Source: a phage
Length of the DNA stretch: 64,000 nucleotides
Direction: 5' to 3' (one strand)
Assembly (NCBI GenBank): GCA_014687725.1
Contig: GCA_014687725.1_4094.1
In this document: piece after piece, positions 1 through 64,000 of the stretch
Layout of the letters: each line of letters opens with the position of its first letter
Position numbering within the stretch: position 1 is the first letter of the stretch
The notes under the pieces: generated by a model
Told to the model about the DNA's origin: nothing
The model's database searches: none
What the model saw: only the letters and a program-made list of their open reading frames with translations
Position numbers and translations under genes: made by a program

Positions 1-59
1 TTGACTATGTTATTATGACTCCAATCTTTGACACTGCTTACTATGATTCTTTGAAATAA
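1..59 (+). CDS. 3' end of an upstream ORF (partial, runs off window start)
   Basis: Open frame from window edge to TAA at ~57-59; no start visible. Confidence 0.2.
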   Translation, partial: DYVIMTPIFDTAYYDSLK

Positions 60-70
60 GGATAACTTAT

Positions 71-247
71 ATGAAACTACGTACTCGTAATCGACTGATG
101 GATGCACTGTACCATGAACAGCTTTCACTGAATGAAGTGAAGCGTCAGTTAATGTACACATATCAGTTTCCCGCTCGCATTGCAAAACAACGTGCTAAAG
201 AATTGCTGAAAGAAGCAATCGAGTACTGGGAATCTGATTCGTACTAA
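71..247 (+). CDS. hypothetical small protein (58 aa)
   Basis: ATG with upstream AGGA; below ORF-track size cutoff; compact spacing to next gene. Confidence 0.35.
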   Translation: MKLRTRNRLMDALYHEQLSLNEVKRQLMYTYQFPARIAKQRAKELLKEAIEYWESDSY

Positions 248-251
248 CATT

Positions 252-623
252 ATGAATATAGATTTGAAAGGTGCAACCCGAACTGTTATCCTCATTGGGG
301 AATATGCTATCAAGATTCCAACCTTTAAAAGTTGGAAGCTATTCTTAACAGGGATGATAGCTAACCTCAATGAACGTTCGTGGATGCAGTACTCCAATCG
401 TAGTGATAGTAGTATCTGCCCTACGTTGTGGTCATCATGTACTGGACTAGTAACTGTACAGAAACGTTGTAAGCCAGTACAACATAGGGGTTTATTTTGG
501 GTGGAGTTGTGTGCTTTAGCATTGAATTCAGAGTTAAGTACTGACTTCTTCTATTCAGATGCGAAGCCAGAAAACTTTGGGTATCTGGGTGGTAAGTTAG
601 TTAAACTTGATTATGGAGATTAA
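252..623 (+). CDS. mini protein-kinase-like protein (123 aa)
   Basis: Motifs GEYAIKIP and SDAKPENFGY...LVKLDYGD resemble kinase VAIK, catalytic-loop and DFG elements; same family as 43180-43764. Confidence 0.45.
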   Translation: MNIDLKGATRTVILIGEYAIKIPTFKSWKLFLTGMIANLNERSWMQYSNRSDSSICPTLWSSCTGLVTVQKRCKPVQHRGLFWVELCALALNSELSTDFFYSDAKPENFGYLGGKLVKLDYGD

Positions 624-624
624 T

Positions 625-894
625 ATGTACGCACTGTATAATAAAGAAAAGAAACGATTTGCTAAGGTTGAAATTTCGATTGATACATTTGATATGTTGG
701 AGTACTGTATTGTAACGGACCTATATGCTAACTTGTATTACGTTCTTGATGACGTATCAGTACTGCAACGATTGCTTGAGAATTCCAAAAGTCAATGCCA
801 AGGCATCCATGATGGTTCATCTTATGAAACACCTGAGTGTTCCTACGGCTATCTGGACGGGTATGAGATTGTGAAGTTGGGGATCATTGAATAA
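625..894 (+). CDS. hypothetical protein
   Basis: Track ORF 607-894 begins at TTG; ATG at 625 has GGAG 6 nt upstream. Confidence 0.45.
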   Translation: MYALYNKEKKRFAKVEISIDTFDMLEYCIVTDLYANLYYVLDDVSVLQRLLENSKSQCQGIHDGSSYETPECSYGYLDGYEIVKLGIIE

Positions 895-900
895 AGAAAA

Positions 901-933
901 GGGTTGACTTCGGTCAGCCCTTTTTGCTATAAT
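901..933 (+). promoter_or_regulatory. bifunctional intrinsic terminator / sigma70-like promoter element
   Basis: GGGTTGAC-TTCG-GTCAGCCC hairpin (UUCG loop) + TTTTT; embedded -35 TTGACT, 18-nt spacer, -10 TATAAT; repeated at 2183, 3904, ~36811, ~40502, ~43778, ~46036. Confidence 0.6.
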
Positions 934-961
934 TATTTCATCAAGACGAGAGGATGAATAC

Positions 962-1477
962 ATGACACGCATTAACTTAGTACACGTTAAAGAACTTGCT
1001 GACCAACATCTGATGGCTGAATATCGTGAACTCCCACGTGTATTTGGTGCTGTACAAAAACACGTTCAAGCACGTAAGCGTGTACGTGATTTCAAAATTA
1101 ACAGTACTTATCTGTTAGGTTCAGGTCATGTGACATTCTTTTACGACAAGTTGCTGTACTTACAGAAGCGTCATATCGATATTGTTAACGAATGTTTGCG
1201 TCGTGGTATGAAGATTCAAAACACTGAAGTAAACGACATTAGCGGCTTCCCTGCTGAGTTTTGTAATGACTACGTACCAACGGAGTCAGAGATTAAAATG
1301 TCTCGTGATCGTTTGATTGAGAAGCTCCAGATGAAGCCTACGTGGTATAAGTTTACTGATGTTGAATGTCCACAGTACGTTAAAGATATGCAGAACGTAA
1401 GTAGTAAGAACGAATCTAGTACTGATATGTTCGACGAAATTGAAGAACAAATCAAAGATGAAATGAATAATTATTAA
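962..1477 (+). CDS. denV: pyrimidine-dimer DNA glycosylase / endonuclease V
   Basis: N-terminus [45 protein letters not shown] matches T4 endonuclease V from memory; extra acidic C-terminal tail. Confidence 0.88.
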
Positions 1478-1515
1478 AGGAAAGGGTTGACTTCGGTTAC
1501 ACAAAGGAACATAAC

Positions 1516-1710
1516 ATGTTATTAGTATATTCAAAGCGTTTCTGGATTTCTTTTATTGTACTATCGCTAATCGGCTTCGGTTTGAGTATACTCTTTTCGT
1601 GGGATGAATTGGGTACATGGTATTATGAAGTCCCGTGGTACATGAAGATAGCTCCTTGTTATGCGGCATTGTTCGTGTCATTCCTTATTGTTGTCTTCAG
1701 CGAGGATTAG
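1516..1710 (+). CDS. small membrane protein (64 aa)
   Basis: Two hydrophobic segments; ATG start. Confidence 0.45.
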   Translation: MLLVYSKRFWISFIVLSLIGFGLSILFSWDELGTWYYEVPWYMKIAPCYAALFVSFLIVVFSED

Positions 1711-1761
1711 TTGATGTAGTATGTGCTACACCAAAGTATTTGGATATTTTAGATATAAACA

Positions 1762-1790
1762 TTGACACCTGTTCTATCTTTCTGTATTAT
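1762..1790 (+). promoter_or_regulatory. sigma70-like promoter
   Basis: TTGACA, 17-nt spacer, TATTAT about 30 nt upstream of 1817 gene. Confidence 0.45.
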
Positions 1791-1816
1791 GTACATCACC
1801 AAATGAGGAATACAAC

Positions 1817-2176
1817 ATGGCATCTTTAAGTGAAATCGCAGAATACAACCCACTAACAATCTCAACAATTCAACGTACAAAAACTTTTTATTTCCGTCCT
1901 GCTGATGGATGGAAACGTGGAATGAATGGTGACTATCGAGTACTGGAAGATTCACTAATCGAGCGTATCAACTCTGAACTACAGAAGTATGAAGGTGTTA
2001 AAGTTGTGCGTTCAACTTCTCGTTATTTTGAGTACTACATTGAGTCTTCAACTGTAAATGAAAACTCATCATTCTCGGTGGACAACACTGATATTCTTCG
2101 TAATGCTGTTGGTCTTTTATGCAGGATTGCAGAAGAAATTGGATTAACTATCACCACAATGAGTGAGTTAGAATAA
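1817..2176 (+). CDS. hypothetical protein
   Basis: ATG with GAGGA upstream; followed by terminator/promoter element. Confidence 0.55.
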   Translation: MASLSEIAEYNPLTISTIQRTKTFYFRPADGWKRGMNGDYRVLEDSLIERINSELQKYEGVKVVRSTSRYFEYYIESSTVNENSSFSVDNTDILRNAVGLLCRIAEEIGLTITTMSELE

Positions 2177-2182
2177 CATAAA

Positions 2183-2215
2183 GGGTTGACTTCGGTCAGC
2201 CCTTTTTGCTATAAT
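2183..2215 (+). promoter_or_regulatory. terminator/promoter element (copy 2)
   Basis: Same hairpin + T-run + TATAAT as 901-933. Confidence 0.6.
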
Positions 2216-2241
2216 TATTTTATCGAAACGAGAGGTAATAC

Positions 2242-2475
2242 ATGAAACTATCTTTTATACGTTTAGCAGAATTCTTCGGTACTGATATTATTACTTTACA
2301 ACAAATTGCAGACAATACTTCATTAAGTACACAAGAAGTACTTGACTTGGATGTAATTAAGTGCGATAATACTTCCATCGATTACAAAGAAGGTCTTGTC
2401 GAAAAAGATAAGATTCAGGCTAAGATTAATGGTGCTGGACGGGTTCAGTACTGGAAAGGAGTTTTAAGTAAATGA
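2242..2475 (+). CDS. hypothetical protein
   Basis: ATG after GAGAGG; ATGA overlap with next gene. Confidence 0.5.
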   Translation: MKLSFIRLAEFFGTDIITLQQIADNTSLSTQEVLDLDVIKCDNTSIDYKEGLVEKDKIQAKINGAGRVQYWKGVLSK

Positions 2476-3896
2476 AAATTTATATTGATAAATTTGGAAC
2501 GACTTATGAATATTATGATTATACACATTATAATTCATATATACAAAAAAATCATAACCAAATGTCACCTTATTTGCATTATGAAGATTTAATGGAACTA
2601 TTCTCTAAAAATTTAAATTCTATTAAATTTATTGGTTTTAAAGATCCAACATGGAAAAGTTCACATACGCATGTGTATTTTGAATATGATAATATGGTAT
2701 ATGAACATTCAATATCAAATATCAAAACAAAATTCGCTGATCATAGATATAAACCAGGTAGAATATGTAGAACCTTGGAACAAATTATAAATGAGTCCAT
2801 TTATATATTTAAAAAATATGATAAATTTAATTTTCATAGCATTGCATCATTTAATGGAGCACGAACTATAATCAATTATACAATTGAAGGACGTGAAAGA
2901 ATATTTTCTATATCATTCAATTCATTAATAAAAGATTTTAAAGGGGGAAGCCCATGTTATTCATATGAAGAAGTAGAAAATATATCTATAAAAAAATTAA
3001 ATGAACATAATTTGAGATTTATCTCAATTAGTAAATTTAATGGTGTGTTTAGTTGTATTGAATATGAACAACCAACTCAGAAAGGAAAAAAATATGTTGA
3101 TTTTAATATATTAATCTATAATGAATGGAAAGGTAATCTACCGAATATAACTAATGAAGAGGTGAATAATCGAATTTCAGAAAAAATGAAAAAACTAAAT
3201 ATCAATGAATATGAAATTGTAGAATATAACAGTACTAGGAGCATGGTTGAATATACAGTTGATGATATTTCATATACAACTAGTTACGATAAGATTATGC
3301 ATCCAACTTGGAAAGGTAATCCAAGATATACAAAAGAAAGAATAATAAAATTGTCGAAAAAATATTGCAAGGGTAAAAAATTTCAATTTAATAAAATAAT
3401 TGGTAATGTTAAAGGAATTAATACTATCATTGAATTAGAACTTGAAAATGGTATGTTTATATATCCAAAATTTATACAATTAAAAGGAGGTTCTGACTTT
3501 AATACATCCACTGATGGTAAGATTTTAACAGAAATAATTTATCCTTTGTTCGACAATTATATCACACAAAAACGTTTTGAAAATTGTAGAAATCCTGAAA
3601 CTGGATACTTGTTGCCATATGATTTGTATGTTCCAGAATTTAATTTATTATTAGAAAAAGATGGAGTGCAACATTACAATCCAACAGCATATTTTAATAA
3701 AACATATGAATCATATTTGAAATTGAGAGAGAGAGATGAATTTAAAAACAAATATGCCATATCAAATGGTTATAATTTCATGCGAATAGCAGATTATGAA
3801 GATCATGAAAAAATATTGAAATCTTTCCTTAAACTCATTGAAGAGAATCCAGGAAAGCAAATTGTGCAGATCTATGGTGAAGTACAAATTATCTAA
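2472..3896 (+). CDS. AT-rich protein with C-terminal Vsr/DUF559-like (PD-(D/E)xK) nuclease motif
   Basis: C-terminus YDLYVPEFNLLLEKDGVQHY ... NGYNFMRIADYE resembles the DUF559/Vsr endonuclease pattern; markedly lower GC than neighbours. Confidence 0.55.
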   Translation: MKIYIDKFGTTYEYYDYTHYNSYIQKNHNQMSPYLHYEDLMELFSKNLNSIKFIGFKDPTWKSSHTHVYFEYDNMVYEHSISNIKTKFADHRYKPGRICRTLEQIINESIYIFKKYDKFNFHSIASFNGARTIINYTIEGRERIFSISFNSLIKDFKGGSPCYSYEEVENISIKKLNEHNLRFISISKFNGVFSCIEYEQPTQKGKKYVDFNILIYNEWKGNLPNITNEEVNNRISEKMKKLNINEYEIVEYNSTRSMVEYTVDDISYTTSYDKIMHPTWKGNPRYTKERIIKLSKKYCKGKKFQFNKIIGNVKGINTIIELELENGMFIYPKFIQLKGGSDFNTSTDGKILTEIIYPLFDNYITQKRFENCRNPETGYLLPYDLYVPEFNLLLEKDGVQHYNPTAYFNKTYESYLKLRERDEFKNKYAISNGYNFMRIADYEDHEKILKSFLKLIEENPGKQIVQIYGEVQII

Positions 3897-3903
3897 AACA
3901 AAA

Positions 3904-3936
3904 GGGTTGACTTCGGTCGGCCCTTTTTGCTATAAT
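3904..3936 (+). promoter_or_regulatory. terminator/promoter element (copy 3)
   Basis: GGGTTGACTTCGGTCGGCCC + TTTTT + TATAAT. Confidence 0.6.
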
Positions 3937-3964
3937 TATTTCATCAACTGATGAGGATAACGAA

Positions 3965-4735
3965 ATGACCAGAGAAGCACGTAGCATTCAAATCCAGAAA
4001 AACTTCAACTCCATGATGGTTGCTCTTGAGTGTTTGCTCGACGATAGCAGTACTGTAAAAAGTATGGTTGTCAGCGGTGCACCTGGTGTTGGTAAGACTT
4101 ACACCCTGTCACAACGCCTCCAGAAAGCTCATGACGCAGCAGAATGGAACGTAGCCACTATCAGTGGTAAGATGACTACTCTTGCTCTGTATGAAGTTCT
4201 GTACAAGAATCGTCACAGCACTAATGTATTAGTACTTGATGATATGGATAGCATCTTTGAATCAGAAGATGGTATGAACCTACTTAAAGCTGTTTTGGAT
4301 AGTGGTAAGCGTACTGTATCTTATATGACTAGCTCTAAGTACTTGAGCACTAACGGCATTCCTAATAGCTTTGATTTTAATGGTCGCATCGTATTCATTA
4401 CTAACAAAGATTTAGCGTTAGATGCTAAAGCTAAAACTAAAATGTCTGCTCATTATGCTGCTCTTATGTCTCGTTCTGTGTACGTGGATTTACAGATTCA
4501 GACTAAAAGTGATATCATGATTCATATTGAAAATGTAATGACTAAGACTAATATTCTTGCATCTAAAGGTGTTAACAGTAACGGCAGTAAAGCAATTCTG
4601 AACTGGATGTTAAAACATGAAGATAATCTTCGTGCACCATCCCTGCGTATGCCTTTGTTGATTTCAGCAGTATATAACAACAATCCGTATGATTGGGAAG
4701 AACAATGTGAAAACTTGTTCCTTGAGAAAATCTAA
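3965..4735 (+). CDS. P-loop NTPase (AAA-like ATPase)
   Basis: Walker A GAPGVGKT and Walker B VLVLDD. Confidence 0.7.
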   Translation: MTREARSIQIQKNFNSMMVALECLLDDSSTVKSMVVSGAPGVGKTYTLSQRLQKAHDAAEWNVATISGKMTTLALYEVLYKNRHSTNVLVLDDMDSIFESEDGMNLLKAVLDSGKRTVSYMTSSKYLSTNGIPNSFDFNGRIVFITNKDLALDAKAKTKMSAHYAALMSRSVYVDLQIQTKSDIMIHIENVMTKTNILASKGVNSNGSKAILNWMLKHEDNLRAPSLRMPLLISAVYNNNPYDWEEQCENLFLEKI

Positions 4736-4802
4736 TTACATATGTTGACAGTACTACCATCGTGTAGTACTATAACTTAATATTCACCACCGGAGATACG
4801 AT

Positions 4803-5144
4803 ATGCTTGAGTTTTTTAATTCAGATACAATGCTTGGTATCACGCTAATTTACATGTTTGTATTTTTGTGTTATCATTCAATTGTAATTAGTCTGTGGTA
4901 TTTTAAAAGGAAAATTGTTTTTAAATTGTATTCGGATGATAATGTAGTCTTAGTTTTATATAGTATTATCCAAGGTGGGTTTATTTTATTTGGTGTGATG
5001 ACATATGCGATTTACATGTTACAAATTGATAATACACCACACATTACACAATATCTTGTGTTTTCAGGTCTAATCGTGTGGTTGTTGGTGTGTAGCATGT
5101 ACTTTATTATTAAAGCTCGTGATAGAATTAAAGGGGATTTCTAA
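4803..5144 (+). CDS. small multipass membrane protein, tandem family M (1/8)
   Basis: 3-4 hydrophobic helices; WYFKRK motif; close paralog of next gene. Confidence 0.6.
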   Translation: MLEFFNSDTMLGITLIYMFVFLCYHSIVISLWYFKRKIVFKLYSDDNVVLVLYSIIQGGFILFGVMTYAIYMLQIDNTPHITQYLVFSGLIVWLLVCSMYFIIKARDRIKGDF

Positions 5145-5482
5145 TGTTAACATTCTTTAAGTCAGATACAATGCTTAGTATTACTTTGATTTATCTGTTT
5201 GGTTTTTTCTTTTATCATGCACTAGTTGTAGTACTATGGTATTTTAAAAAGAAAATTGTTTTTAAACTGTATCCAGTGAGGAATTCATCACTAGTTCTTT
5301 ACACACTTGTTCAAGGTTTGTTTGCAATTGTTGGTCTTATGGCACACTTAATTTATTGTGCTAATCCTCACTTGAACTCAATCTCACAATATATTGTATT
5401 CTTTGGGTTGTTCATTTGGTTAGTTGTATACTTAATCCATCTCATTATTCATGGTAGAGATAAAATTCGCGGAGACTTCTAA
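5144..5482 (+). CDS. small multipass membrane protein, family M (2/8)
   Basis: Near-identical N-terminus to 4803 gene; TAATG coupling. Confidence 0.6.
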   Translation: MLTFFKSDTMLSITLIYLFGFFFYHALVVVLWYFKKKIVFKLYPVRNSSLVLYTLVQGLFAIVGLMAHLIYCANPHLNSISQYIVFFGLFIWLVVYLIHLIIHGRDKIRGDF

Positions 5483-5829
5483 TGTTTGAAGCTTATCTTG
5501 AGTTTTTAAGGAGTAGTCCAGTTGCACATTCAATTGCAGGGATTATTCTAACAGGTTATGTAACATTTTGGGTAGTTATGTTTCTAGGATGGTATTTTAA
5601 ACGACAATTCTATAAGCGTAATGGTGAAGATTTTATGAATTCTTTCATTAATCAATCGTTGTTTGCATCAACATTGATTGCATGTATTGTGGCTGTTCTA
5701 GCCGGAAAAGCACTACCTGCTTTTTCAGTCGTTTATGGAACAATTGGTATGATATGTGTAGTTTTTCACTTGATCATTAAACTTTGTTGTGTTATGATTG
5801 ACCTTCGAAACAAGATACCGGAGGAATGA
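5482..5829 (+). CDS. small multipass membrane protein, family M (3/8)
   Basis: Hydrophobic, WYFKRQ motif; TAATG overlap. Confidence 0.55.
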   Translation: MFEAYLEFLRSSPVAHSIAGIILTGYVTFWVVMFLGWYFKRQFYKRNGEDFMNSFINQSLFASTLIACIVAVLAGKALPAFSVVYGTIGMICVVFHLIIKLCCVMIDLRNKIPEE

Positions 5830-6164
5830 TGGAATATTTTTTACACTTACTGCCGTGGTATATGAAAGTTAGTACCATGTACTATATTATTAGTGCTGGA
5901 TTCTACTTTCTGATGTGGTTCTTTAAACGACCAATTTCAGTATTCATCGCTGATAACATGCTGCAATTAAAATTACACGCATGGTTTGGTCTGGCGATGA
6001 TTATGCCTATTATTCACTACTCAATGATTAGTAGAGGTTTCCGTTCTAATGGTGAACCAATTGTATTAGTATTCTATTGGGGTTCAACTATTGCATATGT
6101 AAGTTTGTTGTTGTTCCCAGTCGTTCATAAGTTACGTGCTAAAGTTCCTGATGCGAGGTACTAA
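5826..6164 (+). CDS. small multipass membrane protein, family M (4/8)
   Basis: Hydrophobic, WFFKR motif; ATGA overlap. Confidence 0.55.
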   Translation: MMEYFLHLLPWYMKVSTMYYIISAGFYFLMWFFKRPISVFIADNMLQLKLHAWFGLAMIMPIIHYSMISRGFRSNGEPIVLVFYWGSTIAYVSLLLFPVVHKLRAKVPDARY

Positions 6165-6478
6165 TGGATATAGTAACATTGATTTACACGTTGTATTCAT
6201 TCTATTTCATTATGTGTTGGGTTGGATTTTTATTTGTACTCAAGATGTTTGATTATGTTGAAAAACAGATAAAAGAATTTTGTATTCCTTTTATCGGTTC
6301 AACCATTATTAGTGTTTCTTGTGTGTATTTTTTGGTTTTTGATCCACCAGATAACACTGCAATGATTGACTTGATGTTACTACCAACAACTGTTACTTTT
6401 TTATGTAGTCTGATGCCGCCGATTAGCCGTGGACTAACAGAATTTAGACGCAATCAAAAGCGTAAACGAGGGATGTAA
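6164..6478 (+). CDS. small multipass membrane protein, family M (5/8)
   Basis: Hydrophobic; C-terminal basic tail QKRKRG. Confidence 0.5.
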   Translation: MDIVTLIYTLYSFYFIMCWVGFLFVLKMFDYVEKQIKEFCIPFIGSTIISVSCVYFLVFDPPDNTAMIDLMLLPTTVTFLCSLMPPISRGLTEFRRNQKRKRGM

Positions 6479-6846
6479 TGGAAATTGCTCTTATTATCTT
6501 AACTGCTATGTTGTTTATTAGTACTGTGGTTATAATTGGTAAATTCTTTTGTGTATCATTTTTAGAAACGGTATACGATGAAATTGCTGATGATTATGAA
6601 CTACAAGCCGGATTTTTCATTACGTATTGGCTTAGTTTATTTTGTCTAGTCATTGCTTGGATTTTACATATCTTTAAATGGGGTATGGTAGACGGTGATC
6701 CTATTATGGCAATTATTGTTCTAGTGTTTGGTATCCTTGGTGGTGCAGTGCATAATCTAATGGTTATCTGGCAAACTGTTCAATATGTTTTGGTTCCCTA
6801 TTTCGAAAAGATGCACAGTACAATTAAAAAACGTAAACGAGGTTAG
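6478..6846 (+). CDS. small multipass membrane protein, family M (6/8)
   Basis: Hydrophobic; C-terminal KKRKRG like previous. Confidence 0.5.
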   Translation: MEIALIILTAMLFISTVVIIGKFFCVSFLETVYDEIADDYELQAGFFITYWLSLFCLVIAWILHIFKWGMVDGDPIMAIIVLVFGILGGAVHNLMVIWQTVQYVLVPYFEKMHSTIKKRKRG

Positions 6847-6847
6847 T

Positions 6848-7210
6848 ATGAACGGGATAGAATTATCTTTCGTTGGTCAATTACTAGTAATGGCGTATAC
6901 ATTTATCTTCTCACTGAATGCATTCGTGTGCATTGGGAAGTACTTCCATAAGCGACCATTATCAAATATATATGATGTAATCCAAAAGAGATATAGTCCA
7001 GCATATACTGTGTTGGGTACAGTATTCAATTTTGGTTTTATTGTATTAATAATTGGACTGTTCACATCCTCTTTGAATACAATAACCTTCGGTCTTATGA
7101 TATGTTCATTGGTATTAGCCGTAATTATATGTTGTTTAGTACTGCACCTTGTGGTACTATTGTATATAAAGATCTCTGAAATCCACCAACGTTTGGGTAT
7201 GAGGAAATAA
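6848..7210 (+). CDS. small multipass membrane protein, family M (7/8)
   Basis: Start moved from track 6785 to in-frame ATG 6848 right after previous stop. Confidence 0.5.
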   Translation: MNGIELSFVGQLLVMAYTFIFSLNAFVCIGKYFHKRPLSNIYDVIQKRYSPAYTVLGTVFNFGFIVLIIGLFTSSLNTITFGLMICSLVLAVIICCLVLHLVVLLYIKISEIHQRLGMRK

Positions 7211-7211
7211 T

Positions 7212-7583
7212 ATGAGTTACCGTGAGATATTTTCCATTATTTCAATTATTATGTTCAGTACTGGAACACTGGTATGGTTATTATACTTCTTCTGTATTAA
7301 TCCAGTGTATAATATGTTATGTAATATTAAATCAAGTGCCGGATATATCACTTTTATGGTCTTTATGGGATATTATTGTCTAAGCATTTTAGGTGTTGTT
7401 TTGGTTGTTATATTTGATGTGGGACCAAATAGTGATGGTATGGAAATACATGAATTAATAACCATGTTTGGATGTATGATACCAACAGCACTACTGTTTG
7501 TAGCTACTGGTAGTGGATTGATAAAATTATATAATTATTTAAAATCCATTCATAATTCCATTCATAATAAGCGTATGTCATAA
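7212..7583 (+). CDS. small multipass membrane protein, family M (8/8)
   Basis: Hydrophobic; GAGGAAATAATATG start context. Confidence 0.5.
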   Translation: MSYREIFSIISIIMFSTGTLVWLLYFFCINPVYNMLCNIKSSAGYITFMVFMGYYCLSILGVVLVVIFDVGPNSDGMEIHELITMFGCMIPTALLFVATGSGLIKLYNYLKSIHNSIHNKRMS

Positions 7584-7587
7584 TAAA

Positions 7588-7613
7588 AATCCAGTACTAT
7601 TAAGTACTGGATT
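7588..7613. terminator. perfect 11-bp inverted repeat hairpin AATCCAGTACT-atta-AGTACTGGATT
   Basis: Perfect palindrome between membrane array and next gene; no T-run, so terminator assignment tentative. Confidence 0.35.
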
Positions 7614-7624
7614 AATAAGGAGTT

Positions 7625-8287
7625 ATGATGAAAACAAAATTAGGTTTGTTTTATAAAAATTATTTCGTTAAACAGCGTAAATTTATAAAAAAATATTTCT
7701 CTGGTGAGAAGTCTAGTCCTATAATTTTTAAAAGACCAAGTTATAATACTTACTTAGCTGGTGCTAAACAGTCTAAGAAATTTATTACTCTTTTAAATAA
7801 AAACAAAATTAAAGCTTCTTATGTTGAAACGAGAAGAAACTCATCAATAACTCCTGGTGATTTTATTGAGTACGGATGTTTCAATATTAAGTACAATGAT
7901 AATACATACTTTATGGATATTGATTGTAATACATCCAATCTTTTTAACATTGTAGTAAATCCATTAAAACAATATAATGTTTATGGTGATTCTATTATCA
8001 AATTAATCAAAAACAAAGATAGCTTTGATTTTGAAATAAATGTTTTAGATGATAATTTTGACGAAGTACCAGTAAACCCTGAAATCTGTGATATTTTAAA
8101 CAGTTTAAAAGGTAGTACCTACAATATATCATCTGATTTAATGTTTCAGTACTCATTAATCCATAAAGATATTGAAAAGTATATTGAATGCTCCAAAATT
8201 TTGAATTATCTTTACGATGAATTTAAAAAGAGTTCTAAAATAACTGCATACACTTTGTACAATATTCCTAAAATGGTGAATCTTTGA
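7625..8287 (+). CDS. hypothetical AT-rich protein carrying family-C signature (LMFQYSLIHKD)
   Basis: ATG after AGGAG; motif matches EEYFQxSLVxD family in 54-64 kb. Confidence 0.5.
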   Translation: MMKTKLGLFYKNYFVKQRKFIKKYFSGEKSSPIIFKRPSYNTYLAGAKQSKKFITLLNKNKIKASYVETRRNSSITPGDFIEYGCFNIKYNDNTYFMDIDCNTSNLFNIVVNPLKQYNVYGDSIIKLIKNKDSFDFEINVLDDNFDEVPVNPEICDILNSLKGSTYNISSDLMFQYSLIHKDIEKYIECSKILNYLYDEFKKSSKITAYTLYNIPKMVNL

Positions 8288-9420
8288 CAAATACAGTACT
8301 GGCAACTCCACCGTCTGTAATATATTGTCCAGTACTGTAAATTTGTATACCATCGGTTAAGTAAGTTCTGTATAAAGTTGCTGTAACATATACGTTATTC
8401 ATATTCATCTCTATTGGTAGTACACATTTGGTATAGGCCGACACATCTGTTTGTGTACCTATACCCAATTGACCTGCGTTATCGCCTGTGTTATAACCAG
8501 TTGCGTAAACACCTAATGAAGTTATAATATGATTAGAAAAATATGAATAACCCACACTGCTTCTTATTATATCACCTGGTGCTTGTGTTGTTTGTCTTAA
8601 CGAAATATATGTTTGTGATGTAGAACCATTTGCTAACTGACCAAAGTACTGTCCACCACCATGATATGCAAATAATTTATTAGTACTATTATTACTTGCT
8701 ATAGCAAAAGCGAAGTAACTTGAGTTTGTTGTATAATCTTTCACCGTATAGGTATTAGTTATTTGAGAACATAACGTGTACTTTGAATATAACGTCATGT
8801 CGGTTGTACCTACGCCTGATATTGCACCAGTATAATACAATCTCCCATCGGTTCCAATAAATCCTTGCATAAGAAAATTTGCCAGTATTTTGGATGGTGT
8901 TACTCCAGTAGGTACTGTTCCTTGTACAAATGATGAAAGTGAATCGGTACTTCTACCATTTCCCAGTTGTCCATAACTACCATAACCAGTATTCCATATC
9001 GTGTTGTCTGTACATAATACGCTTAATGCACCTGCACTAACTGCAATTTGTTTTATTGTTTTTCCTAGGGCTGTTATTCTATCAAACACTATCTTTGCAG
9101 AAGCCCACGTAGTAGACTTATCAGTTGATAAACCCAATGATGCACCATTCCCAGCGTACCACATCGTATTATCTTTCTTTTTTATTAAAGTTGACTCATA
9201 CCCGCACCCATATATCTTCTACGTTTGTATTGCATAAAACCCATTGGGTCTGTGTTATAATATTACCTATACCCATTTGCCCAAACTCTTGAGAGCCTCT
9301 ACTGTATAGTGTCCCGTCTGACATAAGGGCAAAAACTGTCGTATCAGATGAAGATATTTTGGTAACAGTAGGGGGTAGGTTCTTTTTTGATGATGTGATA
9401 ATTCTTCCAAAGGGTAGCAT
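8268..9420 (-). pseudogene. frameshifted MLPFGR-family RCC1-like propeller paralog (1/13)
   Basis: N-terminal ORF 9196-9432 (MLPFGRI...DIWVRV*) and C-terminal ORF 8268-9164 join by a 1-nt shift in a GGG run near ~9204-9210 to give DIW-CGYESTLIKKKDNTMWYAG, matching gene 2. Confidence 0.5.
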
Positions 9421-9492
9421 TGTATCCTCCAAATGTAAATCGTTATTATATTTAGGACAAAAAAATGCCAGTACAAGGCACTGGCATAAAAT
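9421..9492 (-). promoter_or_regulatory. intergenic terminator hairpin + TATAAT + GGAGGA SD unit
   Basis: Minus strand: TGCCAGT..ACTGGCA hairpin + T7 run, then TATAAT and GGAGGA. Confidence 0.45.
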
Positions 9493-20121: not shown

Positions 20122-21231
20122 TTATTTTGGTAAATCAATTTTAGTAAAGACTGCAACATCCTCGATTGCACCTGGAATGGCGTAATACGATCCAGTACTA
20201 TACACATCTCCATTTTTGGTTAATATCGATGTCAAACCATCACTAAAAAGAACATCTCTAATCTCACTAACTTCAACGGGTAATTGTAAATTGGTAGCAC
20301 TATATATAGCACCAGTTTGAGAATTGTTTAATCCCAAACCACGGTTCGCCCCAACACCCTTCTGATATGTACTAGTAATTACCATTTGTGTAGCAGTATT
20401 TAATGCAGGTGAATTCGTCATAAACAACGGAGAACTATTAGGCAAAGTACTTACAGGAACTGCACGGAATGTAGTCGTACCTGAACTAAGAAAGTTTGGA
20501 GTTTGACCACATACGAAATATGATGTACCATTATAGTAATTTAATGCATTACCACCAATGGCTGCATCGATTACACCAGAACTACGCAATCCCCAAGTGT
20601 TAATTTGTGTTTGGTTCCCCGTACCATGCTGCCCACTACTATTCCATCCAGAACTATATAGCTTATTATCTAATGTAAGATACATACTATCATTCGCATT
20701 GGTCATTACTTTACGAACGTTCGTAGCACATTGAGTTAATGTATAAATTGATGATGAACCAATACCCAAAGAACCACGATATCCATTATCTCCTGCACCA
20801 TAGAGTACTGAATTAGTGCTAAGTACAAATATTAAACCATTTGTACATACAATATTAGCAATTTCACTTACTGGTATAGCATTGGTAAACCAATTAGTCC
20901 TTTCAACTAATACAGTACTGTAAGAAGTAGTCGTAGAAGATGAGAACCAGTACGTTTGACCTGATGTCCATATAGTATTATCATTTTTAATAATAACAAG
21001 TGTACGATCACCCACGAAAAAATTAGAAACATCTGCACTTACTAATATCCATGAAGATACCGTGTTGGTATTACCATTTCCAGATTCACCACCTTGATTT
21101 CTACCTATGTAATATAAATCATGTGAATCAGTCAATAAGAATTGACCTTGTGTAGAAGCACCAACTTTAATTATATTTTTAGGACCAGGTACAATATTTC
21201 CGTACTTAACCATTCTTCCAAAAGGTAACAT
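20122..21231 (-). CDS. RCC1-like repeat propeller protein, putative receptor-binding protein (11/13)
   Basis: Start set at MLPFGRMVKYGN; motif NSSGQHGTGNQT. Confidence 0.72.
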   Translation of the reverse strand: MLPFGRMVKYGNIVPGPKNIIKVGASTQGQFLLTDSHDLYYIGRNQGGESGNGNTNTVSSWILVSADVSNFFVGDRTLVIIKNDNTIWTSGQTYWFSSSTTTSYSTVLVERTNWFTNAIPVSEIANIVCTNGLIFVLSTNSVLYGAGDNGYRGSLGIGSSSIYTLTQCATNVRKVMTNANDSMYLTLDNKLYSSGWNSSGQHGTGNQTQINTWGLRSSGVIDAAIGGNALNYYNGTSYFVCGQTPNFLSSGTTTFRAVPVSTLPNSSPLFMTNSPALNTATQMVITSTYQKGVGANRGLGLNNSQTGAIYSATNLQLPVEVSEIRDVLFSDGLTSILTKNGDVYSTGSYYAIPGAIEDVAVFTKIDLPK

Positions 21232-21304
21232 AAATCCCTCCTTATTCATTATACTATATTTAATACAAAAAAGAAAAGCCAGCATCAAGTACTGGCATAT
21301 CAAA
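21232..21304 (-). promoter_or_regulatory. intergenic terminator + promoter/SD unit
   Basis: Same conserved element. Confidence 0.5.
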
Positions 21305-22453
21305 TCACTGCAAAAATGACATATCGACTTCGGTATAATTAAGAACGTTCTGTCCAGCAATACCTCCCATTACTACAATTGAAGCCCCACAATAATATAA
21401 CTTCGAAGTGTCAGTAAGTATAAGTGAACCAGATGGGGTGCGTACCAAATTACACGAAGTATTAAACGAAGTATATGAAGGGGTATAAGAGTACTGATTA
21501 ATATTATTACCAACACCTAATTGACCAGACGAGTTGCTTCCAGATGCATAAAGTACTTCATCACCTTTAACTATATGTGACGCCATGTTACCAACACAAG
21601 TATATAAACTATAAACTCCTGAACTCAATAATGTTGGAGTTTTGTATTGTATATCTGTAGATGAAGAAGTACCACCTGTGCCAAATTCGTTCCCGTATTG
21701 TGCACCGAACTGTTTACCACATGCGTACAAATTATTATCTGATTTAATAAAAAATGTACTCTGATAACTTACATCAAAATCTATAACATCCGAAGCAATC
21801 ATCGTCACCCCAGTAATAGAAGTTTGATTACCTGTACCTAACTGATAGTAATAGTTAAAACCACAACCCCATAAAGTATTATCTTCTTTTAGGTATATGT
21901 TACCAACTGCCTTTTTAACCGAAGTTATAGTATCTACCCTTTTGAATGTGTTAAAAGAATTAATGTTTGTACCATCACCAAATGATGATAGGTTAGAGTT
22001 ATTGTTAGCTCCACAACAATACAATGTACCATCGTTTGTTATCAAATTTACCTTCATATCATTAAAACTACTCATGTATTTTATATCAGAAACATTAATA
22101 CCACCTGATGTTATCCACGTAGTACATTCCGTCCACAAAGTTTTTCTATCAGTTACACCAGTGAATGCCTTCGTGTTACCAGTGATAAAAACTTTTCCAG
22201 TACCTTTCTCTTCATACAATTGACAATCACTACTGTTATTTTCCAATAGAACTCGTTTAACATTCTCCGCACTAAGAATAAATTTACTCGACGAAACACC
22301 TGTTCCAGTACCCCAATTCGTCGCAGAAGATGCATACAACTTATCAGTATAAGTATCATGAAGATACATGGAATCACTGGAATATATTTTAAAACGTCCA
22401 TCATCACCAGGGGCAATATTCCCGTACTTAATCATTCTAACAAAAGGTAACAT
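21305..22453 (-). CDS. RCC1-like repeat propeller protein, putative receptor-binding protein (12/13)
   Basis: Start set at MLPFVRMIKYGN; motif NSSGQLGVGNN. Confidence 0.75.
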   Translation of the reverse strand: MLPFVRMIKYGNIAPGDDGRFKIYSSDSMYLHDTYTDKLYASSATNWGTGTGVSSSKFILSAENVKRVLLENNSSDCQLYEEKGTGKVFITGNTKAFTGVTDRKTLWTECTTWITSGGINVSDIKYMSSFNDMKVNLITNDGTLYCCGANNNSNLSSFGDGTNINSFNTFKRVDTITSVKKAVGNIYLKEDNTLWGCGFNYYYQLGTGNQTSITGVTMIASDVIDFDVSYQSTFFIKSDNNLYACGKQFGAQYGNEFGTGGTSSSTDIQYKTPTLLSSGVYSLYTCVGNMASHIVKGDEVLYASGSNSSGQLGVGNNINQYSYTPSYTSFNTSCNLVRTPSGSLILTDTSKLYYCGASIVVMGGIAGQNVLNYTEVDMSFLQ

Positions 22454-22555
22454 ATTTCCCTCCTTATTCATTATATCATATTTACCCCATAAAGAAAACC
22501 CTTGACATCCTTTCAGTACTGGTGTACTATAGAAGGAATATAAGGAGAACTACAC
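22454..22555. promoter_or_regulatory. divergent promoter region between minus-strand MLPFGR cluster and plus-strand family-A array
   Basis: Plus strand TTGACA, 17 nt, TACTAT then AAGGAG before 22556; minus strand TATAAT-like box and AAGGAGG. Confidence 0.45.
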
Positions 22556-22783
22556 ATGACAAATACTCTTAAGCACTACCTCAATACTCTAAATGAACTA
22601 GAGTACGGGGAATTTCTCGCGGATAGTTCGTGGCTAATTGAGCTAAAAAATTATAATAGTCCAGGATGCACCCTTATGATGAACAATGCAATTGATACCC
22701 TCATTGTGAGTATTTTACACAGCAACATCTGCGGGGATAGCAATAAACAATTATCAAAAATCTTAGTACTGCTATCTATATGA
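22556..22783 (+). CDS. family-A small protein (1/19)
   Basis: ~60-75 aa, hydrophobic/aromatic C-terminus; AAGGAG SD. Confidence 0.5.
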   Translation: MTNTLKHYLNTLNELEYGEFLADSSWLIELKNYNSPGCTLMMNNAIDTLIVSILHSNICGDSNKQLSKILVLLSI

Positions 22784-22983
22784 ACATTGAACAGTACTAC
22801 ATCGATGCACTACCAACAAAAGGTCTACGAGAAAGCCTACTGTATACACAAAATACTTTTATACACTACAAACGTTGTCCTAAACTCCTGAACTCGTACA
22901 GGAGTAATATCATAAGAAATGCTTTACAAGGGGCAGAAAGTATGCAATACTATTATATCCTTGCCCTTTTAATCGAGTACTAA
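22780..22983 (+). CDS. family-A small protein (2/19)
   Basis: ATGA overlap; ends LALLIEY. Confidence 0.5.
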   Translation: MNIEQYYIDALPTKGLRESLLYTQNTFIHYKRCPKLLNSYRSNIIRNALQGAESMQYYYILALLIEY

Positions 22984-22984
22984 T

Positions 22985-23194
22985 ATGAATACTGAACATA
23001 AAGAATTCTACACCAAATACCTTAGCAACGAAGAACAATTGTTTCTAAGGAGTGTATCACCTGTAAGTACCAATACTCACTTCGGTAGAGATTGCTTTAA
23101 TAATTGTATACGTAGTACTCTAGAAGCAATCGAATGCAATAACAAAAATATTATGTACTCAGGTTTAATAGGACTAATCTACTTCTATGAATAA
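22985..23194 (+). CDS. family-A small protein (3/19)
   Basis: MNTEHKEFYTKYL...; near-duplicate of 25998 gene. Confidence 0.55.
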   Translation: MNTEHKEFYTKYLSNEEQLFLRSVSPVSTNTHFGRDCFNNCIRSTLEAIECNNKNIMYSGLIGLIYFYE

Positions 23195-23381
23195 TCATAA
23201 AGATTTCTATGGTAGTAAACTACACAAGCAAGACCAGCTATCATTCTCTTTAGCACCACCTATGAGAAAGGATAATCTATATTACAATTACGATTTCAGG
23301 ATGGCGACACGTTATGCAATAGAACATCAGTTCCCTGAAACTAAGTACCGCTCTATCCTGAACCTCATCTTTAAGTTCTAA
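23187..23381 (+). CDS. family-A small protein (4/19)
   Basis: MNNHKDFY start; overlap with previous. Confidence 0.5.
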   Translation: MNNHKDFYGSKLHKQDQLSFSLAPPMRKDNLYYNYDFRMATRYAIEHQFPETKYRSILNLIFKF

Positions 23382-23433
23382 AAGGTGCAACAGGAACCGA
23401 GTACTTTAATATAGTAAGGCTAATTACATTATA

Positions 23434-23619
23434 ATGAATCATATAAGCTACTACTACCAACAACTATCAGACAGAGACAAGTACAGTCACAACTCCCATG
23501 TGTGGTACTACAAACGCGGCAGTATAAGAGACAAACAACATTACTTCTGTATTTCTATTAAAGAAGCACTGACAACTAAGTACACGTACCGAGCAGTACT
23601 GAAACTTATTGAAATGTAA
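23434..23619 (+). CDS. family-A small protein (5/19)
   Basis: ~61 aa, ends KLIEM. Confidence 0.5.
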   Translation: MNHISYYYQQLSDRDKYSHNSHVWYYKRGSIRDKQHYFCISIKEALTTKYTYRAVLKLIEM

Positions 23620-23627
23620 GGAAGAAA

Positions 23628-23810
23628 ATGAACATAGAATTCTATTTAACTAAACTACAACACGCCGAAAGATTCAACTTCAATAAGTTCAATATTTTCT
23701 ACAATTGCGGGAACAAAAAAGATAAACACACCTTCCTATATGTCGTCACAAGAGATGCACAAAACGAAAAGTACACATACAGAGAAGTAATGAAACTAAT
23801 CGCTATTTAA
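23628..23810 (+). CDS. family-A small protein (6/19)
   Basis: Close paralog of previous (KYTYREVMKLIAI). Confidence 0.5.
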   Translation: MNIEFYLTKLQHAERFNFNKFNIFYNCGNKKDKHTFLYVVTRDAQNEKYTYREVMKLIAI

Positions 23811-23818
23811 GGAATACT

Positions 23819-23998
23819 ATGCAACAATTCTATAGAGAACGTATAACCATAAAAGACCGTTTCATGTACGACACCTTCGTGAAGTACTACAAACTAGGAA
23901 CAAAAAGTACTAAAAATATTAATCTCAATAGCTGCATTTATGCTGTACTAACACAAGATAATCCCTACAGGGAAATCCTCGCCCTGGCATCTATATAA
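23819..23998 (+). CDS. family-A small protein (7/19, 59 aa)
   Basis: Below track cutoff; MQQFYRER..., ends ILALASI. Confidence 0.4.
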   Translation: MQQFYRERITIKDRFMYDTFVKYYKLGTKSTKNINLNSCIYAVLTQDNPYREILALASI

Positions 23999-24008
23999 AG
24001 GAAACCAA

Positions 24009-24680
24009 ATGAAACTTAATGCACACAGCAAACAATACCTTAAGCACTTTAAGTACCTCAATAGTATTCAGGCAGAATCAGTTACATCTGCATATACGTA
24101 TCACCCGAATGTACTAAAGAAACGAAATAAAAAGGAAAAATCCAGTACAAATGGAGTTAACGTATCAAAGAACCTTGAATTGTACATGAAGAAAAATAAT
24201 ATAGCTGTTCATTATATGAATATCTATAATACTGATTTAAAAGTATTGAGTACTAATACGAGCACAAAGGTACTAAAGAACGCATCCTTCATCATCAATA
24301 TGCAGTTGGATAATACCCCGTGCACTTTAATGCTATACTTCGGGAATACATACTTCTTCGGGAATTGTAACACCTCCCACGATGTCAATACAGCACAATT
24401 CCAAATGGGTGGCATATACAATATGGGTTCAAAAAAAGTACACGAGAATATGCACTTCTGGCAAGCACAACGTACAGAAGAAACTAAATCAATTGTAGAT
24501 TTCCTCAAAGAACTAGAACACAAAGAACTACAGGAAGAAGAACTATTCATGTACAGTACTGTAATCGATAATCCAGTACTCTATAAAAACGCGTACAATC
24601 TGACAAAACATGTACAGGAAATTATCAGTACTAATAAGAAAATGCATCACCTCATTACGTATATTACAAACTATGTATAA
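24009..24680 (+). CDS. hypothetical protein (223 aa)
   Basis: Largest ORF in the family-A block; relationship to family A unclear. Confidence 0.5.
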   Translation: MKLNAHSKQYLKHFKYLNSIQAESVTSAYTYHPNVLKKRNKKEKSSTNGVNVSKNLELYMKKNNIAVHYMNIYNTDLKVLSTNTSTKVLKNASFIINMQLDNTPCTLMLYFGNTYFFGNCNTSHDVNTAQFQMGGIYNMGSKKVHENMHFWQAQRTEETKSIVDFLKELEHKELQEEELFMYSTVIDNPVLYKNAYNLTKHVQEIISTNKKMHHLITYITNYV

Positions 24681-24855
24681 AGAATACTACCAAGAACATC
24701 TCCCAATGCATCTCCAACACCTTGTACCCAAAGAACCAATAGGAATAAAAGATCACGCAAAAATAATGTTCCAACAATGTACTAAGTACACGCTCATATA
24801 CGATGATAATCCATATATGCTGTACTACGTAGTAATGCTAACATTCAGGTACTAA
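24673..24855 (+). CDS. family-A small protein (9/19)
   Basis: Start moved to ATG at MYKEYYQEHL; ends LTFRY. Confidence 0.5.
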   Translation: MYKEYYQEHLPMHLQHLVPKEPIGIKDHAKIMFQQCTKYTLIYDDNPYMLYYVVMLTFRY

Positions 24856-24856
24856 T

Positions 24857-25036
24857 ATGCACAAACATAAAGAATTCTACCTCTCGTACCTTAATTCCGA
24901 TATAGTAACATCCAATACCTTCAGTACTAAAATTATCTATAATGAATTAATAAAAGAATGTATTAAAGGTGCTATTAACCCTAAAGATACGTATGACTTG
25001 TACTATGCAGTACTAACCCTTGTTTTCACGAAATAA
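24857..25036 (+). CDS. family-A small protein (10/19, 59 aa)
   Basis: Below track cutoff; MHKHKEFYLSYL... Confidence 0.4.
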   Translation: MHKHKEFYLSYLNSDIVTSNTFSTKIIYNELIKECIKGAINPKDTYDLYYAVLTLVFTK

Positions 25037-25044
25037 CACATAAT

Positions 25045-25236
25045 ATGAATAACCACAAAGAATACTACATAGAGAAACTCCCAATGTATCTCCAACACCT
25101 TGTACCAAACGTTGCATTGGGTATAGAAAAAAACTACGAAAAAGACTACTTCATTCAGTGCACTAAATCCTCGATATATATTGACGACTATAATCGAGTA
25201 CTGTATCACATCCTTTTACTAATATATAGGTACTAA
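25045..25236 (+). CDS. family-A small protein (11/19)
   Basis: MNNHKEYYIEKLPMYLQHLVP..., ends LLIYRY. Confidence 0.55.
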   Translation: MNNHKEYYIEKLPMYLQHLVPNVALGIEKNYEKDYFIQCTKSSIYIDDYNRVLYHILLLIYRY

Positions 25237-25237
25237 T

Positions 25238-25420
25238 ATGCACAAAGAATACTACACACAATTTCTCCCCAGCATTTTTGAACACTACGCCAGATATAAA
25301 GTCCCTATGGATAACGATTTGGCAGTACTGGGATTCAATAACTGCATAGAACGAAGTATAGAAAATAGTAGTAGTTATGACCAGCTATATAACACTATCC
25401 TACTTATATTCAGGTACTAA
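25238..25420 (+). CDS. family-A small protein (12/19)
   Basis: MHKEYYTQFLP..., ends LLIFRY. Confidence 0.55.
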   Translation: MHKEYYTQFLPSIFEHYARYKVPMDNDLAVLGFNNCIERSIENSSSYDQLYNTILLIFRY

Positions 25421-25421
25421 C

Positions 25422-25610
25422 ATGCATAAAGAATACTACACAAAATATTTCCCAATGTACCTCAGAACTAATCTATTAGATAAACCTCGCGGTATCAATG
25501 CACAAAATGATAAAGTGTATTTTACTATGTGCACTAAAGCATGTATACTAGATTTTGACAGCTATCATCGAGTACTGTATCATACCCTGTACCTAGCTTT
25601 CGTATTCTAA
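25422..25610 (+). CDS. family-A small protein (13/19)
   Basis: Start moved to MHKEYYTKYFPMYL. Confidence 0.5.
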   Translation: MHKEYYTKYFPMYLRTNLLDKPRGINAQNDKVYFTMCTKACILDFDSYHRVLYHTLYLAFVF

Positions 25611-25619
25611 GAGAACAAT

Positions 25620-25805
25620 ATGCATAAAGAATTCTACTTAAGCCATCTGGATCTAAACTCCCAAATGCTTATACCACTAATCCCAATAGATATCAAGGAT
25701 AAGAAAAATACCGAACAATTCATTTACCATACACAGTGTGCGATCACCCCAAATTACATTCCATATGAATTGTACTACATTATCGCCCTAATATATAGGT
25801 ACTAA
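25620..25805 (+). CDS. family-A small protein (14/19)
   Basis: MHKEFYLSHL..., ends ALIYRY. Confidence 0.55.
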   Translation: MHKEFYLSHLDLNSQMLIPLIPIDIKDKKNTEQFIYHTQCAITPNYIPYELYYIIALIYRY

Positions 25806-25806
25806 T

Positions 25807-25992
25807 ATGCATAGAGAATACTACACACAATTTGTTAAAGGGAACTACAAACATGCCGTACCCAGAACCCCTTTAAATTCTCATGACCCAAGTACTATAT
25901 TCTTGTTCCATGACGCAATACGTACAGTACTCAATACTAAAGATGAAGATGTGCAGTACGTATTCTTACTATTACTTATATACAGACACTAA
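25807..25992 (+). CDS. family-A small protein (15/19)
   Basis: MHREYYTQFV..., ends LLLIYRH. Confidence 0.55.
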   Translation: MHREYYTQFVKGNYKHAVPRTPLNSHDPSTIFLFHDAIRTVLNTKDEDVQYVFLLLLIYRH

Positions 25993-25997
25993 CTAAT

Positions 25998-26207
25998 ATG
26001 AATAAAGAACATAAAGAATTCTACTCCAAATACATAAGCCCCTCAGAACAAATGTTTCTAAGGACTACACCACCTTTAAGTACTAATACATATTTCGGCA
26101 GAGTATGCTACAATAATTGTATTCAAATGACTTTAAACGCAAACGAAGATGGTAACAGTACTAACCTGTACTCAGGTATCATAGGTATACTATTCCTGTA
26201 TGAATAA
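25998..26207 (+). CDS. family-A small protein (16/19)
   Basis: MNKEHKEFYSKYISPSEQMFLRT...; near-duplicate of 22985 gene. Confidence 0.55.
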   Translation: MNKEHKEFYSKYISPSEQMFLRTTPPLSTNTYFGRVCYNNCIQMTLNANEDGNSTNLYSGIIGILFLYE

Positions 26208-26388
26208 TTACAAAGACTTCTATTTGAATACACTACCTACTGTACTTTCTCTAAGTGCTCAATGTAAAATCCCGCTGGATAATGCTTACGCCAGATATAG
26301 CTATTCCATAACTGTTAATCGATGTATAGAGAATCATTGCAGTACTAACCAGTACTATAACATAATCCTACTTATATTCAGGTACTAA
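26200..26388 (+). CDS. family-A small protein (17/19)
   Basis: MNNYKDFY..., ends LLIFRY. Confidence 0.55.
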   Translation: MNNYKDFYLNTLPTVLSLSAQCKIPLDNAYARYSYSITVNRCIENHCSTNQYYNIILLIFRY

Positions 26389-26389
26389 T

Positions 26390-26572
26390 ATGAATAAAGA
26401 ACATAAAGAATTCTATATACGAAAACTAACATTCGTCCCCGTAAGAATATATAAAGAATGCGACCCAAGATTATACCTATGGCACTTCAATGAGTGCATA
26501 AAAGATTCTATATACCCTAAGAACTACAAAGAACAATTGTGCTCAGTACTAACACTAGTACTATCATATTAA
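26390..26572 (+). CDS. family-A small protein (18/19)
   Basis: MNKEHKEFYIRKL... Confidence 0.55.
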   Translation: MNKEHKEFYIRKLTFVPVRIYKECDPRLYLWHFNECIKDSIYPKNYKEQLCSVLTLVLSY

Positions 26573-26587
26573 TTAATAGAGAATACT

Positions 26588-26779
26588 ATGTATAAAAACT
26601 TCTATATAAGTAAACTAAAAGAAAATGAACAAGTATGGATTAGATCTATAATTCCACTGGCATTTAATAGATATGCATTTAACAGATGTACCGAGATTGC
26701 TATAGACCCTTATAATATTAAAGAGAATGTACAGTATAATCAGTACTACTATATCTTAATGCTTATATATAGGAAGTAA
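26588..26779 (+). CDS. family-A small protein (19/19)
   Basis: MYKNFYISKL..., ends MLIYRK. Confidence 0.55.
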   Translation: MYKNFYISKLKENEQVWIRSIIPLAFNRYAFNRCTEIAIDPYNIKENVQYNQYYYILMLIYRK

Positions 26780-26954
26780 TTAAACACAAGTAGACAGGGG
26801 AAGCTCCTAGTGAACAACCTTTATGTACAGGCGAATTGTTAAAATTCAGCCTGGACAAATGCGATCACTAGGATTCTCCCCAGGCTAAACCCCGTAATCA
26901 TAGGTAGTCATAAGTAATCATATATAAACATTTAAGTAATCATTTATAATCACT

Positions 26955-26983
26955 GTAGTGATCAGTAGTGATCAGTAGTGAGT
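26955..26983. repeat. tandem 10-bp repeat GTAGTGATCA (about 2.8 copies) flanked by TAATCA repeats
   Basis: gtagtgatcagtagtgatcagtagtgagtact; GTAATCA repeated several times in 26890-27130. Confidence 0.5.
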
Positions 26984-27620
26984 ACTAGAGTACAGGAATG
27001 TTCACGTTTAATCAAGAACGTAGCAGTACTGATATGCCACTAAGTAGGCAGAGGAAGTCTGCCGTACTTTGTAGTTTCCAAGCTCCTTTTCCATTTTTCA
27101 AATTACATCAAATGTAATCAAAAGTAATCACGCAATGATTAGTACTGAATTATTACTTTCACCTTAATTTCAATTACCCCTTTACCCTTCGGGGTAAAAT
27201 TCCATTACCCCTTGAGGCTCCAGCAAAAAGTTGGTTAGTACTCCATCCTAAATCTCGATCCTAAAAATTTTGGAGTACCTATGAAATAAAAGTTGGATCT
27301 TCGAAAGTTGAAATTTACGTTGGGACGTTTATGATTTGTGGGATATAATGATGTTTGTAGTCGGGTAGTTCTCAAGAATATCAGTACTGAATGGTGAAAG
27401 AAAGTTATTGACATTATGATTCAGTACTGTATAATGTTCTACATAGAGAGATGAGTTGCTGCGAACAATTCATTTACTCTACCTCCTGTCGTGAGACAGT
27501 ACAGAAAAGATAGTTCCTCCTGTGGTGGTACATCTTTTTGAACCTCATATGAAAATCGTAATAACAGTACTGATATTAACAGAATGGTGTCAGTACTGAT
27601 TTTAATCTAAAGCATTATGC

Positions 27621-27639
27621 CACCAGCTTGTGCTGGTGG
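27621..27639. repeat. perfect inverted repeat CCACCAGC-ttgt-GCTGGTGG (Chi octamer in both orientations)
   Basis: Direct reading; hairpin-capable palindrome containing Chi. Confidence 0.6.
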
Positions 27640-27785
27640 ATTCCCTCTAACAGTATTCAGTACTACATGATGGTCTTCATCCTCCTAGGGTAACATAGTG
27701 AGGGCTATGATGGCAGTACTGAATACTCCCTTTCAAAAGATAGATCTATGGTATAGTACTGACGGATTTTGGGTGTAGTTACCCT

Positions 27786-27945
27786 GGATGGATTTTGGAC
27801 GTAGATATGTCTAGTCCTCCAGAAGTCTGGAAGTAAAGATGGCTATCCATCTAGACGGCTAAACGGCTAGATTTCTGGATGGCTGGATGGCTAGACGTTT
27901 GGACGGCTAGATGGTTACACGTCTGGAAGTATAGACGGCTAAATC
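27786..27945. repeat. iteron-like cluster of short direct repeats (GACGGCTARA, GGATGGCT, TCTGGAAGTA) followed by AT-rich tract
   Basis: At least 8 imperfect repeat units in ~150 bp, then aaaattttattttgtttttt. Confidence 0.55.
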
Positions 27946-28685
27946 AAAATTTTATTTTGTTTTTTCCAATAGTTCCCCTACCGCGTGGGGATAGTTTCCC
28001 CGCAGTATCTGGAGTTAGATTTTTCTGAATCTGGAATCATTATCTTATAAACTGGGGGCAATGTCAACGGCCTGGACGGATATTTTTAAAAATTTTTTCA
28101 GTACTGAATTTTGGGCGTAACTATGCACCCGGTGGGCTTGAGTCTTTCTCGACTTGATGGAACTATTATACAGTACTGGAAAAATAAAGCAATACCCTGG
28201 AAGCAAAAAAGTTTTAATTAATTTGCTTGCTATCCTGGGCCGGACTATGGTACTATATTTCAGTACTGAGAAAGTGCTTTTACCTGCTAGGGTGCGGGAG
28301 TGTATCCTTTTTAAATTTACTGAATTTTGGGCGTAGTTCCGCACCCTGTGGGTTAGTGCCTTGTGTCCGGCTTATGTAGTAATTATACGCTTTTTCAGGA
28401 TCAAGTCAATACCTAAAAACAAAATAATTGAAAATAATTTAACGCGTTTAAACGGCCCGTAAAGCCCTGGAATGATTGGAATGGTGCAAATGTATAGCTT
28501 AGGTGTATTAATGCGTTAGAATGCGTCTGAGGCCGTTTTATGGGGTGTAGTAGTGATTTGGTTGATTCAGTACTGAATGATAGTACTACTATATAGAAAG
28601 ATAGTTCCCCTGGATGGTTGCAGTACTGAAAGATAGTTCCCCTATATAGAAAGAAAACTATTTTAAAAGTATTTGTAGAAAGTAC

Positions 28686-28713
28686 TTGCAAAGTATTGGG
28701 AAAGGTGTAGAAT
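28686..28713 (+). promoter_or_regulatory. early-type sigma70-like promoter (type 1)
   Basis: AGTACTTGCAA -35, 16-nt spacer, TAGAAT -10, then gTTTTACATcgag and 5' hairpin; this architecture recurs >20 times in 28.7-47 kb. Confidence 0.5.
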
Positions 28714-28770
28714 GTTTTACATCGAGACGGGGGATACGCTCCCGACTCACTTTTAAAAGAGATTAAAACG

Positions 28771-29133
28771 ATGGCGACTCAAATCAATACTATCATGCTT
28801 AACCTGGTTTCTTTCCGTGAAGAGATGAAAGATCTTCCCGCTGAGACTGTACGGATTCACATTGCAGCTTATCGGGAATTGATTGCAATGCTGCCGCTTA
28901 AGCGTGAACAGTACGCCGCTACTGCAATGCTGGACGCAATGATACATAAGATGATCCAGACTGATTTAACGATGGCTTATCAGTACATGGGCGAAATGTT
29001 TGCAGTGTATAGCAAGCCAGTACCAGGAATGGAAAGTACAGAAGTATTACACGGCTTAAACTTAAAACAAGATGCATGGGATAATATGCCTCGTTTCCTG
29101 GTATGGGCTGATAGTGGAAAGATTTACGAATAA
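28771..29133 (+). CDS. hypothetical early protein
   Basis: Own promoter and leader hairpin; ATG start. Confidence 0.6.
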   Translation: MATQINTIMLNLVSFREEMKDLPAETVRIHIAAYRELIAMLPLKREQYAATAMLDAMIHKMIQTDLTMAYQYMGEMFAVYSKPVPGMESTEVLHGLNLKQDAWDNMPRFLVWADSGKIYE

Positions 29134-29147
29134 GTTTTTAAAAGTAC

Positions 29148-29175
29148 TTGCAAAGTAAGTTTAAAGGCGTATAAT
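29148..29175 (+). promoter_or_regulatory. early-type promoter (type 1)
   Basis: TTGCAA, 16 nt, TATAAT. Confidence 0.5.
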
Positions 29176-29187
29176 ACTTTACATCAG

Positions 29188-29207
29188 GTGGGGAATAGTT
29201 CCCCACT
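29188..29207 (+). promoter_or_regulatory. conserved 5'-UTR stem-loop (example copy)
   Basis: GTGGGGA-atagt-TCCCCAC between -10 box and SD. Confidence 0.5.
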
Positions 29208-29226
29208 ATATAAGAGGATTAAAAAA

Positions 29227-29466
29227 ATGGCTAAATCAAAAATGTTCTTAGGTCACAAAAACAAAACTCAATGGAATGTAAGCCTTTGGATTAATAACGA
29301 CGAATCATTATACCGGTTGGCCCAGGACTTTATTGCCGCTAACACTAATCGTAATGATGCGGCCCGTCATATGATGCTATTTTTAGAACAGACTGGACAA
29401 GATAAAACACCGGACGGCTTTAAGTATAGCACTACTGCGATCCGTGCGGCGATGGTTGGAATGTAA
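29227..29466 (+). CDS. hypothetical early protein
   Basis: Track ORF starts at GTG inside the leader hairpin; ATG at 29227 follows AAGAGGA. Confidence 0.55.
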   Translation: MAKSKMFLGHKNKTQWNVSLWINNDESLYRLAQDFIAANTNRNDAARHMMLFLEQTGQDKTPDGFKYSTTAIRAAMVGM

Positions 29467-29548
29467 GAGAATAGATTAAAAGTACTATTGCACGGTGATA
29501 GTACTTTATAATAGATTTCTTTTATACAACAACGATAGGGGTAACAGC

Positions 29549-29815
29549 ATGAATATTATATACTTTGCAACGCGTGAACTTGCTCGGATTGCCGCACGCC
29601 AGGACGGGGCGACGTTTAAAGATATGGGCGTACAATCTGAACGTGGTAAACGTTGGGCCGTAGTAAAGCAAAGTACAGCCCGTTCAATTCAGTACTGGCT
29701 ATCTGCTTTAAAGCGTCCTGATAGTGTATCGCGTCGCGTGGTAGAAATAAAGCACGACCGCAAGGGCAACCGCGTTACTGTGTACAGTACTAAAAAGATT
29801 GCAGTACTTGAATAA
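29549..29815 (+). CDS. hypothetical early protein, paralog of 41865-42260
   Basis: Shared YATRE.ARI.AR..GA.FKDMG...RWAV and HDRKGNRVTVYS blocks. Confidence 0.55.
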   Translation: MNIIYFATRELARIAARQDGATFKDMGVQSERGKRWAVVKQSTARSIQYWLSALKRPDSVSRRVVEIKHDRKGNRVTVYSTKKIAVLE

Positions 29816-29901
29816 AAAGTACTTGCAAACTATGTTTAAGGGCGTATAATGTTTTACATCGAGAGCGGGAATAGTTCCCGCCTATAACCAGGAGTAATAA
29901 A

Positions 29902-30132
29902 ATGACCAATATGTATATGACTGAAGTTAAAACCGTAAAAGATACTACCACTAATAAAACTACTTACTTACAGCGGATCTGCGGTGTATGGCAACGTATC
30001 AGCAAATCAAAGTACTTTAAATTAACATCATATGCCAATCGTTCGGATTCATTCAGTACTGAAATAAAAGGTAATAAAGTACACCAATACGGCACTTATT
30101 ATTATTATAGCCTGGAGGCGATTGCAGTATAA
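29902..30132 (+). CDS. hypothetical early protein
   Basis: Promoter + GCGGGAA-tag-TTCCCGC leader hairpin + AGGAG. Confidence 0.55.
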   Translation: MTNMYMTEVKTVKDTTTNKTTYLQRICGVWQRISKSKYFKLTSYANRSDSFSTEIKGNKVHQYGTYYYYSLEAIAV

Positions 30133-30159
30133 GTAGTTTACAAATCTTTACAATTGCCA

Positions 30160-30350
30160 GTATTGACTTATTTTGTCAGTACTGGCATAATGTATTCATT
30201 GGCAGATAAGCCGTAGCCCATAGGGTGCGGGAGTGTATCTATAGAAAAATTAGTTTAGTATAGTTACAATTGTGCACCCGGTGGGTTAGCTGTTGTCATG
30301 GGGTATATTATGCCAGTACTTGATAATGCTGTCAATACTTTTTTTTAATA
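30160..30350 (+). repeat. structured repeat element with own promoter (candidate small RNA)
   Basis: TTGACT, 17 nt, CATAAT, then inverted arms CCCATAGGGTGC ... GCACCCGGTGGG and U-run; arms recur elsewhere. Confidence 0.35.
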
Positions 30351-30559
30351 TTCAGTACTGAAAACTATTTTTAAAAAGTACTTGCAAACTATGTTTAAAG
30401 GCGTATAATGTTTTACATCAGGACGGGGGACGAAATAAGTAACTTCCCGTTAAGTAGCCCAGGAGTAAGGCACACGAAAAACTCCCCTGATAAAATAGTT
30501 TGACAATTGTTTTTAAAAGCGTATAATACTTACATCAACTACTGAATGAGGGTTACAAA

Positions 30560-31171
30560 ATGAAAACTATCACTACTACTACTTTCGTTATGGATTTTTC
30601 TGAATTGAACGCAGAACAACAAACGTCAGCTATCGAACTGGTTCGGGAACGTGAAAAAAACTCAAACGACAATTATTTTTCTGAAAGTGAAATTGAATAC
30701 TATAAAGAAACAGTACTACCGGAATATGGCATTAATGACGCTGAAATACAATTCAGTGGTTTTTGGTCCCAGGGTGACGGTGCATCAATCAGTACTGACC
30801 ACGTTGACGCAGTGAAGTTTTTACGCAAGGTAAGAGCATTAACTAAGTATCGCTCAATCCGTCACCTGCTGAATGAAGATGATTTGGCGATGAGTGTAAA
30901 GCGTTCTCACTCCCACTACTCGCATGAGAATACTGTAAGCGGGTACATTGAATCGGCTTACACTGATTTAACCGCAAAACAAGAAACGTTAGTTAATGAG
31001 CTTGAGGAACTACTCACTGAAACTATTCGTGAATTGTCCCGCAAGTTGTACCGTGATTTAGAGAATGCATATGAGGATCAATTCACTACTGAAAACATTA
31101 CGGCACTGATTGAGGGTAACGAATATCAATTCAATGTTATTGATGGCGTAGTAGAATCAATCGAATATTAA
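30560..31171 (+). CDS. hypothetical early protein (203 aa)
   Basis: Tandem promoters with structured leader upstream; ATG after GAGGG. Confidence 0.6.
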   Translation: MKTITTTTFVMDFSELNAEQQTSAIELVREREKNSNDNYFSESEIEYYKETVLPEYGINDAEIQFSGFWSQGDGASISTDHVDAVKFLRKVRALTKYRSIRHLLNEDDLAMSVKRSHSHYSHENTVSGYIESAYTDLTAKQETLVNELEELLTETIRELSRKLYRDLENAYEDQFTTENITALIEGNEYQFNVIDGVVESIEY

Positions 31172-31264
31172 TTCAAAAAGTACTTGCAAACTAAGTTTAA
31201 AAGCGTATAATACTTTATATCGAGGCGGGGAATGGTTCCCCGCTCACACTAAAAGGGCAACAAA

Positions 31265-31537
31265 ATGAAAACTTTAAATATCACAACTGCACATCAATTG
31301 GTTCGGGATGCAATGGATCATGTGCAAGATTTCTTCCCTGATGTAAGTGTCGTAACTTATGAAAAAGGTACTTGGACTTATTCAACAATTAATGGTTATG
31401 AGCCTGATTTCGATGATCTGGAAGAAATGGAATTTAATTTTGATCTGCTGAATGATGCCGCCCGTGAAGTTGAAAACGATGTTCAATACATTGATGGTTC
31501 TGTCGCACCTGATGCAGTAAAAGAATTAAAAAACTAA
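31265..31537 (+). CDS. hypothetical acidic protein
   Basis: Promoter + leader hairpin + ATG. Confidence 0.55.
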   Translation: MKTLNITTAHQLVRDAMDHVQDFFPDVSVVTYEKGTWTYSTINGYEPDFDDLEEMEFNFDLLNDAAREVENDVQYIDGSVAPDAVKELKN

Positions 31538-31622
31538 AAAGTACTTGCATTGTAGTTAGATTAACGTATAATACTTTATATCGAGGCGGGGAATGGTTCC
31601 CGCCTTTACTGAGGGTTATCTA

Positions 31623-31883
31623 ATGAGCAAAGTAATTAACTATACAGTGTTAAGCAAGTCATTGTCTATTAGCCAATGTACTGATGGTTATTGGCTTTAT
31701 GATGAAACGCGTGGCATGAATTTAGCTATGCAGGAGAAAACTACTGATGCGGCATATCTTAAAGCACTGGAATACTACCAGAAGCGTTTAAAGGAAGTAG
31801 AAAACGATTATAATAACCTGAAAGCGAAAGTAGATAATTTCGTTGGTCAATTCATCGAGGAAGACGACGACATACAATATTGA
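31623..31883 (+). CDS. hypothetical early protein
   Basis: Start moved to ATG downstream of leader hairpin. Confidence 0.5.
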   Translation: MSKVINYTVLSKSLSISQCTDGYWLYDETRGMNLAMQEKTTDAAYLKALEYYQKRLKEVENDYNNLKAKVDNFVGQFIEEDDDIQY

Positions 31884-31968
31884 AAAAGTACTTGCAATTA
31901 GTTTTTAGTACTGTATAATGGTTTACATAGAGGGGGAAATGGTTCTCCCTGGTAATGAGGAAAATAAA

Positions 31969-32190
31969 ATGGCTAATATCACTACTCTTTCCCAACTGGA
32001 AGCACTGGTTAAATCTATGCGGGAACATGCCGACAAAATCGGCGTACAAGATCCAGCCGTTTGCTTCTGCGACGAATTGAATGATGATACCCTGGTAATA
32101 GCAGAAGTCCAGGACGTTTCTAACTATTCCTCGCGTTACACTGGCGGCGTAGCAAATAAAGGTGACTTCTGTTTATACCTTACAAAATAA
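31969..32190 (+). CDS. hypothetical early protein
   Basis: Start moved to MANITTL after AATGAGGAAAATAAA. Confidence 0.5.
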   Translation: MANITTLSQLEALVKSMREHADKIGVQDPAVCFCDELNDDTLVIAEVQDVSNYSSRYTGGVANKGDFCLYLTK

Positions 32191-32194
32191 CAAC

Positions 32195-32225
32195 GCGGGG
32201 AGATAATAACTCCCCGTTACTTTTT
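32195..32225 (+). terminator. intrinsic terminator
   Basis: GGGGAG-ataataa-CTCCCC then gttaCTTTTT. Confidence 0.5.
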
Positions 32226-32433
32226 CAGTACTGAATCATTTAATAGACGGATCTCGGCACCCGGTGGGTTAGTGACTGTTTCGTCTTGATGTAGTAATTA
32301 TGCCAGTACTGGATGCACTTGTCAACAACTATTTTTCAAATACTTTTTATTAAAATACTTGCAATTAGTTTTTAAACGCGTATAATGTTTTGCATAGGGG
32401 GAGCGGTTCCCCTGGTAACTAAGGAATAAGAAA

Positions 32434-32670
32434 ATGGTCGAACAAATCAAATCAACGTCTTCGAATGTAACGGGAACGGTAGCACACTTTACTAGTGATG
32501 AATCGCGGGGCGTTCCCTATTGTGCTGTACATGTAAACACTGAGGGTAACTACTGGTTTACGGTTTACGGATCATATTCATTTGGACGGCCAGGGCATCA
32601 AAAAATTCTGGATAAAGTACAACCAACGGGTAAAAATATCACTGCCGAAATGTTTTATAAAAAATCATAA
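32434..32670 (+). CDS. hypothetical early protein
   Basis: Promoter + hairpin + AAGGAATAAGAAAATG. Confidence 0.55.
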   Translation: MVEQIKSTSSNVTGTVAHFTSDESRGVPYCAVHVNTEGNYWFTVYGSYSFGRPGHQKILDKVQPTGKNITAEMFYKKS

Positions 32671-32754
32671 AGTACTTGATAATAGTTTTTAGTACTGTAT
32701 AATATTTTACATCGCAAGGGGGAGCGGTTCCCCCTGGTAACTAAGGATAATCAA

Positions 32755-33054
32755 ATGAAAATTGCAATCATCGCCCTGGCTTTATCTGTTTCCTCTTTCG
32801 CTGTTAATGCGTCATTAGATGTAAGTAGTGAAAAATTCATTCAGTGCACTGTTGCAATGACCGATGAAAGTACTGGCGAGATTGTTTTAAAGGATTTAGA
32901 GATCCAGCCAGAAGCATTTAAAAACGGGCCGTTCCATGAAGAAGACGAAAAAGGTAGCACGACAATTTATTACGATGCAAGTACTAAACGCGGTTCGGTC
33001 ACTGTTATGGATACTGAGAAAGTTACATTCACTGGCGTAATTAATTGTTTATAA
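32755..33054 (+). CDS. secreted/periplasmic small protein (predicted signal peptide)
   Basis: MKIAIIALALSVSSFAVNA/SLD: n-h-c regions with AxA-like cleavage site. Confidence 0.6.
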   Translation: MKIAIIALALSVSSFAVNASLDVSSEKFIQCTVAMTDESTGEIVLKDLEIQPEAFKNGPFHEEDEKGSTTIYYDASTKRGSVTVMDTEKVTFTGVINCL

Positions 33055-33071
33055 TATAGTACTGAATCACT

Positions 33072-33100
33072 AGCCCACTATAAGAAGTGGGCTTTTTTTA
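33072..33100 (+). terminator. intrinsic terminator
   Basis: AGCCCACT-ataagaa-GTGGGCT + TTTTTTT. Confidence 0.65.
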
Positions 33101-33292
33101 TTGTAGTATTGTAGTACTGGTATACTTTGAAAATAGTTTTAAAAAAGTAGTTGACATTACCAGGGAAAAGCGTAGAATGTATTACATCAAGACGGGGAAC
33201 ACTAAGTAGACCGCCAGTAAGTCGAATGAAAAACTGGACACGTCAAACAAACTTTGATAAACTAACTTAAACTTTAATTGAGGATTTATAAA

Positions 33293-33775
33293 ATGGCTAA
33301 TGTAAAATCATTTCTGAAAGCACTGATTTCTAACGATACTGTTATTGCTGCTGAATTGCTGGCTGACCTGGATAATGATACCATGAAAGCAGTACGCAAC
33401 AATTTTAACATTGCTTACAGTGAAGCGAAAGAACTACAAGCCAAAAAGGTAGCAGAACTGGAAGAACAGAAAAAAGCCCGTGAAGCAGAACTGCAAGCAA
33501 CAATAGAAAGTATTCAGGCGGCGGTGTCTGGTTTAGATCTGGAAGTGGTTATTGAAATGGCACATAAAGCCCTGGCGGTTAAGTACGGTGAAGATAAGCC
33601 GGAATCTAAGCCTAAAAAATGGATTCAAGAACGTGTTACGGTTGTCCTTGATAACGGGGAAGAACATTTGATTCCTGTACGCGGTAACTGCATTGCGGTA
33701 GTACTGGATGCAATCAAAGAAAGCGGTATGACTCGCGAGGAATGGATCGAAGCTCACCGCAAAGTTGAAGCATAA
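33293..33775 (+). CDS. hypothetical protein (160 aa), coiled-coil-like central region
   Basis: Start moved to MANVKSF after GAGGA; K/E/A-rich heptad-like stretch. Confidence 0.55.
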   Translation: MANVKSFLKALISNDTVIAAELLADLDNDTMKAVRNNFNIAYSEAKELQAKKVAELEEQKKAREAELQATIESIQAAVSGLDLEVVIEMAHKALAVKYGEDKPESKPKKWIQERVTVVLDNGEEHLIPVRGNCIAVVLDAIKESGMTREEWIEAHRKVEA

Positions 33776-33796
33776 CAATTAAAGTACTGAATCACT

Positions 33797-33823
33797 AGCC
33801 CACTGTATAAGTGGGCTTTTTTG
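33797..33823 (+). terminator. intrinsic terminator
   Basis: AGCCCACT-gtata-AGTGGGCT + TTTTTT. Confidence 0.65.
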
Positions 33824-34059
33824 TGTTTATCGTTTACCAGGCCACCAGCACCGCCTAGAATCGATTCTAACGCATTAAACTGATTATCTGATGCATCGCC
33901 CTAGCTGGTGGCGTTAAGGTCGTTAGAATGCGATTGAGGACGTTTAAAGTATTTTGCAAAAAGTAATAAAAAGTACTTGCACGATTAAGAGATTAGCGTA
34001 TAATGTTTTACATCGAGAGGGGGAAACGGTTCTCCTTCCAAATCAAAGGAATCAAAACA

Positions 34060-34287
34060 ATGGCTATCGTAATCGCTTATGTAACTGGTACTACTGGCAC
34101 TTCTTCTACTGTTGCTGTAATTACCAACAAGAAAGGTGCGGAATTACATTCTGCAATGGATACCTGGGCGGTAAATGAGTTCGGTCAGTGGGCAAGTGTA
34201 GCATATGTTGAAACCTATCAAGTGCCAACCATTAGCTTAACGGATCTCGGTGTAGATCGTATCCTTTGCCTGGATGAATTAAATTAA
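34060..34287 (+). CDS. hypothetical early protein
   Basis: Start moved to MAIVIAY downstream of leader hairpin. Confidence 0.5.
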   Translation: MAIVIAYVTGTTGTSSTVAVITNKKGAELHSAMDTWAVNEFGQWASVAYVETYQVPTISLTDLGVDRILCLDELN

Positions 34288-34373
34288 AAAAGTACTTGCA
34301 AAGTAAATCAGATAAAGTATAATACATTACATCAAGGGGAGAAATGGTTCTCCCTGATAATGAGGAAACTAAT

Positions 34374-34517
34374 ATGAAAACTTGTCAATGTGGTAAAAAA
34401 TCTATTACTGGTTTAAAGCGGGGCGTTGCTCTTTGCCAGTACCATTATAATTTACAAGTATGGGGTAAAGAATGGGCCGACCAGGTGGAAGCAGCAAAGA
34501 AAGCAAAAAGTAAGTAA
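34374..34517 (+). CDS. small Cys-containing protein (47 aa)
   Basis: Below track cutoff; full promoter-hairpin-SD-ATG context; CQCG...C.YH pattern. Confidence 0.4.
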   Translation: MKTCQCGKKSITGLKRGVALCQYHYNLQVWGKEWADQVEAAKKAKSK

Positions 34518-34536
34518 AATTATTATCACAGTACTA

Positions 34537-34565
34537 TTGACATAGATTGATAGTACTGGCATAAT
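34537..34565 (+). promoter_or_regulatory. early promoter (type 2, AGTACT-flanked)
   Basis: cAGTACTaTTGACA, 17 nt, gatAGTACTGG-CATAAT; no 5' hairpin; recurs at ~34820, ~37690, ~37970, ~38500, ~45410. Confidence 0.5.
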
Positions 34566-34598
34566 AGATTTTATCAAGACAACTAAGAGGAAACAATA

Positions 34599-34811
34599 AT
34601 GGCTATCATCACAAAAATCAAAGTAAACAAATCACTGGTTAAGCTGGAAGAAGTGAAAGAAGGTTATAAAGTATCGTGGTGCGGCATGTATCGGATTTTT
34701 ACAGATGTTGACGATGCAATCAATTACTACACTGACACGGTAAAAAACTTTGTTCGTGCTGATGTGGTTATGGCAGTGGCAACACACAAAGCATCGAAAG
34801 AAAGTAAGTAA
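34599..34811 (+). CDS. hypothetical early protein, paralog of 37763-37942
   Basis: Both start MAII.K; type-2 promoter upstream. Confidence 0.55.
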   Translation: MAIITKIKVNKSLVKLEEVKEGYKVSWCGMYRIFTDVDDAINYYTDTVKNFVRADVVMAVATHKASKESK

Positions 34812-34892
34812 AAATATTATCACAGTACTATTGACATAGTTTGATAGTACTGGCATAATAGATTTTATCAAGACAACTAAGAGGAAATTAAA

Positions 34893-35237
34893 ATGGCTAA
34901 TATCAACACTATCGCAAAACAAAATATCAACCTGTCTTCTGTTGAAGTTGTACATATTGCCGCTCGGCGTTGGTTCCAGGCTTCATATGGTAACACTTAT
35001 TTCTCTTTAAGTGTAGACGTAGAAATTGATGGTAATTTTATTGAAGTAGTAAACGTGCCGTTCCAATATGGATACGGGGATCACTTTGACACTGTAGCAA
35101 TGGAAGAATTTAGCAAGGTTATTAATATGGAAGATAAAGAGTTTTTACGCGGTTCTTATCTTTCCCGTTTTTGCCGTGACAATAATATCACTGTTTACAG
35201 TTCGGTAACTGATGTTAAACGCAAAAAAGATCTTTAA
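34893..35237 (+). CDS. hypothetical protein, paralog of 41446-41769
   Basis: Shared W...GNTY.S..V and F.YGYG and ITVY..V.DVKRKKD blocks. Confidence 0.6.
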   Translation: MANINTIAKQNINLSSVEVVHIAARRWFQASYGNTYFSLSVDVEIDGNFIEVVNVPFQYGYGDHFDTVAMEEFSKVINMEDKEFLRGSYLSRFCRDNNITVYSSVTDVKRKKDL

Positions 35238-35317
35238 TTAGCTTTACTTTATGCAGATACTTTGATATAGTGTCTGCATAGGGGAAAGAAATTAAATTAA
35301 CTTAAGAGGATAGTATA

Positions 35318-35587
35318 ATGAAAAATATCAGTACTTTAATTGATGCAGGTACACATGTTCGGCGGTCTATGGTTGCAACCAGTACTACAAAACAAGTAGC
35401 GAGCGGTTATCTTGTATTTGTGCACGATGGTAAACTCCTGGAACGTTCAATCAATTTTGATGTTAAAAACAATTGCCGTTTTATTATCTTTAAGCGTGAA
35501 CAATATAAAATTGATTTACCAGCGAAGCCCATAAGCGGGGCGTATAACGTCTATTCATTGTTTGAGCGTCAACCATACACCTATTAA
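35318..35587 (+). CDS. hypothetical early protein
   Basis: ATG after AAGAGGA. Confidence 0.5.
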   Translation: MKNISTLIDAGTHVRRSMVATSTTKQVASGYLVFVHDGKLLERSINFDVKNNCRFIIFKREQYKIDLPAKPISGAYNVYSLFERQPYTY

Positions 35588-35638
35588 TCAAAACATCGTT
35601 AGCGGTCGATTTAGGCCGCTTATATTGGGGATTATACC

Positions 35639-35911
35639 ATGAACGTTAATCAAGTACTGAATGAGATCGAAAGCATCATTAAACCGATGAAGCGTACTGA
35701 TGCTATGTTAACACCGGAAGAATGCCGCCTTTATGAGCGTTACAGCGTCGAACAAGTCCAGGCAATGGCTATGGCTACGCCAGCCGTTAAACCGCCTGAG
35801 AATGCGTTACAGGACGTTACAGGGGATTATATCATCAATCCAGTACTAGGGAAGATGGCTGCAATCACCGAAGATCAACAAGACTACTTAAGCCAGTACT
35901 TAAAAGGTTAA
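35639..35911 (+). CDS. hypothetical early protein
   Basis: ATG start; operon with next gene. Confidence 0.5.
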   Translation: MNVNQVLNEIESIIKPMKRTDAMLTPEECRLYERYSVEQVQAMAMATPAVKPPENALQDVTGDYIINPVLGKMAAITEDQQDYLSQYLKG

Positions 35912-35916
35912 TTAAT

Positions 35917-36126
35917 ATGCTTACTGTACAGGATAAGATCGACATCTTAAAGGTTAATATGTATGTGATTGATGCAGTACCTGGTAAAGTATTTGCATAC
36001 GATGACACCACTGTAAGCGATTTCTACTATAGCCAGGACGTGGGGGATCTTTCTGTACAGTCGGTTATTGAAAACGTAGTTAATGCAGCGTATGAGCATT
36101 TACTTTCAAATAGTACTTGCAATTAG
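35917..36126 (+). CDS. hypothetical early protein
   Basis: 5-nt spacing after previous gene. Confidence 0.5.
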   Translation: MLTVQDKIDILKVNMYVIDAVPGKVFAYDDTTVSDFYYSQDVGDLSVQSVIENVVNAAYEHLLSNSTCN

Positions 36127-36195
36127 TTTTTAAACGCGTATAATGTTTTACATGAAGGGGAGAAATGATTCTCCCCACTAATTAAGGAATATGAA

Positions 36196-36342
36196 ATGAA
36201 AGCATCAAAAAAGAGTAATACTAAGAAAGCACGTTCACCTTTCGCTGGGGTATTCCCTTTACGTTTCGTTGATGAAGTGGTTTCCTACCCGCCTGGCCTT
36301 ACTCCTGAGATGGTAGAAAGTTTGCGTAAATCTAAAAAATAA
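36196..36342 (+). CDS. small basic protein (48 aa)
   Basis: Below track cutoff; promoter, GGGGAGAA-atga-TTCTCCCC hairpin, AAGGAAT SD. Confidence 0.4.
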   Translation: MKASKKSNTKKARSPFAGVFPLRFVDEVVSYPPGLTPEMVESLRKSKK

Positions 36343-36423
36343 TACTTGCAATTAGTTTTTAGTACTGTATAATAGTTTACATGAAGGGGAGAAATAGTTC
36401 TCCCCAATAACAGGAGAAACAAA

Positions 36424-36576
36424 ATGAAACAATATAATGCTCGGATGGATGTAACTATCGGTAACGGCAAAGGTCAATTCTCTTTCAGTACTCGCAAAAG
36501 TTATACAGAAAACTTCCTGCGTAATTGTGCACTGACCGCCGCACAAATTAAACATTACTTTCAGGCTAAAAAATGA
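36424..36576 (+). CDS. small protein (50 aa)
   Basis: Below track cutoff; same promoter/hairpin/SD context. Confidence 0.4.
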   Translation: MKQYNARMDVTIGNGKGQFSFSTRKSYTENFLRNCALTAAQIKHYFQAKK

Positions 36577-36662
36577 AATCATTAGCTTATTACAGTTCGG
36601 CCCTGGTCGGTGCATTGATCGCGGCATTGTTAGTAACCTATCTATTCTTTATGGTGATTTAA
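36573..36662 (+). CDS. very small hydrophobic peptide (29 aa)
   Basis: ATGA-coupled; single predicted TM helix; speculative. Confidence 0.25.
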   Translation: MKSLAYYSSALVGALIAALLVTYLFFMVI

Positions 36663-36800
36663 ATGAATCCTAACGGTTTAATTTACAGTACTCCTAAAAC
36701 GAAAGCAGATAAAGCGAAAGCACGTAAAGCGAAAGTAAAGGAGTACATCAAGCAAGGCATGACGCGAAAGGCGGCAATTCTAAAAGCTAAAAATAAATGA
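36663..36800 (+). CDS. small lysine-rich protein (45 aa)
   Basis: TAAATG coupling; followed by terminator/promoter hairpin. Confidence 0.35.
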   Translation: MNPNGLIYSTPKTKADKAKARKAKVKEYIKQGMTRKAAILKAKNK

Positions 36801-36810
36801 AAAAAAAAGT

Positions 36811-36840
36811 GGTTGACTTCGGTCAGCCATTTTGCTATTA
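36811..36840 (+). promoter_or_regulatory. terminator/promoter element (copy 4)
   Basis: GGTTGAC-TTCG-GTCAGCC hairpin, TTTT, TATTAT. Confidence 0.5.
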
Positions 36841-37024
36841 TGTATTCATTGAGAGATAGCTCACTAGCCCACAGGGTGCATAAGTGTATCTATTGTATAA
36901 TGATTGAGTACTGAAAACTATTTTAAAGTATTTGATAAAAAGTACTTGCATACTATCTCAATAGGCGTATAATGTTTTACATCGCAAGGGGAAACGGTTT
37001 CCCCTGGTAATAAGGAAACGAATC

Positions 37025-37366
37025 ATGACTATTGCAATTGCTCAATCTAACTTTGAAAACGAAATCATCGCTCAGGCACTGCGTTTAAATGATGGTCGGG
37101 CCGAAATCAATTACGGTTTCAATAGTGGTGGATGTGAAAAATATCAGTACTTTATAACTGCTGATGGCGGTGTCCTGGGCATCAATACCGTTATTGTAAA
37201 CATTCAGAAAATTAATTTCAATGATCCAGACGATAGCCAGTTTTACATCACGGGCGTAGACGTGAACTATGAGGATGACTCACTAACTGATGATCACACT
37301 GGTGAGAAGTTAGAAAGTGCATACGGTGAAGATGATTATCAGTCCGGTCCAGAAGATTTCGAATAA
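37025..37366 (+). CDS. hypothetical acidic protein
   Basis: Promoter + leader hairpin + AAGGAAACGAATCATG. Confidence 0.55.
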   Translation: MTIAIAQSNFENEIIAQALRLNDGRAEINYGFNSGGCEKYQYFITADGGVLGINTVIVNIQKINFNDPDDSQFYITGVDVNYEDDSLTDDHTGEKLESAYGEDDYQSGPEDFE

Positions 37367-37458
37367 TATTAAAAAATAGTTTGACAATAGTTTTTAGTAC
37401 TGTATAATAGTTTACATGAAGGGGAGAAATGATTCTCCCCACTAAGAGGAAAAACAAA

Positions 37459-37671
37459 ATGGCTAATATCCGCACTGTACTGAAAAATGCAAAACAAGTT
37501 TTATTTTCTGATCATGAAAATTTCAACAAGGATATCACAGGTGTTCGGAATATCAAAGATGTAAAAAGTGTTATGGGTATCTATTGCAATATGAAACGTG
37601 TTGGCACGTTCGGCGATAAAGTACTATACCAGGCAGGGGATTACAATTTTACACTGACTATCATTAACTAA
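37459..37671 (+). CDS. hypothetical early protein
   Basis: Start moved to MANIRTV after AAGAGGA. Confidence 0.55.
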   Translation: MANIRTVLKNAKQVLFSDHENFNKDITGVRNIKDVKSVMGIYCNMKRVGTFGDKVLYQAGDYNFTLTIIN

Positions 37672-37762
37672 AAATATTATCACAGTACTATTGACAACGT
37701 TTGATAGTACTGGCATAATAACTTTTATCAAGACAACGCATATTAATTTAAGGAATACTAAA

Positions 37763-37942
37763 ATGGCTATTATCGCAAAAACTGAAATCATCGGCCTGGA
37801 TTCTATCATCATGACGTTTGAAGATCAAAAAGGGATGTATGTAGTTTCCTATGGTGATTATGTTCGGGAGTATGAAACGGTAGACGAAGCCTTTGAAAGT
37901 TACATTCGCCAGGTGAATAAAGCATACGACGACTACCGCTAA
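37763..37942 (+). CDS. hypothetical early protein, paralog of 34599-34811
   Basis: Start moved to MAIIAKT; type-2 promoter upstream. Confidence 0.5.
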   Translation: MAIIAKTEIIGLDSIIMTFEDQKGMYVVSYGDYVREYETVDEAFESYIRQVNKAYDDYR

Positions 37943-38041
37943 AATATATTACCAGTACTATTAAATCTATTGACAATGATTGATAGTACAGTATAATAAG
38001 TTTTATAAACAGTAGTTAACTTAACCTAAGAGAGAAACAAA

Positions 38042-38185
38042 ATGATCGCACTGGATTCATTCATCGACGCAGTACTGGCAAAAACTGGCGAGGATCTGAC
38101 CGCAGAACAATACGCGATGATCGAGCAATGCCAGCAAAACGGTAAATCGGTGAAAGATACTGTTAAGATTATCCGCAAGATGTAA
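38042..38185 (+). CDS. small protein (47 aa)
   Basis: Below track cutoff; type-2 promoter, AAGAGAGAAA SD, terminator downstream. Confidence 0.4.
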   Translation: MIALDSFIDAVLAKTGEDLTAEQYAMIEQCQQNGKSVKDTVKIIRKM

Positions 38186-38191
38186 GAATAT

Positions 38192-38220
38192 AGCCCACTG
38201 GTTAACGCTGGTGGGCTTTA
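38192..38220 (+). terminator. intrinsic terminator containing a Chi octamer
   Basis: AGCCCAC-tggttaacgct-GGTGGGCT + TTT; GCTGGTGG at ~38207-38214. Confidence 0.45.
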
Positions 38221-38290
38221 ATCATTTACCCTATACAATGCCAGTACTAAACCGTTTAACTCGTTAGAATGCATTACAGGACGTTTAACA

Positions 38291-38488
38291 ATGATTAGCA
38301 TGAAATCAGTACAAAAACAAATTGATACATTATCAAAAATTAAACGTAAACAATACTCATTAGAATATACAATCAATGGTAACTATCATCTAATGAAAGA
38401 GAATAATTTCATAGTCATTGATGAATCATTGCAAGTTATTAGTATAGTACTGAAAGCATTAATCAATGACAGAAAAAAGTTAAAATAA
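38291..38488 (+). CDS. hypothetical AT-rich small protein
   Basis: Track ORF; weak start context. Confidence 0.35.
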   Translation: MISMKSVQKQIDTLSKIKRKQYSLEYTINGNYHLMKENNFIVIDESLQVISIVLKALINDRKKLK

Positions 38489-38589
38489 TCTATTGACAAA
38501 TTATGCCAGTACTGGCATAATACTTACATCAAGACGAGAACGTCACTAACCCATAGGGTGCACAAATGTAGCTGTCTAATATTGATCAA

Positions 38590-38640
38590 AAAATGATCTG
38601 ATCAATACTTGATCAATTTGCGTAAAGTAGTATAATTCTA
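38590..38640. repeat. cluster of TGATCA/GATC motifs
   Basis: tgatcaaaaaatgatctgatcaatacttgatcaa in a ~240-bp gene-free stretch. Confidence 0.4.
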
Positions 38641-38819
38641 TGCAGTTGGTTAGACGAAAGGTTATGATTAGTAGTGGAAGTGTATAAAAATTTTCATGGT
38701 GTGGTGATCCGCACATATGGGGATGAATATGTCGTGTCGTATGGATTGGAAAAAGTAAGAACAAGTAATATACTTGTCGCGTTACAGTACTATAGTATTT
38801 TTATAATGAGGTTAAAATA

Positions 38820-39077
38820 ATGGCTGTAGGATTCACGAAAGATGGGGCCGAGCAAGACGAGATTAACGCAGTGATTCAGGCCGCTGTTAACCACGCTAGA
38901 ACGCAAATTAACGCACAAATAGAATCACTGATACATTGCCTCGACTGCGGCGATATAATCCCTGAGAAACGACGCCAGGCCGTTAAGGGATGTAAGTACT
39001 GCATAACTTGCCAGGAGGATCATGATAGTACTTTTAAACGTCCCCCGCGTAATTGTTGGCATAGATCTATGAGATAA
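38820..39077 (+). CDS. TraR/DksA-family C4 zinc-finger protein
   Basis: CLDCGDIIPEKRRQAVKGCKYCITCQ: CxxC-17-CxxC spacing typical of TraR/DksA. Confidence 0.7.
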   Translation: MAVGFTKDGAEQDEINAVIQAAVNHARTQINAQIESLIHCLDCGDIIPEKRRQAVKGCKYCITCQEDHDSTFKRPPRNCWHRSMR

Positions 39078-39140
39078 AAAGTATTGACAGTACTGAAAGA
39101 TAGTGTATAATATTTTATATCTTAACTGAGGATTGAAATC

Positions 39141-39497
39141 ATGGGAATACAACATATCACGCGTACTACTGACAATGGCGAGATCACTGGCTATCAAGTA
39201 CAGGGCAAAGTAGCACAATTGCAGTACTGGTTTGTTAAACGTGGAATCATTGCACCGGATCTTGATTATGACCGTGTAGCGTTTATTGATTCTCTTTATG
39301 TTGATCCTGATAGTCGGGGCAATGGTGAAGGTAACGAATTAATGAATGCCTTTATTGATGCCGCCGATGATTCAGATTGTATCATTTTAGAATGCGATAC
39401 GGGAGAAGATAACGCCTTTAATCTTAAAGAATGGTACGAAGGTTTCGGATTCGAGGTACTGATCGATAGTGAATATCCTATCATGATTTTATCATAG
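39141..39497 (+). CDS. GNAT-like N-acetyltransferase (small)
   Basis: VAFIDSLYVDPDSRGNGEGNELMNAF ... NAFNLKEWYEGFGF resembles GNAT motifs A/B. Confidence 0.5.
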   Translation: MGIQHITRTTDNGEITGYQVQGKVAQLQYWFVKRGIIAPDLDYDRVAFIDSLYVDPDSRGNGEGNELMNAFIDAADDSDCIILECDTGEDNAFNLKEWYEGFGFEVLIDSEYPIMILS

Positions 39498-39575
39498 TAC
39501 TTGCATTTAGTTTTCAGTACTGTTATAGTACTTACATCAAGGGGAAACATCTTCCCCTACTAAGAGGAAATAAAA

Positions 39576-39764
39576 ATGGAAAACTTATCAAGTATTTTAG
39601 TACAAGATGATTTCGGTAATCCTGGAAGTGCTATCATTGTTCGGGGTAATAAAGCAACATTTGTTATTGCTGGTGGACCTGTACAGCGTAGCATTAAAAA
39701 TAATGCTGTTACCATTAATAATGTACGCTATCGCTTAGATAAAGAATTGATTCATAAACTTTAA
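39576..39764 (+). CDS. hypothetical early protein
   Basis: Promoter + hairpin + AAGAGGAAATAAAAATG. Confidence 0.5.
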   Translation: MENLSSILVQDDFGNPGSAIIVRGNKATFVIAGGPVQRSIKNNAVTINNVRYRLDKELIHKL

Positions 39765-39848
39765 AAAGTATTTGACAATAGATTATAGTACTGTATAATA
39801 AGTTACATGAAGGGGTGAAATGATTCTCCCCACTAAGAGGAAAGAAAA

Positions 39849-40061
39849 ATGCAAGGTCAACTAATCGTTCGTAAATGGTCTGATACTAACGAAAAACCGT
39901 GGGATGTACAATACATCGGACCGGATGGGGTATCACGTTATCAGCCTGGCGTAACGCATAGTACTGAGCAATTCGCAAACGCTCACCGCGAACGCCTGTT
40001 AGAATCCATGAAACAGGGATTCTGTGAAAAATTCATTCAAGATCATTGGCTGAAAGATTAA
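39849..40061 (+). CDS. hypothetical early protein
   Basis: Promoter + hairpin + SD. Confidence 0.55.
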   Translation: MQGQLIVRKWSDTNEKPWDVQYIGPDGVSRYQPGVTHSTEQFANAHRERLLESMKQGFCEKFIQDHWLKD

Positions 40062-40078
40062 TATAAGGAGTACAGCTT

Positions 40079-40171
40079 ATGCAAATGAATCCGATGATTA
40101 TTGTTTTAGCTGTACTTATGATCATTCATGCAATAGTAGAAGTATTAACGCAATCAGGAGTAATAAAATGA
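40079..40171 (+). CDS. very small hydrophobic peptide (30 aa)
   Basis: AAGGAG 8 nt upstream; ATGA-coupled to next ORF; speculative. Confidence 0.3.
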   Translation: MQMNPMIIVLAVLMIIHAIVEVLTQSGVIK

Positions 40172-40341
40172 TTCAAGTAGAATTATCAGTACTGAAAGAT
40201 CTGTTTTATCGGTTAGGTACTACTGGCGAGTATCCTAAAAGTGATACCGCAAAACTTTTTGTATCACTCGACTTATGGCAACGCGAACAATTAGTAATGT
40301 CCTGGCGTAAAGGTAAAGCAGATAGCGAGGTGAAAGCATGA
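40168..40341 (+). CDS. small protein (57 aa)
   Basis: Below track cutoff; ATGA coupling both sides. Confidence 0.4.
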   Translation: MIQVELSVLKDLFYRLGTTGEYPKSDTAKLFVSLDLWQREQLVMSWRKGKADSEVKA

Positions 40342-40487
40342 AAGAATTCTTATTCGAAGTAGTGTTTCAAGGTGTCGGTAGTAACCAACTGATTCGCTCA
40401 AGTGGTTACAATGTTAACCAGGCATGGAATAACATTAAACAAATGTACCCGAACGCTATCACCTATCGCAACCCGAAACAAGTTTAA
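40338..40487 (+). CDS. small protein (49 aa)
   Basis: Below track cutoff; followed by terminator/promoter hairpin. Confidence 0.4.
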   Translation: MKEFLFEVVFQGVGSNQLIRSSGYNVNQAWNNIKQMYPNAITYRNPKQV

Positions 40488-40501
40488 AAATAATTGAAAA
40501 A

Positions 40502-40534
40502 GGGATTGACTCCGGTCAGTCCCTTTGCTATTAT
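40502..40534 (+). promoter_or_regulatory. terminator/promoter element (copy 5)
   Basis: GGGATTGAC-TCCG-GTCAGTCCC, TTTG, TTGACT/17 nt/TATTAT. Confidence 0.55.
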
Positions 40535-40635
40535 ATACGCATAGAAACAAATCAGCCCACAGGGTGCATAAATGTATCTATTGTTTGCTGGTGGCTAGTA
40601 CTATCAAGTACTGAAAACTATTTTTAAAAAAGTAC

Positions 40636-40663
40636 TTGCATTGTACTTAGAATCAAGTATAAT
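40636..40663 (+). promoter_or_regulatory. early promoter P1 of tandem pair
   Basis: TTGCAT, 16 nt, TATAAT; upstream A/T-rich tract and TCAGTACTGA. Confidence 0.5.
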
Positions 40664-40751
40664 GTTTTACATCAGGACGGGGAACGAAACAAGTAACCCC
40701 GTTAAGTAGTCCAGGAGTAAGACATAAGAAAACCTCCCCTGATAAAATAGT

Positions 40752-40779
40752 TTGACAATAGAAAGTAAACGAGTATAAT
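40752..40779 (+). promoter_or_regulatory. early promoter P2 of tandem pair
   Basis: TTGACA, 16 nt, TATAAT; separated from P1 by a ~60-nt structured leader, duplicated at 30360-30560. Confidence 0.5.
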
Positions 40780-40812
40780 ACTTACATCAACCACTGATAA
40801 GGAAACATTAAA

Positions 40813-41088
40813 ATGCGGATTCTACTGACAGCTAACGAAATCGAACAAGTACTGACTACTAACCTGGAAGACTGGAAACGTGAAGCAGATATCCAGGCGG
40901 TTCAACGGCTTAACGATGAGTTAACGCCGGATGACTTAAGCAAGATTGTAGATCCTCAATTCTACGAAGATATCCACGACACCGCGTTAAGCGTCGAGGA
41001 TGTACTAGATAAGCACTACATTGATATTGATTTGCAGGTTTACGGTCGTAAAAACTTTATCACTATTCACGACATTTACAATAATTAA
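40813..41088 (+). CDS. hypothetical acidic protein
   Basis: ATG after AAGGAAACATTAAA. Confidence 0.55.
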   Translation: MRILLTANEIEQVLTTNLEDWKREADIQAVQRLNDELTPDDLSKIVDPQFYEDIHDTALSVEDVLDKHYIDIDLQVYGRKNFITIHDIYNN

Positions 41089-41174
41089 GTATTGACAAAG
41101 TATCTTAGTACTGTATAATAGTTTACATCGAGAGGGGGAATGGTTCCCCTCCTAACAAAGAGAGAGAAATAAAA

Positions 41175-41357
41175 ATGGCTAAATGCACTATCTGTAAGAA
41201 AGAAATCGTATTAGTTCCAAGTGCCCGTGAACGTGCCGCTCGGTTCGGTGGCAAACCGTCAGACTATACAAAAATGTTTACTGTCCATGCAGCTTGCCAG
41301 GTAGCAAAACGTTCACAAGAAAGCGTAGAATTAATGCGTAAACTTTCCAAAAAATAA
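41175..41357 (+). CDS. hypothetical small protein
   Basis: Promoter + hairpin + GAGAGAGAAATAAAAATG. Confidence 0.5.
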   Translation: MAKCTICKKEIVLVPSARERAARFGGKPSDYTKMFTVHAACQVAKRSQESVELMRKLSKK

Positions 41358-41445
41358 GTATTGACAAAGTATCTTAGTACTGTATAATAGTTTACATCAA
41401 GTGAGGGGAAACGGTTCCCCTCCTAACAAAGAGAGAGAAATAAAA

Positions 41446-41769
41446 ATGGCTATGATCCTTGCCCAGAAAGTAGAACTGAAAATTGTAACCTCCTTTGACA
41501 TTAAAGTTAATCGGTGGACTGATTCACACGGCAATACTTACCACTCTTGCTACGTGTCTGCGTTAATTGGTGATCGTTGGGAAGACCTGGGACATGAAAC
41601 CTTTACATACGGTTACGGCACACAAGGCGAATACACGGGCTTGGAGATCATTAAAGAAACCGTTATAGGTTTCAACCCGAAAGAAACAGTTATTCACCGC
41701 ATCGAGGAAGAGATCAACAAAGAAATAACAGTTCGATACTACGATGTAAAACGTAAGAAAGATATGTAA
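41446..41769 (+). CDS. hypothetical protein, paralog of 34893-35237
   Basis: Start moved to MAMILAQ; duplicated promoter/leader with 41175 gene. Confidence 0.55.
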   Translation: MAMILAQKVELKIVTSFDIKVNRWTDSHGNTYHSCYVSALIGDRWEDLGHETFTYGYGTQGEYTGLEIIKETVIGFNPKETVIHRIEEEINKEITVRYYDVKRKKDM

Positions 41770-41864
41770 TAGAATCCATTTAAAGTACTATTTGACATTG
41801 CCCAGATAGTACTTTATAATAGACTCTAACTTGTAGTACTAACTCAACTAATAGGATGTATACC

Positions 41865-42260
41865 ATGATTACTAAATTCTACGCTACCCGTGAAGCTGCC
41901 CGTATTGTTGCACGCGAGGAAGGAGCAGCATTTAAAGACATGGGCAAAGATGCACCGAAAGGCCAACGCTGGGCCGTACAGTTCAAAGAGATCTCTGATA
42001 TTGTGAATTCACCTGAGCCAGTACTAACAGCAGCAGAACTAAAACGAGCGGATTTACTGGCGTCAATACTTGATGCACAAGATGAGTTTATCGCTGATTC
42101 TGATATCAAAGTACAGACAAACCATACCGCTTGGACTCACGCGGATCACCTGGCAAACCTGAAGCGTCCAAGTGAACTGGTACGCAACCAGAAAGAGATC
42201 CGACACGACCGTAAGGGTAATCGTGTAACAGTATACAGTAAACGCCGCCAGGTTATCTAA
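41865..42260 (+). CDS. hypothetical protein, paralog of 29549-29815
   Basis: Start moved to second ATG (AGGA upstream). Confidence 0.55.
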   Translation: MITKFYATREAARIVAREEGAAFKDMGKDAPKGQRWAVQFKEISDIVNSPEPVLTAAELKRADLLASILDAQDEFIADSDIKVQTNHTAWTHADHLANLKRPSELVRNQKEIRHDRKGNRVTVYSKRRQVI

Positions 42261-42282
42261 TAACTTGCAGTACTAACAACAC

Positions 42283-42307
42283 GGCGGGATCAGTTCCCGC
42301 CTTTTTT
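42283..42307 (+). terminator. intrinsic terminator
   Basis: GGCGGGA-tcagt-TCCCGCC + TTTTTT. Confidence 0.65.
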
Positions 42308-42321
42308 ATAGGACAAACAAA

Positions 42322-42576
42322 ATGATTAAGGTTCAACTATATAAAGATAATATCTTGCGGGTACACTATAAAGCCCCTCAGAGAATCATCACAAAGGCCG
42401 TACAGCTTGCTAATGAGTTTATTAATGGTAACCTATTACCAAGGAAGTTAAGCAACGGAAAACTGCGTGTAATCGATGTAGACACTAACAACAGAATAGT
42501 AATTGAGAACACAGGAAAGATAAACCTATATGAACACCAACAATATAATAAGAAAATAAAACTAATATCACGTTGA
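42322..42576 (+). CDS. hypothetical protein
   Basis: ATG after GGACAAACAAA. Confidence 0.5.
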   Translation: MIKVQLYKDNILRVHYKAPQRIITKAVQLANEFINGNLLPRKLSNGKLRVIDVDTNNRIVIENTGKINLYEHQQYNKKIKLISR

Positions 42577-42629
42577 CAGTACTCAATTGTTTTAGTACTA
42601 TGTACATATACCAACACGGGAGAAACAAA

Positions 42630-42848
42630 ATGAAATTATCTAAAATCGAAAAGAAAACTATTGATGAAGCAGTTAAGCACGGTTATACCTTTCGTAATGA
42701 TTCACATTTTACCAATTTTCAACAAGGGTATCGTACTATTAAAAAACTCATTGACAAAGGTTTATTAGTTGAAGTCAATAACGGCAATGGTATTGAGTAT
42801 CAACCAACACAAGACGCATTTTATTTTAAGAAATATAATATTATCTAA
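42630..42848 (+). CDS. hypothetical protein, tandem duplicate pair member
   Basis: Promoter TTGACA/17/TACTAT and leader duplicated at 42849-42905. Confidence 0.5.
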   Translation: MKLSKIEKKTIDEAVKHGYTFRNDSHFTNFQQGYRTIKKLIDKGLLVEVNNGNGIEYQPTQDAFYFKKYNII

Positions 42849-42905
42849 TTGACAGTACTCAAATGTTTTAGTACTATATGTACATACCAACACGGGGAAA
42901 ACAAA

Positions 42906-43148
42906 ATGATTACTTTAGAAAAACGTATCAAAGAAACTACATCGCTGGTGGAACTGTTAACAGTACTGAAATGCCGTACTACTCGGTTTAGTACACCGGA
43001 CTTTATTAATATGGTTGATGTTAACGGTCGTTATCGCATTGCAGTAGAACAAGGAACAGCGAAAGTATTCAGTACTAAAAACACTAAGGAAGTGATTCAT
43101 GCTGTAAGTGTTAAAAAAGTAGTTGCCATTGATAGTAAAGTACTGTAA
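42906..43148 (+). CDS. hypothetical protein, tandem duplicate pair member
   Basis: Same promoter/leader as previous gene. Confidence 0.5.
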   Translation: MITLEKRIKETTSLVELLTVLKCRTTRFSTPDFINMVDVNGRYRIAVEQGTAKVFSTKNTKEVIHAVSVKKVVAIDSKVL

Positions 43149-43179
43149 GATAGTTTCATTAACTCAAGGAGAACATGCA

Positions 43180-43764
43180 ATGCGTAATTATACTAAATTC
43201 ATCCGTACCCTGTCAGAAATGGAAACCAACAAAGAGATCCTTTCAGCTTGTCGGTTAGCTGGTCTGGAGATCATCGGTGCGGGTTCTTCCCGTATTGTAT
43301 TCGCTTTAAATGATCGGTTAGTGATCAAGGTCGCGAATTGTGATGCGGGTGTAGAACAAAATGAAACTGAATGTAAGGTATGGAATTTTTTAGATTATGA
43401 CCGCCCTCAATTGAAACAGTACTTTGCAAAGGTGCATATGCATTTATGCGATCCTGATAATATGTTTATCGTTATGGATCGGTTGAGTACTGCAAGTAAA
43501 GGCAGTGTAAAGCACGTAAACGCGTGCAATGAATTAAAGTACAATATTAAACGTAATGCCATTGAACGCCAGCACCGCTTTGCTGATGCACTACAACACG
43601 TTGATGATACATTATCAACACTAACGATAAGAGATATCAGAAAACAGAATATCGGCCAGGATCGTAATGGCCTTATTAAAGTACTTGATTACGGTTTAAC
43701 CCGCAATATCTGGAATCAGTACTATAAAAAGCGTGATGTAGAAGCAAGTAAGGTAACACGATAA
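43180..43764 (+). CDS. protein-kinase-like protein (atypical Ser/Thr kinase fold)
   Basis: IIGAGSSRIVF (Gly-rich loop), LVIKV (beta3 Lys), RDIRKQNIG (catalytic loop), KVLDYG (DFG-like); AAGGAG SD. Confidence 0.55.
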   Translation: MRNYTKFIRTLSEMETNKEILSACRLAGLEIIGAGSSRIVFALNDRLVIKVANCDAGVEQNETECKVWNFLDYDRPQLKQYFAKVHMHLCDPDNMFIVMDRLSTASKGSVKHVNACNELKYNIKRNAIERQHRFADALQHVDDTLSTLTIRDIRKQNIGQDRNGLIKVLDYGLTRNIWNQYYKKRDVEASKVTR

Positions 43765-43777
43765 AAAAGATTAAAAA

Positions 43778-43812
43778 AGGGATTGACTCCGGTCAGTCCC
43801 TTTGCTATTATA
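43778..43812 (+). promoter_or_regulatory. terminator/promoter element (copy 6)
   Basis: GGGATTGACTCCGGTCAGTCCC + TTTGCTATTAT. Confidence 0.55.
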
Positions 43813-43984
43813 TATTCATTGAGAGATAACTCACTGACCCATAGGGTGCGGAAGTGTATCTATTATATAAGTATTCAGTACTGAAAACTATTTTAAAAAA
43901 GTACTTGCAATGTACTTAGAATCAAGTATAATGTTTTACATAGAGAGGGGGAAATGGTTCTCCCTGGTAATAAGGAATAAAATC

Positions 43985-44206
43985 ATGACTACAATGACTT
44001 GCATTTACGCTTCCAATCTTCTGAATGATGCGGCCTTTAATGTTGATTCAGAATATCAATGTTATCGGGATGAAAATAAAAAAGTTTTTGTAGTTGATAA
44101 TAATGGTTTCCATATTGAATTACAATCCGGTTTCACTGGTGTTGATGGTAAATCAGTGTGGGGCGTACAGGATGATAAAGGCACATATCATTTTAAACGT
44201 AATTAA
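43985..44206 (+). CDS. hypothetical early protein
   Basis: Start moved to MTTMTC downstream of leader hairpin. Confidence 0.5.
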   Translation: MTTMTCIYASNLLNDAAFNVDSEYQCYRDENKKVFVVDNNGFHIELQSGFTGVDGKSVWGVQDDKGTYHFKRN

Positions 44207-44290
44207 GTATTGACAAAGTATATCAGTACTGTATAATAGTTTACATCAAGGGGAGAATAGTTCTCCCCGATACTAAAAGGAAACAAAATT

Positions 44291-44563
44291 ATGTCCAGCT
44301 ACTCCGCTACTATGATCATTAAAGATATGAACGGTAATCCTACTTCTGCTGGTGGATCATTTGGAAACATTAATTTAGATGGTCGGTTATCCATGCAATC
44401 AGCCATCGATGCAGCGAAAGAAGTTTTTAAGAATGAATGTACTGTTAGTAAGCTGGATTATATGGGATTCGCTATCGAGAAAACTAATCGTTTTGTGAAC
44501 TACAAAAATCCACTGATGATTGATACTAACCTGAAAGCTAACGAAGTGGGGTACTTATTATGA
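44291..44563 (+). CDS. hypothetical early protein
   Basis: Promoter + hairpin + AAAGGAAACAAAATTATG. Confidence 0.55.
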   Translation: MSSYSATMIIKDMNGNPTSAGGSFGNINLDGRLSMQSAIDAAKEVFKNECTVSKLDYMGFAIEKTNRFVNYKNPLMIDTNLKANEVGYLL

Positions 44564-44751
44564 CAGTAGAAGAAGTTAAAAAAGTACTGGCAGTACTACG
44601 CTATCATAATCATTGCAAGGTGAAGAATGATCCTGATTATGTTGATTCATCCCTGGAGGAAGACACATTAAACGCAATAAGCCATATGCAAACATTAGCA
44701 AAGCGTATGACCGAAAAGAATAGACCGGACTATATCGGAAATAAAATTTAA
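44560..44751 (+). CDS. hypothetical early protein
   Basis: ATGA overlap with previous. Confidence 0.5.
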   Translation: MTVEEVKKVLAVLRYHNHCKVKNDPDYVDSSLEEDTLNAISHMQTLAKRMTEKNRPDYIGNKI

Positions 44752-44837
44752 AAAGTACTTGCATTGTAGTTAGATTAACGTATAATGTTTTACATAGAGC
44801 GGGGGAACTATTCCCCCGCCAGTCCAGGAGATACACC

Positions 44838-45101
44838 ATGAACACTATCGAAATCACTATCAATGCACACGTATACGACAACGTAGTACTGCAAACTACT
44901 ATGACCGCTAATGATACCAGTACTTTGCGGAATACTGTTATTAGTGCCGTATGTGCCGCTATCGGTGATGTCGCCCTGGAAAATGCAGAACACATCAACA
45001 ACGGTTTCACTATGTGCAAACGTGATAACGCAAAACATATCATCGTAGAAGGTTACGGCGGTGTAGAATATAATCTTTATATGAAAAAAGTACTTGCATA
45101 A
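44838..45101 (+). CDS. hypothetical early protein
   Basis: Promoter + GCGGGGGAA-cta-TTCCCCCGC hairpin + AGGAG. Confidence 0.55.
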   Translation: MNTIEITINAHVYDNVVLQTTMTANDTSTLRNTVISAVCAAIGDVALENAEHINNGFTMCKRDNAKHIIVEGYGGVEYNLYMKKVLA

Positions 45102-45168
45102 TAACTAAAACAAAGTATAATGTTTTGCATAGGGGGAGATATCCTCCCCCACTAAAAGGAGTAATAAA

Positions 45169-45393
45169 ATGGCTAACTTTGATGAACTGATGCGGGAAGT
45201 AGCTAACCTGGCAGAAGAGAAGAAATCATTCGATTCTATCTATAACACCGCTCACCGTGATTCAGTACTGGCATGTACTCAGGATCAAAAAGATGAACTA
45301 ATCGCCACATATCATGAAGCATGGAAGTACTACCGCCAATGGGAGAAAGAAGAAAGCGAGTCTACCATCAACGGCATCAATAATCTAATCTAA
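45169..45393 (+). CDS. hypothetical early protein
   Basis: Promoter + hairpin + AAAGGAGTAATAAAATG. Confidence 0.55.
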   Translation: MANFDELMREVANLAEEKKSFDSIYNTAHRDSVLACTQDQKDELIATYHEAWKYYRQWEKEESESTINGINNLI

Positions 45394-45469
45394 AAGTTTT
45401 ATTTCAGTACTATTGACATAGCTTGATAGTACTGATGTAATAACTTTACTAACTACAAGGGGAAACATA

Positions 45470-45727
45470 ATGGAACAGTTCACACAATATCGGGTAAATC
45501 CTCAAGCTATGGCCTACGTAGAAGACCATAAAACGTTACCAGTACTAACACCAATTAAAGGCCATATCTATCGTGCAATGTCATGGAATACGGCCCAGGA
45601 TGGATATACTACCGCTGGCGTGGGTATGTATTGCGGGAATGGTGAATGGTTTGATCCAAATAATCCGGTAGCCATTGACAGTACTGAAAAAATGAAATGG
45701 GCCGACTACATCGAAGATATTTCATAA
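45470..45727 (+). CDS. hypothetical early protein
   Basis: Type-2 promoter; ATG after AAGGGGAAACATA. Confidence 0.55.
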   Translation: MEQFTQYRVNPQAMAYVEDHKTLPVLTPIKGHIYRAMSWNTAQDGYTTAGVGMYCGNGEWFDPNNPVAIDSTEKMKWADYIEDIS

Positions 45728-45816
45728 AACTATTTGACAGTACTAACCAGTAATGTATAATGTTTTACATAGAGCGGGGGAATAGTTCTCCCGCCAATAG
45801 TTTGGAGTAAAACATT

Positions 45817-46017
45817 ATGTCTATCGCTATCGCCCTGGTTGAAGTACTGAAAGAAGCTAAAGCCAACCTTATCGATGTACAGATTAAGGAATTACAAAAT
45901 GGTTTAATCGGCTGTACTTGTACCGCTGGTGGAGCGGCAGACTATCGGGAATTCGAATCACTTGAATCGATGGTCCGTTATCTTACCATGATCGTAGAAG
46001 ATTGGAGAATCATCTAA
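45817..46017 (+). CDS. hypothetical early protein
   Basis: Promoter + hairpin + TGGAGTAAAACATTATG. Confidence 0.5.
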   Translation: MSIAIALVEVLKEAKANLIDVQIKELQNGLIGCTCTAGGAADYREFESLESMVRYLTMIVEDWRII

Positions 46018-46035
46018 CAAAAAAGAATAAAAAAA

Positions 46036-46069
46036 GGGATTGACTCCGGTCAGTCCCTTTGCTATTATA
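46036..46069 (+). promoter_or_regulatory. terminator/promoter element (copy 7)
   Basis: GGGATTGACTCCGGTCAGTCCC + TTTGCTATTAT. Confidence 0.55.
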
Positions 46070-46263
46070 TACGCATAGACAAAAACTAGCCCACTGGGTG
46101 CAGGAGTGTATCTAAAATATATAGTTAATAACGGTGAGTAACTATCTGCTGGTGGGGTGAAAACTATTAATAAAAAAAGTATTGACAAAGTATATCAGTA
46201 CTGCAATAATGTATCTCGTAGGGCGGCAATGGTGCGACGGCCCACAAAGTTAGGAGATTCAAA

Positions 46264-46596
46264 ATGAGTACTTCAATCGCTATCGTTAAAGCTTTCATCC
46301 GTACCAATGTTTCATCTGTATTCATCGACGGTCTGGATCGGGAAGTAGAATACTCAATCATTATCGCACAGACTGCAAACGGTGCTCGGTATATCCTTAA
46401 TGATAGTGAAGCAAATCACTACTACTTCACTAAAGCTACTGGCTTTAAACGCATCGATGCTGACGTAGTATACACTAAGATGAATAAGCTGGTAGACAAG
46501 ATTAACGCGAAAGGTACTATCGATTTACAGTACTGGACCGAAACCGATCCAGAATATGGATCTCACCGCTACCTGAATCCAGGTATTAAAATGTAA
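46264..46596 (+). CDS. hypothetical early protein
   Basis: ATG after TTAGGAGATTCAAA. Confidence 0.55.
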   Translation: MSTSIAIVKAFIRTNVSSVFIDGLDREVEYSIIIAQTANGARYILNDSEANHYYFTKATGFKRIDADVVYTKMNKLVDKINAKGTIDLQYWTETDPEYGSHRYLNPGIKM

Positions 46597-46685
46597 AAAG
46601 TACTTGCATAGTACTTAGAATCAAGTATAATGTTTTACATAGAGAGGGGGAAATGGTTCTCCCTCCTAAATTAAGGAGTTTTATC

Positions 46686-47087
46686 ATGACCTTCTCAATC
46701 AATTCCTTCGCTGACGTTTTAGTACTGGCTCGGACTTTCGGTAAAGATGCACTGGAGTACGCTGTAAGTAATGGTACTATCCAACCGGAACAGTGCCGCA
46801 TCATTGGAAACTGCAAACGTTGGGCGGTATCCAATACTATTGCACTGGAAAACTTCCACGATGGCAACAATGAATATTCTGTTGATGTAGTATTCGAAGC
46901 CGTTGATCTCGGCGGTATCTATAATACTAACCTGAATGATGTGCGTATCGTTCGCACGGGGTTCGGTGCTTATGATGTATCTATTCGTGAAGCTATGAAC
47001 ACCGGATACATTAGCAAGGACTTACTTGCTCACATCATGCAGCTGTGTACGGAACGTAACGAAGCACGCACTATCTTAGGACTGTAA
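46686..47087 (+). CDS. hypothetical early protein
   Basis: Start moved to MTFSINS after AAGGAG. Confidence 0.55.
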   Translation: MTFSINSFADVLVLARTFGKDALEYAVSNGTIQPEQCRIIGNCKRWAVSNTIALENFHDGNNEYSVDVVFEAVDLGGIYNTNLNDVRIVRTGFGAYDVSIREAMNTGYISKDLLAHIMQLCTERNEARTILGL

Positions 47088-47155
47088 GCGTTACACATCA
47101 CCAAACATCATAGGCCGCCTTGTAGCGGCCTTAACTATATCAGGAGGGCATACAT

Positions 47156-47365
47156 ATGTTCTATACAGTATACAGCGTTCTAGGTACTATTGCAGGCGTA
47201 CATGATAACGTCAATGATGCTATGCGTACAGTACTGCAACAGGTTCCACTAAAGCCTAAGACCATTAAGCAGATGACAGCACGACTAACCAGGGCGACCG
47301 ATGGCGTGGAAGTATGGCAGGACTACGGGGATACACAGATAATCGTTAGCGTAACGAAGGATTAA
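47156..47365 (+). CDS. hypothetical protein
   Basis: ATG after AGGAGGG; upstream hairpin AGGCCGC-cttgta-GCGGCCT. Confidence 0.5.
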   Translation: MFYTVYSVLGTIAGVHDNVNDAMRTVLQQVPLKPKTIKQMTARLTRATDGVEVWQDYGDTQIIVSVTKD

Positions 47366-47392
47366 TGCGTAAAGGGATCTAGTACTGATTCA

Positions 47393-47459
47393 GAAAAAAG
47401 TCAAGGCGTTTTTAAAATTATGCGTTAAAAAAATGCATAGGTAATCCCTTGACTTTTTT
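47393..47459. promoter_or_regulatory. inverted-repeat regulatory region upstream of family-B array
   Basis: AAAAAAGTCAAGG ... CCTTGACTTTTTT 13-bp inverted repeat, ATGCGTWA direct repeats, promoter-like TTGACT ~30 nt upstream of array. Confidence 0.4.
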
Positions 47460-47614
47460 GAAATAAAAGGGATTGGACTATGGCAAAATGCGTAGGGGGC
47501 TAAAGGGCGGGTAACCTTAGCGACTTCGATAAAGGGGTATTACGAATAAAATGTTATTGACTTTTTATATGAATCGTATAAAATATGATTGATATTAATT
47601 TTAAGGGAGTCCCT

Positions 47615-47812
47615 ATGCGTATTTTAACTAAAGAACAGCACCACGAAAGACTTATCAATAACATGGCTATGATAATGTATAAGTCCCATGACCGTGGTAT
47701 TGCCTATAAGCGTGAATTAATTATGGCACTATTCATTGGAACTAACTTTCAGGAAAGGTATGTCAACGATTGGATTTGGTATTTAATTGAAGATATAACG
47801 AGTAAACTATGA
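47615..47812 (+). CDS. family-B small protein (1/29)
   Basis: Start moved to ATG after AAGGGAG; IGTNFQERYV motif. Confidence 0.55.
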   Translation: MRILTKEQHHERLINNMAMIMYKSHDRGIAYKRELIMALFIGTNFQERYVNDWIWYLIEDITSKL

Positions 47813-48009
47813 AAATGCGTATTTTAAATAAAGAAGAATATCAATCACTGTTACGTAAAAACTTCACAAAGATTTATAATACAGACACACACGTAGAACG
47901 AATGGAGTTATACCTTTTGATTACATTGGGAACAAACTATCAGGGTAGATGGGTGTGGCAATATATGGATACATTGAAAAATAAAATATTGTCCACGAGG
48001 AAACAATGA
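47809..48009 (+). CDS. family-B small protein (2/29)
   Basis: ATGA overlap; LGTNYQGRWV. Confidence 0.55.
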   Translation: MKMRILNKEEYQSLLRKNFTKIYNTDTHVERMELYLLITLGTNYQGRWVWQYMDTLKNKILSTRKQ

Positions 48010-48215
48010 AAACTATAACACGAACCCAATCATACGGTCTTATCTTGAAATACATGGACTTAATGGTGGATATCAGCAAAGACCTGCCTAAAACTGAAAT
48101 TGAAGTTGCAAGAGCAGAGATCCGCATGTTGGCTGTACTGAACACAAACCATCAGGAAGATTATGTTGAAGAATGGATTCGATTTTTAATAGAAGATATT
48201 AAGAGTAAACTATGA
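48006..48215 (+). CDS. family-B small protein (3/29)
   Basis: ATGA overlap; LNTNHQEDYV. Confidence 0.55.
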   Translation: MKTITRTQSYGLILKYMDLMVDISKDLPKTEIEVARAEIRMLAVLNTNHQEDYVEEWIRFLIEDIKSKL

Positions 48216-48427
48216 TTATTATAGAAAACTCATATCAATATACTAAACGCATCGCTGCCAGACAACTTGAAATCCTCATAATATACGAAGAGACTTCTGA
48301 TTTAAACTTAGCCGAGGTATTGGAAAATGAAATACTTTTGGGTGCATTCTTGGGAACAGACTATCAGGAGTATTATGAGGAAAAGTATTTGTCATCTCTA
48401 GAGAAATACATCAGGAGCAAATTATGA
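48212..48427 (+). CDS. family-B small protein (4/29)
   Basis: ATGA overlap; LGTDYQEYY. Confidence 0.55.
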   Translation: MIIIENSYQYTKRIAARQLEILIIYEETSDLNLAEVLENEILLGAFLGTDYQEYYEEKYLSSLEKYIRSKL

Positions 48428-48636
48428 TTATATTAACACCAGAAGAATATAAGAAACGTTTCAATTCTGTCCAGACTGAAATATTACTTATATACCTTTC
48501 AAATGCAGACCTTAACTTATCAAGGGCAATGGAGAAGGATTTACTTATGGGTGCATTTTTGGATACAGACTTTCAGGAGTATTATGTAGGGAAATACTTA
48601 ATTGAACTTCAGAACTACATTAAGAGTAAACTATGA
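48424..48636 (+). CDS. family-B small protein (5/29)
   Basis: ATGA overlap; LDTDFQEYYV. Confidence 0.55.
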   Translation: MIILTPEEYKKRFNSVQTEILLIYLSNADLNLSRAMEKDLLMGAFLDTDFQEYYVGKYLIELQNYIKSKL

Positions 48637-48860
48637 AACATTTAAGTAATATTGAGAAGATGAGAATTATCATTGATGCATTAAACAAATACGATACCCT
48701 TTTACAAATAAAAGGTTTAACTCGATTGGAACACAAGATAAACACCACCGATGTACGCATGTTGGCTGTACTGGGGACGAACTTTCAGGAAGAGTATGTT
48801 GTTGCACACATAGTTGCACTCACTAATTACATAATGGACAAATGTAATGAACATCATTAA
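48633..48860 (+). CDS. family-B small protein (6/29)
   Basis: ATGA overlap; LGTNFQEEYV. Confidence 0.55.
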   Translation: MKHLSNIEKMRIIIDALNKYDTLLQIKGLTRLEHKINTTDVRMLAVLGTNFQEEYVVAHIVALTNYIMDKCNEHH

Positions 48861-49071
48861 TAACTTTGAATACGAGGCCCGTGCTAAGAGTGCCAGAAAA
48901 AAAGAGAACACCATTTACTTCACTATGATGTACTTACAATGGACTGAAATTGAAGAAAAGGTTGCTGAAGTATGGATGTTGGAATTCATGGGGACGCAGT
49001 ATCAGAATAGGTTTGCGGGTGAGTATATCAATGTTCTTATGAAACAAATAGAAAGAAAGGAAAAGAACTAA
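48847..49071 (+). CDS. family-B small protein (7/29)
   Basis: MGTQYQNRF motif. Confidence 0.5.
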   Translation: MNIINNFEYEARAKSARKKENTIYFTMMYLQWTEIEEKVAEVWMLEFMGTQYQNRFAGEYINVLMKQIERKEKN

Positions 49072-49229
49072 TGGTTTTCATTAACATATCTGACCAACTC
49101 GATACTAAACTAGAAGTCGAGCAGAGTGAGGGATGGATGCTGTACTTTCTTGGAACTTCTCATCAGAATTTTTATATCCATGAACACATAGTTGCACTCA
49201 AGAATTACATTATGGACAAATGCAAATGA
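49071..49229 (+). CDS. family-B small protein, short member (8/29, 52 aa)
   Basis: Below track cutoff; LGTSHQNFY motif; TAATG coupling. Confidence 0.4.
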   Translation: MVFINISDQLDTKLEVEQSEGWMLYFLGTSHQNFYIHEHIVALKNYIMDKCK

Positions 49230-49483
49230 AATACTTAACACAAGATGAATATTCACTTAGAATTCGAAAGCTCACCCCAGAAGCAAGAGTAATCTACGAT
49301 GACCCCACCCTTACATGGAACCAAATGCGAGCTAAAGTTAATGAGCTATGGTTGCTGTACTTTATGGGGACTCAATATCAAGATAAGTTTTGCAAAGAAT
49401 TTGTCGATCAATTAATGAATGTTATACAGGATAAACTAGATGAATATTGGCTCGCAAAACATGAAGACTTTATCAGGAGTTGA
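49220..49483 (+). CDS. family-B small protein (9/29)
   Basis: MGTQYQDKF; start may be ATG at 49226. Confidence 0.5.
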   Translation: MQMKYLTQDEYSLRIRKLTPEARVIYDDPTLTWNQMRAKVNELWLLYFMGTQYQDKFCKEFVDQLMNVIQDKLDEYWLAKHEDFIRS

Positions 49484-49712
49484 GTATCAAACTGCCCTCT
49501 TCTCTCTTATTAACACCCTTAGAAAAAACAATGCATTACATGGTGCACCTGAAGTGGATGTTATCAACGGTGATGTTTATCTTATGAAATTCATTGGAAC
49601 AAACTATCAAGATCTGTTCATTCAACGATACTTGGCAGCATTAAGAAACCAAATCCAATATAAAACCCGTCAAGCCCAAAGAGAATGGAAGAGACAATGC
49701 GACAAAGACTAA
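49440..49712 (+). CDS. family-B small protein (10/29)
   Basis: IGTNYQDLF; start uncertain (alternative ATG ~49461). Confidence 0.45.
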   Translation: MNIGSQNMKTLSGVEYQTALFSLINTLRKNNALHGAPEVDVINGDVYLMKFIGTNYQDLFIQRYLAALRNQIQYKTRQAQREWKRQCDKD

Positions 49713-49945
49713 ATCACAAAATGTATTGTAAACTATTACAAACACTGGCACAGAAACACTATGACACCGTATCTGAAATATTACCCTATGATATCATGCG
49801 TTTAATTCATAGTGAGGCCGAGATGCTTGTACTGATGAGAGGGACTGATAAAACAGCAATAGCCAGATCGATTGAGCAATATATTGATGCACACTGCCAA
49901 CACATGAGAACCGAAATCTGGAGGAAAGAGAATGATAATCCTTAA
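49685..49945 (+). CDS. family-B-like small protein (11/29)
   Basis: Divergent (RGTDKTA); start uncertain (alternative ATG ~49697). Confidence 0.45.
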   Translation: MEETMRQRLNHKMYCKLLQTLAQKHYDTVSEILPYDIMRLIHSEAEMLVLMRGTDKTAIARSIEQYIDAHCQHMRTEIWRKENDNP

Positions 49946-50147
49946 TGAGTATCAGTATCATTGGAGGTTACAAACTATCAAATCAAAAGTGTATAGTATT
50001 GTGTTAAACAAATCTATTGCACAAGAGGACAAATGTGTTATAATAGCTGAAATGAAGTTGGGTGTATTCGTAGGGACAAACTATCAAAACATCTACACTG
50101 ACGTATTATTAAGTTCCTTACGTAACAAGGTGGTATCCAAAATATGA
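49932..50147 (+). CDS. family-B small protein (12/29)
   Basis: VGTNYQNIY. Confidence 0.55.
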   Translation: MIILNEYQYHWRLQTIKSKVYSIVLNKSIAQEDKCVIIAEMKLGVFVGTNYQNIYTDVLLSSLRNKVVSKI

Positions 50148-50362
50148 GAAATTTACAAGGCTTTGAATACATCAGACTCCTGAAAACATGTGGAAGCAGA
50201 AGGAGAATGATATCAAGCGATAAGAGCATCCAAGCTAACCTTAAGCACGCACTAGTAACTGAACTCTATGTAGGTGCACTCTTAGGCACAAACTATCAAC
50301 AAATGTATGTAGATCTATGGATTGACGCTCTACAGAAAGAGGTTAAAAGTAAATGCAAATGA
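50144..50362 (+). CDS. family-B small protein (13/29)
   Basis: ATGA overlap; LGTNYQQMYV. Confidence 0.55.
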   Translation: MRNLQGFEYIRLLKTCGSRRRMISSDKSIQANLKHALVTELYVGALLGTNYQQMYVDLWIDALQKEVKSKCK

Positions 50363-50571
50363 TTAATTTAAGTAAAGACGAATTTTATGTTATACTGGCG
50401 AAAACTTATCCAGCACGTAAGGCCGTTTATGATAGTCACATTATTGAACCCTCAAAGAAGTTGATTTTAGTAAATGAGATAAAGATGCTTTCAGTCTTAG
50501 GAACAAACTATCAAGAGAATGCTGTACTGATGTTAATTGATGCCCTCCAGCGAGAGGTTAAACGTAAATGA
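50353..50571 (+). CDS. family-B small protein (14/29)
   Basis: LGTNYQENAV. Confidence 0.55.
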   Translation: MQMINLSKDEFYVILAKTYPARKAVYDSHIIEPSKKLILVNEIKMLSVLGTNYQENAVLMLIDALQREVKRK

Positions 50572-50798
50572 AAATGATTCATTTAACTTACCATGAATAT
50601 CAAAAACGTTTAAATGCATCCAGAGATATAAGGATTCAAATATTCAATAACAAAAGATTGAAGCCTGATATCAGAAAAATCAAAATTATAGAAGCAGAGT
50701 TATGCAACTTTCTAGGGACCAACTATCAGGCAGGTAAGGTAAAAAACTATCTTAGAGAACTAATGAATAGTATTGAAAATAAATGTAAGGGTAATTAA
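50568..50798 (+). CDS. family-B small protein (15/29)
   Basis: ATGA overlap; LGTNYQAGKV. Confidence 0.55.
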   Translation: MKMIHLTYHEYQKRLNASRDIRIQIFNNKRLKPDIRKIKIIEAELCNFLGTNYQAGKVKNYLRELMNSIENKCKGN

Positions 50799-50799
50799 C

Positions 50800-51039
50800 A
50801 TGAAAATGATTAAATTATCTCAAGCAAAATATAAAGAACGCCTGGTGAAAATTGCACCTGGACTTAATGAAATCCATCACGGAGAAGTCATTAAACACGG
50901 AAATAAGATGATTATGAAACTTGAGTTAAAGGTGGGTGCATTCATAGGAACAAACTATCAGGAGTATTATGTAGATGAATACATAATCGCACTTAAGAGA
51001 TACATTGGAAGAAAACTATATCTACAAACTAAAGAATAG
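50800..51039 (+). CDS. family-B small protein (16/29)
   Basis: Start moved to MKMIKL; IGTNYQEYYV. Confidence 0.5.
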   Translation: MKMIKLSQAKYKERLVKIAPGLNEIHHGEVIKHGNKMIMKLELKVGAFIGTNYQEYYVDEYIIALKRYIGRKLYLQTKE

Positions 51040-51068
51040 TATTGAAAATAAATGTGAGGTTGATGAAC

Positions 51069-51332
51069 ATGCAAATGATCAATTTAAGTAAAGATGAATA
51101 TACCGAGCGTATGACAAAAATTACGCACAAACGTAATACAATCTATCACAACCCAGAAATTCAACACAGTAAGAAAATGATTATGATGCGTGAGTTAAAG
51201 ATGGGTGTATTCTTAGGAACAAACTATCAAGATACAGAAGTAAATCGCTTAATCGCGGAGTTACTACTGGAAATCAGAGGTAAGCTGTACTTTCATCAAA
51301 TGACCCAACCACTGAGGTGTACTAAGAAATGA
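51069..51332 (+). CDS. family-B small protein (17/29)
   Basis: Start moved to MQMINL; LGTNYQDTEV; upstream ~45-bp segment duplicated from 50761-50810. Confidence 0.5.
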   Translation: MQMINLSKDEYTERMTKITHKRNTIYHNPEIQHSKKMIMMRELKMGVFLGTNYQDTEVNRLIAELLLEIRGKLYFHQMTQPLRCTKK

Positions 51333-51544
51333 TCAACATCACATTGCAAGAAAGATTCATCCGAATCAACTATGCAATTACCAAATTAGATGCTACTATA
51401 GGATTCCAAAGTCTACCATACAAAACCAGATTGTTATTAGAGTGTGAAGCTAAGTTGGGTGTACTGTTAGGGACGCAACACCAACAACGATATGTGGAAA
51501 TCTGGATTGACCTTTTAACCCAAAATATATATGAGAGAATGTAA
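51329..51544 (+). CDS. family-B small protein (18/29)
   Basis: ATGA overlap; LGTQHQQRYV. Confidence 0.55.
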   Translation: MINITLQERFIRINYAITKLDATIGFQSLPYKTRLLLECEAKLGVLLGTQHQQRYVEIWIDLLTQNIYERM

Positions 51545-51775
51545 ATGCAAAATGAAATGATATACTTAACGAATGAAGAATTTCAAGAGAAGATGTTAAA
51601 AACCAAAAACATTACTCTTAAGTTCGTTCCAAATCAATCAATATCTGAAGTATCTGCAAATGTATTGTTTCAGAAGCTACCATACGTTCTTGGAACTGAT
51701 AAACAAGAATTTATGGTTCAAAATATGATTGAACATCTTATAATGAGTATTAAGGAAAAAGTTAATGCAAAATGA
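51545..51775 (+). CDS. family-B small protein (19/29)
   Basis: MQNEMIYLT...; LGTDKQEFMV. Confidence 0.55.
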   Translation: MQNEMIYLTNEEFQEKMLKTKNITLKFVPNQSISEVSANVLFQKLPYVLGTDKQEFMVQNMIEHLIMSIKEKVNAK

Positions 51776-52019
51776 AATGATATACTTAACCTATAATGAA
51801 TACGTCGAGAGATTAGTTCGTGCCAAGAGATATACCAATAAACGTCCAATTGACCTAAACCAAACCCCAGCAGAAAGGAGTGCAGAAGTATTATTCCAAT
51901 CACTACCATATCTTCTGGGAACTGATAGACAAGAGGAATATGTTGCACGTATGATTAGATATCTTAAAATCACTATTAAGGAAAAAGTAAATGCAAATGA
52001 AATACTTAACAGACGATGA
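51765..52019 (+). CDS. family-B small protein (20/29)
   Basis: Same MQNEMIYLT N-terminus as previous (recent duplicate); LGTDRQEEYV. Confidence 0.55.
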   Translation: MQNEMIYLTYNEYVERLVRAKRYTNKRPIDLNQTPAERSAEVLFQSLPYLLGTDRQEEYVARMIRYLKITIKEKVNANEILNRR

Positions 52020-52242
52020 GTTAAAAGAACGACTAATTAAATCAAGAAAACATACAAATCAACTTCCAAACGACACAAACAAGTCTCCAGCGGAAAGGAG
52101 TGCAGAAGTTTTATACATTCAACTCATGTACTTTCTTGGCACTGACAGACAAGAGTATTACATTGAAAGTATGCTTCGATATCTTAAATTCTCTATAAAG
52201 GAAAAGATACATGATCAAGTATTTAAAAATCCTAACAGTTAA
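51991..52242 (+). CDS. family-B small protein (21/29)
   Basis: LGTDRQEYYI; overlaps previous by ~29 nt. Confidence 0.5.
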   Translation: MQMKYLTDDELKERLIKSRKHTNQLPNDTNKSPAERSAEVLYIQLMYFLGTDRQEYYIESMLRYLKFSIKEKIHDQVFKNPNS

Positions 52243-52453
52243 TGAATATCATAAGATTGTAATGAAAACTAATAGTGCTTACGCTAAAAAATCAAACCCA
52301 AAGTACATACTGGAACACACATTTGAAGAACGTCAATTAGCTTTAGTTGAAGCAAAACTTCTTGCACTATTAGGAACAAACTATCAGGAAGAATACAATA
52401 GAAAACTAATATACCTTTTAACTAAACATATAAGAAAAAGAAAAAATGCATGA
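52211..52453 (+). CDS. family-B small protein (22/29)
   Basis: LGTNYQEEYN. Confidence 0.5.
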   Translation: MIKYLKILTVNEYHKIVMKTNSAYAKKSNPKYILEHTFEERQLALVEAKLLALLGTNYQEEYNRKLIYLLTKHIRKRKNA

Positions 52454-52680
52454 AACACTTGACAGATGATGAACATGGGCTTATAGTAATGGATGTAATC
52501 AACATCGAATACAAAAAGTTGATACGCTATCGTTGTTATGAAGATAAGCAACTCGTTCTAGCAGAACAGAAGTTGTTTCGACTCTTAAACACAAACTACC
52601 AAGCACAATACGAAGAATCGTATATGTACCTTTTGGCGAGGAAAGCAAAAAGAGATTATGAAAATTTTAAGCAAAGGTGA
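52450..52680 (+). CDS. family-B small protein (23/29)
   Basis: ATGA overlap; LNTNYQAQYE. Confidence 0.55.
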   Translation: MKHLTDDEHGLIVMDVINIEYKKLIRYRCYEDKQLVLAEQKLFRLLNTNYQAQYEESYMYLLARKAKRDYENFKQR

Positions 52681-52879
52681 TTCAGTAATATTACTTATAG
52701 AGAGTTCAAGTAAATTCTTAAACATAACACTGTCTGATATAGATGAAGATGACAAAGAAGTACTGAGAGCAGATTTAAGAGTACTGTTACATATCGGAAC
52801 AAACCTACAAGAAGAATATGTAGAGTGCTACATCAATGAACTTAAAGAATCAGTACTGAGAAAATGCAAATGCAAATGA
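52658..52879 (+). CDS. family-B small protein (24/29)
   Basis: IGTNLQEEYV. Confidence 0.5.
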   Translation: MKILSKGDSVILLIESSSKFLNITLSDIDEDDKEVLRADLRVLLHIGTNLQEEYVECYINELKESVLRKCKCK

Positions 52880-53097
52880 AAATCATTACCGATGTAGAAT
52901 ACCTAACAATCATAAATGGACTGTTTTTGAAGCTCTTCGTCATTAACACATCAGATATACCAGATATGGATAAAATTATTAAGAGAAATGAAGTCTATGT
53001 TCTAGCTACCCTTGGAACGAACTATCAAGAACACGACATTAAAGATTATATTAATACACTTAAACGAGCTATTGAACTAAAATGCCAAAACCACTAG
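52864..53097 (+). CDS. family-B small protein (25/29)
   Basis: LGTNYQEHDI. Confidence 0.5.
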   Translation: MQMQMKIITDVEYLTIINGLFLKLFVINTSDIPDMDKIIKRNEVYVLATLGTNYQEHDIKDYINTLKRAIELKCQNH

Positions 53098-53297
53098 GAA
53101 CAGCAGAATACATTGAACTCATGGGATTACACTTCTCATCCTTTCAGAAACTTATGCGAGAATCAAAGAATGATTTAGAATATACCATCAGAGGTTCCGA
53201 TTTAAGAATGCTTCTCACCCTAGACACAGATTCCCAAGAGCGATTTGTCAATGAGCATATTAGAGCACTTTTAATGGAAATTAAAAGTAAACTATGA
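53082..53297 (+). CDS. family-B small protein (26/29)
   Basis: LDTDSQERFV. Confidence 0.5.
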   Translation: MPKPLGTAEYIELMGLHFSSFQKLMRESKNDLEYTIRGSDLRMLLTLDTDSQERFVNEHIRALLMEIKSKL

Positions 53298-53509
53298 AGA
53301 TAATATCAAACCAAGAGTACTTGGCACTATTCAGGAAGAATAATCACAAATATATGGCACTTGATTCAAGAACTGATATAAGTGAACTTGAAAAAAATCT
53401 TTTGCGTTCAGATATGATAGTACTGACACTCTTAGGAACACAGCATCAAGAGAGAACTGTTAATTCATACATAGGTATTCTTATACAGATAGTACAGGAA
53501 AAGATATGA
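53294..53509 (+). CDS. family-B small protein (27/29)
   Basis: ATGA overlap; LGTQHQERTV. Confidence 0.55.
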   Translation: MKIISNQEYLALFRKNNHKYMALDSRTDISELEKNLLRSDMIVLTLLGTQHQERTVNSYIGILIQIVQEKI

Positions 53510-53727
53510 GAATCATAACACAACAAGATATTCTTAAGTTCACAAGGGTTCATGCATCTGAATTTGATGCTATATTATCAAAAAGTTACAATGACCCTTA
53601 TACACAAGATGTACATTACAGTGAATTATGGATGTATATACTTTTAGGTACAAATAAGCAAGAGCAAGCCGTACAGAAGTATTTGACAGCTTTACGTGAT
53701 GCTACTGCTAATGGAGTATGTGTTTAA
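53506..53727 (+). CDS. family-B small protein (28/29)
   Basis: ATGA overlap; LGTNKQEQAV. Confidence 0.55.
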   Translation: MRIITQQDILKFTRVHASEFDAILSKSYNDPYTQDVHYSELWMYILLGTNKQEQAVQKYLTALRDATANGVCV

Positions 53728-53728
53728 T

Positions 53729-53971
53729 ATGAAAGTACTGACAGAACTAGAAATGTATCATAGATTTAATAAGTACTATCATTTACTTAAGCCTATACAG
53801 AGGATTAAATGTCCATTTGAAGAGAAACAGGTTTTAATCTATGAGCACAAGTTCTTTGTATCATTAGGTACAGATCAACAAGAGTACTATTTGACGTTGT
53901 ACTTGATTACATTAATAGATTTAATTCACTATAAAACCAAACAAGCTAATAAAGAGAAATATGAAAACTAA
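53729..53971 (+). CDS. family-B small protein (29/29)
   Basis: Start moved to MKVLTELEMY; LGTDQQEYYL. Confidence 0.5.
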   Translation: MKVLTELEMYHRFNKYYHLLKPIQRIKCPFEEKQVLIYEHKFFVSLGTDQQEYYLTLYLITLIDLIHYKTKQANKEKYEN

Positions 53972-54305
53972 TATACAACTCAAGGTATATAAATCATTTG
54001 AACATACATATATCAAAAGTAGTCTATGTAGAGATGTAATGGATTACAAGGGTAAGCCATTCACAATTACCTATGATTCTTATGTTAGTGATTTATATAT
54101 ATCATTTGTTAATTACGAAAATAAAATATACAAGCACGTTGATATTAAAGATTTAAGTACTTTATCACCAGAGGAATACTTTCAGGAATCATTAGTATGG
54201 GATTTAGAGTTTCCTATGCCATTAGTACATAAGATGATAGTACTAATGAAAGAATCTAAACAGGAGCCTAATGGTGATTATGAAGAACACACAGTTGAGT
54301 ATTAA
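53961..54305 (+). CDS. family-C protein (EEYFQxSLVxD motif)
   Basis: Motif EEYFQESLVWDLEFP. Confidence 0.55.
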   Translation: MKTNIQLKVYKSFEHTYIKSSLCRDVMDYKGKPFTITYDSYVSDLYISFVNYENKIYKHVDIKDLSTLSPEEYFQESLVWDLEFPMPLVHKMIVLMKESKQEPNGDYEEHTVEY

Positions 54306-54675
54306 AAGTACTGATAATACTAAGAGTTATACAAGCTCAAGTACTGTGACAATCGAAGTGAATTCTATTAATGCTGGTAATGCAGTAGATAAGTTCTTTA
54401 TTGCTCAAGGGTACAGGAAAGATATTCATCAATATTGTTCAGTATATGGGGAGTACAATTCTACTGAAGATATAATTTATTGGTCAACACATCAAGATTA
54501 TATAACTAAAATTGGCGTTCCAGATGTTAGTACTTTATCTGAAGAAGAATACTTTCAGTACAGCTTAGTACATGATGTACCTATACCTTTAGGGTTAATC
54601 AAGGGTATGCAGGAAGAGGTTCATAAGCTTAAATCCATGAGTTCAGGTACTTTCATTAGAACAGTGCAATACTAG
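54280..54675 (+). CDS. family-C protein
   Basis: Motif EEYFQYSLVHDVPIP; start taken at MKNTQL. Confidence 0.5.
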   Translation: MKNTQLSIKSTDNTKSYTSSSTVTIEVNSINAGNAVDKFFIAQGYRKDIHQYCSVYGEYNSTEDIIYWSTHQDYITKIGVPDVSTLSEEEYFQYSLVHDVPIPLGLIKGMQEEVHKLKSMSSGTFIRTVQY

Positions 54676-54734
54676 CTTGACAGTACTTTTCATTACTGAT
54701 ATAGTACACTAACGTTAATCATAGGGTAAAAATT

Positions 54735-54980
54735 ATGTTAAATTTTTTAAATTTCCTTATCGTTTTGTGTATTGTTCTTGGGATTGCACCATTTGTATTG
54801 TATTTCATGGATTCAGATGAAATGCAGAAGATGAATTGCACAAGGACAGGACAGAGTAGAGAAGAGACGATTCTTATGCCTGTTACGGTTATTGTTAACA
54901 ACATGCCCATTACAAACATGGTCCCTACCCTAACGACAACGTACCAGTACTCTTGTGCTGACGGAGAGAGGTGGAGATGA
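54735..54980 (+). CDS. small membrane protein (N-terminal TM helix)
   Basis: Upstream TTGACA/17 nt/TATAGT; hydrophobic N-terminus. Confidence 0.5.
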   Translation: MLNFLNFLIVLCIVLGIAPFVLYFMDSDEMQKMNCTRTGQSREETILMPVTVIVNNMPITNMVPTLTTTYQYSCADGERWR

Positions 54981-55297
54981 AATTTAATATAGCAAAAACA
55001 TCGAGTATATGTATTTTTGGTTATGCAGAAGAGTTAGGTGATATTGACATTCTTTTGTACAAAAAGGATGGTGTTATGCATTTCAAGTACCAGGATGAAG
55101 AGGCAGACAATTATCCTTTACCTAATTTAGTACAAATGCAGGAAGATGAATTATTCCAGTACAGCTTAATATACGACATTGATATTTGCACGATGCCAGT
55201 ACTAATTAGTATTCAAAAAGTGATGCTCGATATGTATGATAAGCTAATACAAGGTACATCAGGGAGAATCATTGAAATCGATATACAAGACAATTAA
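54971..55297 (+). CDS. family-C protein
   Basis: Motif DELFQYSLIYDIDIC. Confidence 0.55.
   Translation: MEMKFNIAKTSSICIFGYAEELGDIDILLYKKDGVMHFKYQDEEADNYPLPNLVQMQEDELFQYSLIYDIDICTMPVLISIQKVMLDMYDKLIQGTSGRIIEIDIQDN

Positions 55298-64000: not shown

Follow-up and report, generated by a model that had tools for sequence, protein, structure and literature searches.

Clustering of the E. coli Chi octamer within a probable terminal repeat of a giant coliphage

The E. coli Chi octamer, GCTGGTGG, is clustered in one interval of the window, as we call the whole 64-kb stretch of phage DNA analysed here, and this interval, 27043-47517, is probably the ~20.5-kb direct terminal repeat (DTR), with one copy at each physical end of the linear genome as packaged. 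Exact search found 14 copies in the window, nine on the plus and five on the minus strand, where 100 dinucleotide-preserving shuffles averaged 0.53 copies and never exceeded 3. All eleven copies lying outside a single glycine-rich gene (nine plus, two minus) are inside the interval. The enrichment is real and is specific to the exact E. coli octamer, and the cluster probably works as a cis-acting control of RecBCD entering the genome ends, which would give both protection and RecA recombination between the repeats. The features, with coordinates and strand, are the following.

15649, 15907 and 16162 (starts), minus strand: three Chi inside the glycine-rich ORF 15591..16346, minus strand
27043..47517, no strand assigned: probable DTR equivalent, by homology to fEgEco12 and vB_Ec-M-J, whose termini are determined
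27620..27639, no strand assigned: double-Chi palindrome CCACCAGC-TTGT-GCTGGTGG, one Chi per orientation (minus start 27620, plus start 27632)
33842..33849, minus strand: intergenic Chi facing the left end, with the left terminus 6.8 kb away
33904..33911, plus strand: Chi, intergenic, kept in J, EC22.5-2 and 121Q
38207..38214, plus strand: Chi, intergenic, overlapping the loop and 3' stem of the hairpin AGCCCAC-N12-GTGGGCT
39669..39676, plus strand: Chi in the 62-aa ORF 39576..39764, read GCT GGT GGA (Ala-Gly-Gly)
40587..40594, plus strand: Chi within 12 inserted nt, in one copy of the repeated promoter-bearing intergenic element
42944..42951, plus strand: Chi in the 99-aa ORF 42849..43148, read TCG CTG GTG GAA
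44348..44355, plus strand: Chi in the 90-aa ORF 44291..44563, read GCT GGT GGA
45925..45932, plus strand: Chi in the 66-aa ORF 45817..46017, read GCT GGT GGA, 1585 bp from the right terminus
46148..46155, plus strand: Chi, intergenic, the closest to the right terminus (1362 bp)

A preliminary description of this DNA had called Chi strongly enriched, and the exact count against shuffles bears this out. Its eight plus-strand positions are all right by exact search, while it missed one plus copy (42944) and two minus copies (15907 and 16162), and the minus copy it placed at about 33853 starts at 33842.

Sequence similarity assigns the window to the 121Q group of giant E. coli phages (Asteriusvirus, jumbo coliphages), the nearest relatives being E. 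coli jumbo phages of this genus at 90-96% identity. The hosts of these relatives suggest that the exact phage also infects E. coli, in agreement with the enterobacterial host and E. coli-type Chi proposed earlier. E. coli RecBCD recognises GCTGGTGG (PMC12315714), and with such relatives the host should indeed use this octamer as Chi. The DTR edges in the window come from homology, not from reads of this phage: the first position of the DTR annotated in vB_Ec-M-J (21,525 bp) corresponds to 27043, and the right physical terminus of fEgEco12 to 47517. In fEgEco12 the DTR is 20,993 bp, on which PhageTerm and restriction digests agree, and its DNA is cut as predicted by restriction enzymes and is thus not heavily modified (PMC13070987), which speaks for its being accessible. 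The homologous stretches are DTRs by experiment or PhageTerm in fEgEco12, vB_Ec-M-J, fENko-Kae01 and CBB, and the edges map cleanly. The DTR equivalent is present once in the window, the assembly being collapsed. The interval 27621-46155 singled out in the preliminary description nearly coincides with it, its identity as a DTR not being recognised there. Genes in the DTR are small, of early type and on the plus strand throughout, with strong sigma-70 promoters (twelve perfect TTGACA-16/17-TATAAT promoters, 12/12 on the plus strand); many are accessory genes without known function by Pfam and PHROGs (45 ORFs).

Inside the DTR the nine plus copies compare with 0.16-0.36 expected, and the two minus copies with 0.02-0.09, under Markov models of orders 2-4; a model of order 5 still expects 1.5 against the nine observed. 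Among the 168 octamers of the same composition Chi is top with nine occurrences, the runner-up having three and the mean being 0.30. One-mismatch variants show no enrichment in the DTR (plus strand 2 against 4.3 expected, minus strand 0 against 1.5). Chi density in the DTR is one per 1.9 kb at 38.2% GC, and that of E. coli is one per 4.6 kb (PMC12315714). The three minus copies at 15.6-16.2 kb are of a different kind, all of them within the one glycine-rich ORF; since Gly/Ala codon words of the GGTGGTGC type outnumber Chi there, they are a coding by-product.

An origin of the excess without selection, from local composition, Gly/Ala codon usage, repeated elements or shared ancestry, is scarcely credible. 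Chi counts outside the DTR are accounted for by GGT/GCT codon words, three of the coding DTR copies read GCT GGT GGA, and close Asteriusviruses share sites by descent. However, the Markov expectations lie well below the observed count even at order 5, and seven of the eleven DTR copies are non-coding, the other four using two reading frames between them. Repeated elements do not explain the number either. The Chi at 40587, which is kept in relatives, and that at 46148 lie in different insertions in separate copies of a repeated promoter-bearing intergenic element, outside the repeated element proper, and arose in independent insertions; the other copies of the element have no Chi, those at 36775 and 43745 also lacking the 12-nt insertion, so the repeated element cannot account for the Chi count. 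The earlier statement that several copies sit inside conserved intergenic elements is partly right, most of them being non-coding and two lying in insertions within the repeated element.

Comparison with other genomes gives the same picture. Chi ranks first of the 168 same-composition words in the DTR or its equivalent in six lineages, that of the window and every other one examined; counts for the other five are as follows.

fENko-Kae01, Chi in DTR or equivalent: 12 plus, 2 minus
Pectobacterium phage CBB, Chi in DTR or equivalent: 7 plus, 2 minus
Klebsiella phage OU509535.1, Chi in DTR or equivalent: 9 plus, 1 minus
XaC1, Chi in DTR or equivalent: 9 plus, 3 minus
IMG/VR contig L011, Chi in DTR or equivalent: 12 plus, 4 minus

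In CBB and XaC1 there is no Chi in the 7.5-13 kb past the cluster. Contig L011, fENko-Kae01 and CBB each have a cluster of their own at positions which, when checked, were non-homologous (the flanks of Chi in L011 do not align with those in the window). This points to selection acting on the octamer as such, and away from shared ancestry as the source of the excess. The complete 352-kb relative EC22.5-2 has only 28 Chi, one per 12.6 kb and thus below the density of E. coli, and 11 of the 28 are in the DTR-equivalent, which makes up 6% of the genome (binomial P=3e-7); outside it Gly/Ala codon words outrank Chi. Within Asteriusvirus the octamers diverge by 2.0% and their flanks by 4.5% (P=0.023, from a small and partly non-independent sample).

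The double-Chi palindrome, perfect with 8-bp arms and a 4-nt spacer, lies 577 bp from the left terminus within a 1.7-kb non-coding stretch and is kept in J, EC22.5-2, 121Q and fEgEco12. The Klebsiella phage fENko-Kae01 has it 484 bp from its PhageTerm-defined terminus, with both octamers intact, a TTAA spacer instead and diverged flanks, so that across genera the paired octamers are kept and what surrounds and separates them changes. The terminal non-coding region at the left end is rich in repeats. Further in, the minus copy at 33842 lies directly downstream of a terminator hairpin (33797-33817) and forms with the copy at 33904 a 9-bp inverted pair with 54 nt between; it is kept in J, EC22.5-2 and fEgEco12, and 121Q has the mutated CCGTCAGC. 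The copy at 45925 is absent from 121Q. The octamer could in principle be the site of a factor unrelated to RecBCD, acting in packaging, as an injection stop or as a transcription signal, with the match to Chi coincidental. A perfect palindrome is typical of dimeric-protein sites or hairpins, this one is located in a repeat-rich non-coding terminal region, and one Chi (38207) overlaps a hairpin stem. We consider such a coincidence very improbable, since every copy is exactly the host Chi and no shared flanking motif was found around the DTR copies, four of them are coding in two reading frames, and it is present again in phages infecting several enterobacteria that share this Chi.

The nine plus Chi face the right terminus (47517) and the two minus Chi the left one (27043), both termini being mapped by homology. 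The co-orientation stressed in the preliminary description, 9:2 in the DTR, is real yet not beyond what strand composition predicts: pooled over the six lineages there are 58 plus and 14 minus copies, and composition predicts a plus fraction of 0.75 (P=0.34). Orientation therefore gives no independent support. The role of RecBCD proposed in the same description remains the best explanation, but RecBCD travel in one direction is not singled out, because both orientations are enriched (42-fold for plus and 30-fold for minus, pooled over six lineages) and their ratio is compositional. Orientation relative to the genome ends had also been proposed as a check, and here an association is found. Each Chi orientation sits closer to the terminus it faces, the mean relative position being 0.26 (leftward) for minus and 0.62 (rightward) for plus copies (Mann-Whitney P=0.003, again with few and partly non-independent sites).

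RecBCD loads solely at double-strand ends, and at Chi it ceases destroying the 3'-ended strand and loads RecA. Location of the Chi interval in a DTR at both genome ends thus makes the reading as RecBCD control mechanistically sensible. The enzyme recognises 5'-GCTGGTGG-3' only on approach from the 3' side (PMC12315714). Entering at the right terminus it would meet nine Chi in the active orientation from 1.4 to 19.9 kb inward, and from the left terminus two, 0.58 and 6.8 kb in. Such an encounter would spare injected or replicating DNA, and the 3' tail, always inside the repeat, would find homologous sequence in the repeat at the opposite end of its own molecule or in a sister molecule; pairing of repeat with repeat could then lead to circularisation, concatemer formation or recombination-primed replication. 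Two things are inferred: that RecBCD works at these ends, and that the phage gains both protection and recombination from it. No known RecBCD inhibitor was detected by Pfam or PHROGs among the 45 DTR ORFs.

A different use of the same recombination would be the exchange of accessory early genes among co-infecting relatives, Chi being hotspots that generate mosaic genomes and not elements of end handling. The DTR does carry many small accessory genes and is highly mosaic across relatives, the top matches spanning only 35-61% in many pieces. This explanation is nonetheless decidedly unlikely: RecBCD entry needs a double-strand end, so the end geometry would be needed all the same, exact search finds no Chi in the small-gene arrays on either side (22.5-26.8 kb and 47.6-53 kb), and the association of position and orientation relative to the termini is not predicted by it.

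Recombination by RecBCD may not be a necessity for these phages. CBB encodes UvsX, gp46/47, UvsW and endonuclease VII (PMC5259590), and because T4-type recombination proteins are their own, Rak2-like phages may do without RecBCD for recombination. One could then suppose that Chi attenuates RecBCD at the ends and that it is selected for escape from RecBCD-fed defences and not for recombination; with Chi near the termini, fewer degradation products would be available to CRISPR spacer acquisition or to RecBCD-triggered defences. Chi reportedly sets the limit of spacer acquisition starting at double-strand ends (Levy and colleagues, 2015). Having Chi 0.6 kb from the left terminus and 1.4 kb from the right one would suit this purpose, and the phage-encoded recombinase weakens a rationale based on recombination only. 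We regard it as rather unlikely, since one or two Chi per end would be enough, and 9-12 Chi over the whole 20 kb, in the repeat only, better fit a homology-dependent role. Returning to control of RecBCD at the ends with protection and recombination, a tentative extension to the whole Rak2-like clade, possible but doubtful, is that the ~20-kb repeat evolved as a cis-acting RecBCD buffer, a landing zone studded with Chi. The conserved double-Chi would be a bidirectional gate ~0.5 kb from the left end, the incoming early-gene region would be shielded before any phage protein is made, and end processing would be steered to repeat-to-repeat recombination despite the phage's own recombinase. If this is true, Chi content determines the function of the repeat and perhaps host range, and the 'Xanthomonas' phage XaC1 would have either an enterobacterial natural host or, in Xanthomonas, a host of the same Chi specificity.

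Terminal Chi clustering is already known from P1 and some lambda-like phages, and the present one is another case; it has been described for P1, LLS and MD8 (PMC12315714; bioRxiv 10.1101/2021.07.08.451572), and no report for the 121Q phage group was found in the literature. It is extended here from temperate and lambdoid phages to a virulent jumbo clade of ~350 kb, and the published association of Chi richness with a missing phage recombination module is broken by the Rak2-like phages. The unusually long repeats, whose genes nearly all lack known function, receive a functional hypothesis. The result may also bear on phage therapy, for candidates from this genus, and on work that engineers or reboots their linear genomes in recBCD+ cells, and Chi clusters in terminal repeats could flag genome ends and host Chi specificity from sequence only.

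With the E. coli chromosome the cluster shares the identical octamer, its over-representation and its orientation-dependent action through RecBCD, whereas chromosomal Chi are genome-wide at 51% GC, largely in ORFs and oriented with replication, and those of the window form a local cluster at 38% GC and are mostly non-coding. The T5 repeat is, like the one described here, a long exact direct repeat at both ends with small early genes and host-type promoters; it is the first-step-transfer DNA with the pre-early genes, T5 being known to transfer its DNA in two steps and to have an injection stop signal. It differs in its length of 10.2 kb and in having only two Chi, both on the plus strand. So few Chi in that repeat are a point against the end-control reading.

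LLS-class lambdoids and the Pseudomonas phage MD8 have many Chi toward one genome end (Genome Res 2025, PMC12315714). As in the window, most of these Chi are oriented for RecBCD entering from the right end, and the LLS density of one per 1.86 kb is close to that of the DTR. In contrast, these phages have no recombination module, and the published explanation of their Chi rests on this, while UvsX and gp46/47 are present in Rak2-like phages (PMC5259590). The ends of LLS are cos ends without a long repeat, and the LLS bias of 20:3 was taken as evidence of selection, while that of the DTR is the compositional expectation.

For P1 and its relatives P7 and D6, 50 Chi are described, with the highest density in the terminally redundant regions by pac or close to them (Subramaniam and Smith, bioRxiv 10.1101/2021.07.08.451572; PMC12315714). 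P1 is temperate and ~95 kb, with headful packaging, variable ends and a redundancy of 5-10 kb, whereas the phage group of the window is virulent, ~350 kb, with fixed ends and an exact repeat of ~20.5 kb; genome-wide Chi density in P1 is 2-3 times that of E. coli, whereas in EC22.5-2 it is low and the cluster is confined to the repeat. The two have in common that host Chi is concentrated at the ends of packaged DNA, in the terminal redundancy, and that the proposed role is RecBCD/RecA recombination between terminal repeats after injection.

The Chi octamer GCTGGTGG, the regulatory site of the host RecBCD enzyme (read as CCACCAGC on the opposite strand), was found by exact search at fourteen positions in the window, nine on the plus and five on the minus strand. 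In 100 dinucleotide-preserving shuffles of the window Chi averaged 0.53 copies and never exceeded 3, which bears out the enrichment over composition-matched sequence claimed in the preliminary description; the observed to expected ratio of 20.7 is the highest among the frequent octamers of the window, the AGTACT word family excepted. All eight plus-strand positions listed at that stage were right, one plus-strand (42944) and two minus-strand copies (15907 and 16162) had been overlooked, and the minus-strand copy placed at about 33853 is at 33842. The copies sort as follows.

15649, minus strand: Chi outside the terminal repeat, in the glycine-rich ORF 15591..16346 (minus strand)
15907, minus strand: Chi outside the terminal repeat, same ORF
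16162, minus strand: Chi outside the terminal repeat, same ORF
27620 to 46155, nine plus and two minus strand: the remaining 11 Chi, all within the direct terminal repeat

The glycine-rich ORF thus accounts for all the Chi outside the repeat, and these three copies are a coding by-product, since Gly/Ala codon words such as GGTGGTGC (8 copies) outnumber Chi in the non-repeat part of the window. This 251 aa ORF lies with eight ORFs of about 380-440 aa in the minus-strand run 11934-22471, whose members look like a paralogous family.

The window matches the E. coli jumbo phages of the genus Asteriusvirus (such as 121Q, PBECO4, vB_Ec-M-J and fEgEco12) in mosaic pieces of 90-96% identity, which upholds the enterobacterial host proposed earlier; the terminal repeat had escaped notice. 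Base 1 of the annotated 21,525 bp direct terminal repeat of vB_Ec-M-J aligns to window position 27043. In fEgEco12, PhageTerm located a direct terminal repeat of 20,993 bp, which restriction digests bore out (PMC13070987); by alignment, the right physical terminus of this phage falls at 47517 and the left edge of its right repeat copy at about 27043. Homology to the relatives is continuous across both boundaries into unique sequence, which argues that the window is probably a collapsed assembly with the repeat present once, at 27043-47517 (20,475 bp). The Chi cluster coincides with this terminal repeat, which confirms and sharpens the initial observation.

The gene layout switches at the repeat boundaries: inside, small plus-strand genes each have their own spacer, while outside small ORFs abut tightly. 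Twelve perfect consensus sigma-70 promoters (TTGACA-16/17-TATAAT), 12/12 on the plus strand, lie within 27043-47042, as do many further ones matching 10-11 of 12 positions, and several terminators of the repeat have the stem AGCCCAC(T)/(A)GTGGGCT in common. The repeat is flanked on both sides by plus-strand arrays of abutting or overlapping 60-90 aa ORFs, at 22556-26779 and from 47585 to at least 50147 (ORFs being listed for the first 50 kb), which contain neither Chi nor intergenic promoters; some of their ORFs resemble one another (cross-matches at 48196-48637). Short tandem repeats are found on either side of the mapped left terminus at 26894-27130 (GTAATCA-type units and GTAGTGATCA, 2.7 copies, versus TCAAATGTAA), and the first 1.7 kb of the repeat (27043-28770) is non-coding, with a 24 bp unit in 3.8 copies at 27850-27941 and GATAGTTCCCC motifs; the repeats around this terminus are candidate packaging or terminus-recognition sequences. 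Among the 45 ORFs of the repeat, searches of Pfam and PHROGs (the 25 most-matched of 40 PHROGs families, plus both of the first ORF) found no known RecBCD inhibitor or end-protection protein. The only Pfam families were DksA/TraR zinc finger, GNAT, ParE-like and DUFs, and none of these PHROGs has a known function. The 203 aa ORF 30560-31171, variably annotated as protein kinase or hypothetical protein, has homologues in RaK2, GAP32, CBB and XaC1, phages of other Rak2-like genera, and in rV5-like phages (about 59% identity), and is a handy marker for finding the repeat in unannotated genomes.

The GC content of the repeat is 38.2% versus 33.9% in the rest of the window. Strand-specific Markov models of orders 2-4 predict 0.16-0.36 plus-strand and 0.02-0.09 minus-strand Chi in the repeat, against 9 and 2 observed, and even an order-5 model raises the plus-strand expectation only to 1.5. 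The 24 one-mismatch variants of Chi are not enriched in the repeat (plus 2 versus 4.3 expected, minus 0 versus 1.5). Out of 168 octamers of identical base composition Chi is at the top on the plus strand of the repeat (runner-up 3 copies, mean 0.30) and shares first place on the minus strand. Non-coding DNA makes up only 35.6% of the repeat but holds seven of the 11 copies (P=0.055), and the four coding copies are read as GCT GGT GGA (three) or CTG GTG (one). The inverted pair 33842/33904 was considered as part of a tRNA-like gene, but ARAGORN finds no tRNA in the window. The relative EC22.5-2, a complete but unannotated genome of 351,992 bp, carries 28 Chi, of which 11 (9 plus, 2 minus) fall in the equivalent of the repeat (binomial P=3e-7), which makes up 6.0% of its length. 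Across the other 331 kb GGTGCTGG and GGTGGTGC rank above Chi, which comes third with 17 copies, so that its slight surplus in this part seems to reflect Gly/Ala codon usage.

The high count might also have come from amplification of a repeated intergenic element of about 200 bp, which occurs in the repeat at the following positions.

36775-37005: repeated intergenic element
40470-40700: repeated intergenic element
43745-43975: repeated intergenic element
46040-46270: repeated intergenic element
near 28230 and near 30330: partial copies

The element contains a hairpin with a 12 bp stem, AAAGGGATTGACTCCGGTCAGTCCCTTT, embedding a TTGACT -35 box. Next come TATTAT, a block with conserved AGCCCACAGGGTGCA..GTGTATCT and another promoter, TTGCA..TATAAT. 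The element might encode a short RNA. Alignment of the copies rules out Chi as an intrinsic part of it: Chi 40587 and 46148 are within two different small insertions, which are missing from the copies at 36775, 43745 and 30330. Since these insertions are private to their copies, repeat amplification is not the cause of the count.

The palindromic hexamer AGTACT is present in 252 copies in the window versus 20-47 expected, most densely at 24000-48000 (6.35 per kb in the terminal repeat versus 2.8 per kb outside), and CAGTACTG in 50 copies per strand. It frequently adjoins the -35 region of promoters (AAAAAGTACTTGCA) and could serve as a binding site for a regulator or as an UP-like element. The same word family heads the octamer lists of the fENko-Kae01, CBB and XaC1 repeats; the string AGTACT is absent from the text of the CBB paper (PMC5259590).

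Within Asteriusvirus the Chi sites of the window are retained in 11/11 cases in vB_Ec-M-J and in EC22.5-2 and in 9/11 in 121Q, and the fEgEco12 repeat has 10 plus and 2 minus copies, one more on the plus strand than the window. Divergence from the window affects 2.0% of positions in the Chi octamers versus 4.5% in the 100 bp flanks (Fisher P=0.023), on samples that are small and partly non-independent. The separate clusters in other lineages are more telling than this conservation. A search with one protein from the middle of the repeat found only two related loci, 121Q and a divergent IMG/VR contig, and INPHARED records were used for further comparison. The repeat of Klebsiella phage fENko-Kae01 (19,736 bp, PhageTerm-defined) has 12 plus and 2 minus Chi; that of Pectobacterium phage CBB (22,456 bp) has 7 plus and 2 minus, with 0 in the following 7.5 kb; in the Rak2-like Klebsiella phage OU509535.1, 9 plus and 1 minus copies are confined to about 22 kb of a 50 kb stretch; the first 32 kb of XaC1 (OR258281.1) hold 9 plus and 3 minus, the following 13 kb 0; and the IMG/VR contig, to which the Chi flanks of the window fail to align, has 12 plus and 4 minus. 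In each of these five, Chi again heads the plus-strand ranking of the 168 octamers that share its composition. The distance from the left terminus to a double-Chi palindrome, CCACCAGC-N4-GCTGGTGG, is 577 bp in the window and 484 bp in fENko-Kae01, with both octamers intact, spacers of TTGT and TTAA respectively, and diverged flanks. Scanning IMG/VR for it gave 46 matches, among which 121Q is the only relative; the others, in unrelated contigs, look like chance.

The 'Xanthomonas' phage XaC1, a jumbo phage of 35-38% GC reported on Xanthomonas vesicatoria, had been chosen as a negative control on the premise that its host uses another Chi. The E. coli-type cluster is nevertheless present in it, and the Pseudomonas-type GCTGGCGC has 0 copies in its positions 1-32000. 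Either the RecBCD of Xanthomonas shares the E. coli octamer or the natural host of the lineage is enterobacterial. INPHARED also contains 13-17 'Campylobacter phage' records of about 128-141 kb (e.g. MG065666.1, MG065661.1, MG065635.1) whose matches to E. coli phage sequences resemble those of rV5-type coliphages, and whose host label looks doubtful.

Chi is recognised by RecBCD only on approach from the 3' side (PMC12315714), and upper-strand copies are therefore active for an enzyme entering at the right end. The nine plus copies of the window face the right terminus at 1362, 1585, 3162, 4566, 6923, 7841, 9303, 13606 and 19878 bp, and the two minus copies point to the left terminus, 577 and 6799 bp away. 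Octamers of Chi's composition share the strand bias, the plus strand being G-rich. Pooled over six lineages, the ratio of 58 plus to 14 minus matches the plus fraction of 0.75 predicted from strand composition (P=0.34), which rules out co-orientation as a sign of directional selection; both orientations are enriched, 42-fold on the plus and 30-fold on the minus strand, and the earlier idea that RecBCD travel in one direction was being addressed is not sustained. Mean relative position is 0.26 for minus Chi, towards the left terminus, and 0.62 for plus Chi, towards the right (Mann-Whitney P=0.003, in a small and partly non-independent sample of three lineages with defined boundaries), and this fits entry from the ends.

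The proposed link to RecBCD is retained on the coincidence of the cluster with the terminal repeat, where ends would admit the enzyme. In the mechanism, every RecBCD step of which we infer, the repeat would occupy both ends of the packaged DNA, whose linear ends would be the entry points. Well-oriented Chi near each end would switch RecBCD from degradation to RecA loading, sparing the early-gene region and forming 3' tails inside the repeat, for which sister molecules or the opposite end of the same molecule would offer a homologous partner. Such tails would fit the circularisation or concatemerisation which the fEgEco12 authors assume for the repeats, without naming Chi or RecBCD (PMC13070987), and a homology-dependent role predicts a cluster confined to the repeat. 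As restriction enzymes cut fEgEco12 DNA as predicted (PMC13070987), bulk modification masking Chi is unlikely.

Neither the CBB paper (PMC5259590) nor the fEgEco12 paper (PMC13070987) mentions the Chi cluster, and full-text searches combining Chi or RecBCD with jumbo phages or direct terminal repeats turned up no account of it. Chi-rich phages described so far include P1 and relatives, with 50 Chi mostly in or near the terminal repeats (PMC12315714; bioRxiv 10.1101/2021.07.08.451572), the LLS class of lambdoids, with 23 Chi, 20/23 actively oriented and clustered at the right end (PMC12315714), and Pseudomonas phage MD8, with a terminal cluster of the host Chi (PMC12315714). The present repeat has its octamer, its terminal clustering and its density in common with these cases (one Chi every 1.9 kb here, every 1.86 kb in LLS and every 4.6 kb in E. 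coli). Unlike them, the phages of this clade are virulent, measure about 350 kb, have fixed ends with an exact repeat of about 20 kb to which the cluster is limited, and have their own T4-like recombination genes. CBB encodes UvsX, gp46/47 and UvsW (PMC5259590), so that the published explanation of Chi enrichment by the lack of a Rec module does not apply. T5 (NC_005859.1), whose main pre-early genes dmp, A1 and A2 read towards the entering left end, has the closest repeat architecture, yet its 10.2 kb repeat carries only 2 Chi (8127 and 8689, both plus, with 0 on the minus strand), and long terminal repeats thus do not in general carry a Chi cluster.

Follow-up and report, generated by a model that had tools for sequence, protein, structure and literature searches.

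A structured RNA element of about 45 nt, previously undescribed and present in roughly ten copies per terminal repeat, was confirmed in a jumbo phage genome, and we consider the chances about even that it acts as an abundant immediate-early structured RNA, either a small RNA or a 5' leader, with a two-state fold. The 64,000 nucleotides analysed here, referred to as the window, belong to an Asteriusvirus-like jumbo coliphage of the 121Q/PBECO4 group. All copies of the module lie inside the direct terminal repeat (DTR) of ~20.5 kb, window positions 27043 to ~47520. Its boundaries were placed by reference to vB_Ec-M-J, in which the DTR is annotated at 1-21525 and whose position 1 aligns to 27043 and position 21525 to ~47520. 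DTRs of ~20-22 kb have been reported for Sharanji, fEgEco12 and CBB (PMC11895373, PMC13070987, PMC5259590). The terminal repeat is dense in sigma70 early promoters, and the module is restricted to one 18-kb stretch of it.

Searching both strands of the window for the core CCCAYWGGGTGC with at most one mismatch returned 10 matches, while shuffled controls averaged 0.25 and never exceeded 2 (0/100 reaching 10). A dispersed conserved block in both orientations, claimed by a sequence-only reading of this DNA, was thereby borne out and its coordinates reproduced. A covariance model built from relatives recovered all 10 and added one degenerate plus-strand copy, resulting in a total of 11 between 28109 and 46117 (Table 1) with no further copy in the rest of the window. 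All of them are found at matching positions in vB_Ec-M-J, a 93%-identical relative; breakpoints between the two sequences fall within intergenic promoter regions.

Table 1. Module units in the window, with promoter, RNA parts and covariance-model score
Unit	Position	Strand	Core position	Promoter	5' hairpin or leader	Core	Tail	Bits	Remarks
1	28109-28192	-	28125	TTGCTT-16-TATAAT	GUC/GAC	CCCACCGGGTGC	ACGCCCAAAA	46.9	Match 28109-28155, E = 6e-11; points towards left end of terminal repeat
2	28282-28311	+				CCTGCTAGGGTGCGGGAGTGTATCC then TTTTT		17.1	Degenerate partial copy, E = 0.033; faces unit 3; GGGUGC/GUAUCC hairpin and T-run resemble a terminator (terminator-like site 28289-28308)
3	28325-28409	-	28341	TTGACT-16-TATAAT (28409-28382)	GCC/GGC	CCCACAGGGTGC	ACGCCCAAAA	41	
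4	30163-30244	+	30217	TTGACT-17-CATAAT with TG (30163-30191)	GGC/GCC, loop AGAUAA	CCCATAGGGTGC	GTATCTAT	44.8	Converges on unit 5
5	30258-30335	-	30274	TTGACA-17-CATAAT with TG (30335-30307)	A-rich leader, no hairpin	CCCACCGGGTGC	TTGTAACTAT	29.4	
6	32196-32325	-	32257	TTGACA-17-CATAAT with TG (32325-32297)	GAC/GUC	CCCACCGGGTGC	CCGTCTAT	50	Tail, then bidirectional terminator 32216-32196
7	36806-36895	+	36868	-35 TTGACT within upstream gene's terminator hairpin (36806-36833); -10 TATTAT	GAG/CUC	CCCACAGGGTGC	GTATCTAT	51.2	Next gene's own promoter at ~36946
8	38493-38577	+	38550	TTGACA-17-CATAAT with TG	GACG/CGUC	CCCATAGGGTGC	GTAGCTGT	51.2	
9	40499-40583	+	40556	Terminator hairpin with embedded -35 (40499-40526)	A-rich leader AUAGAAACAAAUCAG, no hairpin	CCCACAGGGTGC	GTATCTAT	34.3	
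10	43776-43865	+	43838	Terminator hairpin with embedded -35 (43776-43803)	GAG/CUC	CCCATAGGGTGC	GTATCTAT	57.7	
11	46033-46117	+	46090	Terminator hairpin with embedded -35 (46033-46060)	A-rich leader, no hairpin	CCCACTGGGTGC	GTATCTAA	32.5	

Among 50,697 phage records the module was found in 69, all of them RaK2-like jumbo phages of Enterobacterales (hosts Escherichia, Klebsiella, Salmonella, Cronobacter, Pectobacterium, Yersinia, Serratia and Erwinia) and always in the terminal-repeat region, while 5,426 complete E. coli genomes contained no match. Neither Rfam nor the genome papers in the literature searched contain the module or mention it. A check against Rfam 15, raised earlier for this repeat, gave no family match; the whole window had 0 matches at gathering thresholds, and the 4 sub-threshold matches obtained at E up to 5 for 27000-48600 overlap no element. 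In a few records small ORFs are called across the module.

Module and promoter go together. A sigma70 promoter scan of 71 distinct copies from at least 5 phage genera, in which the core was required 15-23 nt after the predicted start, identified a recognisable promoter in nearly all of them, in most cases close to the consensus TTGAC(A/T)-17-(T/C)AT(A/T)AT, and the start-to-core distance varied over this range between copies. Orientation relative to the promoter is identical in every one of ~100 copies. The terminator/promoter hairpins previously noticed upstream of plus-strand copies are present at units 7, 9, 10 and 11, where the -35 box (TTGACT, 17 nt upstream of TATTAT) sits inside the terminator hairpin of the upstream gene and a T-rich tail follows; the same embedded design recurs in RaK2, GAP32 and fHe-Yen9-04. 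In these four copies the front end of the unit matches the promoter-early stem-loops (PeSLs) of T4-like phages, which are composite terminator/promoter cassettes (Arbiol 2010, PMC2839356; Comeau 2014, PMC4122927), short and intergenic, in which a terminator stem-loop is joined to a sigma70 early promoter and which are repeated between small, uncharacterised early genes of a plastic region. However, PeSLs are not known to bear a conserved transcribed RNA motif, whereas here the conserved part is located 3' of the start site, with a structure of its own. Unlike PeSLs, the module is also found in antisense orientation, as convergent pairs and behind ordinary promoters, the last being the case, with no composite terminator, in 7 of the 11 window copies.

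The RNA begins with a 5' hairpin (P1) of variable sequence with a purine-rich loop, which in about a quarter of copies is replaced by an A-rich unstructured leader. In the ungapped subset 92% of P1 cells were paired, with GC, CG, AU and UA all occurring at each position, and 43 cells were changed on both sides compared to 14 in shuffles (0/500). A model-based alignment of 79 distinct copies gave 89.5% pairing and 111 double changes compared to 39.6 when shuffled (0/500), with double-sided changes at all 4 pairs; in slid-register controls pairing did not exceed 47%. Structure-preserving covariation across copies, on which the earlier suggestion of a structured RNA had been made to depend, is therefore found for P1 (~80 distinct copies), and the module is a structured RNA by virtue of P1 pairs kept through compensatory changes. 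As this covariation is strong, a role at the RNA level is plausible. Early transcripts of the region nevertheless all start with a hairpin, so that P1 may simply stabilise 5' ends in general and tell little about the core.

P1 is joined by a YUAR linker to an invariant CCC-N3/4-GGGUG segment. CCC-N3/4-GGG can fold on itself into a mini-hairpin of 3-4 bp (P2), which is kept as CCC...GGG in 96 distinct copies with a loop of variable sequence and 3 or 4 nt; a compensated variant, CCU...AGG, occurs in two copies only. Alternatively, GGGUG can pair with a downstream pyrimidine-rich tail, YRYCY (P3). At five inner positions of P3, 87-100% of copies are paired compared to at most 58% in slid registers, and RNAalifold, unaided, predicted P1 plus P3. 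Most pairs in P3 are G-U, and its thermodynamic stability is low in the majority of copies; its changes are one-sided only, and at tail positions 20 and 21 the sole variation is by wobble-compatible transitions. Neither P2 nor P3 has strong compensatory support because their 5' strand is invariant. Since both use the same GGG they are mutually exclusive, and the RNA may alternate between them.

A REP/MITE-like behaviour had been suggested for copies outside 30160-30350. These data make it highly improbable that the module belongs with the REP/BIME or MITE repeats as a selfish dispersed sequence without function for the phage. It shares with such repeats that it is short, intergenic, dispersed in multiple copies and both orientations, and capable of forming hairpins where two copies face each other. 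In contrast to them, it is always joined to a promoter in fixed relative orientation, is confined to one phage region at positions shared with the 93%-identical relative, and is absent from the E. coli genomes searched and from other phages. Its core stays invariant over at least 8 host genera, in contrast to the flanks and P1, which diverge, P1 with compensation. REP/BIME was rejected as a single unit is not a palindrome of ~35 nt; all it carries is a mini-hairpin of 3-4 bp plus the variable 5' hairpin, 3' of a promoter, and the expected presence in host chromosomes, at 3' ends of genes, was not seen in the E. coli genomes. MITE was rejected on the flanks of 80 copies aligned in register, which show a promoter 5', an A/T-rich tail 3' and neither terminal inverted repeats nor target-site duplications around single units. 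Close relatives were not seen to differ in the presence of a copy together with target duplications, and no associated transposase was seen. What stands of the earlier interpretation is a dispersed element in both orientations, linked to promoters and with a plausible RNA role; its REP/MITE assignment and its RNA species of ~150 nt are unsupported.

Nothing found points to one ~150-nt species, and the conserved part is only ~45 nt. A terminator-like site within ~130 nt was found for only 9 of 53 copies examined, in the window at unit 6 (32241, minus strand) and at the partial copy 28282 (plus strand). As most copies are without a defined 3' end, a discrete small RNA would need processing. Judged by its layout, unit 6 appears to be the only window copy arranged like a discrete small-RNA gene (~100 nt), and it shares its order of promoter, RNA and terminator with phage small RNA genes. 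Lambda OOP RNA, the lambda PR' 6S transcript and ncRNA001/002 of PA5oct likewise combine a strong host-type promoter with a short non-coding transcript, here a predicted one. In PA5oct, a distant relative, the two very highly transcribed non-coding RNAs of the terminal repeat show that such RNAs can reach ~5% of phage reads (PMC7318152); their sequence is different, with no similarity to the module. The module differs from phage small RNAs in having no sequence or Rfam similarity to them, ~10 copies per repeat, mostly no terminator and no evident antisense target. No expression data for the RaK2-like group were found in the literature searched.

The position of the module just 3' of early promoters, and directly after a terminator where transcription re-starts in four plus-strand copies, would also suit cis-acting control of elongation. 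The nascent RNA would then act on its own polymerase or on a loaded factor, as in lambda nut/N, HK022 put or BglG-type RAT-like systems, and decide between an early stop at P3, with or without a U-run, and read-through of the terminal-repeat terminators. Lambda nut boxA/boxB, put and RAT resemble the module in their location 3' of early promoters, their small hairpins and their two exclusive pairings, and in a few copies P3 followed by a T-run is terminator-like. The elemental pause consensus is G-10 Y-1 G+1, and G8 G9 ... U18 G19 of the computed base frequencies fits it. We nonetheless regard this explanation as unlikely. G19 occurs in only 58% of copies, most P3 hairpins are without a U-run, and the start-to-core distance is variable. 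No boxA-like sequence was seen by eye, and the hairpin loop is unconserved. Copies face both ways; those on the minus strand face no gene and run into a strong bidirectional terminator (32241, minus strand) or a facing promoter. Downstream of every plus-strand copy the next gene has a promoter of its own, so that its expression does not require the module.

Two pairs of copies that face each other had been read as sites of long hairpins. Both pairs are real and fold as RNA, at 30197-30302 with -43.7 kcal/mol (z = -5.8, 0/200 shuffles) and at 28270-28375 with -36.3 kcal/mol (z = -2.9), but the hairpin is not intrinsic to the element and arises because two complete promoter-element units face each other. 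The pair at 30160-30350 had been credited with a promoter of its own and a U-run. Promoters are present, but as two convergent ones (units 4 and 5) and not one, and the presumed U-run at 30340-30347 is an A/T tract just 5' of the minus-strand promoter that no terminator hairpin precedes. Facing pairs amount to palindromes of ~180 bp, and every genus examined has convergent pairs within 1-4 kb of the left end of the terminal repeat. Iteron-like tandem repeats and a switch in strand bias are found next to this left end. Together with the confinement of copies to the terminal repeat, this could indicate that core and tail are a protein-binding or recombination site that acts as DNA, such as an early-promoter operator or roadblock, part of a replication or packaging signal, or a PeSL-like crossover point for cassette shuffling, which the PeSLs of T4-like phages are thought to mediate (PMC4122927); the convergent pairs would then serve as large palindromes. 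Such a role appears quite improbable, as strict promoter-relative orientation in ~100 copies is unexpected for a pure DNA site, the CCC/GGG spacing of 3 or 4 bp and the compensated CCU/AGG are as expected for a hairpin but not for a dimeric DNA site, and the tail changes are those tolerated by wobble pairing. Further, divergent replication cannot be primed by convergent transcripts.

In the explanation that we favour, an immediate-early structured RNA, each copy would be a small transcription unit of the phage immediate-early region, at whose near-consensus promoter host RNA polymerase with sigma70 would initiate. The first ~45 nt of the transcript would constitute the module, from P1 through the linker and CCC-N3/4-GGGUG to the tail. 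At 34527, 34821 and 37681 this promoter and leader are predicted to serve mRNAs of ordinary small proteins, and the module therefore seems to take the place of the ORF in an early-gene cassette. The RNA itself would be the product, an "RNA payload" that either becomes a free short RNA or stays on a longer transcript as its 5' leader, with the invariant CCC/GGGUG segment read by a conserved protein or RNA partner as the module toggles between P2 and P3. About 10 genes per terminal repeat imply ~20 per packaged genome. It is possible, though doubtful, that the copies form a DTR multigene family of very strongly transcribed, bistable ~45-nt immediate-early RNAs whose CCC/GGGUG switch is bound by a host or phage factor and whose convergent pairs near the genome end yield double-stranded or long-hairpin RNA. 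Bound in this way, the RNA might, for example, be a decoy that occupies a host RNA-binding or defence protein, or might tag transcripts as those of the phage; if so, the RNA-payload family would represent a new kind of non-coding RNA by which phages take over the host.

Many RaK2-like jumbo phages (121Q, PBECO4, RaK2, K64-1, GAP32, CBB and others) are now being isolated with therapy in mind, and annotations of the 20-kb terminal repeat that enters first are nearly all "hypothetical protein" or blank. A conserved RNA module with a predicted promoter occupies about ten intergenic gaps of this repeat. Common to phages of at least 8 enterobacterial genera, it offers a concrete and cheap experimental target for the earliest minutes of jumbo-phage infection. 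Its covariance model is ready for use in annotation. If the RNA is abundant and bound by a specific factor, host take-over by RaK2-like phages would gain an RNA layer. Chi sites are located at 40587, after unit 9, and at 46148, after unit 11.

A dispersed repeat in both orientations, which the sequence-only reading had placed at 28100-46140, was recovered there, with CCCAYWGGGTGC occurring 10 times at one mismatch or fewer against 0.25 expected. The covariance model of the ~45-nt module, R1, found 11 copies in the window (units 1-11, left to right) and none in the remaining 46 kb. Long hairpins had also been suggested where copies face each other, and these were found at both convergent pairs, at -43.7 kcal/mol (z = -5.8) for units 4 and 5 and -36.3 kcal/mol (z = -2.9) for units 2 and 3. 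In relatives, an AT-rich palindrome (GAGAATGATAATCATT) resembling a Fur box (consensus GATAATGATAATCATTATC) lies in the spacer between convergent units; it is absent from the spacers of the window's own pairs.

Jumbo coliphages of the 121Q/PBECO4/G17/Sharanji group (genus Asteriusvirus) match window 28000-34000 at 88-95% identity. A direct terminal repeat (DTR) is annotated at 1-21525 in one phage, vB_Ec-M-J, and since its ends align to the DTR limits tabulated below, the region containing the module lies entirely within the counterpart of the ~20.5-kb Asteriusvirus DTR. DTRs of 20-22 kb have been published for Sharanji (PMC11895373), fEgEco12 (PMC13070987) and CBB (PMC5259590). Both gene strand and GC skew flip left of the DTR left edge, and the first ~1.7 kb of the DTR are without a called ORF in vB_Ec-M-J. 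The short tandem repeats at this boundary could be packaging or replication signals.

Coordinates of the module and of associated features (window positions, unless another genome or contig is named)
Feature	Strand	Coordinates	Detail
DTR counterpart		27043 to about 47520	positions 1 and 21525 of vB_Ec-M-J
DTR start without called ORF		27043-28770	as annotated in vB_Ec-M-J
Boundary tandem repeats		26894-26981, 27098-27130, 27850-27941	GTAATCA-type 10-nt repeats on either side of 27043; GGCTAGACGG-type 8/24-nt repeats at 27850-27941
Early promoter repeat		27400-46650	e.g. 31885-31934
Module copies (R1)	both	28109-46117
Copies with -35 box in terminator stem	+	36806, 40499, 43776, 46033
Copy running into bidirectional terminator	-	32241	terminator 32196-32216
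Shared leader before Shine-Dalgarno and ATG		34527, 34821, 37681
Shared leader before core		38483, 30345(-), 32335(-)
Strong P3 with T-run		28289-28308; GAP32 17329
AGTACT, examples		28091, 28169, 30180, 30354
Chi	+	27632, 33904, 38207, 39669, 40587, 42944, 44348, 45925, 46148
Chi, reverse orientation	-	27620, 33842
Second non-coding unit		30411-30500, 40670-40752	promoters 30382-30409, 40636-40663
Trp_leader-like matches		33760-33824, 33027-33100	29.9 and 20.6 bits
Run of ORFs outside DTR	-	9493-22471
Fur-box-like palindrome in relatives		L020 (RaK2) ~6945-6975; L019 ~6085-6105; L004 ~1285-1300; L022 (fHe-Yen9-04) ~345-365

The DTR stretch holds about 55 small plus-strand ORFs, and almost all of these have a 5'-UTR hairpin and their own sigma70 promoter close to consensus. 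The 29 copies of an early promoter repeat, AAAGTACTTGCA-N-TATAATGTTTTACAT, lead into a 5'-UTR hairpin rich in GC (GGGGAAATGGTTCTCCC type), with a Shine-Dalgarno sequence after it, ahead of nearly every small ORF. The layout of the early region is thus a highly regular cassette architecture. A promoter and leader of the form …GGCATAAT…ATCAAGACAAC…TAA precede a Shine-Dalgarno sequence and ATG at three sites and the module core at three others. Since promoter and leader are common to both, the DTR looks like a string of cassettes, some with a small protein as payload and others with the module RNA.

Coupling of the module to its promoter was evaluated by aligning copies in register, together with the 80 nt upstream of them. 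Ahead of each core stands a promoter made up of TTGAC(A/T) and (T/C)AT(A/T)AT, 16-18 nt apart and in most cases with an extended -10 TG; its predicted start, at a conserved C-A-T, lies 15-23 nt before the core. All copies have the same orientation to their promoter. In four plus-strand copies the promoter -35 box is embedded in the terminator stem of the gene upstream; in the others the promoter is of the 'CCAGTACTGGCATAAT' class. Each of the five solo plus-strand copies has the next gene's own promoter within 30-70 nt behind it. One minus-strand copy runs into a bidirectional terminator, and the other minus copies are in convergent pairs or directed at the DTR left end. Of 53 copies in five annotated genomes, only 9 have a terminator-like site no more than about 130 nt away. 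AGTACT occurs 252 times in the whole window against 21.6 expected, 130 of them within the DTR. CAGTACTG, with 50 occurrences, provides the TG of the extended -10 in promoter spacers and is also found after many elements and terminators.

The extreme 5' end of the module forms a hairpin of 3-5 bp, P1, the stem of which changes between copies (GGC/GCC, GAG/CUC, GACG/CGUC, AGCA/UGCU, UCCA/UGGA, ACCG/CGGU and others) around purine-rich loops (AGAUAA, GAGAAA, GCGAAA, AGAACAA). Among 22 copies that align without gaps, selected for being in register, 92% of cells were paired, GC, CG, AU and UA types were present at every pair, and double-sided changes numbered 43 cells against 14 in shuffles (0/500). 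A model-based alignment of 79 distinct copies, meant as an unbiased check and still biased towards the structure of the model, gave 89.5% pairing against at most 47% in slid registers, with 111 double changes against 39.6 (0/500 shuffles). About a quarter of the copies have an unstructured A-rich leader (e.g. AUAGAAACAAAUCAG) in place of P1.

A YUAR linker leads into CCC-N3/4-GGG-U-G. CCC and GGG are retained among 96 distinct copies around a variable loop of 3 or 4 nt (ACA, AUA, ACC, AUU, UAUA, UAGA, UCAA, UUUA, AAAA), and two independent copies have CCU...AGG, a pattern that fits a mini-hairpin, P2. Alternatively GGGUG may pair with tail positions 20-24 (Y-R-Y-C-Y) as P3, composed mostly of G-U pairs. 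In this register pairing reaches 87-100%, against at most 58% when slid, and tail positions 20 and 21 show transitions only. As both P2 and P3 use GGG, they are mutually exclusive. RNAalifold without a supplied structure predicts P1 and P3, and single-sequence folds contain P2 in 38 cases, P3 in 17 and neither in 16. A few copies have a strong P3 with a T-run behind it, resembling a terminator.

Three further readings of the core were rejected. A closing helix between leader and tail, attractive in single-sequence folds, is not copy-specific: leaders pair with their own tails at -4.12 and with tails of other copies at -4.08 kcal/mol, and 2114 of 5000 permutations were at least as good. A conserved mini-ORF (SD-like GGGUG, NUG at 17-19, Met-Tyr-Leu) is ruled out by G19 being present in only 58% of copies and by a stop as codon 2 in several. 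An EcoKI site (AAC N6 GTGC) was dismissed by eye, as CTAACCCATAGGGTGC has N7 spacing and many copies lack AAC.

The fixed promoter coupling, the covariation of P1, the variation in P2 loop length with a compensated stem and the wobble-compatible changes in the tail together argue for a transcribed, RNA-level element and against a DNA repeat or mobile element. The REP/MITE-like behavior put forward by the sequence-only reading did not hold, the module falling outside the definitions of REP/BIME and MITE elements. An immediate-early RNA that would be made in quantity is suggested by the number of copies, by the strength of their promoters and by their location in the region that enters first and is present in double dose. 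This RNA might act in cis on elongation, a reading kept alive by the choice between P2 and P3 and by the variants that resemble terminators. It might instead act in trans, whether as a small RNA released by processing, as a decoy or as a tag; the independent promoter of each downstream gene and the antisense copies favor this second mode.

The module appears restricted to jumbo phages. Pattern scanning of 2.9 million viral contigs matched only jumbo-phage contigs of 345-378 kb, bar three occurrences of a single unrelated coding sequence, and matches were confined to one ~20 kb stretch of each. A BLAST search with one 53-nt copy as query matched 69 of 50,697 phage records, with counts doubled for records holding both DTR copies; all but one were jumbo phages, the exception being a partial, weak match in Pantoea phage Nufs112 (E = 4). 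Hosts comprised Escherichia, Klebsiella, Salmonella, Erwinia, Yersinia, Cronobacter, Serratia and Pectobacterium, and the sites were almost always unannotated. R1 gave 110 matches once the DTR regions of RaK2, GAP32, fHe-Yen9-04, Munch, EJP2 and RCIP0023 and several metagenomic relatives were added to the search. A host origin was rejected, as 5,426 complete E. coli genomes gave no match in a search blind to matches shorter than about 20 nt.

The repeat had no Rfam match at gathering or permissive thresholds, and the window contains no tRNA or tmRNA. To our knowledge, none of the RfaH ops element, enterobacterial CRISPR repeats and CsrA GGA sites fits all copies. The promoter-early stem-loop (PeSL) of T4-like phages (PMC4122927) is a composite terminator/promoter like the front end of four module copies, but its description lacks a conserved transcribed module, antisense copies and convergent pairs, all of which are present here. 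Two highly transcribed ncRNAs are reported in the DTR of the Pseudomonas relative PA5oct (PMC7318152); homology with these was rejected as neither the motif nor R1 matches in PA5oct. Literature searches found no publication on the motif in a relevant context and no transcriptome of Asteriusvirus, Alcyoneusvirus, Mimasvirus or Eneladusvirus. We rate the module as an early regulatory cassette with RNA as its payload, amounting to a new phage ncRNA family. Two Trp_leader matches below the Rfam gathering score of 41 coincide with terminators AGCCCACTnnnnAAGTGGGCTTTTTT and are most likely chance likenesses of a terminator.

A second repeated non-coding unit directly follows two of the elements. It is also present twice in vB_Ec-M-J, and no covariation was seen among the four copies compared. 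Each window copy has its own consensus promoter, then about 80 nt without an ORF predicted to fold with a closing stem AUCAGG/CCUGAU around two hairpins, and a further promoter after. Chi sites (GCTGGTGG) are strongly enriched: 0.19 would be expected on each strand of the whole window, and nine lie on the plus strand, all within the DTR. Some 580 bp from the DTR left end, two Chi sites form an inverted pair, CCACCAGCttgtGCTGGTGG, and in relatives several element promoters have Chi in their spacer. A possible role of this enrichment is protection of the linear ends against RecBCD. Just outside the DTR, about 10 consecutive minus-strand ORFs of 251-439 aa, mostly 380-440, probably constitute a paralogous array; at the equivalent place GAP32 has an annotated RCC1-like protein and a virion protein.

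Follow-up and report, generated by a model that had tools for sequence, protein, structure and literature searches.

Recurrence of a promoter-hairpin cassette in the early region

The early region of this 121Q-like jumbo coliphage raises the question of why a stem-loop recurs between the promoter and the ribosome-binding site of so many genes. A scan of the window, i.e., the whole stretch of 64,000 nucleotides analyzed, identified 24 promoter-hairpin-Shine-Dalgarno (SD) cassettes, all on the plus strand between positions 28,686 and 46,686, which agrees with the preliminary description of a conserved stem-loop at this place in more than 20 early genes. The cassette is a dispersed repeat of ~105 bp, is reused ahead of 24 unrelated small early ORFs, and comprises, in order, an A-rich/AGTAC stretch, TTGCAA or TTGACA, 16 to 17 nt, TATAAT, a conserved TACAT, the stem-loop, 7 to 9 nt, the SD, and the ATG. 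Its promoter is near-consensus sigma-70 (strong host type) with an UP-like A-tract upstream, and the stem (7 to 10 bp) has a G-rich 5′ arm, a C/U-rich 3′ arm, and a loop of 3 to 5 nt. The stems originally given as examples were located at 29187-29207, 31224-31244, 36157-36176, 37421-37440, and 44799-44819. The individual cassettes are as follows.

28686-28770, +, cassette 1: -35 at 28686, -10 (TAGAAT) at 28708, hairpin 28728-28744 CGGGGGatacgCTCCCG, ATG 28771; linker atypically long
29148-29226, +, cassette 2: -10 at 29170, hairpin 29187-29207 GGTGGGGAAtagTTCCCCACT, ATG 29227
29823-29901, +, cassette 3: -10 at 29845, hairpin 29865-29881 GCGGGAAtagTTCCCGC, ATG 29902
31184-31264, +, cassette 4: -10 at 31206, hairpin 31224-31244 GGCGGGGAAtggTTCCCCGCT, ATG 31265
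31545-31622, +, cassette 5: -10 at 31567, hairpin 31583-31606 GAGGCGGGGAatggTTCCCGCCTT, ATG 31623
31892-31968, +, cassette 6: -10 at 31914, hairpin 31931-31950 AGGGGGAAatggTTCTCCCT with internal G.U, ATG 31969
32359-32433, +, cassette 7: -10 at 32381, hairpin 32395-32414 TAGGGGGAgcggTTCCCCTG, ATG 32434; 5′ tail just 1-3 nt
32676-32754, +, cassette 8: -10 at 32698, hairpin 32717-32735 AGGGGGAGcggTTCCCCCT, ATG 32755
33977-34059, +, cassette 9: -10 at 33999, hairpin 34017-34038 GAGGGGGAAacggTTCTCCTTC with two G.U pairs, ATG 34060
34296-34373, +, cassette 10: -10 at 34318, hairpin 34336-34355 GGGGAGAAatggTTCTCCCT, ATG 34374
36117-36195, +, cassette 11: -10 at 36139, hairpin 36157-36176 GGGGAGAAatgaTTCTCCCC, ATG 36196
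36346-36423, +, cassette 12: -10 at 36368, hairpin 36386-36405 GGGGAGAAatagTTCTCCCC, ATG 36424
36946-37024, +, cassette 13: -10 at 36968, hairpin 36987-37005 AGGGGAAAcggTTTCCCCT, ATG 37025
37381-37458, +, cassette 14: -10 at 37403, hairpin 37421-37440 GGGGAGAAatgaTTCTCCCC, ATG 37459
39501-39575, +, cassette 15: -35 (TTGCAT) at 39501, -10 (TATAGT) at 39524, hairpin 39540-39558 AGGGGAAacatcTTCCCCT, ATG 39576
39772-39848, +, cassette 16: -10 at 39794, hairpin 39812-39831 GGGGTGAAatgaTTCTCCCC, ATG 39849; T.T mismatch, A-U in orthologues
41092-41174, +, cassette 17: -10 at 41114, hairpin 41132-41151 GAGGGGGAatggTTCCCCTC, ATG 41175
41361-41445, +, cassette 18: -10 at 41383, hairpin 41403-41422 GAGGGGAAacggTTCCCCTC, ATG 41446
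43905-43984, +, cassette 19: -10 at 43927, hairpin 43946-43965 AGGGGGAAatggTTCTCCCT, ATG 43985
44210-44290, +, cassette 20: -10 at 44232, hairpin 44250-44268 GGGGAGAAtagTTCTCCCC, ATG 44291
44759-44837, +, cassette 21: -10 at 44781, hairpin 44799-44819 GCGGGGGAActaTTCCCCCGC, ATG 44838
45094-45168, +, cassette 22: -10 at 45116, hairpin 45132-45150 GGGGGAGatatcCTCCCCC, ATG 45169; 5′ tail 3 nt
45734-45816, +, cassette 23: -10 at 45756, hairpin 45774-45794 GCGGGGGAAtagTTCTCCCGC with internal G.U, ATG 45817
46604-46685, +, cassette 24: -10 at 46626, hairpin 46644-46665 GAGGGGGAAatggTTCTCCCTC, ATG 46686

Identity between cassettes ranges from 72 to 91%, and their flanks show only background similarity. 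The hairpin sits at a set distance from its own -10 hexamer and from the ATG, with a predicted 5′ tail of ~5 nt (range, 1 to 7) before the stem and a hairpin-to-ATG gap of 17 to 23 nt in the window cassettes. The most frequent tail is 5 nt in the window, 121Q, and TH47 and 3 nt in 7t3, fENko-Kae01, and Hallingskeid, and the gap spans 16 to 24 nt across this same set. All 80 covariance-model matches lie on the coding strand, those of the window all fall within 28,708-46,679, and the hairpin is always coupled to a promoter. The claim that most promoters carry the hairpin has to be qualified: about a third to 40% of the promoters of equal strength in the region lack one and have short leaders (~25 nt). 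Nearly all equally strong promoters of Yersinia phage fHe-Yen9-03 likewise use hairpin-less ~25-nt leaders, so expression does not depend on the hairpin.

The array fills, with all 24 cassettes inside it, a region equivalent to the direct terminal repeat of Asteriusvirus genomes, which in fEgEco12 measures 20,993 bp (PMC13070987). Bases 1-2492 of fEgEco12 align with positions 27043-29514 of the window, and bases 19800-22164 align with 46324-48691. Presumably, the cell receives this part of the genome first. Orphan half-sites ATAGTTCCCC had been reported in the adjoining noncoding hub, and we found them at 27969, 28601, and 28633; they number 5 in the window against 0.06 expected, are conserved in relatives, and, together with a promoter-less hairpin, may be degraded cassette remnants.

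27043-47520, no strand: equivalent of the ~21-kb direct terminal repeat, from fEgEco12 alignments; end coordinate extrapolated
27969-28642, +: orphan "loop + 3′ arm" half-sites ATAGTTCCCC and promoter-less hairpin (27985-28003), in the noncoding hub adjoining the genome terminus

Structural selection on the stem

The hairpins far exceed chance, as there are 57 G/C-rich plus-strand hairpins of at least 7 bp against a mean of 7.4 in shuffled sequences, while GGGRANNNTYCCC occurs 6 times (0.04 expected) and TATAATNNTTWNMAT 20 times (0.57 expected). The proposed consensus GGGGRAN{3,5}TYCCCC gave 11 matches, which correspond to 9 distinct hairpins (0 expected), and thus describes 9 of the 24 stems; the remainder deviate from it, e.g., GGGGAGAA/TTCTCCCC, AGGGGGAA/TTCTCCCT, GCGGGAA/TTCCCGC, and similar pairs. 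Loops also proved more diverse than the few usual sequences first listed, and include TAG, ATGG, TGG, ATGA, ACATC, ACAAC, CGG, and others.

The hairpin is real, and its stem is under structural selection for sense-strand pairing. True 5′ and 3′ halves out-pair chimeras (score of 20.2 versus 16.1; z = 14; 0 of 2,000 permutations), statistics that are inflated by the nonindependence of the paralogues and orthologues sampled. The compensatory changes noted at the outset are present, accompanied by G.U changes on the sense strand, and GC, AU, UA, and CG are all seen at the same stem positions among 62 distinct arm pairs. RNAalifold predicts the helix with double-sided changes in all 6 pairs, and the MFE fold of the whole leaders is exactly this hairpin, with the SD and AUG left unpaired. 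Between orthologues, 17.6% of loop positions are substituted versus 3 to 4% in the arms and 4.7% in coding sequences. One copy (39812-39831) has a T.T mismatch where its orthologues pair A-U. An Rfam search with the hairpin returned no match. Internal G.T pairs outnumber A.C/C.A combinations in the sense strand of the stems (16 versus 5). A bias of this kind is equally compatible with RNA or with single-stranded DNA of the same strand.

Termination signals around the cassettes

As a terminator, the hairpin was rejected, as the stems lack a U-tract. The 8 nt 3′ of the stem contain 1 to 4 T residues, and a terminator scan flagged 1 of the 24 cassette hairpins (28728-28744, in the atypical cassette 1) and none of the other 23. 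The same scan found separate U-tract terminators, with canonical ones at 33072, 33797, and 42283, and some cassettes directly follow real terminators (33797, then 33977; 43776, then 43905).

Possible functions of the leader hairpin

We tentatively favor, as the best of several explanations, a modular early-expression cassette resembling the promoter/stem-loop (“PeSL”) units known from T4-like phages, in which the hairpin would shield the mRNA leader and keep it compact, besides marking a junction for recombination. Host RNA polymerase would begin at the A of TACAT, so that, in a leader of ~44 nt, the hairpin (-11 to -18 kcal/mol) would take up the stretch from about +6 to about +25, leaving a single-stranded 5′ end of about 5 nt here and about 3 nt in the Salmonella, Klebsiella, and Erwinia relatives, and 7 to 9 single-stranded nt before the ribosome-binding site. 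Such a compact, self-folding leader could limit RppH/RNase E access and thereby prolong the life of early mRNAs, and the SD and AUG would stay unpaired whichever ORF sits behind it. The cassette, and chiefly the hairpin, may also supply shared homology where promoter and gene modules swap, both inside the lineage and with other coliphage lineages. Among 66 alignment ends between phages, 26% fell at the upstream edge of the cassette and 18% in the hairpin, versus 3.6% expected for each, and just 3% fell in the promoter core. Breakpoints in intergenic cassettes are also expected from purifying selection alone. Jumbo phages of Salmonella, Klebsiella, and Erwinia have the same cassettes, as do rV5-like phages; rV5-like phage W70 has the same gene modules in another order, joined at cassettes, and shares cassettes 9 and 10, each with its gene. 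PeSL crossovers were mapped to the loop (PMC2839356, PMC4122927). No transcriptome for the 121Q-like group was found in the literature; the hairpin lies, as claimed previously, downstream of the transcription start predicted from the -10 hexamer, and because that start is predicted, we infer the function of the cassette.

Among the three functions suggested initially, namely, a 5′ stabilizer, a binding site for an RNA-binding regulator, and a processing site, the first fits the anatomy best. Classical 5′-terminal stabilizers, from work by Emory, Bouvet and Belasco in 1992, reportedly tolerate only about 2 to 4 unpaired nt, and the stabilizer reading is weakened because 5 (range, 1 to 7) are predicted before the stem here. 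Other observations also argue against it: simple stem-loops that stand orthogonal to the path of RNase E are reportedly bypassed by the enzyme (PMC9943677), hairpin height itself barely affected decay in a large 5′-UTR screen (PMC11541907), and many strong promoters do without a hairpin, as described above.

An unlikely alternative, which corresponds to the original PeSL reading, is an attenuator or insulator at whose G/C hairpin polymerases arriving from upstream pause or terminate, such that the level of each gene would depend on that gene's promoter and promoters farther along would escape occlusion. Read-through must occur, since most genes are separated by a cassette alone; in RB49, a PeSL stem-loop placed between promoter and lacZ lowered expression to roughly the extent seen with rrnB T1 (PMC2839356); and the orthologue of the cassette 5 hairpin is annotated as a terminator by ARNold in the phage G17 record. 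However, the stems have no U-tract in a phage that possesses canonical U-tract terminators, some cassettes come immediately after these, and the hairpin is tied to its own -10 and ATG instead of taking arbitrary positions in the spacer. The lacZ result is also not directly transferable, given the position of the RB49 stem-loop between -35 and -10.

We consider it equally improbable that the inverted repeat acts in DNA only, folding into a hairpin or cruciform when the DNA is single-stranded or supercoiled and providing a mobile cassette with its crossover or template-switch point, without any role in mRNA. In favor of this reading, breakpoints are enriched about 5-fold at the hairpin, gene modules have been swapped with rV5-like phages, crossovers in RB49 mini-circles were mapped to the PeSL loop (PMC2839356), and DNA hairpins also tolerate G.T pairs. 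Recombination, however, needs neither a fixed SD/ATG distance nor placement in a transcribed leader, the equivalent RB49 repeat in the promoter spacer indicates that position is free when DNA alone matters, and the sense-strand G.U bias is most simply an RNA effect.

Recognition by a trans-acting factor controlling the whole early regulon, be it a phage or host RNA-binding protein, an N/boxB-type antiterminator, a shut-off endonuclease, or a small RNA, is no more probable. The G-first/C-second polarity and the GAA...TTC stem top are conserved across genera, the genes of the terminal repeat that carry the hairpin form a temporally coherent set, and candidate G/C-rich small RNAs are transcribed nearby. 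Against this, stem sequences vary among copies, many early genes lack the hairpin, and neither a boxA-like partner motif nor an Rfam match was seen. The binding site for a specific RNA-binding regulator proposed initially is disfavored because loops vary freely in sequence and length, even between orthologues, at a substitution level well above that of the arms, and a loop-specific protein site therefore appears unlikely. A double-stranded operator at +5 to +25, by which a dimeric repressor would shut off early promoters, is highly improbable: the sequence is palindromic, overlaps the start region, and has orphan ATAGTTCCCC half-sites upstream of the first promoter, but half-site spacing (3 to 5 nt) and sequence vary with compensation in the other arm, and the G.T/A.C asymmetry breaks the palindrome on one strand only.

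Comparison with known systems

The cassette belongs, as a variant form, with the PeSLs of T4-like phages and does not constitute a new type of element. PeSLs (promoter-early stem-loops) combine a sigma-70 promoter with a G(n)-loop-C(n) stem-loop and mediate shuffling (PMC2839356, PMC4122927). In RB49, the stem-loop lies between -35 and -10, whereas here it lies in the transcribed leader after the -10. A look-alike hairpin, GGGAGACCacaacGGUUUCCC, begins the phi10 transcript of T7.

Structure and number of the leader-hairpin cassettes

A regular-expression scan, a hairpin enumerator and single-sequence folding concordantly identified 24 copies (numbered 1-24) of a cassette of approximately 105 bp, all on the + strand between 28,686 and 46,686, i.e., 24 copies in 18 kb. 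Each cassette begins with an A-rich tract ending in AGTAC, followed by TTGCAA, TTGCAT, or TTGACA, a 16- to 17-nt spacer, TATAAT, 5 to 6 nt, and a conserved TACAT. After a further 2 to 4 nt comes a hairpin (-11 to -18 kcal/mol) with a stem of 7 to 10 bp, its 5' arm rich in G and its 3' arm rich in C/U, and with a loop of 3 to 5 nt. The cassette then continues with 7 to 9 nt, a purine-rich Shine-Dalgarno sequence (SD), and ATG. The promoter is sigma-70-like and strong, with an AT-rich upstream tract and AAAAAGTAC preceding the -35 hexamer, and all 12 of 12 promoter positions are matched at 11 sites in the region. Chance can be excluded for these cassettes since GGGRANNNTYCCC occurs 6 times (0.04 expected), TATAATNNTTWNMAT 20 times (0.57 expected), and the consensus of the preliminary description 11 times (0 expected), while G/C hairpins on the + strand number 57 compared to 7.4 in shuffled sequences. 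That description had placed a stem-loop of the form GGGGRA-N3-5-TYCCCC between promoter and ribosome-binding site. The element is indeed a real stem-loop, but the literal consensus of the description fits only 9 of the 24 cassettes and the loops are more varied than proposed, the description being otherwise correct. Orphan half-sites (ATAGTTCCCC) were also recovered as described, at 27969, 28601, and 28633.

To define the leader, we placed the start at the A within the conserved CAT; this A lies 8 nt past the -10 hexamer, after a pyrimidine. From general sigma-70 behavior, transcription would begin at this A, and the hairpin would consequently be 5' proximal in the mRNA. Counted from this predicted start, the window leaders comprise an unpaired 5' tail of 5 nt (range, 1 to 7) and a hairpin of 17 to 22 nt in a total of about 44 nt, with 17 to 23 nt separating hairpin and ATG; the stem begins 10 to 13 nt past the -10 hexamer, downstream of the predicted start. 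Leaders of the related phages 121Q and TH47 obey the same geometric constraints, and the predicted tail is mostly 3 nt in 7t3 (Salmonella), fENko-Kae01 (Klebsiella), and Hallingskeid (Erwinia). Given its uniform place past the predicted start, at a fixed distance from both the -10 hexamer and ATG, the hairpin would thus belong to the gene's own mRNA leader. Folding of the whole leader returned exactly the cassette hairpin and left the SD and AUG unpaired. The loops often contain ATG (ATGG, TGG after A, or ATGA; e.g., at 31593, 31939, 36165, and 37429), and mechanical ORF callers have therefore placed the start of several genes within the hairpin, 30 nt ahead of the ATG that is preceded by an SD. 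The loop AUG was rejected as a functional start, as its frame is inconsistent, its spacing to an SD is 2 nt, and it is sequestered in the stem.

Many equally strong promoters use a second class of leader of about 25 nt (TATAAT-ACTTACATCAA...SD) that carries no hairpin.

Promoters followed by a leader hairpin, by phage
Window: 23 of 38
121Q: 19 of 32
7t3: 9 of 25
fENko-Kae01: 8 of 22
Hallingskeid: 6 of 11
Yersinia phage fHe-Yen9-03: 1 of 14

To judge from the sequences, the hairpin is therefore dispensable for expression, and TACAT is best considered part of the promoter, with the hairpin as an add-on leader module.

The stem is conserved as a structure

A 53-position covariance model built from the 24 window copies found 80 instances in the window and seven related loci, all on the coding strand, and the search of the window returned no instance outside the cassette array. 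On the covariance-model alignment, every covariation measure exceeded 500 shuffles, yet a +1 slide control performed nearly as well because G-run and C-run arms can slip. We therefore relied on alignment-free tests, namely folding of each instance, chimera permutation, and comparison of orthologues. Chimeric hairpins, with 5' and 3' halves taken from different copies, had a mean stem score of 16.1 compared to 20.2 for real hairpins (z = 14; the observed score was reached by 0 of 2000 permutations), statistics that are inflated because the cassette copies are related by descent. GC, AU, UA, and CG pairs were all found at the same stem position among 62 distinct arm pairs (for instance, GCGGGG/CCCCGC, GAGGGG/CCCCTC, GTGGGG/CCCCAC, GGGGAGAA/TTCTCCCC, and GGGGCGGA/TTCGCCCC), and RNAalifold independently predicted the helix. 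Between orthologous cassettes of the window and those of 121Q and EC22.5-2, loops differed by 17.6%, compared to 3 to 4% for the arms, about 8% for the start region and linker, 4.7% for coding sequence, and 1% for the -10 hexamer; the stem is thus constrained and the loop is not. With free loops and several pair types per stem position, structure matters rather than sequence or loop, as expected of a stabilizer-type hairpin. With G.T and A.C given equal penalties, internal non-Watson-Crick positions held 16 G.T pairs compared to 5 A.C or C.A pairs, which points to the sense strand, although single-stranded DNA of the same strand would fit too.

The leader hairpin differs from terminators and known RNA sites

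The 8 nt after the stem contain only 1 to 4 T, and there is no U-tract. Consequently, the hairpin cannot be classified as an intrinsic (Rho-independent) terminator, in which the hairpin directly precedes a U-tract. A terminator scan flagged a single one of the 24 leader hairpins, the atypical one of cassette 1 (28728-28744), while the same scan found separate U-tract terminators at 32195, 33072, 33797, and 42283; such terminators are in places directly followed by hairpin cassettes. In the GenBank record of phage G17 (vB_EcoM_G17; locus L133, 2966-2985), the orthologue of the hairpin at 31583-31606 carries the ARNold label "putative transcriptional terminator." This hairpin is flanked by a -10 hexamer on one side and by the next gene's SD on the other, and at least one leader hairpin is thus currently mislabeled as a terminator. 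Attenuation of upstream read-through transcription by the hairpin would agree with the way in which the stem-loops of promoter-early stem-loop elements (PeSLs) of T4-like phages have been read, i.e., as terminators of upstream transcription (PMC2839356, PMC4122927). Here the stems have no U-tract and only the cassette 1 hairpin was flagged; we consider attenuation rather unlikely.

A scan of 26,000-50,000 with Rfam 15 covariance models (E ≤ 1) returned nothing relevant, its sole match being a sub-threshold Trp_leader at 33760-33824, which corresponds to a terminator region. A lambda-type nut site was rejected since the loops vary in length (3 to 5 nt) and sequence, no conserved boxA-like motif was found, and there was no Rfam match. 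We consider a site for a trans-acting factor rather unlikely; free drift of the loops speaks against a boxB/N-type protein that reads the loop. The hairpin is also unlikely to be a dimeric DNA operator because the spacing of the arms varies, the arms covary, and the palindrome is interrupted on a single strand. Finally, the stems are far too short for an RNase III site, and the loops lack the GGA of a CsrA site.

Cassettes are confined to a region matching a terminal repeat

A 5-kb query from the region showed 88 to 96% identity to Escherichia phages 121Q, PBECO4, G17, A4, EC22.5-2, and other Asteriusvirus-type jumbo phages. In alignments, window positions 27,043-29,514 correspond to the first 2.5 kb of phage fEgEco12 and positions 46,324-48,691 to its bases 19,800-22,164. 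The physical ends of fEgEco12 were determined experimentally and delimit a direct terminal repeat of 20,993 bp (PMC13070987). By this correspondence, the cassette interval (28.7-46.7 kb) would essentially represent an fEgEco12-type direct terminal repeat, and the same stretch is annotated as "direct terminal repeats" in related records. Beyond about 47.5 kb of the window, genes are tightly packed and such promoters are absent. The terminal repeat with its cassette array would presumably be the first DNA to enter the cell. A noncoding hub precedes the array.

27043-28700: noncoding hub of about 1.6 kb, at the position equivalent to the left genome terminus

The hub contains divergent promoters (28409 and 28192 on the - strand), two copies of GAAAGATAGTTCCCCT, and a promoter-less hairpin at 27985-28003. 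In the unverified assembly of EC22.5-2, many window segments match two places 1 to 3 kb apart with differing identities, which suggests that its early region is mixed or misassembled.

Cassettes are dispersed repeats at module junctions

Cassettes are 72% (up to 91%) identical to one another, whereas the 110 nt on each side are at background similarity. Collinear alignments of the window with 121Q or TH47 break at cassettes. Among 66 alignment ends, 26% fell at the upstream cassette edge and 18% at the hairpin (3.6% expected for each), compared to 3% in the promoter core (4.8% expected); cassette edge and hairpin together account for 44% of the ends compared to 7% expected. This clustering could alternatively result from selection against breaks within genes. 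A role in recombination at the DNA level only would draw on the same breakpoints and on the fit of the G.T excess to single-stranded DNA, while the sense strand to which that excess points and the place of the hairpin in the leader favor RNA; we consider such a role rather unlikely.

The same modules occur in the jumbo phage and in rV5-like phages (Vequintavirinae) of about 140 kb, which share at least six early-gene modules at 70 to 88% nucleotide identity but in a different order (W70, locus L001, 1055-2936, and LTH01). In W70 (137 kb), a 3-kb stretch is a mosaic of reordered window modules.

Window segments found in the W70 stretch
33998-34513
34534-34872
29212-29466
31585-31850
37444-37781
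30359-30538

Several of the module junctions in W70 lie at or just past the hairpin, and the same cassettes precede the same genes. Records labeled "Campylobacter phage" (146 kb) also match the promoter and may be mislabeled rV5-like phages. A promoter-anchored scan of IMG/VR with GTATAATNNTTTACAT gave at least 120 loci, mostly single chance matches, and was too unspecific to be used.

Other promoters, repeats, and candidate RNAs

Further elements of the window are as follows.

896-925, 2180-2205, 3900-3927, 36806-36833, 40499-40526, 43776-43803, 46033-46060: composite terminator/promoter elements
34537-34565, 34831-34859, 37691-37719 (also 30155-30187, 38493-38521): third promoter class, cAGTACTATTGACA-N6-TGATAGTACTGgCATAAT
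30217, 36868, 38550, 40556, 43838, 46090 (+ strand); 28125, 28341, 30274, 32257 (- strand): motif CCCAYNGGGTGC
30417-30500, 40671-40752: two paralogous long leaders

The composites have the form AAAGGG(A)TTGAC-tycg-GTCAG(Y)CCCTTT-GC-TATWAT. Here, a stem resembling that of a terminator contains the -35 hexamer, and the T-run continues into the -10 hexamer. They show the classical PeSL geometry of phage RB49, unlike the hairpin cassettes of the same window. In the third class, a 12-bp stem encloses the -35 hexamer and spacer, and the -10 is extended (TGnCATAAT). The motif CCCAYNGGGTGC, with ...AGTGTATCT after it, is present 10 times compared to 0.02 expected, 30 to 45 nt downstream of the composites and with no ORF; these sites are candidate small RNAs or structured leaders. 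In each of the long leaders, AUCAGG at the predicted 5' end can pair with a CCUGAU that lies about 70 nt further downstream; between the two is an ACGGGG...CCCGU hairpin, and a second consensus promoter follows immediately (30500 and 40752) with no ORF in between. AGTACT occurs 252 times in the whole window compared to 21 expected (12-fold), in coding and noncoding sequence (e.g., 28681, 29143, 31907, and 34552). It adjoins the -35 hexamer in cassettes (AAAAAGTACTTGCAA) and often the -10 hexamer too (tAGTACTGTATAAT), and late-gene terminators likewise have stems made of it (GCCAGTACnnnGTACTGGC, 9465-21296).

Possible roles of the leader hairpin

We tentatively read the element as a PeSL-like cassette in which the leader hairpin influences the fate of the mRNA and at the same time serves as a recombination junction, a reading that we rate slightly short of an even chance. 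The leader would be compact and self-contained, exposing very little single-stranded RNA, and the hairpin would keep the SD free whatever ORF is placed behind it. We prefer this compact leader because it best fits the double spacing constraint, at the 5' end and at the ribosome-binding site. It is supported by the observation that decay of E. coli mRNA is dominated by the first four nucleotides, the amount of single-stranded 5' UTR, and the translation rate (PMC11541907). By analogy, the look-alike hairpin of T7 phi10 and the classical 5'-terminal stabilizers would also support a compact or stabilizing leader. Emory et al. are said to have found in 1992 that classical stabilizers tolerate a tail of 2 to 4 nt, which the predicted 5 nt exceeds, against a stabilizer reading. 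The hairpin-less leaders, apparently functional too, likewise count against it, as does the report that simple stem-loops can be stepped over by RNase E (PMC9943677), for which reason we also rejected the hairpin as an obstacle to RNase E scanning.

A bolder proposal, and a quite improbable one in either version, is that the hairpin is a structural "tag" of the first-injected early regulon that is read by a dedicated phage function. This function could possibly be an RNA-binding protein or nuclease specific for the stem, through which all genes of the terminal repeat would be turned off or on at once, or else a structure-specific DNA enzyme by which the exchange of modules at the hairpin would be actively driven. 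If the latter were true, the cassettes would constitute a recombination system common to jumbo Asteriusvirus-like and rV5-like phages.

If the reading as a PeSL-like cassette is right, promoter/stem-loop cassettes would not be peculiar to T4-like phages but a general device of large virulent coliphages, here with a stem-loop that has shifted to the transcribed leader and with the terminal repeat as the place where the cassettes concentrate. It would then become clear in concrete terms how hundreds of early ORFan genes can be expressed simultaneously and exchanged between phage families that are unrelated. The cassettes would also provide compact natural parts (promoter, leader, and ribosome-binding site) for expression in E. 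coli, and the 53-position covariance model could serve to mark the early transcription units of these genomes, which are poorly annotated. We found no mention of the element in publications on these phages and no transcription-start or RNA-seq data on 121Q/PBECO4-like phages in the literature. The Sharanji and fEgEco12 genome papers mention neither promoters nor hairpins, and the rV5 and CBB papers list promoters but not leader hairpins. For phages, the term "PeSL" was found only in the original papers (PMC2839356, PMC4122927), its other uses being unrelated acronyms.

Comparison with known systems

The T7 phi10 (gene 10) leader, as in pET vectors, carries a hairpin that resembles those of the cassettes. 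Its 8-bp stem includes G.U pairs, the 5' arm being rich in G and the 3' arm in C/U; an A/U-rich linker then leads to the SD and AUG, and the ACAAC loop is identical to loops of the 7t3, fENko-Kae01, and Hallingskeid copies. Unlike the cassette hairpins, it begins at +1 of a T7 RNA polymerase transcript, precedes a late gene, and is no dispersed repeat. This hairpin reportedly stabilizes the mRNA, as described by Mertens et al. in 1996. 5'-terminal stem-loops such as ompA hp1 and papA are classical E. coli mRNA stabilizers (Emory, Bouvet, and Belasco 1992, cited in PMC3997798). Like the cassettes, these are sequence-independent hairpins at the 5' end of the leader, followed by the ribosome-binding site, in which the stem matters and the loop does not; they have 0 to 4 unpaired nt, compared to a predicted tail of about 5 nt in the window and about 3 nt in the related phages of Salmonella, Klebsiella, and Erwinia. 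The morons of lambdoid phages (promoter-gene-terminator units) are also single accessory genes traveling with their own expression signals, but their flanking sequences do not form conserved repeats and are not regarded as mediators of the exchange (PMC2839356).

The closest counterparts are the PeSLs of RB49/phi1, PST/T4, and nt-1/KVP40 (Arbiol et al. 2010, PMC2839356; Comeau et al. 2014, PMC4122927). Both PeSLs and window cassettes are intergenic units of about 100 bp that combine an AT-rich upstream tract and a sigma-70 promoter close to consensus with a poly-G/loop/poly-C stem-loop, an SD, and a start codon, and both occur as many near-identical copies before unrelated small ORFans in a hyperplastic early region. 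In both, junctions of indels and replacements between related phages lie at the cassettes, with crossovers mapped in the loop for PeSLs (PMC2839356, PMC4122927), which in RB49 can also yield excised mini-circles when neighboring cassettes recombine, and some window promoters share with PeSLs the start-region motif CATCAAGACGA. The difference is one of position. The RB49 stem-loop (GGGGATC...GATCCCC), read directly from the RB49 sequence, lies between the -35 and -10 hexamers, and PeSL stem-loops fall into five positional classes within or around the promoter, the last being "just before the start site" (PMC2839356, PMC4122927). The RB49 geometry is present in the window too, in promoter classes other than that of the hairpin cassettes. 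In the window cassettes, the stem instead lies past the predicted start, and the hairpin would be transcribed from its own promoter, while the sigma-70 promoter, the stem-loop, the repeated SD/ORF arrangement, and the cassette-bounded indels and replacements are all as in PeSLs. Unlike PeSLs, the window array is confined to the direct terminal repeat, and its phage is an Asteriusvirus-type jumbo phage that does not belong to the Straboviridae; blastn detected no similarity to RB49. Conceptually, the cassette is therefore a positional variant of the PeSL in another phage group combined with a familiar type of leader hairpin, real and widespread, and unsurprising to a specialist in phage transcription.

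What the first reader, a model, noticed from the sequence alone, without database searches (positions are those of the whole stretch)
29549..42260. Several early small proteins exist as diverged paralog pairs kilobases apart
29549-29815 vs 41865-42260 (shared YATRE.ARI, RWAV and HDRKGNRVTVYS blocks), 34893-35237 vs 41446-41769 (GNTY, F.YGYG, ITVY..V.DVKRKKD), 34599-34811 vs 37763-37942, and the tandem pair 42630/42906 with duplicated promoter-leader. Duplication and divergence is therefore pervasive, not confined to the arrays.
Basis: seen in the sequence. Interest (0 to 1): 0.4.

Follow-up and report, generated by a model that had tools for sequence, protein, structure and literature searches.

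The report
Two real paralog pairs, shared promoters
In the early-gene terminal repeat of a jumbo E. coli phage, only two of the four claimed gene pairs are truly related, and one of those is a swapped-in gene from another phage group; what really repeats everywhere is the promoter-leader in front of each small gene, which is an ordinary feature of large phages.

Summary
The window comes from a 121Q/PBECO4-like jumbo coliphage (Asteriusvirus). The flagged stretch lies inside the equivalent of its ~21-kb direct terminal repeat. That region holds about 50 single-gene cassettes, each with a consensus sigma70 promoter, usually a 5' GC hairpin, a Shine-Dalgarno site and a small ORF.

- **Pair A (29549 / 41865): real.** E = 3e-18, both in phrog_8127. 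The duplication is old, and both copies sit at fixed positions across the genus. A1 has lost a 38-codon acidic middle segment.
- **Pair B (34893 / 41446): real homologs.** E = 2e-8, both in phrog_6246. However, the window's B1 is a replacement allele that groups with phi92-like phages (75-83% identity). Most relatives carry a different resident paralog at that locus.
- **Pair C (34599 / 37763): unproven.** hhalign gives 43% probability. The visible similarity is mainly a shared 105-nt promoter-leader plus the first codons.
- **Pair D (42630 / 42906): not paralogs.** The proteins are unrelated; only a ~60-nt promoter-leader is shared.

Only 4 of 50 genes have a significant paralog in this region, so "pervasive duplication" is overstated.

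Two things were noticed in passing. Long-form A genes are always followed by a ParE/YafQ-like toxin-fold gene. The hexamer AGTACT is 12-fold over-represented.

The parts
27011..47520 (+). Equivalent of the ~21-kb direct terminal repeat (early region) of Asteriusviruses. It holds about 50 small + strand genes. The boundaries are approximate and inferred by synteny.
   Evidence: Gene-for-gene synteny with EcMJ_001-053, which lie inside the annotated 21,525-bp 'Direct Terminal Repeats' of vB_Ec-M-J. fEgEco12 has a 20,993-bp DTR confirmed by restriction digests, and Sharanji has one of 20,668 bp. Region identity to relatives is 93-95% but patchy.
29549..29815 (+). A1: the short (88 aa), very basic paralog of family A (phrog_8127).
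   Evidence: The orthologous locus in another Asteriusvirus-like genome (L014) carries a 125-aa long form. The window lacks 114 nt at about 29662-29705. pI is 10.8.
41865..42260 (+). A2: the long (131 aa) member of family A. It has basic N- and C-terminal modules and an acidic middle (residues 41-98).
42283..42307 (+). Intrinsic terminator (GGCGGGATCAGTTCCCGCC followed by T6) between A2 and the ParE-like gene.
   Evidence: UE-S1's annotation marks a terminator at the same place.
42322..42576 (+). ParE/YafQ-like toxin-fold gene (84 aa, pI 10.2) directly downstream of A2. No consensus promoter of its own was found.
   Evidence: Pfam PF24732 ParE_like, E = 6.4e-11, 42.5 bits against a cutoff of 24.4. 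Homologs also pass the cutoff. Adjacency is conserved in 11/11 loci and in further jumbo phages by coordinates.
34893..35237 (+). B1: the 'type I' allele of family B (phrog_6246), closest to phi92-like phages.
   Evidence: 100% identical to phAPEC6 and 95% to UE-S1. 75-84% aa and ~80% nt identity to phi92 and Phapecoctavirus, in the CDS only. Only 33% to the gene at this locus in most Asteriusviruses.
34872..35210 (+). The segment that differs between type I and type II genomes, i.e. the replaced cassette body.
   Evidence: DNA alignment A3. The flanks are identical upstream through the promoter. Downstream they are identical from the last 27 nt of the CDS (GATGTTAAACGCAAAAAAGATCTTTAA) onward.
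41446..41769 (+). B2: the resident family-B member, conserved at 94-97% in all Asteriusviruses examined.
   Evidence: It forms a clade with the type II genes.
34599..34811 (+). C1 (phrog_35559). Present in only some relatives.
37763..37942 (+). C2 (phrog_9374). Conserved in all relatives, and 46% identical in RaK2.
34507..34611 (+). Type-2 promoter-leader in front of C1. Further copies lie at 34801-34905 (before B1, 93%), 37661-37765 (before C2, 70%) and 45383-45487 (62%).
   Evidence: Repeat family D7 and alignment A5.
42630..42848 (+). D1 (72 aa). Not related in sequence to D2.
42906..43148 (+). D2 (80 aa).
42573..42629 (+). D1 promoter-leader (TTGACA-17-TACTAT). It is duplicated at 42849-42905 in front of D2.
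   Evidence: Alignment A4 and the promoter scan.
41792..41820 (+). A2 promoter (TTGACA-17-TATAAT) with no hairpin leader. The A1 upstream region (29480-29512) is a degenerate copy of it.
41344..41452 (+). B2 promoter, hairpin and leader. It is a 91-96% copy of the neighbouring head at 41075-41181, which drives an unrelated 60-aa ORF.
   Evidence: Repeat families D6 and D13.

Best explanation
The flagged stretch is the host-RNA-polymerase-driven early region of an Asteriusvirus jumbo coliphage. It is the DNA that forms the ~21-kb direct terminal repeat in related phages.

The region is built from about 50 self-contained cassettes. Each has an AT-rich/AGTACT element, a near-consensus sigma70 promoter, usually an 8-9-bp GC hairpin at the 5' end of the transcript, a Shine-Dalgarno site and a small ORF. 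These cassette heads are repeated dozens of times and fall into a few sequence classes. The classes do not follow protein homology.

Inferred mechanism: the repeated heads, together with short conserved coding ends, supply homology for recombination. That recombination adds, deletes, replaces and occasionally duplicates ORFs, within a genome and between co-infecting phages. T4-type PeSL cassettes work this way.

Against this background only two protein families occur twice.

**Family A** duplicated long ago as a whole cassette.
- A2 keeps the ancestral long form and is coupled to a ParE/YafQ-like gene downstream.
- A1 is an unpartnered copy that lost its acidic middle by an in-frame deletion of 38 codons.
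- Both copies are kept by purifying selection.

**Family B** has two loci.
- B2 and the 'type II' gene at the upstream locus are the lineage's own paralogs.
- In this phage the upstream locus instead carries a 'type I' gene from the phi92-like gene pool. It was swapped in between the leader and the conserved last codons.

Pairs C and D are cassette-head similarity, not demonstrated protein paralogy.

Shown here: the homology statistics, synteny, allele dimorphism with its junctions, the family tree, the deletion and the cassette anatomy. Inferred: the recombination mechanism, early expression, and the functions of all the proteins.
For: Identity and setting:
- Phage identity and patchy mosaic similarity to relatives.
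- DTR synteny.

Cassette anatomy:
- 28-copy repeat families.
- 31 consensus promoters, each about 50 nt from an ATG.
- 24/31 promoters are followed by a hairpin of -9 to -17 kcal/mol. Stem sequences differ between copies but stay paired.
- The same grammar occurs in relatives. An identical 27-nt leader occurs in phi92.

Frequency of paralogy:
- Only pairs A and B are significant among 1225 pairs.

Pair A:
- Both copies are syntenic in 121Q, slurp01, BAU, UE-S1 and EcMJ.
- Only 7/19 and 12/21 third codon positions are identical in identical-residue codons.
- A long form sits at the A1 locus in L014, with a 114-nt indel relative to the window.
- The promoter regions of A1 and A2 are homologous.

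Pair B:
- The B1 locus is dimorphic, and junctions were mapped.
- Nucleotide similarity to Phapecoctavirus is confined to the CDS.
- In the NJ tree, B1 sits inside the phi92-like clade, while B2 and type II sit together.

Cassette-head similarity is decoupled from ORF homology:
- The C1 and B1 heads are 93% identical.
- The B2 head is a 91-96% copy of its neighbour's.
- The D1 and D2 heads are ~80% identical while the proteins are unrelated.

Gene-by-gene mosaicism:
- Identity to relatives varies gene by gene. Several genes have 55-86% homologs in phi92 and Av-05.

Published background:
- PeSL precedent: PMC2839356.
- Paralogs are already reported as ~10% of RaK2 gene products (PMC3622015) and as 22 ORFs in CBB (PMC5259590).
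Against: - No transcript data exist. Promoters, 5' hairpins and early timing are predictions.
- The terminal-repeat status of this particular phage is inferred from relatives.
- Recombination at cassette heads was not tested statistically. It rests on one mapped replacement (B1), whose 3' junction lies in conserved codons rather than in a cassette head.
- The direction of B1 transfer rests on an unbootstrapped NJ tree of 15 sequences and on breadth of distribution.
- Remote homology of C1 and C2 is not excluded (hhalign 43%).
- Structural paralogy of D1 and D2 was not tested.
Confidence: 0.75

Rival explanations
1. One reading: all four pairs are in-genome duplicates that diverged in place, and duplication is a pervasive source of the small early genes.
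For: - Pairs A and B are true homologs.
- The window also holds three tandem paralog arrays.
- RaK2-like phages are reported to have ~10% paralogous products.
- C1 and C2 show a weak profile match.
Against: - Only 4/50 genes are significantly paired.
- D1 and D2 score below the shuffle mean.
- Pair C falls within the noise of 1225 comparisons. Its conspicuous identity lies in a leader and start codons that non-homologous genes also share.
- B1 groups with another phage subfamily, not with B2.
Confidence: 0.1
2. B1 type I is the ancestral Asteriusvirus gene and was exported to phi92-like phages. Type II would then be the later replacement.
For: - Nucleotide identity between window B1 and phi92-like genes is only ~80%, so no recent donor has been sampled.
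- Type I occurs in several Asteriusviruses: phAPEC6, UE-S1, L014 and a few others.
Against: - Type I relatives are near-universal and deeply diverse (60-84%) in ~150-kb phages, with over 140 records.
- Type II groups with the resident B2 and is found only in Asteriusviruses.
- Type I is the minority state in the genus.
Confidence: 0.12
3. The shared blocks in pair A (for example HDRKGNRVTVYS) reflect recent gene conversion between the two loci rather than old duplication under selection.
For: A 12-residue block is identical between copies that are otherwise ~35% identical.
Against: - Six of the 12 third codon positions in the block differ.
- Overall nucleotide identity in the conserved blocks is 60-68%.
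- Each copy is 85-98% conserved with its own orthologs across the genus.
Confidence: 0.03

Closest known systems
PeSL cassettes (promoter-early stem-loop) of T4-type phages RB49/phi1 (Arbiol et al. 2010, PMC2839356; Comeau et al. 2014, PMC4122927)
   Same: - AT-rich upstream element, strong sigma70-consensus promoter, GGGG...CCCC stem-loop, Shine-Dalgarno site and start codon.
- Repeated in front of small genes of unknown function in a hyperplastic early region.
- Relatives differ by insertion, deletion and replacement of single ORFs.
   Different: - A different phage lineage (RaK2-like jumbo phages).
- The region forms the terminal repeat.
- The hairpin lies about 14 nt downstream of the -10, inside the predicted 5' UTR, and lacks a U-tract. 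It is therefore more likely a 5' mRNA stabiliser than a terminator.
- Mini-circles and terminator activity were not tested.
- The one mapped replacement has only its 5' junction in the cassette head.
Paralogous gene families of RaK2-like jumbo phages (RaK2: ~10% of products, PMC3622015; CBB: 22 ORFs, PMC5259590)
   Same: Small hypothetical proteins present in more than one copy in one genome, in phages of the same supergroup.
   Different: In the text I could search, those reports list paralogs without resolving their origin. Here one pair is an old duplication with domain loss, and one is a replacement by a homolog from another phage group.
Type II toxin-antitoxin modules of the RelE/ParE superfamily (e.g. 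DinJ-YafQ, ParD-ParE)
   Same: - A small basic protein with a ParE-like domain (Pfam PF24732).
- It is preceded in the same orientation by a small gene (A2) with an acidic segment.
- The gene order is conserved over wide divergence.
   Different: - The upstream protein has no recognisable antitoxin or DNA-binding fold.
- The two genes are separated by 61 nt containing an intrinsic terminator.
- The setting is a lytic phage's early region.
- Toxicity and neutralisation are untested.
Pre-early genes in the terminal repeat of phage T5 (from my own knowledge)
   Same: Host-promoter-driven small genes located in a long direct terminal repeat, which is expected to enter the cell first.
   Different: No sequence relationship was found, and two-step DNA entry is not known for Asteriusviruses.

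Membership tests
PHROG phrog_8127 (family A) and phrog_6246 (family B) | A significant full-length match to the family HMM by both members of each pair. | tested here: met
   A1 1.9e-27 and A2 1e-35 to phrog_8127. B1 6.9e-43 and B2 3.1e-36 to phrog_6246. Both families are annotated 'unknown function'.
Same-family membership of C1 and C2 | A significant sequence or profile match between the two proteins. | tested here: inconclusive
   They fall in different PHROGs. No BLASTP hit. The iterative HMM search does not link them. hhalign probability is 27% and then 43%, P = 2.4e-4. Bonferroni 0.94 among 1225 pairs.
Same-family membership of D1 and D2 | A significant sequence match between the two proteins. 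| tested here: not met
   Smith-Waterman score 18 against a shuffle mean of 22.9. Neither protein hits any PHROG.
PeSL-type regulatory cassette | A sigma70-consensus promoter with an AT-rich upstream element, repeated in front of small ORFs. | tested here: met
   31 sites match TTGACA/TTGCAA-N17-TATAAT, most with TG at the extended -10 position and AAAAAGTAC upstream.
PeSL-type regulatory cassette | An adjacent stable G/C-rich stem-loop. | tested here: met
   24/31 promoters have an 8-9-bp hairpin of -9 to -17 kcal/mol. It always lies downstream of the -10, which is one of the five published PeSL subclasses.
PeSL-type regulatory cassette | The stem-loop acts as a terminator/attenuator, and recombination between cassettes yields mini-circles. 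| not testable with these tools
   This needs reporter assays and inverse PCR. The hairpins have no U-tract, which argues against intrinsic termination.
PeSL-type regulatory cassette | Breakpoints of insertion, deletion or replacement between relatives coincide with the cassettes. | tested here: inconclusive
   One replacement was mapped. Its 5' junction is in the leader and its 3' junction is in conserved terminal codons. Gene presence/absence and identity are mosaic. No genus-wide breakpoint statistics were computed.
Type II toxin-antitoxin (RelE/ParE superfamily) for A2 plus 42322-42576 | The toxin belongs to the RelE/ParE fold family. | tested here: met
   PF24732 ParE_like scores 42.5 bits against a cutoff of 24.4. 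Three divergent homologs score 31-41 bits. RefSeq and GenBank call the K64-1 and Muenster homologs 'YafQ-like ribonuclease toxin'. The profile has no PDB sequence match, and the structure was not modelled.
Type II toxin-antitoxin (RelE/ParE superfamily) for A2 plus 42322-42576 | A small partner gene immediately upstream in the same orientation, with conserved linkage. | tested here: met
   11/11 loci in hand. By coordinates, also in Yersinia fHe-Yen9-03/04, Serratia BF, Erwinia pEa_SNUABM_44/47/49, GAP32, fENko-Kae01, PHA46, 7t3, K64-1 and Muenster. All belong to one RaK2-like supergroup, so shared ancestry contributes to this pattern.
Type II toxin-antitoxin (RelE/ParE superfamily) for A2 plus 42322-42576 | The partner has a known antitoxin fold (RHH, HTH, Phd/YefM or AbrB). 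| tested here: not met
Type II toxin-antitoxin (RelE/ParE superfamily) for A2 plus 42322-42576 | Co-transcription, toxicity, and neutralisation by direct binding. | not testable with these tools
   Only circumstantial evidence exists. No promoter was found before the toxin gene, a terminator lies between the two genes, and the charges are complementary (-7 for the A2 middle against +9.7 for the ParE-like protein).
Direct terminal repeat of Asteriusvirus | The region is present at both ends of virion DNA. | not testable with these tools
   Inferred from synteny with annotated or experimentally supported DTRs in relatives. No reads are available for this phage.

The most novel reading that the evidence does not exclude
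Family A (phrog_8127) is an unrecognised partner, possibly an antitoxin or regulator, of a ParE/YafQ-fold toxin. The pair is carried in the first-entering terminal repeat of all RaK2-like jumbo phages.

On this reading, the acidic middle of the long form (A2) neutralises the basic toxin. A terminator between the two genes keeps the toxin sub-stoichiometric. The 'paralog' A1 is an orphan that lost the neutralising segment and kept only the basic, probably nucleic-acid-binding, modules. The paralog pair would then be a case of subfunctionalisation of a phage-borne toxin-partner system used in host takeover or counter-defence.
Probability: 0.3. Interest if true: 0.5.

Novelty: new member of a known kind. 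Interest (0 to 1): 0.25.

Why it matters
As stated, the finding is ordinary. Paralogous small genes and repeated early promoters are expected in large lytic phages, and this case adds an Asteriusvirus example of PeSL-like cassette architecture.

Its modest value lies in three points:
- It is a clean example showing that apparent paralogs in phage early regions can be replacement alleles drawn from a gene pool shared with unrelated phages (phi92-like, rV5-like).
- It is a warning that repeated promoter-leader DNA and conserved start codons can mimic protein paralogy when raw sequence is read by eye.
- It gives a testable lead: the conserved family-A / ParE-like gene pair in the terminal repeat of RaK2-like jumbo phages.

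Tried and rejected
Function of families A and B:
- Pfam, NCBIfam and PDB sequence searches gave nothing meaningful for A or B.
- A BFVD fold search returned only uncharacterised phage proteins.
- The afdb50 library was unavailable.

Pair C:
- The representative search returned two long hits, P0088 and P0092. Both are low-complexity repeats and were discarded.

Other ideas tested:
- Gene conversion as the cause of the identical block in pair A was rejected on synonymous differences.
- B-A adjacency as a conserved module was rejected. It occurs only in Asteriusviruses (order B2-A2) and Av-05 (order A-B). It is absent from RaK2 and from loci L009-L012.
- phiKp_21 as an independent (non-jumbo) carrier of the A module was rejected. 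It is a partial Alcyoneusvirus sequence.
- Rfam and tRNA scans of the window returned no hits.
- Several ORF starts in the mechanical ORF list (MVLP..., MFYIERGK...) are artefacts. They start at an ATG in the hairpin loop or leader, and they produced spurious N-terminal 'paralog' hits such as 34003 vs 43910.

Full report
**What the window is.** Megablast of 29000-43500 finds 172 phage records. The best are Asteriusvirus jumbo coliphages (BAU.Micro_ELP-22, fEgEco12, SHEFM2K, vB_Ec-M-J, 121Q and others) at 90-95% identity, but with only 35-75% coverage, which indicates a mosaic. The gene order matches 121Q genes 236-343. In vB_Ec-M-J, an annotated 21,525-bp 'Direct Terminal Repeats' feature covers genes EcMJ_001-053. 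These are the gene-for-gene equivalents of window ~27,011-47,520. fEgEco12 has a 20,993-bp DTR found by PhageTerm and confirmed by restriction digests, and Sharanji has one of 20,668 bp. The whole flagged interval therefore lies in the equivalent of the terminal repeat. For this particular phage that is an inference by synteny.

**Anatomy of the region.**
- Direct-repeat analysis finds families of up to 28 copies of a 50-96-nt unit.
- A pattern scan finds 31 sites matching TTGACA/TTGCAA-N17-TATAAT between 27408 and 46631. Most have TG at the extended -10 position, and most lie about 50 nt upstream of an ATG preceded by a Shine-Dalgarno site.
- In 24 of the 31, the sequence ACATCGAGAG is followed by an 8-9-bp GC hairpin of -9 to -17 kcal/mol. 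The stem sequence differs between copies but stays paired.
- A second head type (TTGACATAG..GATAGTACTGGCATAAT, 105 nt) precedes C1, B1, C2 and a gene near 45485.
- A third head type (TTGACA-17-TACTAT) precedes D1 and D2.
- The same grammar occurs in all relatives, and with different hairpins in RaK2. A 27-nt leader identical to window 29851-29880 follows gp231 in phi92.

This matches the published description of PeSL cassettes in T4-type phages: an AT-rich element, a sigma70 promoter, a GGGG..CCCC stem-loop, a Shine-Dalgarno site and an ATG, with recombination between cassettes shuffling ORFans (PMC2839356). One difference is that here the hairpin always lies downstream of the -10 and has no U-tract. 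I therefore infer a 5' mRNA hairpin rather than a terminator.

**Check of the four pairs.**
- *Pair A.* BLASTP E = 3e-18. Smith-Waterman 163 against 27.7 +/- 5.1 for shuffles. Both proteins are in phrog_8127.
- *Pair B.* E = 2.4e-8. Smith-Waterman 106 against 26.7 +/- 4.8. Both proteins are in phrog_6246 (same calls).
- *Pair C.* There is no BLASTP hit and the two proteins fall in different PHROGs. Smith-Waterman is 51 (p ~6e-4 uncorrected). After removing the first six residues, p is ~6e-3. An iterative HMM search over all fetched loci does not join them. hhalign gives 27% with shallow profiles and 43% with deeper ones. The eye-catching MAII.K start belongs to a conserved initiation region (ATGGCTAnnATC) that B1 and other unrelated genes also share (repeat families D18 and D20).
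- *Pair D.* The proteins score below the shuffle mean. Only ~60 nt of promoter-leader is ~80% identical.

With corrected start codons, 50 genes give 1225 pairs. Only A and B survive Bonferroni correction, at 1e-13 and 1e-6. Pair C ranks sixth at 0.94.

**History of pair A.**
- Both copies sit at syntenic positions in 121Q, slurp01, BAU, UE-S1 and vB_Ec-M-J. A1 is 90-94% conserved and A2 85-98%, while A1 and A2 are ~35% identical to each other. RaK2 and Av-05 each showed one copy in the stretches fetched.
- In the conserved blocks, nucleotide identity is 60-68%. Only 12/21 and 7/19 third positions of identical-residue codons match. The identical HDRKGNRVTVYS block therefore reflects selection on the protein, not recent conversion.
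- A2's N-terminal module is 75-85% identical to the long forms found elsewhere. A1's is 45-65% identical to everything.
- A1's C-terminal module is 81% identical to P0028 and P0029. P0029 is a 125-aa long form that lies at the A1 locus of another Asteriusvirus-like genome (L014). That locus is collinear with window 28701-30600 except for a 114-nt segment missing from the window at about 29662-29705. A1 is therefore a deletion derivative that lost the acidic middle.
- The upstream regions of A1 and A2 are recognisably homologous (AAAGTACTATT...GATAGTACTTTATAATAGA). Both lack the GC hairpin, which points to duplication of the whole cassette.

**History of pair B.**
- B2 is 94-97% conserved in all Asteriusviruses examined.
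- The B1 locus is dimorphic. Type I (window, UE-S1 at 95%, phAPEC6 at 100%, L014) is 75-84% identical to phi92 gp231 and to many Phapecoctavirus proteins.
- Type II (121Q gene 282, slurp01_00180, BAU, EcMJ_017) is only 33-35% identical to type I but 37-40% identical to B2.
- Nucleotide similarity to the ~150-kb phages (~80%) is confined to the CDS, 34942-35237.
- In a DNA alignment, type I and type II genomes are identical through the promoter. They are identical again from the last 27 nt of the CDS (encoding DVKRKKDL plus the stop) onward, and are unalignable in between.
- In an NJ tree, B2 and type II form one clade, and the window's B1 nests among phi92-like sequences.

**Wider mosaicism.** Gene-by-gene identity to five relatives ranges from absent to 100%, with abrupt changes between neighbouring genes. 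At least nine genes in the region have 55-86% homologs in phi92 or Av-05. Window 34300-34513 is 84% identical in DNA to phage W70. C1 occurs at 86% identity in the phi92-like phage A7_1. Head similarity is decoupled from ORF homology. The C1 and B1 heads are 93% identical. The B2 head is a 91-96% copy of its neighbour's, although that neighbour's ORF is unrelated.

**Comparison with the literature.** Paralogs are already reported for this phage supergroup: ~10% of RaK2 products (PMC3622015) and 22 ORFs in CBB. The CBB paper also describes RpoD-like promoters with UP elements concentrated in the early region and the terminal repeat (PMC5259590). The Asteriusvirus papers I could read mention the DTR but not promoters or paralogs. 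I therefore rate the finding as a new member of a known kind, with low interest.

**Noticed in passing: the A2 / ParE-like pair.**
- The gene after A2 (42322-42576) passes Pfam's threshold for PF24732, ParE-like toxin domain, at 42.5 bits against 24.4. Divergent homologs pass it too.
- Every long-form A gene in hand is followed directly by this gene, in 11/11 loci.
- tblastn coordinates show the same adjacency in Yersinia, Serratia, Erwinia, Cronobacter, Salmonella and Klebsiella jumbo phages. The record counts by genus are nearly the same for the two genes. Two database records call the gene 'YafQ-like ribonuclease toxin'.
- An intrinsic terminator lies between the two genes, and no promoter was found there.
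- A2's middle carries a charge of -7. The ParE-like protein carries +9.7. A1 lacks the middle and is +10.6.
- This suggests a toxin-partner module. However, all carriers belong to one supergroup, and A has no known antitoxin fold. I put the probability at about 0.3.

**Noticed in passing: AGTACT.**
- The hexamer occurs 252 times in the window against 21.6 expected. It is the most over-represented hexamer.
- It forms part of the promoters, but 154 copies lie in coding sequence, spread over all three codon phases.
- Two stretches, 47381-52759 and 55198-62914, have none.
- The enrichment is shared by RaK2-like relatives at 15-20-fold. It is 4.5-fold in the 121Q core region (genome positions 1-50,000). 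It is absent from the phi92 and Av-05 loci.
- I found no explanation and no report of it.

Noticed in passing
window 41865-42576 (A2, terminator 42283-42307, ParE-like gene 42322-42576): Long-form family-A genes are always followed directly by a ParE/YafQ-like toxin-fold gene (Pfam PF24732 above its cutoff). This holds across Asteriusvirus, Alcyoneusvirus and other RaK2-like jumbo phages. A terminator lies between the two genes, no second promoter was found, and their charges are complementary. It may be a toxin-partner module.
   Followed up: partly
whole window; none in 47381-52759 or 55198-62914: The palindrome AGTACT occurs 252 times against ~22 expected, making it the top hexamer. CAGTACTG occurs 50 times. 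It forms part of the early promoters but also lies in coding DNA in all three codon phases. The enrichment is shared by RaK2-like relatives and is absent from the phi92 and Av-05 loci. Unexplained.
   Followed up: partly
window 27408-46631: 31 near-consensus sigma70 promoters, one per small gene. 24 of them are followed by an 8-9-bp GC hairpin at the predicted 5' end of the mRNA. This is PeSL-like cassette architecture in the equivalent of a terminal repeat.
   Followed up: yes
window 40486-40580, 43763-43857, 46020-46114; related boxes at 28288-28356, 30210-30289, 36861, 38543: A ~95-nt element in three copies. It has an A-run, a hairpin and a T-run that embed a TTGACT -35, then TATTAT, then a conserved box AGCCCAYAGGGTGC..GTGTATCT. 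At 28275 and 30205 the box pairs with a downstream inverted copy to form a long hairpin (-36 and -45 kcal/mol). No ORF follows directly, and Rfam has no match.
   Followed up: partly
window 30382-30499 and 40636-40751 (also 33151): Consensus promoters whose shared leader (ACATCAGGACGGGG.ACGAAA.AAGTAAC..CCCGTTAAGTAG.CCAGGAGTAAG) is not followed by an ORF of 35 aa or more. Instead another promoter follows ~118 nt downstream. This may be a small RNA or a very short ORF.
   Followed up: no
window 41075-41181 vs 41344-41452: The promoter, hairpin, leader and first codons of B2 are a 91-96% copy of those of the neighbouring unrelated 60-aa gene (41175-41357). This is a recent duplication or conversion of a cassette head without its ORF.
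   Followed up: yes
window 28771, 29227, 31623, 32434, 34060, 37459, 44291, 44560 (gene starts); 34300-34513: Many genes in this region have 55-86% protein homologs in phi92 (Justusliebigvirus) or Av-05 (Vequintavirinae). One segment is 84% identical in DNA to phage W70. This points to an early-gene pool shared between unrelated coliphage groups.
   Followed up: partly
L014 10001-10378 (GCA_958319075.1 contig, 346,757 bp): This relative carries a 125-aa long form at the A1 locus, with no ParE-like gene after it. The central segment was therefore lost from A1 in most Asteriusviruses.
   Followed up: yes
window 8268-22471 (-), 22780-26800 (+), 47585-53971 (+): Three tandem paralog arrays flank the region. 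One is ~390-aa RCC1/WD40-like proteins, one is ~60-aa proteins and one is ~70-aa proteins. Many pairwise E-values fall between 1e-5 and 1e-65. The last array begins right at the inferred end of the terminal repeat.
   Followed up: partly
window 26800-28770: A ~2-kb stretch with no convincing gene. It contains the inferred left boundary of the terminal repeat (~27,011-27,026) and a promoter-like site at 27408 with a long hairpin.
   Followed up: no
window 38820-39077, 39141-39497, 43180-43764: The few genes in the region with recognisable domains. They are a DksA/TraR C4 zinc finger, a GNAT acetyltransferase and a weak protein-kinase-like protein (Pkinase E = 0.002, below the Pfam cutoff). One relative's annotation includes a 'serine/threonine-protein kinase PknA' in the matched stretch; I did not map it to this gene.
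   Followed up: no

Follow-up and report, generated by a model that had tools for sequence, protein, structure and literature searches.

The window analysed here, a 64,000-nt stretch of phage DNA, belongs to an Asteriusvirus-like jumbo coliphage whose early region carries about 27 cassettes, each with a promoter and a 5′ hairpin. Only 3 of these ~27 early promoters are followed by a short non-coding leader with a conserved, predicted RNA pseudoknot as its core (Table 1). In the 30k and 40k units, a σ70-type promoter (P1) precedes a type-1 leader, a second promoter (P2) and a small gene. P1 of the 30k unit has an A/T-rich upstream element and belongs to the 27-copy promoter family D1. The 33k unit has a third, diverged leader copy, placed at 33184-33262, and its candidate P2 overlaps the 3′ arm of stem B, a layout also found in the relatives L081 and L084. 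The 33k and 40k units directly follow terminator-like hairpins (an intrinsic terminator at 33072-33093 just upstream of the 33k P1), and thus begin transcription units. Some 19 other early promoters place a GGGG..CCCC 5′ hairpin at the position where the type-1 closing stem begins, about +3 on the predicted transcript.

Table 1. Promoters, leader elements and genes of the three units (positions in the window).
Feature	Position	Strand	Details
P0, 30k locus	30163-30191	+	TTGACT, 17-nt spacer, extended -10 TGGCATAAT; read from alignment; homologous to D18 repeat family
Leader X core	30220-30245	+	GCCCAUAGGGUGC..GUGUAUCUA; second repeated non-coding module
P1, 30k unit	30382-30409	+	TTGCAA 30382-30387, 16-nt spacer, TATAAT 30404-30409; 10/12 consensus match
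Type-1 leader, 30k unit	30415-30498	+	predicted three-way junction; in 45 phage records
30k closing stem	30417-30422/30486-30491	+	
30k hairpin A	30423-30429/30444-30450	+	
30k UAAGUAG	30451-30457	+	single strand
30k pseudoknot helix	30457-30471	+	G30457-C30471, C30458-G30470, C30459-G30469
30k stem B	30462-30465/30482-30485	+	
P2, 30k unit	30500-30527	+	TTGACA 30500-30505, 16-nt spacer, TATAAT 30522-30527; 12/12
Gene after 30k unit	30560-31171	+	ATG at 30560; 203 aa; function unassigned; phrog_5162
P1, 33k unit	33151-33178	+	TTGACA-16-TAGAAT
Type-2 leader, 33k unit	33184-33258	+	without hairpin A; 52.6 bits
33k outer stem	33186-33190/33254-33258	+	
33k stem	33191-33194/33241-33244	+	
33k UAAGUAG	33203-33209	+	
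33k pseudoknot	G33209-C33223, A33210-U33222, C33211-G33221	+	
33k stem B	33214-33217/33234-33237	+	
Candidate weak P2, 33k unit	33235-33263	+	TGGACA-17-TGATAAACT, extended -10; 9/12 with TG
Gene after 33k unit	33293-33775	+	160 aa; function unassigned; phrog_27871
P0, 40k locus	40499-40534	+	TTGACT-17-TATTAT inside 12-bp hairpin; family D18
P1, 40k unit	40636-40663	+	TTGCAT 40636-40641, 16-nt spacer, TATAAT 40658-40663; families D1/D2
Type-1 leader, 40k unit	40669-40750	+	53.7 bits
40k closing stem	40671-40676/40738-40743	+	
40k hairpin A	40677-40682/40697-40702	+	
40k UAAGUAG	40703-40709	+	
40k pseudoknot	G40709-C40723, U40710-A40722, C40711-G40721	+	
40k stem B	40714-40717/40734-40737	+	
P2, 40k unit	40752-40779	+	TTGACA-16-TATAAT; 12/12
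Gene after 40k unit	40813-41088	+	ATG at 40813; 91 aa, acidic; function unassigned; phrog_14947

Upstream of the 30k and 40k units lie a further promoter (P0) and leader X, giving three tandem promoters at each locus. The 40k P0 is a composite of a terminator-like hairpin and a promoter. Leader X is present in four copies in the window and in 64 records, all named as RaK2-group jumbo phages.

The sequence-only reading had described the 30k and 40k units as highly similar tandem-promoter units ahead of unrelated genes, and this description holds: the promoters and ATGs of both were located, with both P2s matching the consensus at all 12 positions, and the downstream proteins of 203 and 91 aa fall in different PHROGs. 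Identity is 81% over 201 nt and 89% (75/84) in the leader, with 66% in the P1 core and 75% in the P2 core, and drops to background (~50-53%) both in the 150 nt upstream and over the first 200 nt of coding sequence. The related leader reported near 33.2 kb was recovered by both the core pattern and a covariance model (52.6 bits). The core pattern occurs exactly three times in 64 kb (0.00 expected), and the covariance model of the core returns the same three sites at 52-57 bits, the next match reaching 8 bits. The 5′ leader word ACATCARGACGGGGRAC has six occurrences at ≤3 mismatches (0.23 expected). The first stem (ACGGGG/CCCCGU), whose substitutions were thought to be compensatory, shows one-sided G-C to G-U changes or mismatches and no double changes. 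A real compensatory difference between the two copies is instead C30458:G30470 versus U40710:A40722.

The leader core has the consensus UAAGUAG-N-C..(4-5 bp stem)..UAAG-N′-C-N4-GAAAA..(stem). Judged from the alignment, it is best read as an H-type RNA pseudoknot, wherein UAAGUAG-N-C pairs through its G-N-C with G-N′-C in the loop of a 4-5 bp hairpin (stem B), the 16-17-nt loop ending in an A-rich GAAAA(A) tract. Among 38 distinct sequences, many of them closely related so that independent substitution events are fewer than the counts suggest, the N:N′ pair is AU in 25, UA in 6, CG in 5 and GC in 1, with one mismatch. It thus uses all four Watson-Crick types, and is the top mutual-information pair of the alignment. 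Stem B also covaries (CG/GC, CG/GC/UA and UA/AU), and 96% of the cells of stem B and the pseudoknot helix are paired in the same 38 sequences, versus 16-39% after shifting the 3′ partners by 1-3 columns. G-U pairs, together with an orientation that is always sense, indicate a + strand RNA. That the G and C flanking the covarying pair, as well as UAAGUAG, UAAG and GAAAA, do not vary is in part a product of the patterns used for searching; among four homologues obtained by BLAST, variants are few (GAACAAC, UCAG). When folded by itself as a nested structure, the core has low stability (-2.8 to -6.7 kcal/mol; z-scores +0.07 to -2.2), in keeping with a structure that would depend on tertiary interactions or a binding partner. 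The closing stem of type-1 leaders does not vary, and the changes in hairpin A are one-sided, so the evidence for the three-way junction is conservation and folding energy (z-scores of only -1.1 and -2.4).

The type-1 leader is found in 45 records, among them Vequintavirinae and Stephanstirmvirinae whose P1, P2 and genes differ, and the type-2 leader in 39, including an Erwinia jumbo phage. A T7-type spacer is found in 573 records, nearly all T7-like phages, the weakest few being Asteriusvirus type-2 loci. Besides T7, hundreds of virulent phages of enterobacteria thus carry the motif. All 28 metagenome pattern matches (28/28) lie in the same promoter context. No match was found in 5,426 complete E. 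coli genomes, and among 185,579 species genomes the sole true member is a T7-like phage fragment, with none in bacterial chromosomes. The motif is always promoter-proximal and in sense orientation, 24-61 nt from the -10, and its near-invariant unpaired nucleotides are conserved across at least five phage lineages. A σ70-like promoter starts ≤46 nt downstream of the motif in 72 of 74 distinct instances. Depending on the lineage, the P2 -35 lies anywhere between -3 and +46 nt from the motif, and the relative L037 carries the motif but no P2. Some 18-22 nt beyond the motif, L037 (GCTCTTTAACAA) and L033 (GCTCTTTAAAAA) have a boxA or a similar sequence; the window has no boxA-like sequence beyond chance. 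Comparison of downstream genes by PHROG ties the motif to no gene family. The early cassettes are common to other phage families, in shuffled order, and at the 40k unit the segment from leader through P2 to gene matches part of Justusliebigvirus muut at 92.5% identity.

In T7, nt 549-589 score 61.9 bits with the covariance model, versus 52.6-57.1 for the three window copies. The annotation puts the E. coli-RNAP promoters A1, A2 and A3 at 498, 626 and 750, which places the motif at +52 to +92 of the A1 transcript, with another hairpin between it and the 5′ end; it is the single copy in nt 1-1500 (A1-A3), the stretch searched with the model. On sequence comparison, the tandem promoters of the window with their conserved spacer share a homologous core with the A1/A2 arrangement of T7, and this core is very probably a conserved pseudoknotted RNA homologous to the A1-A2 spacer. 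Both systems have strong same-direction σ70 promoters ~120 bp apart, a hairpin (hairpin A) just 5′ of UAAGUAG, and similar initial transcribed sequences (AUCGAGAGGG in T7 A1, ACAUCGAGAGGGG in many window promoters). They differ in that the type-1 motif of the window is enclosed by a closing stem using the transcript 5′ end, and in the sequence of hairpin A. The gap from motif to P2 is 14 nt (type-1) or -3 nt (33k type-2) in the window and 2 nt in T7-likes, and T7-likes have a boxA downstream of A3, whereas the window units have none. Further, the window has three copies per ~20 kb before unrelated ORFans, while T7 has one, which precedes gene 0.3. Inspection by eye shows no RNase III site in the window units. 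The GAAAAA tract of T7-likes occupies roughly positions -48 to -43 relative to A2, where an UP element would sit, and part of its conservation could act at the DNA level. No prior description of the motif was found in Rfam or the literature, which was searched short of older T7 papers and assigns no function to the T7 A1-A2 segment.

The covariation of stem and pseudoknot, the constant sense orientation downstream of a σ70 promoter and the T7 homology together argue for a structured element acting on the transcribed strand. To this extent the earlier proposal, a short regulatory RNA from P1 or an attenuator controlling P2 (taken here as a discrete RNA with an intrinsic terminator, or a leader tuning read-through into P2 and the gene), was sound, but neither a terminator nor the link to P2 control was borne out. 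The leader is indeed structured and non-coding (the 40k copy has no equivalent of the 31-aa ORF at 30408-30503), and a second promoter would compensate for termination. However, neither the 30k nor the 40k unit has a hairpin plus U-tract between P1 and P2, while the same scan finds terminators nearby, so a terminated short RNA or classical attenuator is without sequence basis. The tract after the leader is A-rich rather than U-rich, no alternative terminator/antiterminator pairing is evident, and the variable distance to P2, with its absence in L037, speaks against control of P2. Such a terminated RNA or attenuator is therefore quite improbable; release of a short RNA from the P1 transcript by processing is possible.

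The favoured reading builds on a non-coding cassette logic, which is reasonably probable. Each unit would be one small non-coding member of a shuffled array of early cassettes. In it, the host σ70 promoter P1 would transcribe an ~80-nt structured leader, with the promoter P2 and gene of the next cassette directly after. On this view P2 is there as the promoter of the downstream gene, which forms a cassette of its own; as no terminator intervenes, transcripts from P1 probably continue through P2. The pseudoknot would be made early and abundantly from P1 (P1 starts, leader 3′ end and abundance all being predictions), acting as an RNA in its own right and not as a regulator of the gene behind it. 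More tentatively, it may act in trans, as a module that a conserved host factor of Enterobacterales recognises. For the full account, a non-coding pseudoknot RNA cassette followed by the next cassette's promoter, the chances appear even.

A role in cis is unlikely, but has several observations in its favour. By itself or together with host factors of the Nus type, the pseudoknot might, as it emerges, modify the RNA polymerase started at P1, like HK022 put RNA or nut/boxB, for read-through of the downstream cassette hairpins or pausing at P2. This would suit the sense, promoter-proximal position of the motif, the copy heading the T7 early operon, the units that start right after terminator-like hairpins, the boxA sequences of L033, L037 and T7-likes, and the finding that hairpins of the promoter-early stem-loop (PeSL) type are terminators or attenuators in T4-type phages (PMC2839356). 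However, the strong promoter directly downstream would yield unmodified polymerases, which makes a cis-only role odd; the window is without boxA, and the motif has no likeness to any Rfam family, including the antitermination RNAs curated there. It is less probable still that a paired 5′ end and compact pseudoknot shield the P1 mRNA from 5′-end-dependent attack and scanning by RNase E, so that a stable long-leader isoform would exist beside a P2 isoform of lower stability. The type-1 closing stem begins at ~+3, exactly as do the 5′ hairpins of the other ~19 early promoters, and read-through into the gene is expected, but those ordinary hairpins already give 5′ pairing, a generic stabiliser needs no near-invariant unpaired nucleotides in so many lineages, and the T7 motif lies 52 nt from the 5′ end.

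The H-type topology, A-rich third loop and conserved unpaired nucleotides, as in preQ1-I, and a fold backed by covariation would also suit a riboswitch-like sensor that binds a small molecule and alters the fate of the P1 transcript. This is hardly likely for an element that occurs in phages only, ahead of unrelated ORFans, with no expression platform (no terminator, no sequestered SD) and no Rfam riboswitch match even at E≤10. Very improbable, lastly, is a purely DNA-level role, whether as a homology patch for cassette recombination (as PeSLs), conserved via recent horizontal transfer, or as an UP-like or activating site for P2. Cassettes have clearly been exchanged between phage families, and the GAAAAA tract of T7-likes is suitably placed; however, pseudoknot and stem covariation with G-U pairs is not selectable in duplex DNA, the spacing to P2 varies or P2 is missing, and the motif is kept where all flanks have diverged, e.g., between T7-likes and jumbo phages.

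Among known RNAs, the preQ1-I riboswitch and the T4 gene 32 leader pseudoknot share the topology S1-L1-S2-L2-S1′-L3(A-rich)-S2′, the conserved unpaired nucleotides and the 5′ leader position. The window motif, with an S1 of only 3 bp, an L2 of 3-4 nt and an L3 of 10 nt, differs in lacking an Rfam match, an expression platform and an associated gene family. HK022 putL/putR, lambda nut boxA/boxB and rrn boxB-boxA-boxC are likewise short structured sense RNAs just after early promoters; the A-rich GAAAA(A) tract, placed next to the 3′ arm of a short stem, is reminiscent of the boxB loop, and the motif adjoins a boxA in L033 and L037. Against this, there is no sequence or model similarity, the 16-17-nt loop is engaged in the predicted pseudoknot, and the window has no boxA. 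The PeSLs of T4-type phages (Arbiol et al., 2010, PMC2839356; Comeau et al., 2014, PMC4122927) differ in that the window phage is not T4-like, most window units have the stem-loop downstream of +1 (the RNA 5′ end), the leader is a predicted ~80-nt junction with a sequence-conserved pseudoknot and not a simple stem-loop, and the pseudoknot also occurs in podoviruses without PeSL arrays. Both nevertheless feature repeated σ70 early promoters preceded by A/T-rich sequence and adjoined by a GGGG..CCCC stem-loop, flanking small ORFans in a plastic region whose cassettes are shuffled between phages, and the P0 hairpin of the window overlaps the -35, as in a subclass of PeSLs.

Both duplicated tandem-promoter units described in the sequence-only reading can be read directly from the window, each consisting of a first promoter (P1), a leader and a second promoter (P2) ahead of a gene, with -35 elements 118 bp apart in the 30k unit and 116 bp apart in the 40k unit. 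The identity of the two copies, put earlier at about 85%, measures 81% over 201 nt and is unevenly distributed: the leader is 89% identical, the promoter cores are 66% and 75% identical, and the upstream 150 nt and the coding sequences are each about 50% identical. The downstream genes are indeed unrelated, with proteins that belong to different PHROGs of unknown function, and Pfam and PHROGs searches with all three downstream proteins (30k, 33k and 40k) returned no known function. A tRNA/tmRNA scan found none. The related leader suspected near 33 kb is also real, as a diverged copy recognized by both the core pattern and the covariance model. With up to 3 mismatches allowed, the core pattern occurs at exactly three sites in the window (30k, 33k and 40k; 0.00 expected), and the covariance model, run with filters off, gives these copies 52.6-57.1 bits, with the next match at 8 bits. 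The 30k and 40k leaders, which carry a 5′ hairpin (hairpin A), are referred to here as type 1, and the 33k leader, which lacks it, as type 2.

Positions of the promoters, leaders and start codons of the three units in the window
Unit	P0 (upstream promoter)	P1	Leader	P2	ATG
30k	30163-30191	30382-30409	30415-30498 (type 1)	30500-30527 (12/12 consensus)	30560
33k			33184-33262 (type 2)		
40k	40506-40534	40636-40663	40669-40750 (type 1)	40752-40779 (12/12 consensus)	40813

A protein-coding role for the leader was considered and rejected. A 31-aa ORF at 30408-30503 begins inside the -10 region, and its frame is not conserved between the copies; the 40k copy carries a 2-nt deletion and has no + strand ORF of at least 30 aa. 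Two "hypothetical protein" CDSs are annotated nearby in relatives, namely A4_267 of phage A4 (1494-1610 of the fetched locus), which covers P1 and runs into the 5′ start of the leader, and g05 of fEgEco12 (1987-2097 of its locus), which ends just upstream of the P1/leader region. Both are probably annotation artefacts, since the two window copies do not keep a common reading frame over the leader.

The 84-nt type-1 leader is found in 45 phage records. Asteriusvirus genomes carry it at two places, or at four where both terminal repeats are in the record, and in relatives whose record starts at the terminal repeat a type-1 copy lies at about 3.4-3.8 kb, within the annotated direct terminal repeats. 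It is about 90% identical in Vequintavirinae (A73, A7_1) and Stephanstirmvirinae (muut, outra, EmilieFrey), where it stands between a different P1 and P2 and before different genes. For the type-2 leader there are 39 records, among them one Vequintavirinae phage and one Erwinia jumbo phage. Common to both types is the core UAAGUAG-N-C-N2-[4-5-nt arm]-(N)-UAAG-N-C-N4-GAAAA-N-[arm], and an IMG/VR scan with this core led to the T7-like podoviruses. The T7 core, nt 549-589 (GAUAAGUAGACAGCCUGAUAAGUCGCACGAAAAACAGGUAU), has the annotated E. coli promoters A1 (498) and A2 (626) on either side and stops 2 nt short of the A2 -35. A BLAST search with the homologous stretch of phiA1122 matches 573 records. 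Nearly all are T7-like phages, those checked being Studiervirinae, and their hosts include Escherichia, Klebsiella, Salmonella, Yersinia, Enterobacter, Citrobacter and Cronobacter; the weakest few matches are Asteriusvirus type-2 loci. The core is also present in a Melnykvirinae phage. The motif is found in T7-like podoviruses and, among large virulent enterobacterial myoviruses, in at least four lineages. A 20-base version of the pattern has 28 metagenome matches, each a true member with the same promoter context. Two IMG/VR matches, one to an 18-nt word (L008) and one to a looser pattern (L046), were dropped as chance, being coding-looking sequence without promoter or stem. Inspection by eye had suggested another copy between T7 A2 and A3, which the model did not detect.

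Among bacterial and archaeal genomes (one per species, 185,579 species) there were 18 pattern matches, a single one of which scored like a family member, and this proved to be a 2.7-kb T7-like fragment (64.7 bits). The other matches reach at most 31 bits, and the stem is unpaired in the three whose alignments were shown. BLAST against 5,426 complete E. coli genomes gave no match to either the type-1 leader or the T7 segment. A bacterial origin, or mimicry of a host RNA, was rejected because the only family-like species-genome match is the T7-like fragment and E. coli gave none. Since no true match beyond that fragment exists in the bacterial genomes searched, the element, judged from its sequence distribution in these collections, belongs to virulent enterobacterial phages and not to hosts or prophages. 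Contigs of two Bacteroidales MAGs (L064 297-331 and L068 6957-6992) share UAAGUAG.CAG.AG.UAAGACAAAUGAAAAA with the stem missing, which is probably an unrelated conserved, perhaps coding, sequence and a chance match to the pattern.

The structure was assessed on 38 distinct core sequences, many of them closely related. The three variable pairs of stem B, the stem within the core, covary (CG 30 and GC 8; CG 28, GC 8 and UA 2; UA 24, AU 13 and UG 1). In addition, the nucleotide N that follows UAAGUAG and the nucleotide N′ that follows the loop UAAG are Watson-Crick complementary in 37 of 38 sequences (AU 25, UA 6, CG 5, GC 1), so that all four pair types are used, and N:N′ is the top mutual-information pair of the alignment. 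The flanking G and C extend this pair to a 3-bp helix, G-N-C:G-N′-C, which joins the 5′ single strand to the hairpin loop. Across stem B and this helix 96% of cells are paired, a figure that falls to 16-39% once the 3′ partners are shifted by 1-3 columns; none of 500 shuffles reached the observed covariation score. By these sequence comparisons, the core is an H-type pseudoknot with the A-rich ..CGAAAAA tract as its third loop. The search patterns themselves account in part for the invariance of UAAGUAG, UAAG and GAAAA and of the G and C that flank the pair; in the four homologues derived from BLAST the only variants are GAACAAC and UCAG.

This alters how the two window copies are read. The changes in the first stem, ACGGGG/CCCCGU, had been taken as compensatory, and among 13 distinct type-1 leaders they prove to be just one-sided G-C to G-U changes or mismatches; the closing stem, AUCAGG/CCUGAU, shows no variation in the same leaders. 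The copies differ at the pseudoknot pair, C30458:G30470 in the 30k unit and U40710:A40722 in the 40k unit, and it is here, in the predicted structure, that the genuine compensation between the copies lies. In the T7-like phages hairpin A, as judged by eye only, has complementary stems (CCGG/CCGG, CCAG/CUGG, CCAC/GUGG, ACCG/CGGU, GCGG/CCGC); differences in loop length shift the register of the ungapped alignment there.

The case for the structure is comparative because the nested fold is weak and thermodynamic support low. The core alone folds at -2.8 to -6.7 kcal/mol with z-scores of +0.07 to -2.2, the type-1 window cores being no better than shuffles, and the whole leaders have z-scores of just -1.1 and -2.4. 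The weak fold of the core suggests that it is stabilised by tertiary contacts or by a partner. The G-U pairs and the constant sense orientation indicate that the putative functional form is the + strand RNA.

By eye, the motif lies downstream of a sigma-70-type promoter in 74 of 74 distinct instances; a strict scan (-35 matching at least 4/6) locates the upstream promoter in 48 of 70, with the -10 found 24-61 nt before the motif. A second sigma-70-like promoter starts within 46 nt downstream in 72 of the 74, at an offset of 2 nt in most T7-like phages, 14-15 nt in most type-1 loci and -3 nt in window-type type-2 loci. An exception is the metagenomic phage contig L037 (4111-4180), where the boxA GCTCTTTAACAA follows the motif by 18 nt and the first gene comes next, with no credible P2. 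A second such contig, L033 (5386-5470), has a boxA-like GCTCTTTAAAAA about 18-22 nt past the motif. The downstream genes are unrelated, and the motif is tied to no gene family.

The reported unit is larger than first described, in that a further promoter, P0, stands upstream of both P1s and thus makes the 30k and 40k loci triple tandem promoters. In this module P0 (TTGACT-17-TATTAT) sits inside a 12-bp hairpin (AAAGGGATTGACTCCGGTCAGTCCCTTT), as at the 40k locus, while the variant at 30k has an extended -10. Downstream of P0 comes another short conserved leader, leader X (GCCCAYAGGGUGC..GUGUAUCUA), with the next promoter after it. P0 and leader X together occur in four window copies (30163-30245, 40499-40581, 43776-43858 and 46033-46114; repeat family D18). 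All 64 records that match leader X bear RaK2-group jumbo-phage names, with Escherichia, Klebsiella, Salmonella, Erwinia, Pectobacterium, Serratia and Cronobacter as hosts by name, and carry it at 1-8 places each (3-8 in most); no T7-like phage is among the matches listed. At 30307-30335 (-) a leftward sigma-70-like promoter (TTGACA-17-CATAAT with TG, 11/12 match) sits in an insertion of about 100 nt that sets the 30k locus apart from the other P0 modules, and this predicted promoter would direct transcription antisense across leader X.

The units belong to an early region built of promoter cassettes. The 301 nt around the 30k unit match the Asteriusvirus-type jumbo coliphages fEgEco12, PBECO4, 121Q and G17 at 95-99% identity, and in the records of relatives the genes of this region are annotated solely as hypothetical proteins. 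The sigma-70 early promoter AAAGTACTTGCA-N16-TATAAT-N6-ACAT (family D1) is present in 27 copies on the + strand at about 27.4-46.7 kb, 19 of which (family D2) have a GGGG..CCCC hairpin at the 5′ end of the transcript, with a Shine-Dalgarno sequence and a small ORF after it. Most of the approximately 27 early units (27400-46700, +) have the transcript start ACAUCGAGAGGGG.., folded into this 5′ hairpin. Early cassettes are common to the window phage and to Vequintavirinae and Stephanstirmvirinae, but in shuffled order: muut 1487-2014 matches window 40657-41184 at 92.5%, and the adjoining muut segments match window 34.9, 29.2 and 34.0 kb. This shuffled sharing fits a promoter- or hairpin-mediated modular exchange among unrelated coliphage families. 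In five loci of phages of these two subfamilies (L003, L004, L005, L012 and L015), small early gene cassettes of window 28.7-45.2 kb recur at 70-92% nucleotide identity. Beside the early region, 10590-22520 (-) holds an array of paralogous repeats of about 1.2 kb (families D3, D5, D7, D10 and D15) with conserved gene starts, which from its position probably corresponds to the consecutive genes annotated in 121Q as "putative DNA condensation protein (RCC1-like)". Two more clusters of short paralogous genes or repeats lie at 24830-26420 and 48320-53890; families D16 and D17 have conserved starts (AGGTACTAATATGCAYAAAGAATACTAC), and families D9, D14 and D20 a conserved internal block.

Taken together, there is little doubt that the three window sites carry a conserved pseudoknotted RNA motif, homologous to the core of the T7 A1-A2 spacer, between tandem host-type promoters. 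The motif is phage-specific and absent from Rfam 15. By analogy with T7, whose A1 start is annotated, P1 would be active and the leader transcribed. In T7, RNase III cuts the leaders from A1, A2 and A3 off the gene 0.3 mRNA at R0.3, so that the T7 motif would presumably reside on a released non-coding fragment. It is rather probable that P1 and its leader form a non-coding cassette of their own and that P2 is the promoter of the next cassette, which would explain both the unrelated genes downstream and the promoter that nearly always follows. As for what the RNA does, the suggestion advanced here, tentatively, is that it may be a trans-acting recognition module that binds a conserved host factor. 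This suggestion draws on the near-invariant unpaired nucleotides, the weak intrinsic stability, the presence of one copy in the T7 early-promoter stretch and three in the early region of the window, and the restriction to phages across unrelated lineages that share just the host clade and the use of host RNA polymerase. A compact pseudoknot would be transcribed from one of the first host-polymerase promoters used, and candidate partners would be RNA polymerase or Nus factors, Rho, RNase E or a defence sensor. An undescribed phage RNA might in this way act in its own right and, during the first minutes after infection, capture a core host factor or redirect it, although this too is put forward with reserve.

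A cis-acting put- or nut-like elongation element seems unlikely; a nut site is resembled by the motif and boxA arrangement of the two metagenomic contigs L033 and L037, and near the window units boxA matches occur at chance level only. Less likely again is a role as a 5′ stabiliser of the P1 transcript. The terminated small RNA or attenuator proposed in the sequence-only reading is now very improbable: no intrinsic terminator, that is, no G+C-rich hairpin with a U-tract, lies between P1 and P2 at 30k or 40k, whereas the same scan does detect terminators nearby, at 33072-33093 and 40499-40526, just upstream of the 33k and 40k units. A riboswitch is equally improbable, given that the leader has no expression platform and the downstream genes form no consistent functional class, even though its fold is conserved and covaries. 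A purely DNA-level role is scarcely to be believed, as a pseudoknot is not selectable in duplex DNA.

The architecture itself is already known, both as tandem early promoters and as PeSL-like cassettes, whereas neither Rfam nor the literature searched appears to describe the RNA motif or how widely it occurs. That literature, which did not extend to the classic T7 papers, held no description of the motif in T7 or Asteriusvirus; the classic papers may contain earlier notice of a hairpin or pause at T7 nt 550-590. The tandem early promoters of T7 are textbook material, yet in the literature searched the A1-A2 spacer carries no assigned role. Its core is now seen as a covariation-supported pseudoknot under strong selection in about 570 T7-like records; as a module it has also passed into unrelated jumbo and rV5/phAPEC8-like coliphages, and it is absent from the bacterial genomes searched. 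If the RNA does act on a host factor in its own right, a functional RNA has gone unnoticed within the T7 A1 transcript, a model transcription template for decades. The easiest of phage systems can be asked what the first RNA of these phages binds or does. Furthermore, annotators can recognise a non-coding cassette that present records either leave out or give wrongly as a small "hypothetical protein", as in A4_267 and g05.

Among known classes, Rfam 15 gave no match at the gathering threshold over the whole window, and at E<=10 the best scores for both units were 15-18 bits against gathering thresholds of 40-43, with nothing credible. A conserved covarying fold is shared with riboswitches, which does not show ligand binding, and unlike a riboswitch the leader has neither terminator nor Shine-Dalgarno sequestration and precedes unrelated genes of unknown function. 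A T7-type leader has a boxA and an RNase III site between its last promoter and the first gene; at the window units boxA-like matches do not exceed chance, P2 lies only about 30 nt from the ATG, and no long duplex is apparent by eye. Like the T7 A1-spacer-A2 stretch, the 30k and 40k units have at least two sigma-70 promoters of the same orientation within about 130 bp before an early gene. Homology to this spacer is confined to the core of about 40 nt (52.6-57.1 bits in the window and 61.9 bits for T7 549-589), and the spacer outside it is not alignable to T7. The initial transcribed sequence of T7 A1, AUCGAGAGGGAC, is also closely like the ACAUCGAGAGGGG start of the early units in the window. 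PeSL cassettes of T4-type phages combine a strong sigma-70 promoter with a stem-loop, flank small ORFans in a plastic region and mediate modular shuffling, marking where related phages exchange segments (PMC2839356; PMC4122927); in these phages the stem-loop acts as a terminator or attenuator, and the formation of mini-circles is likewise part of the class (PMC2839356). Window families D1 (27 copies) and D2 (19 copies) have the features of this class, namely an early sigma-70 promoter, A/T-rich sequence upstream and a G-tract/C-tract stem-loop. The early region of the window holds small hypothetical genes throughout, and its cassettes recur in shuffled order in other phage families.
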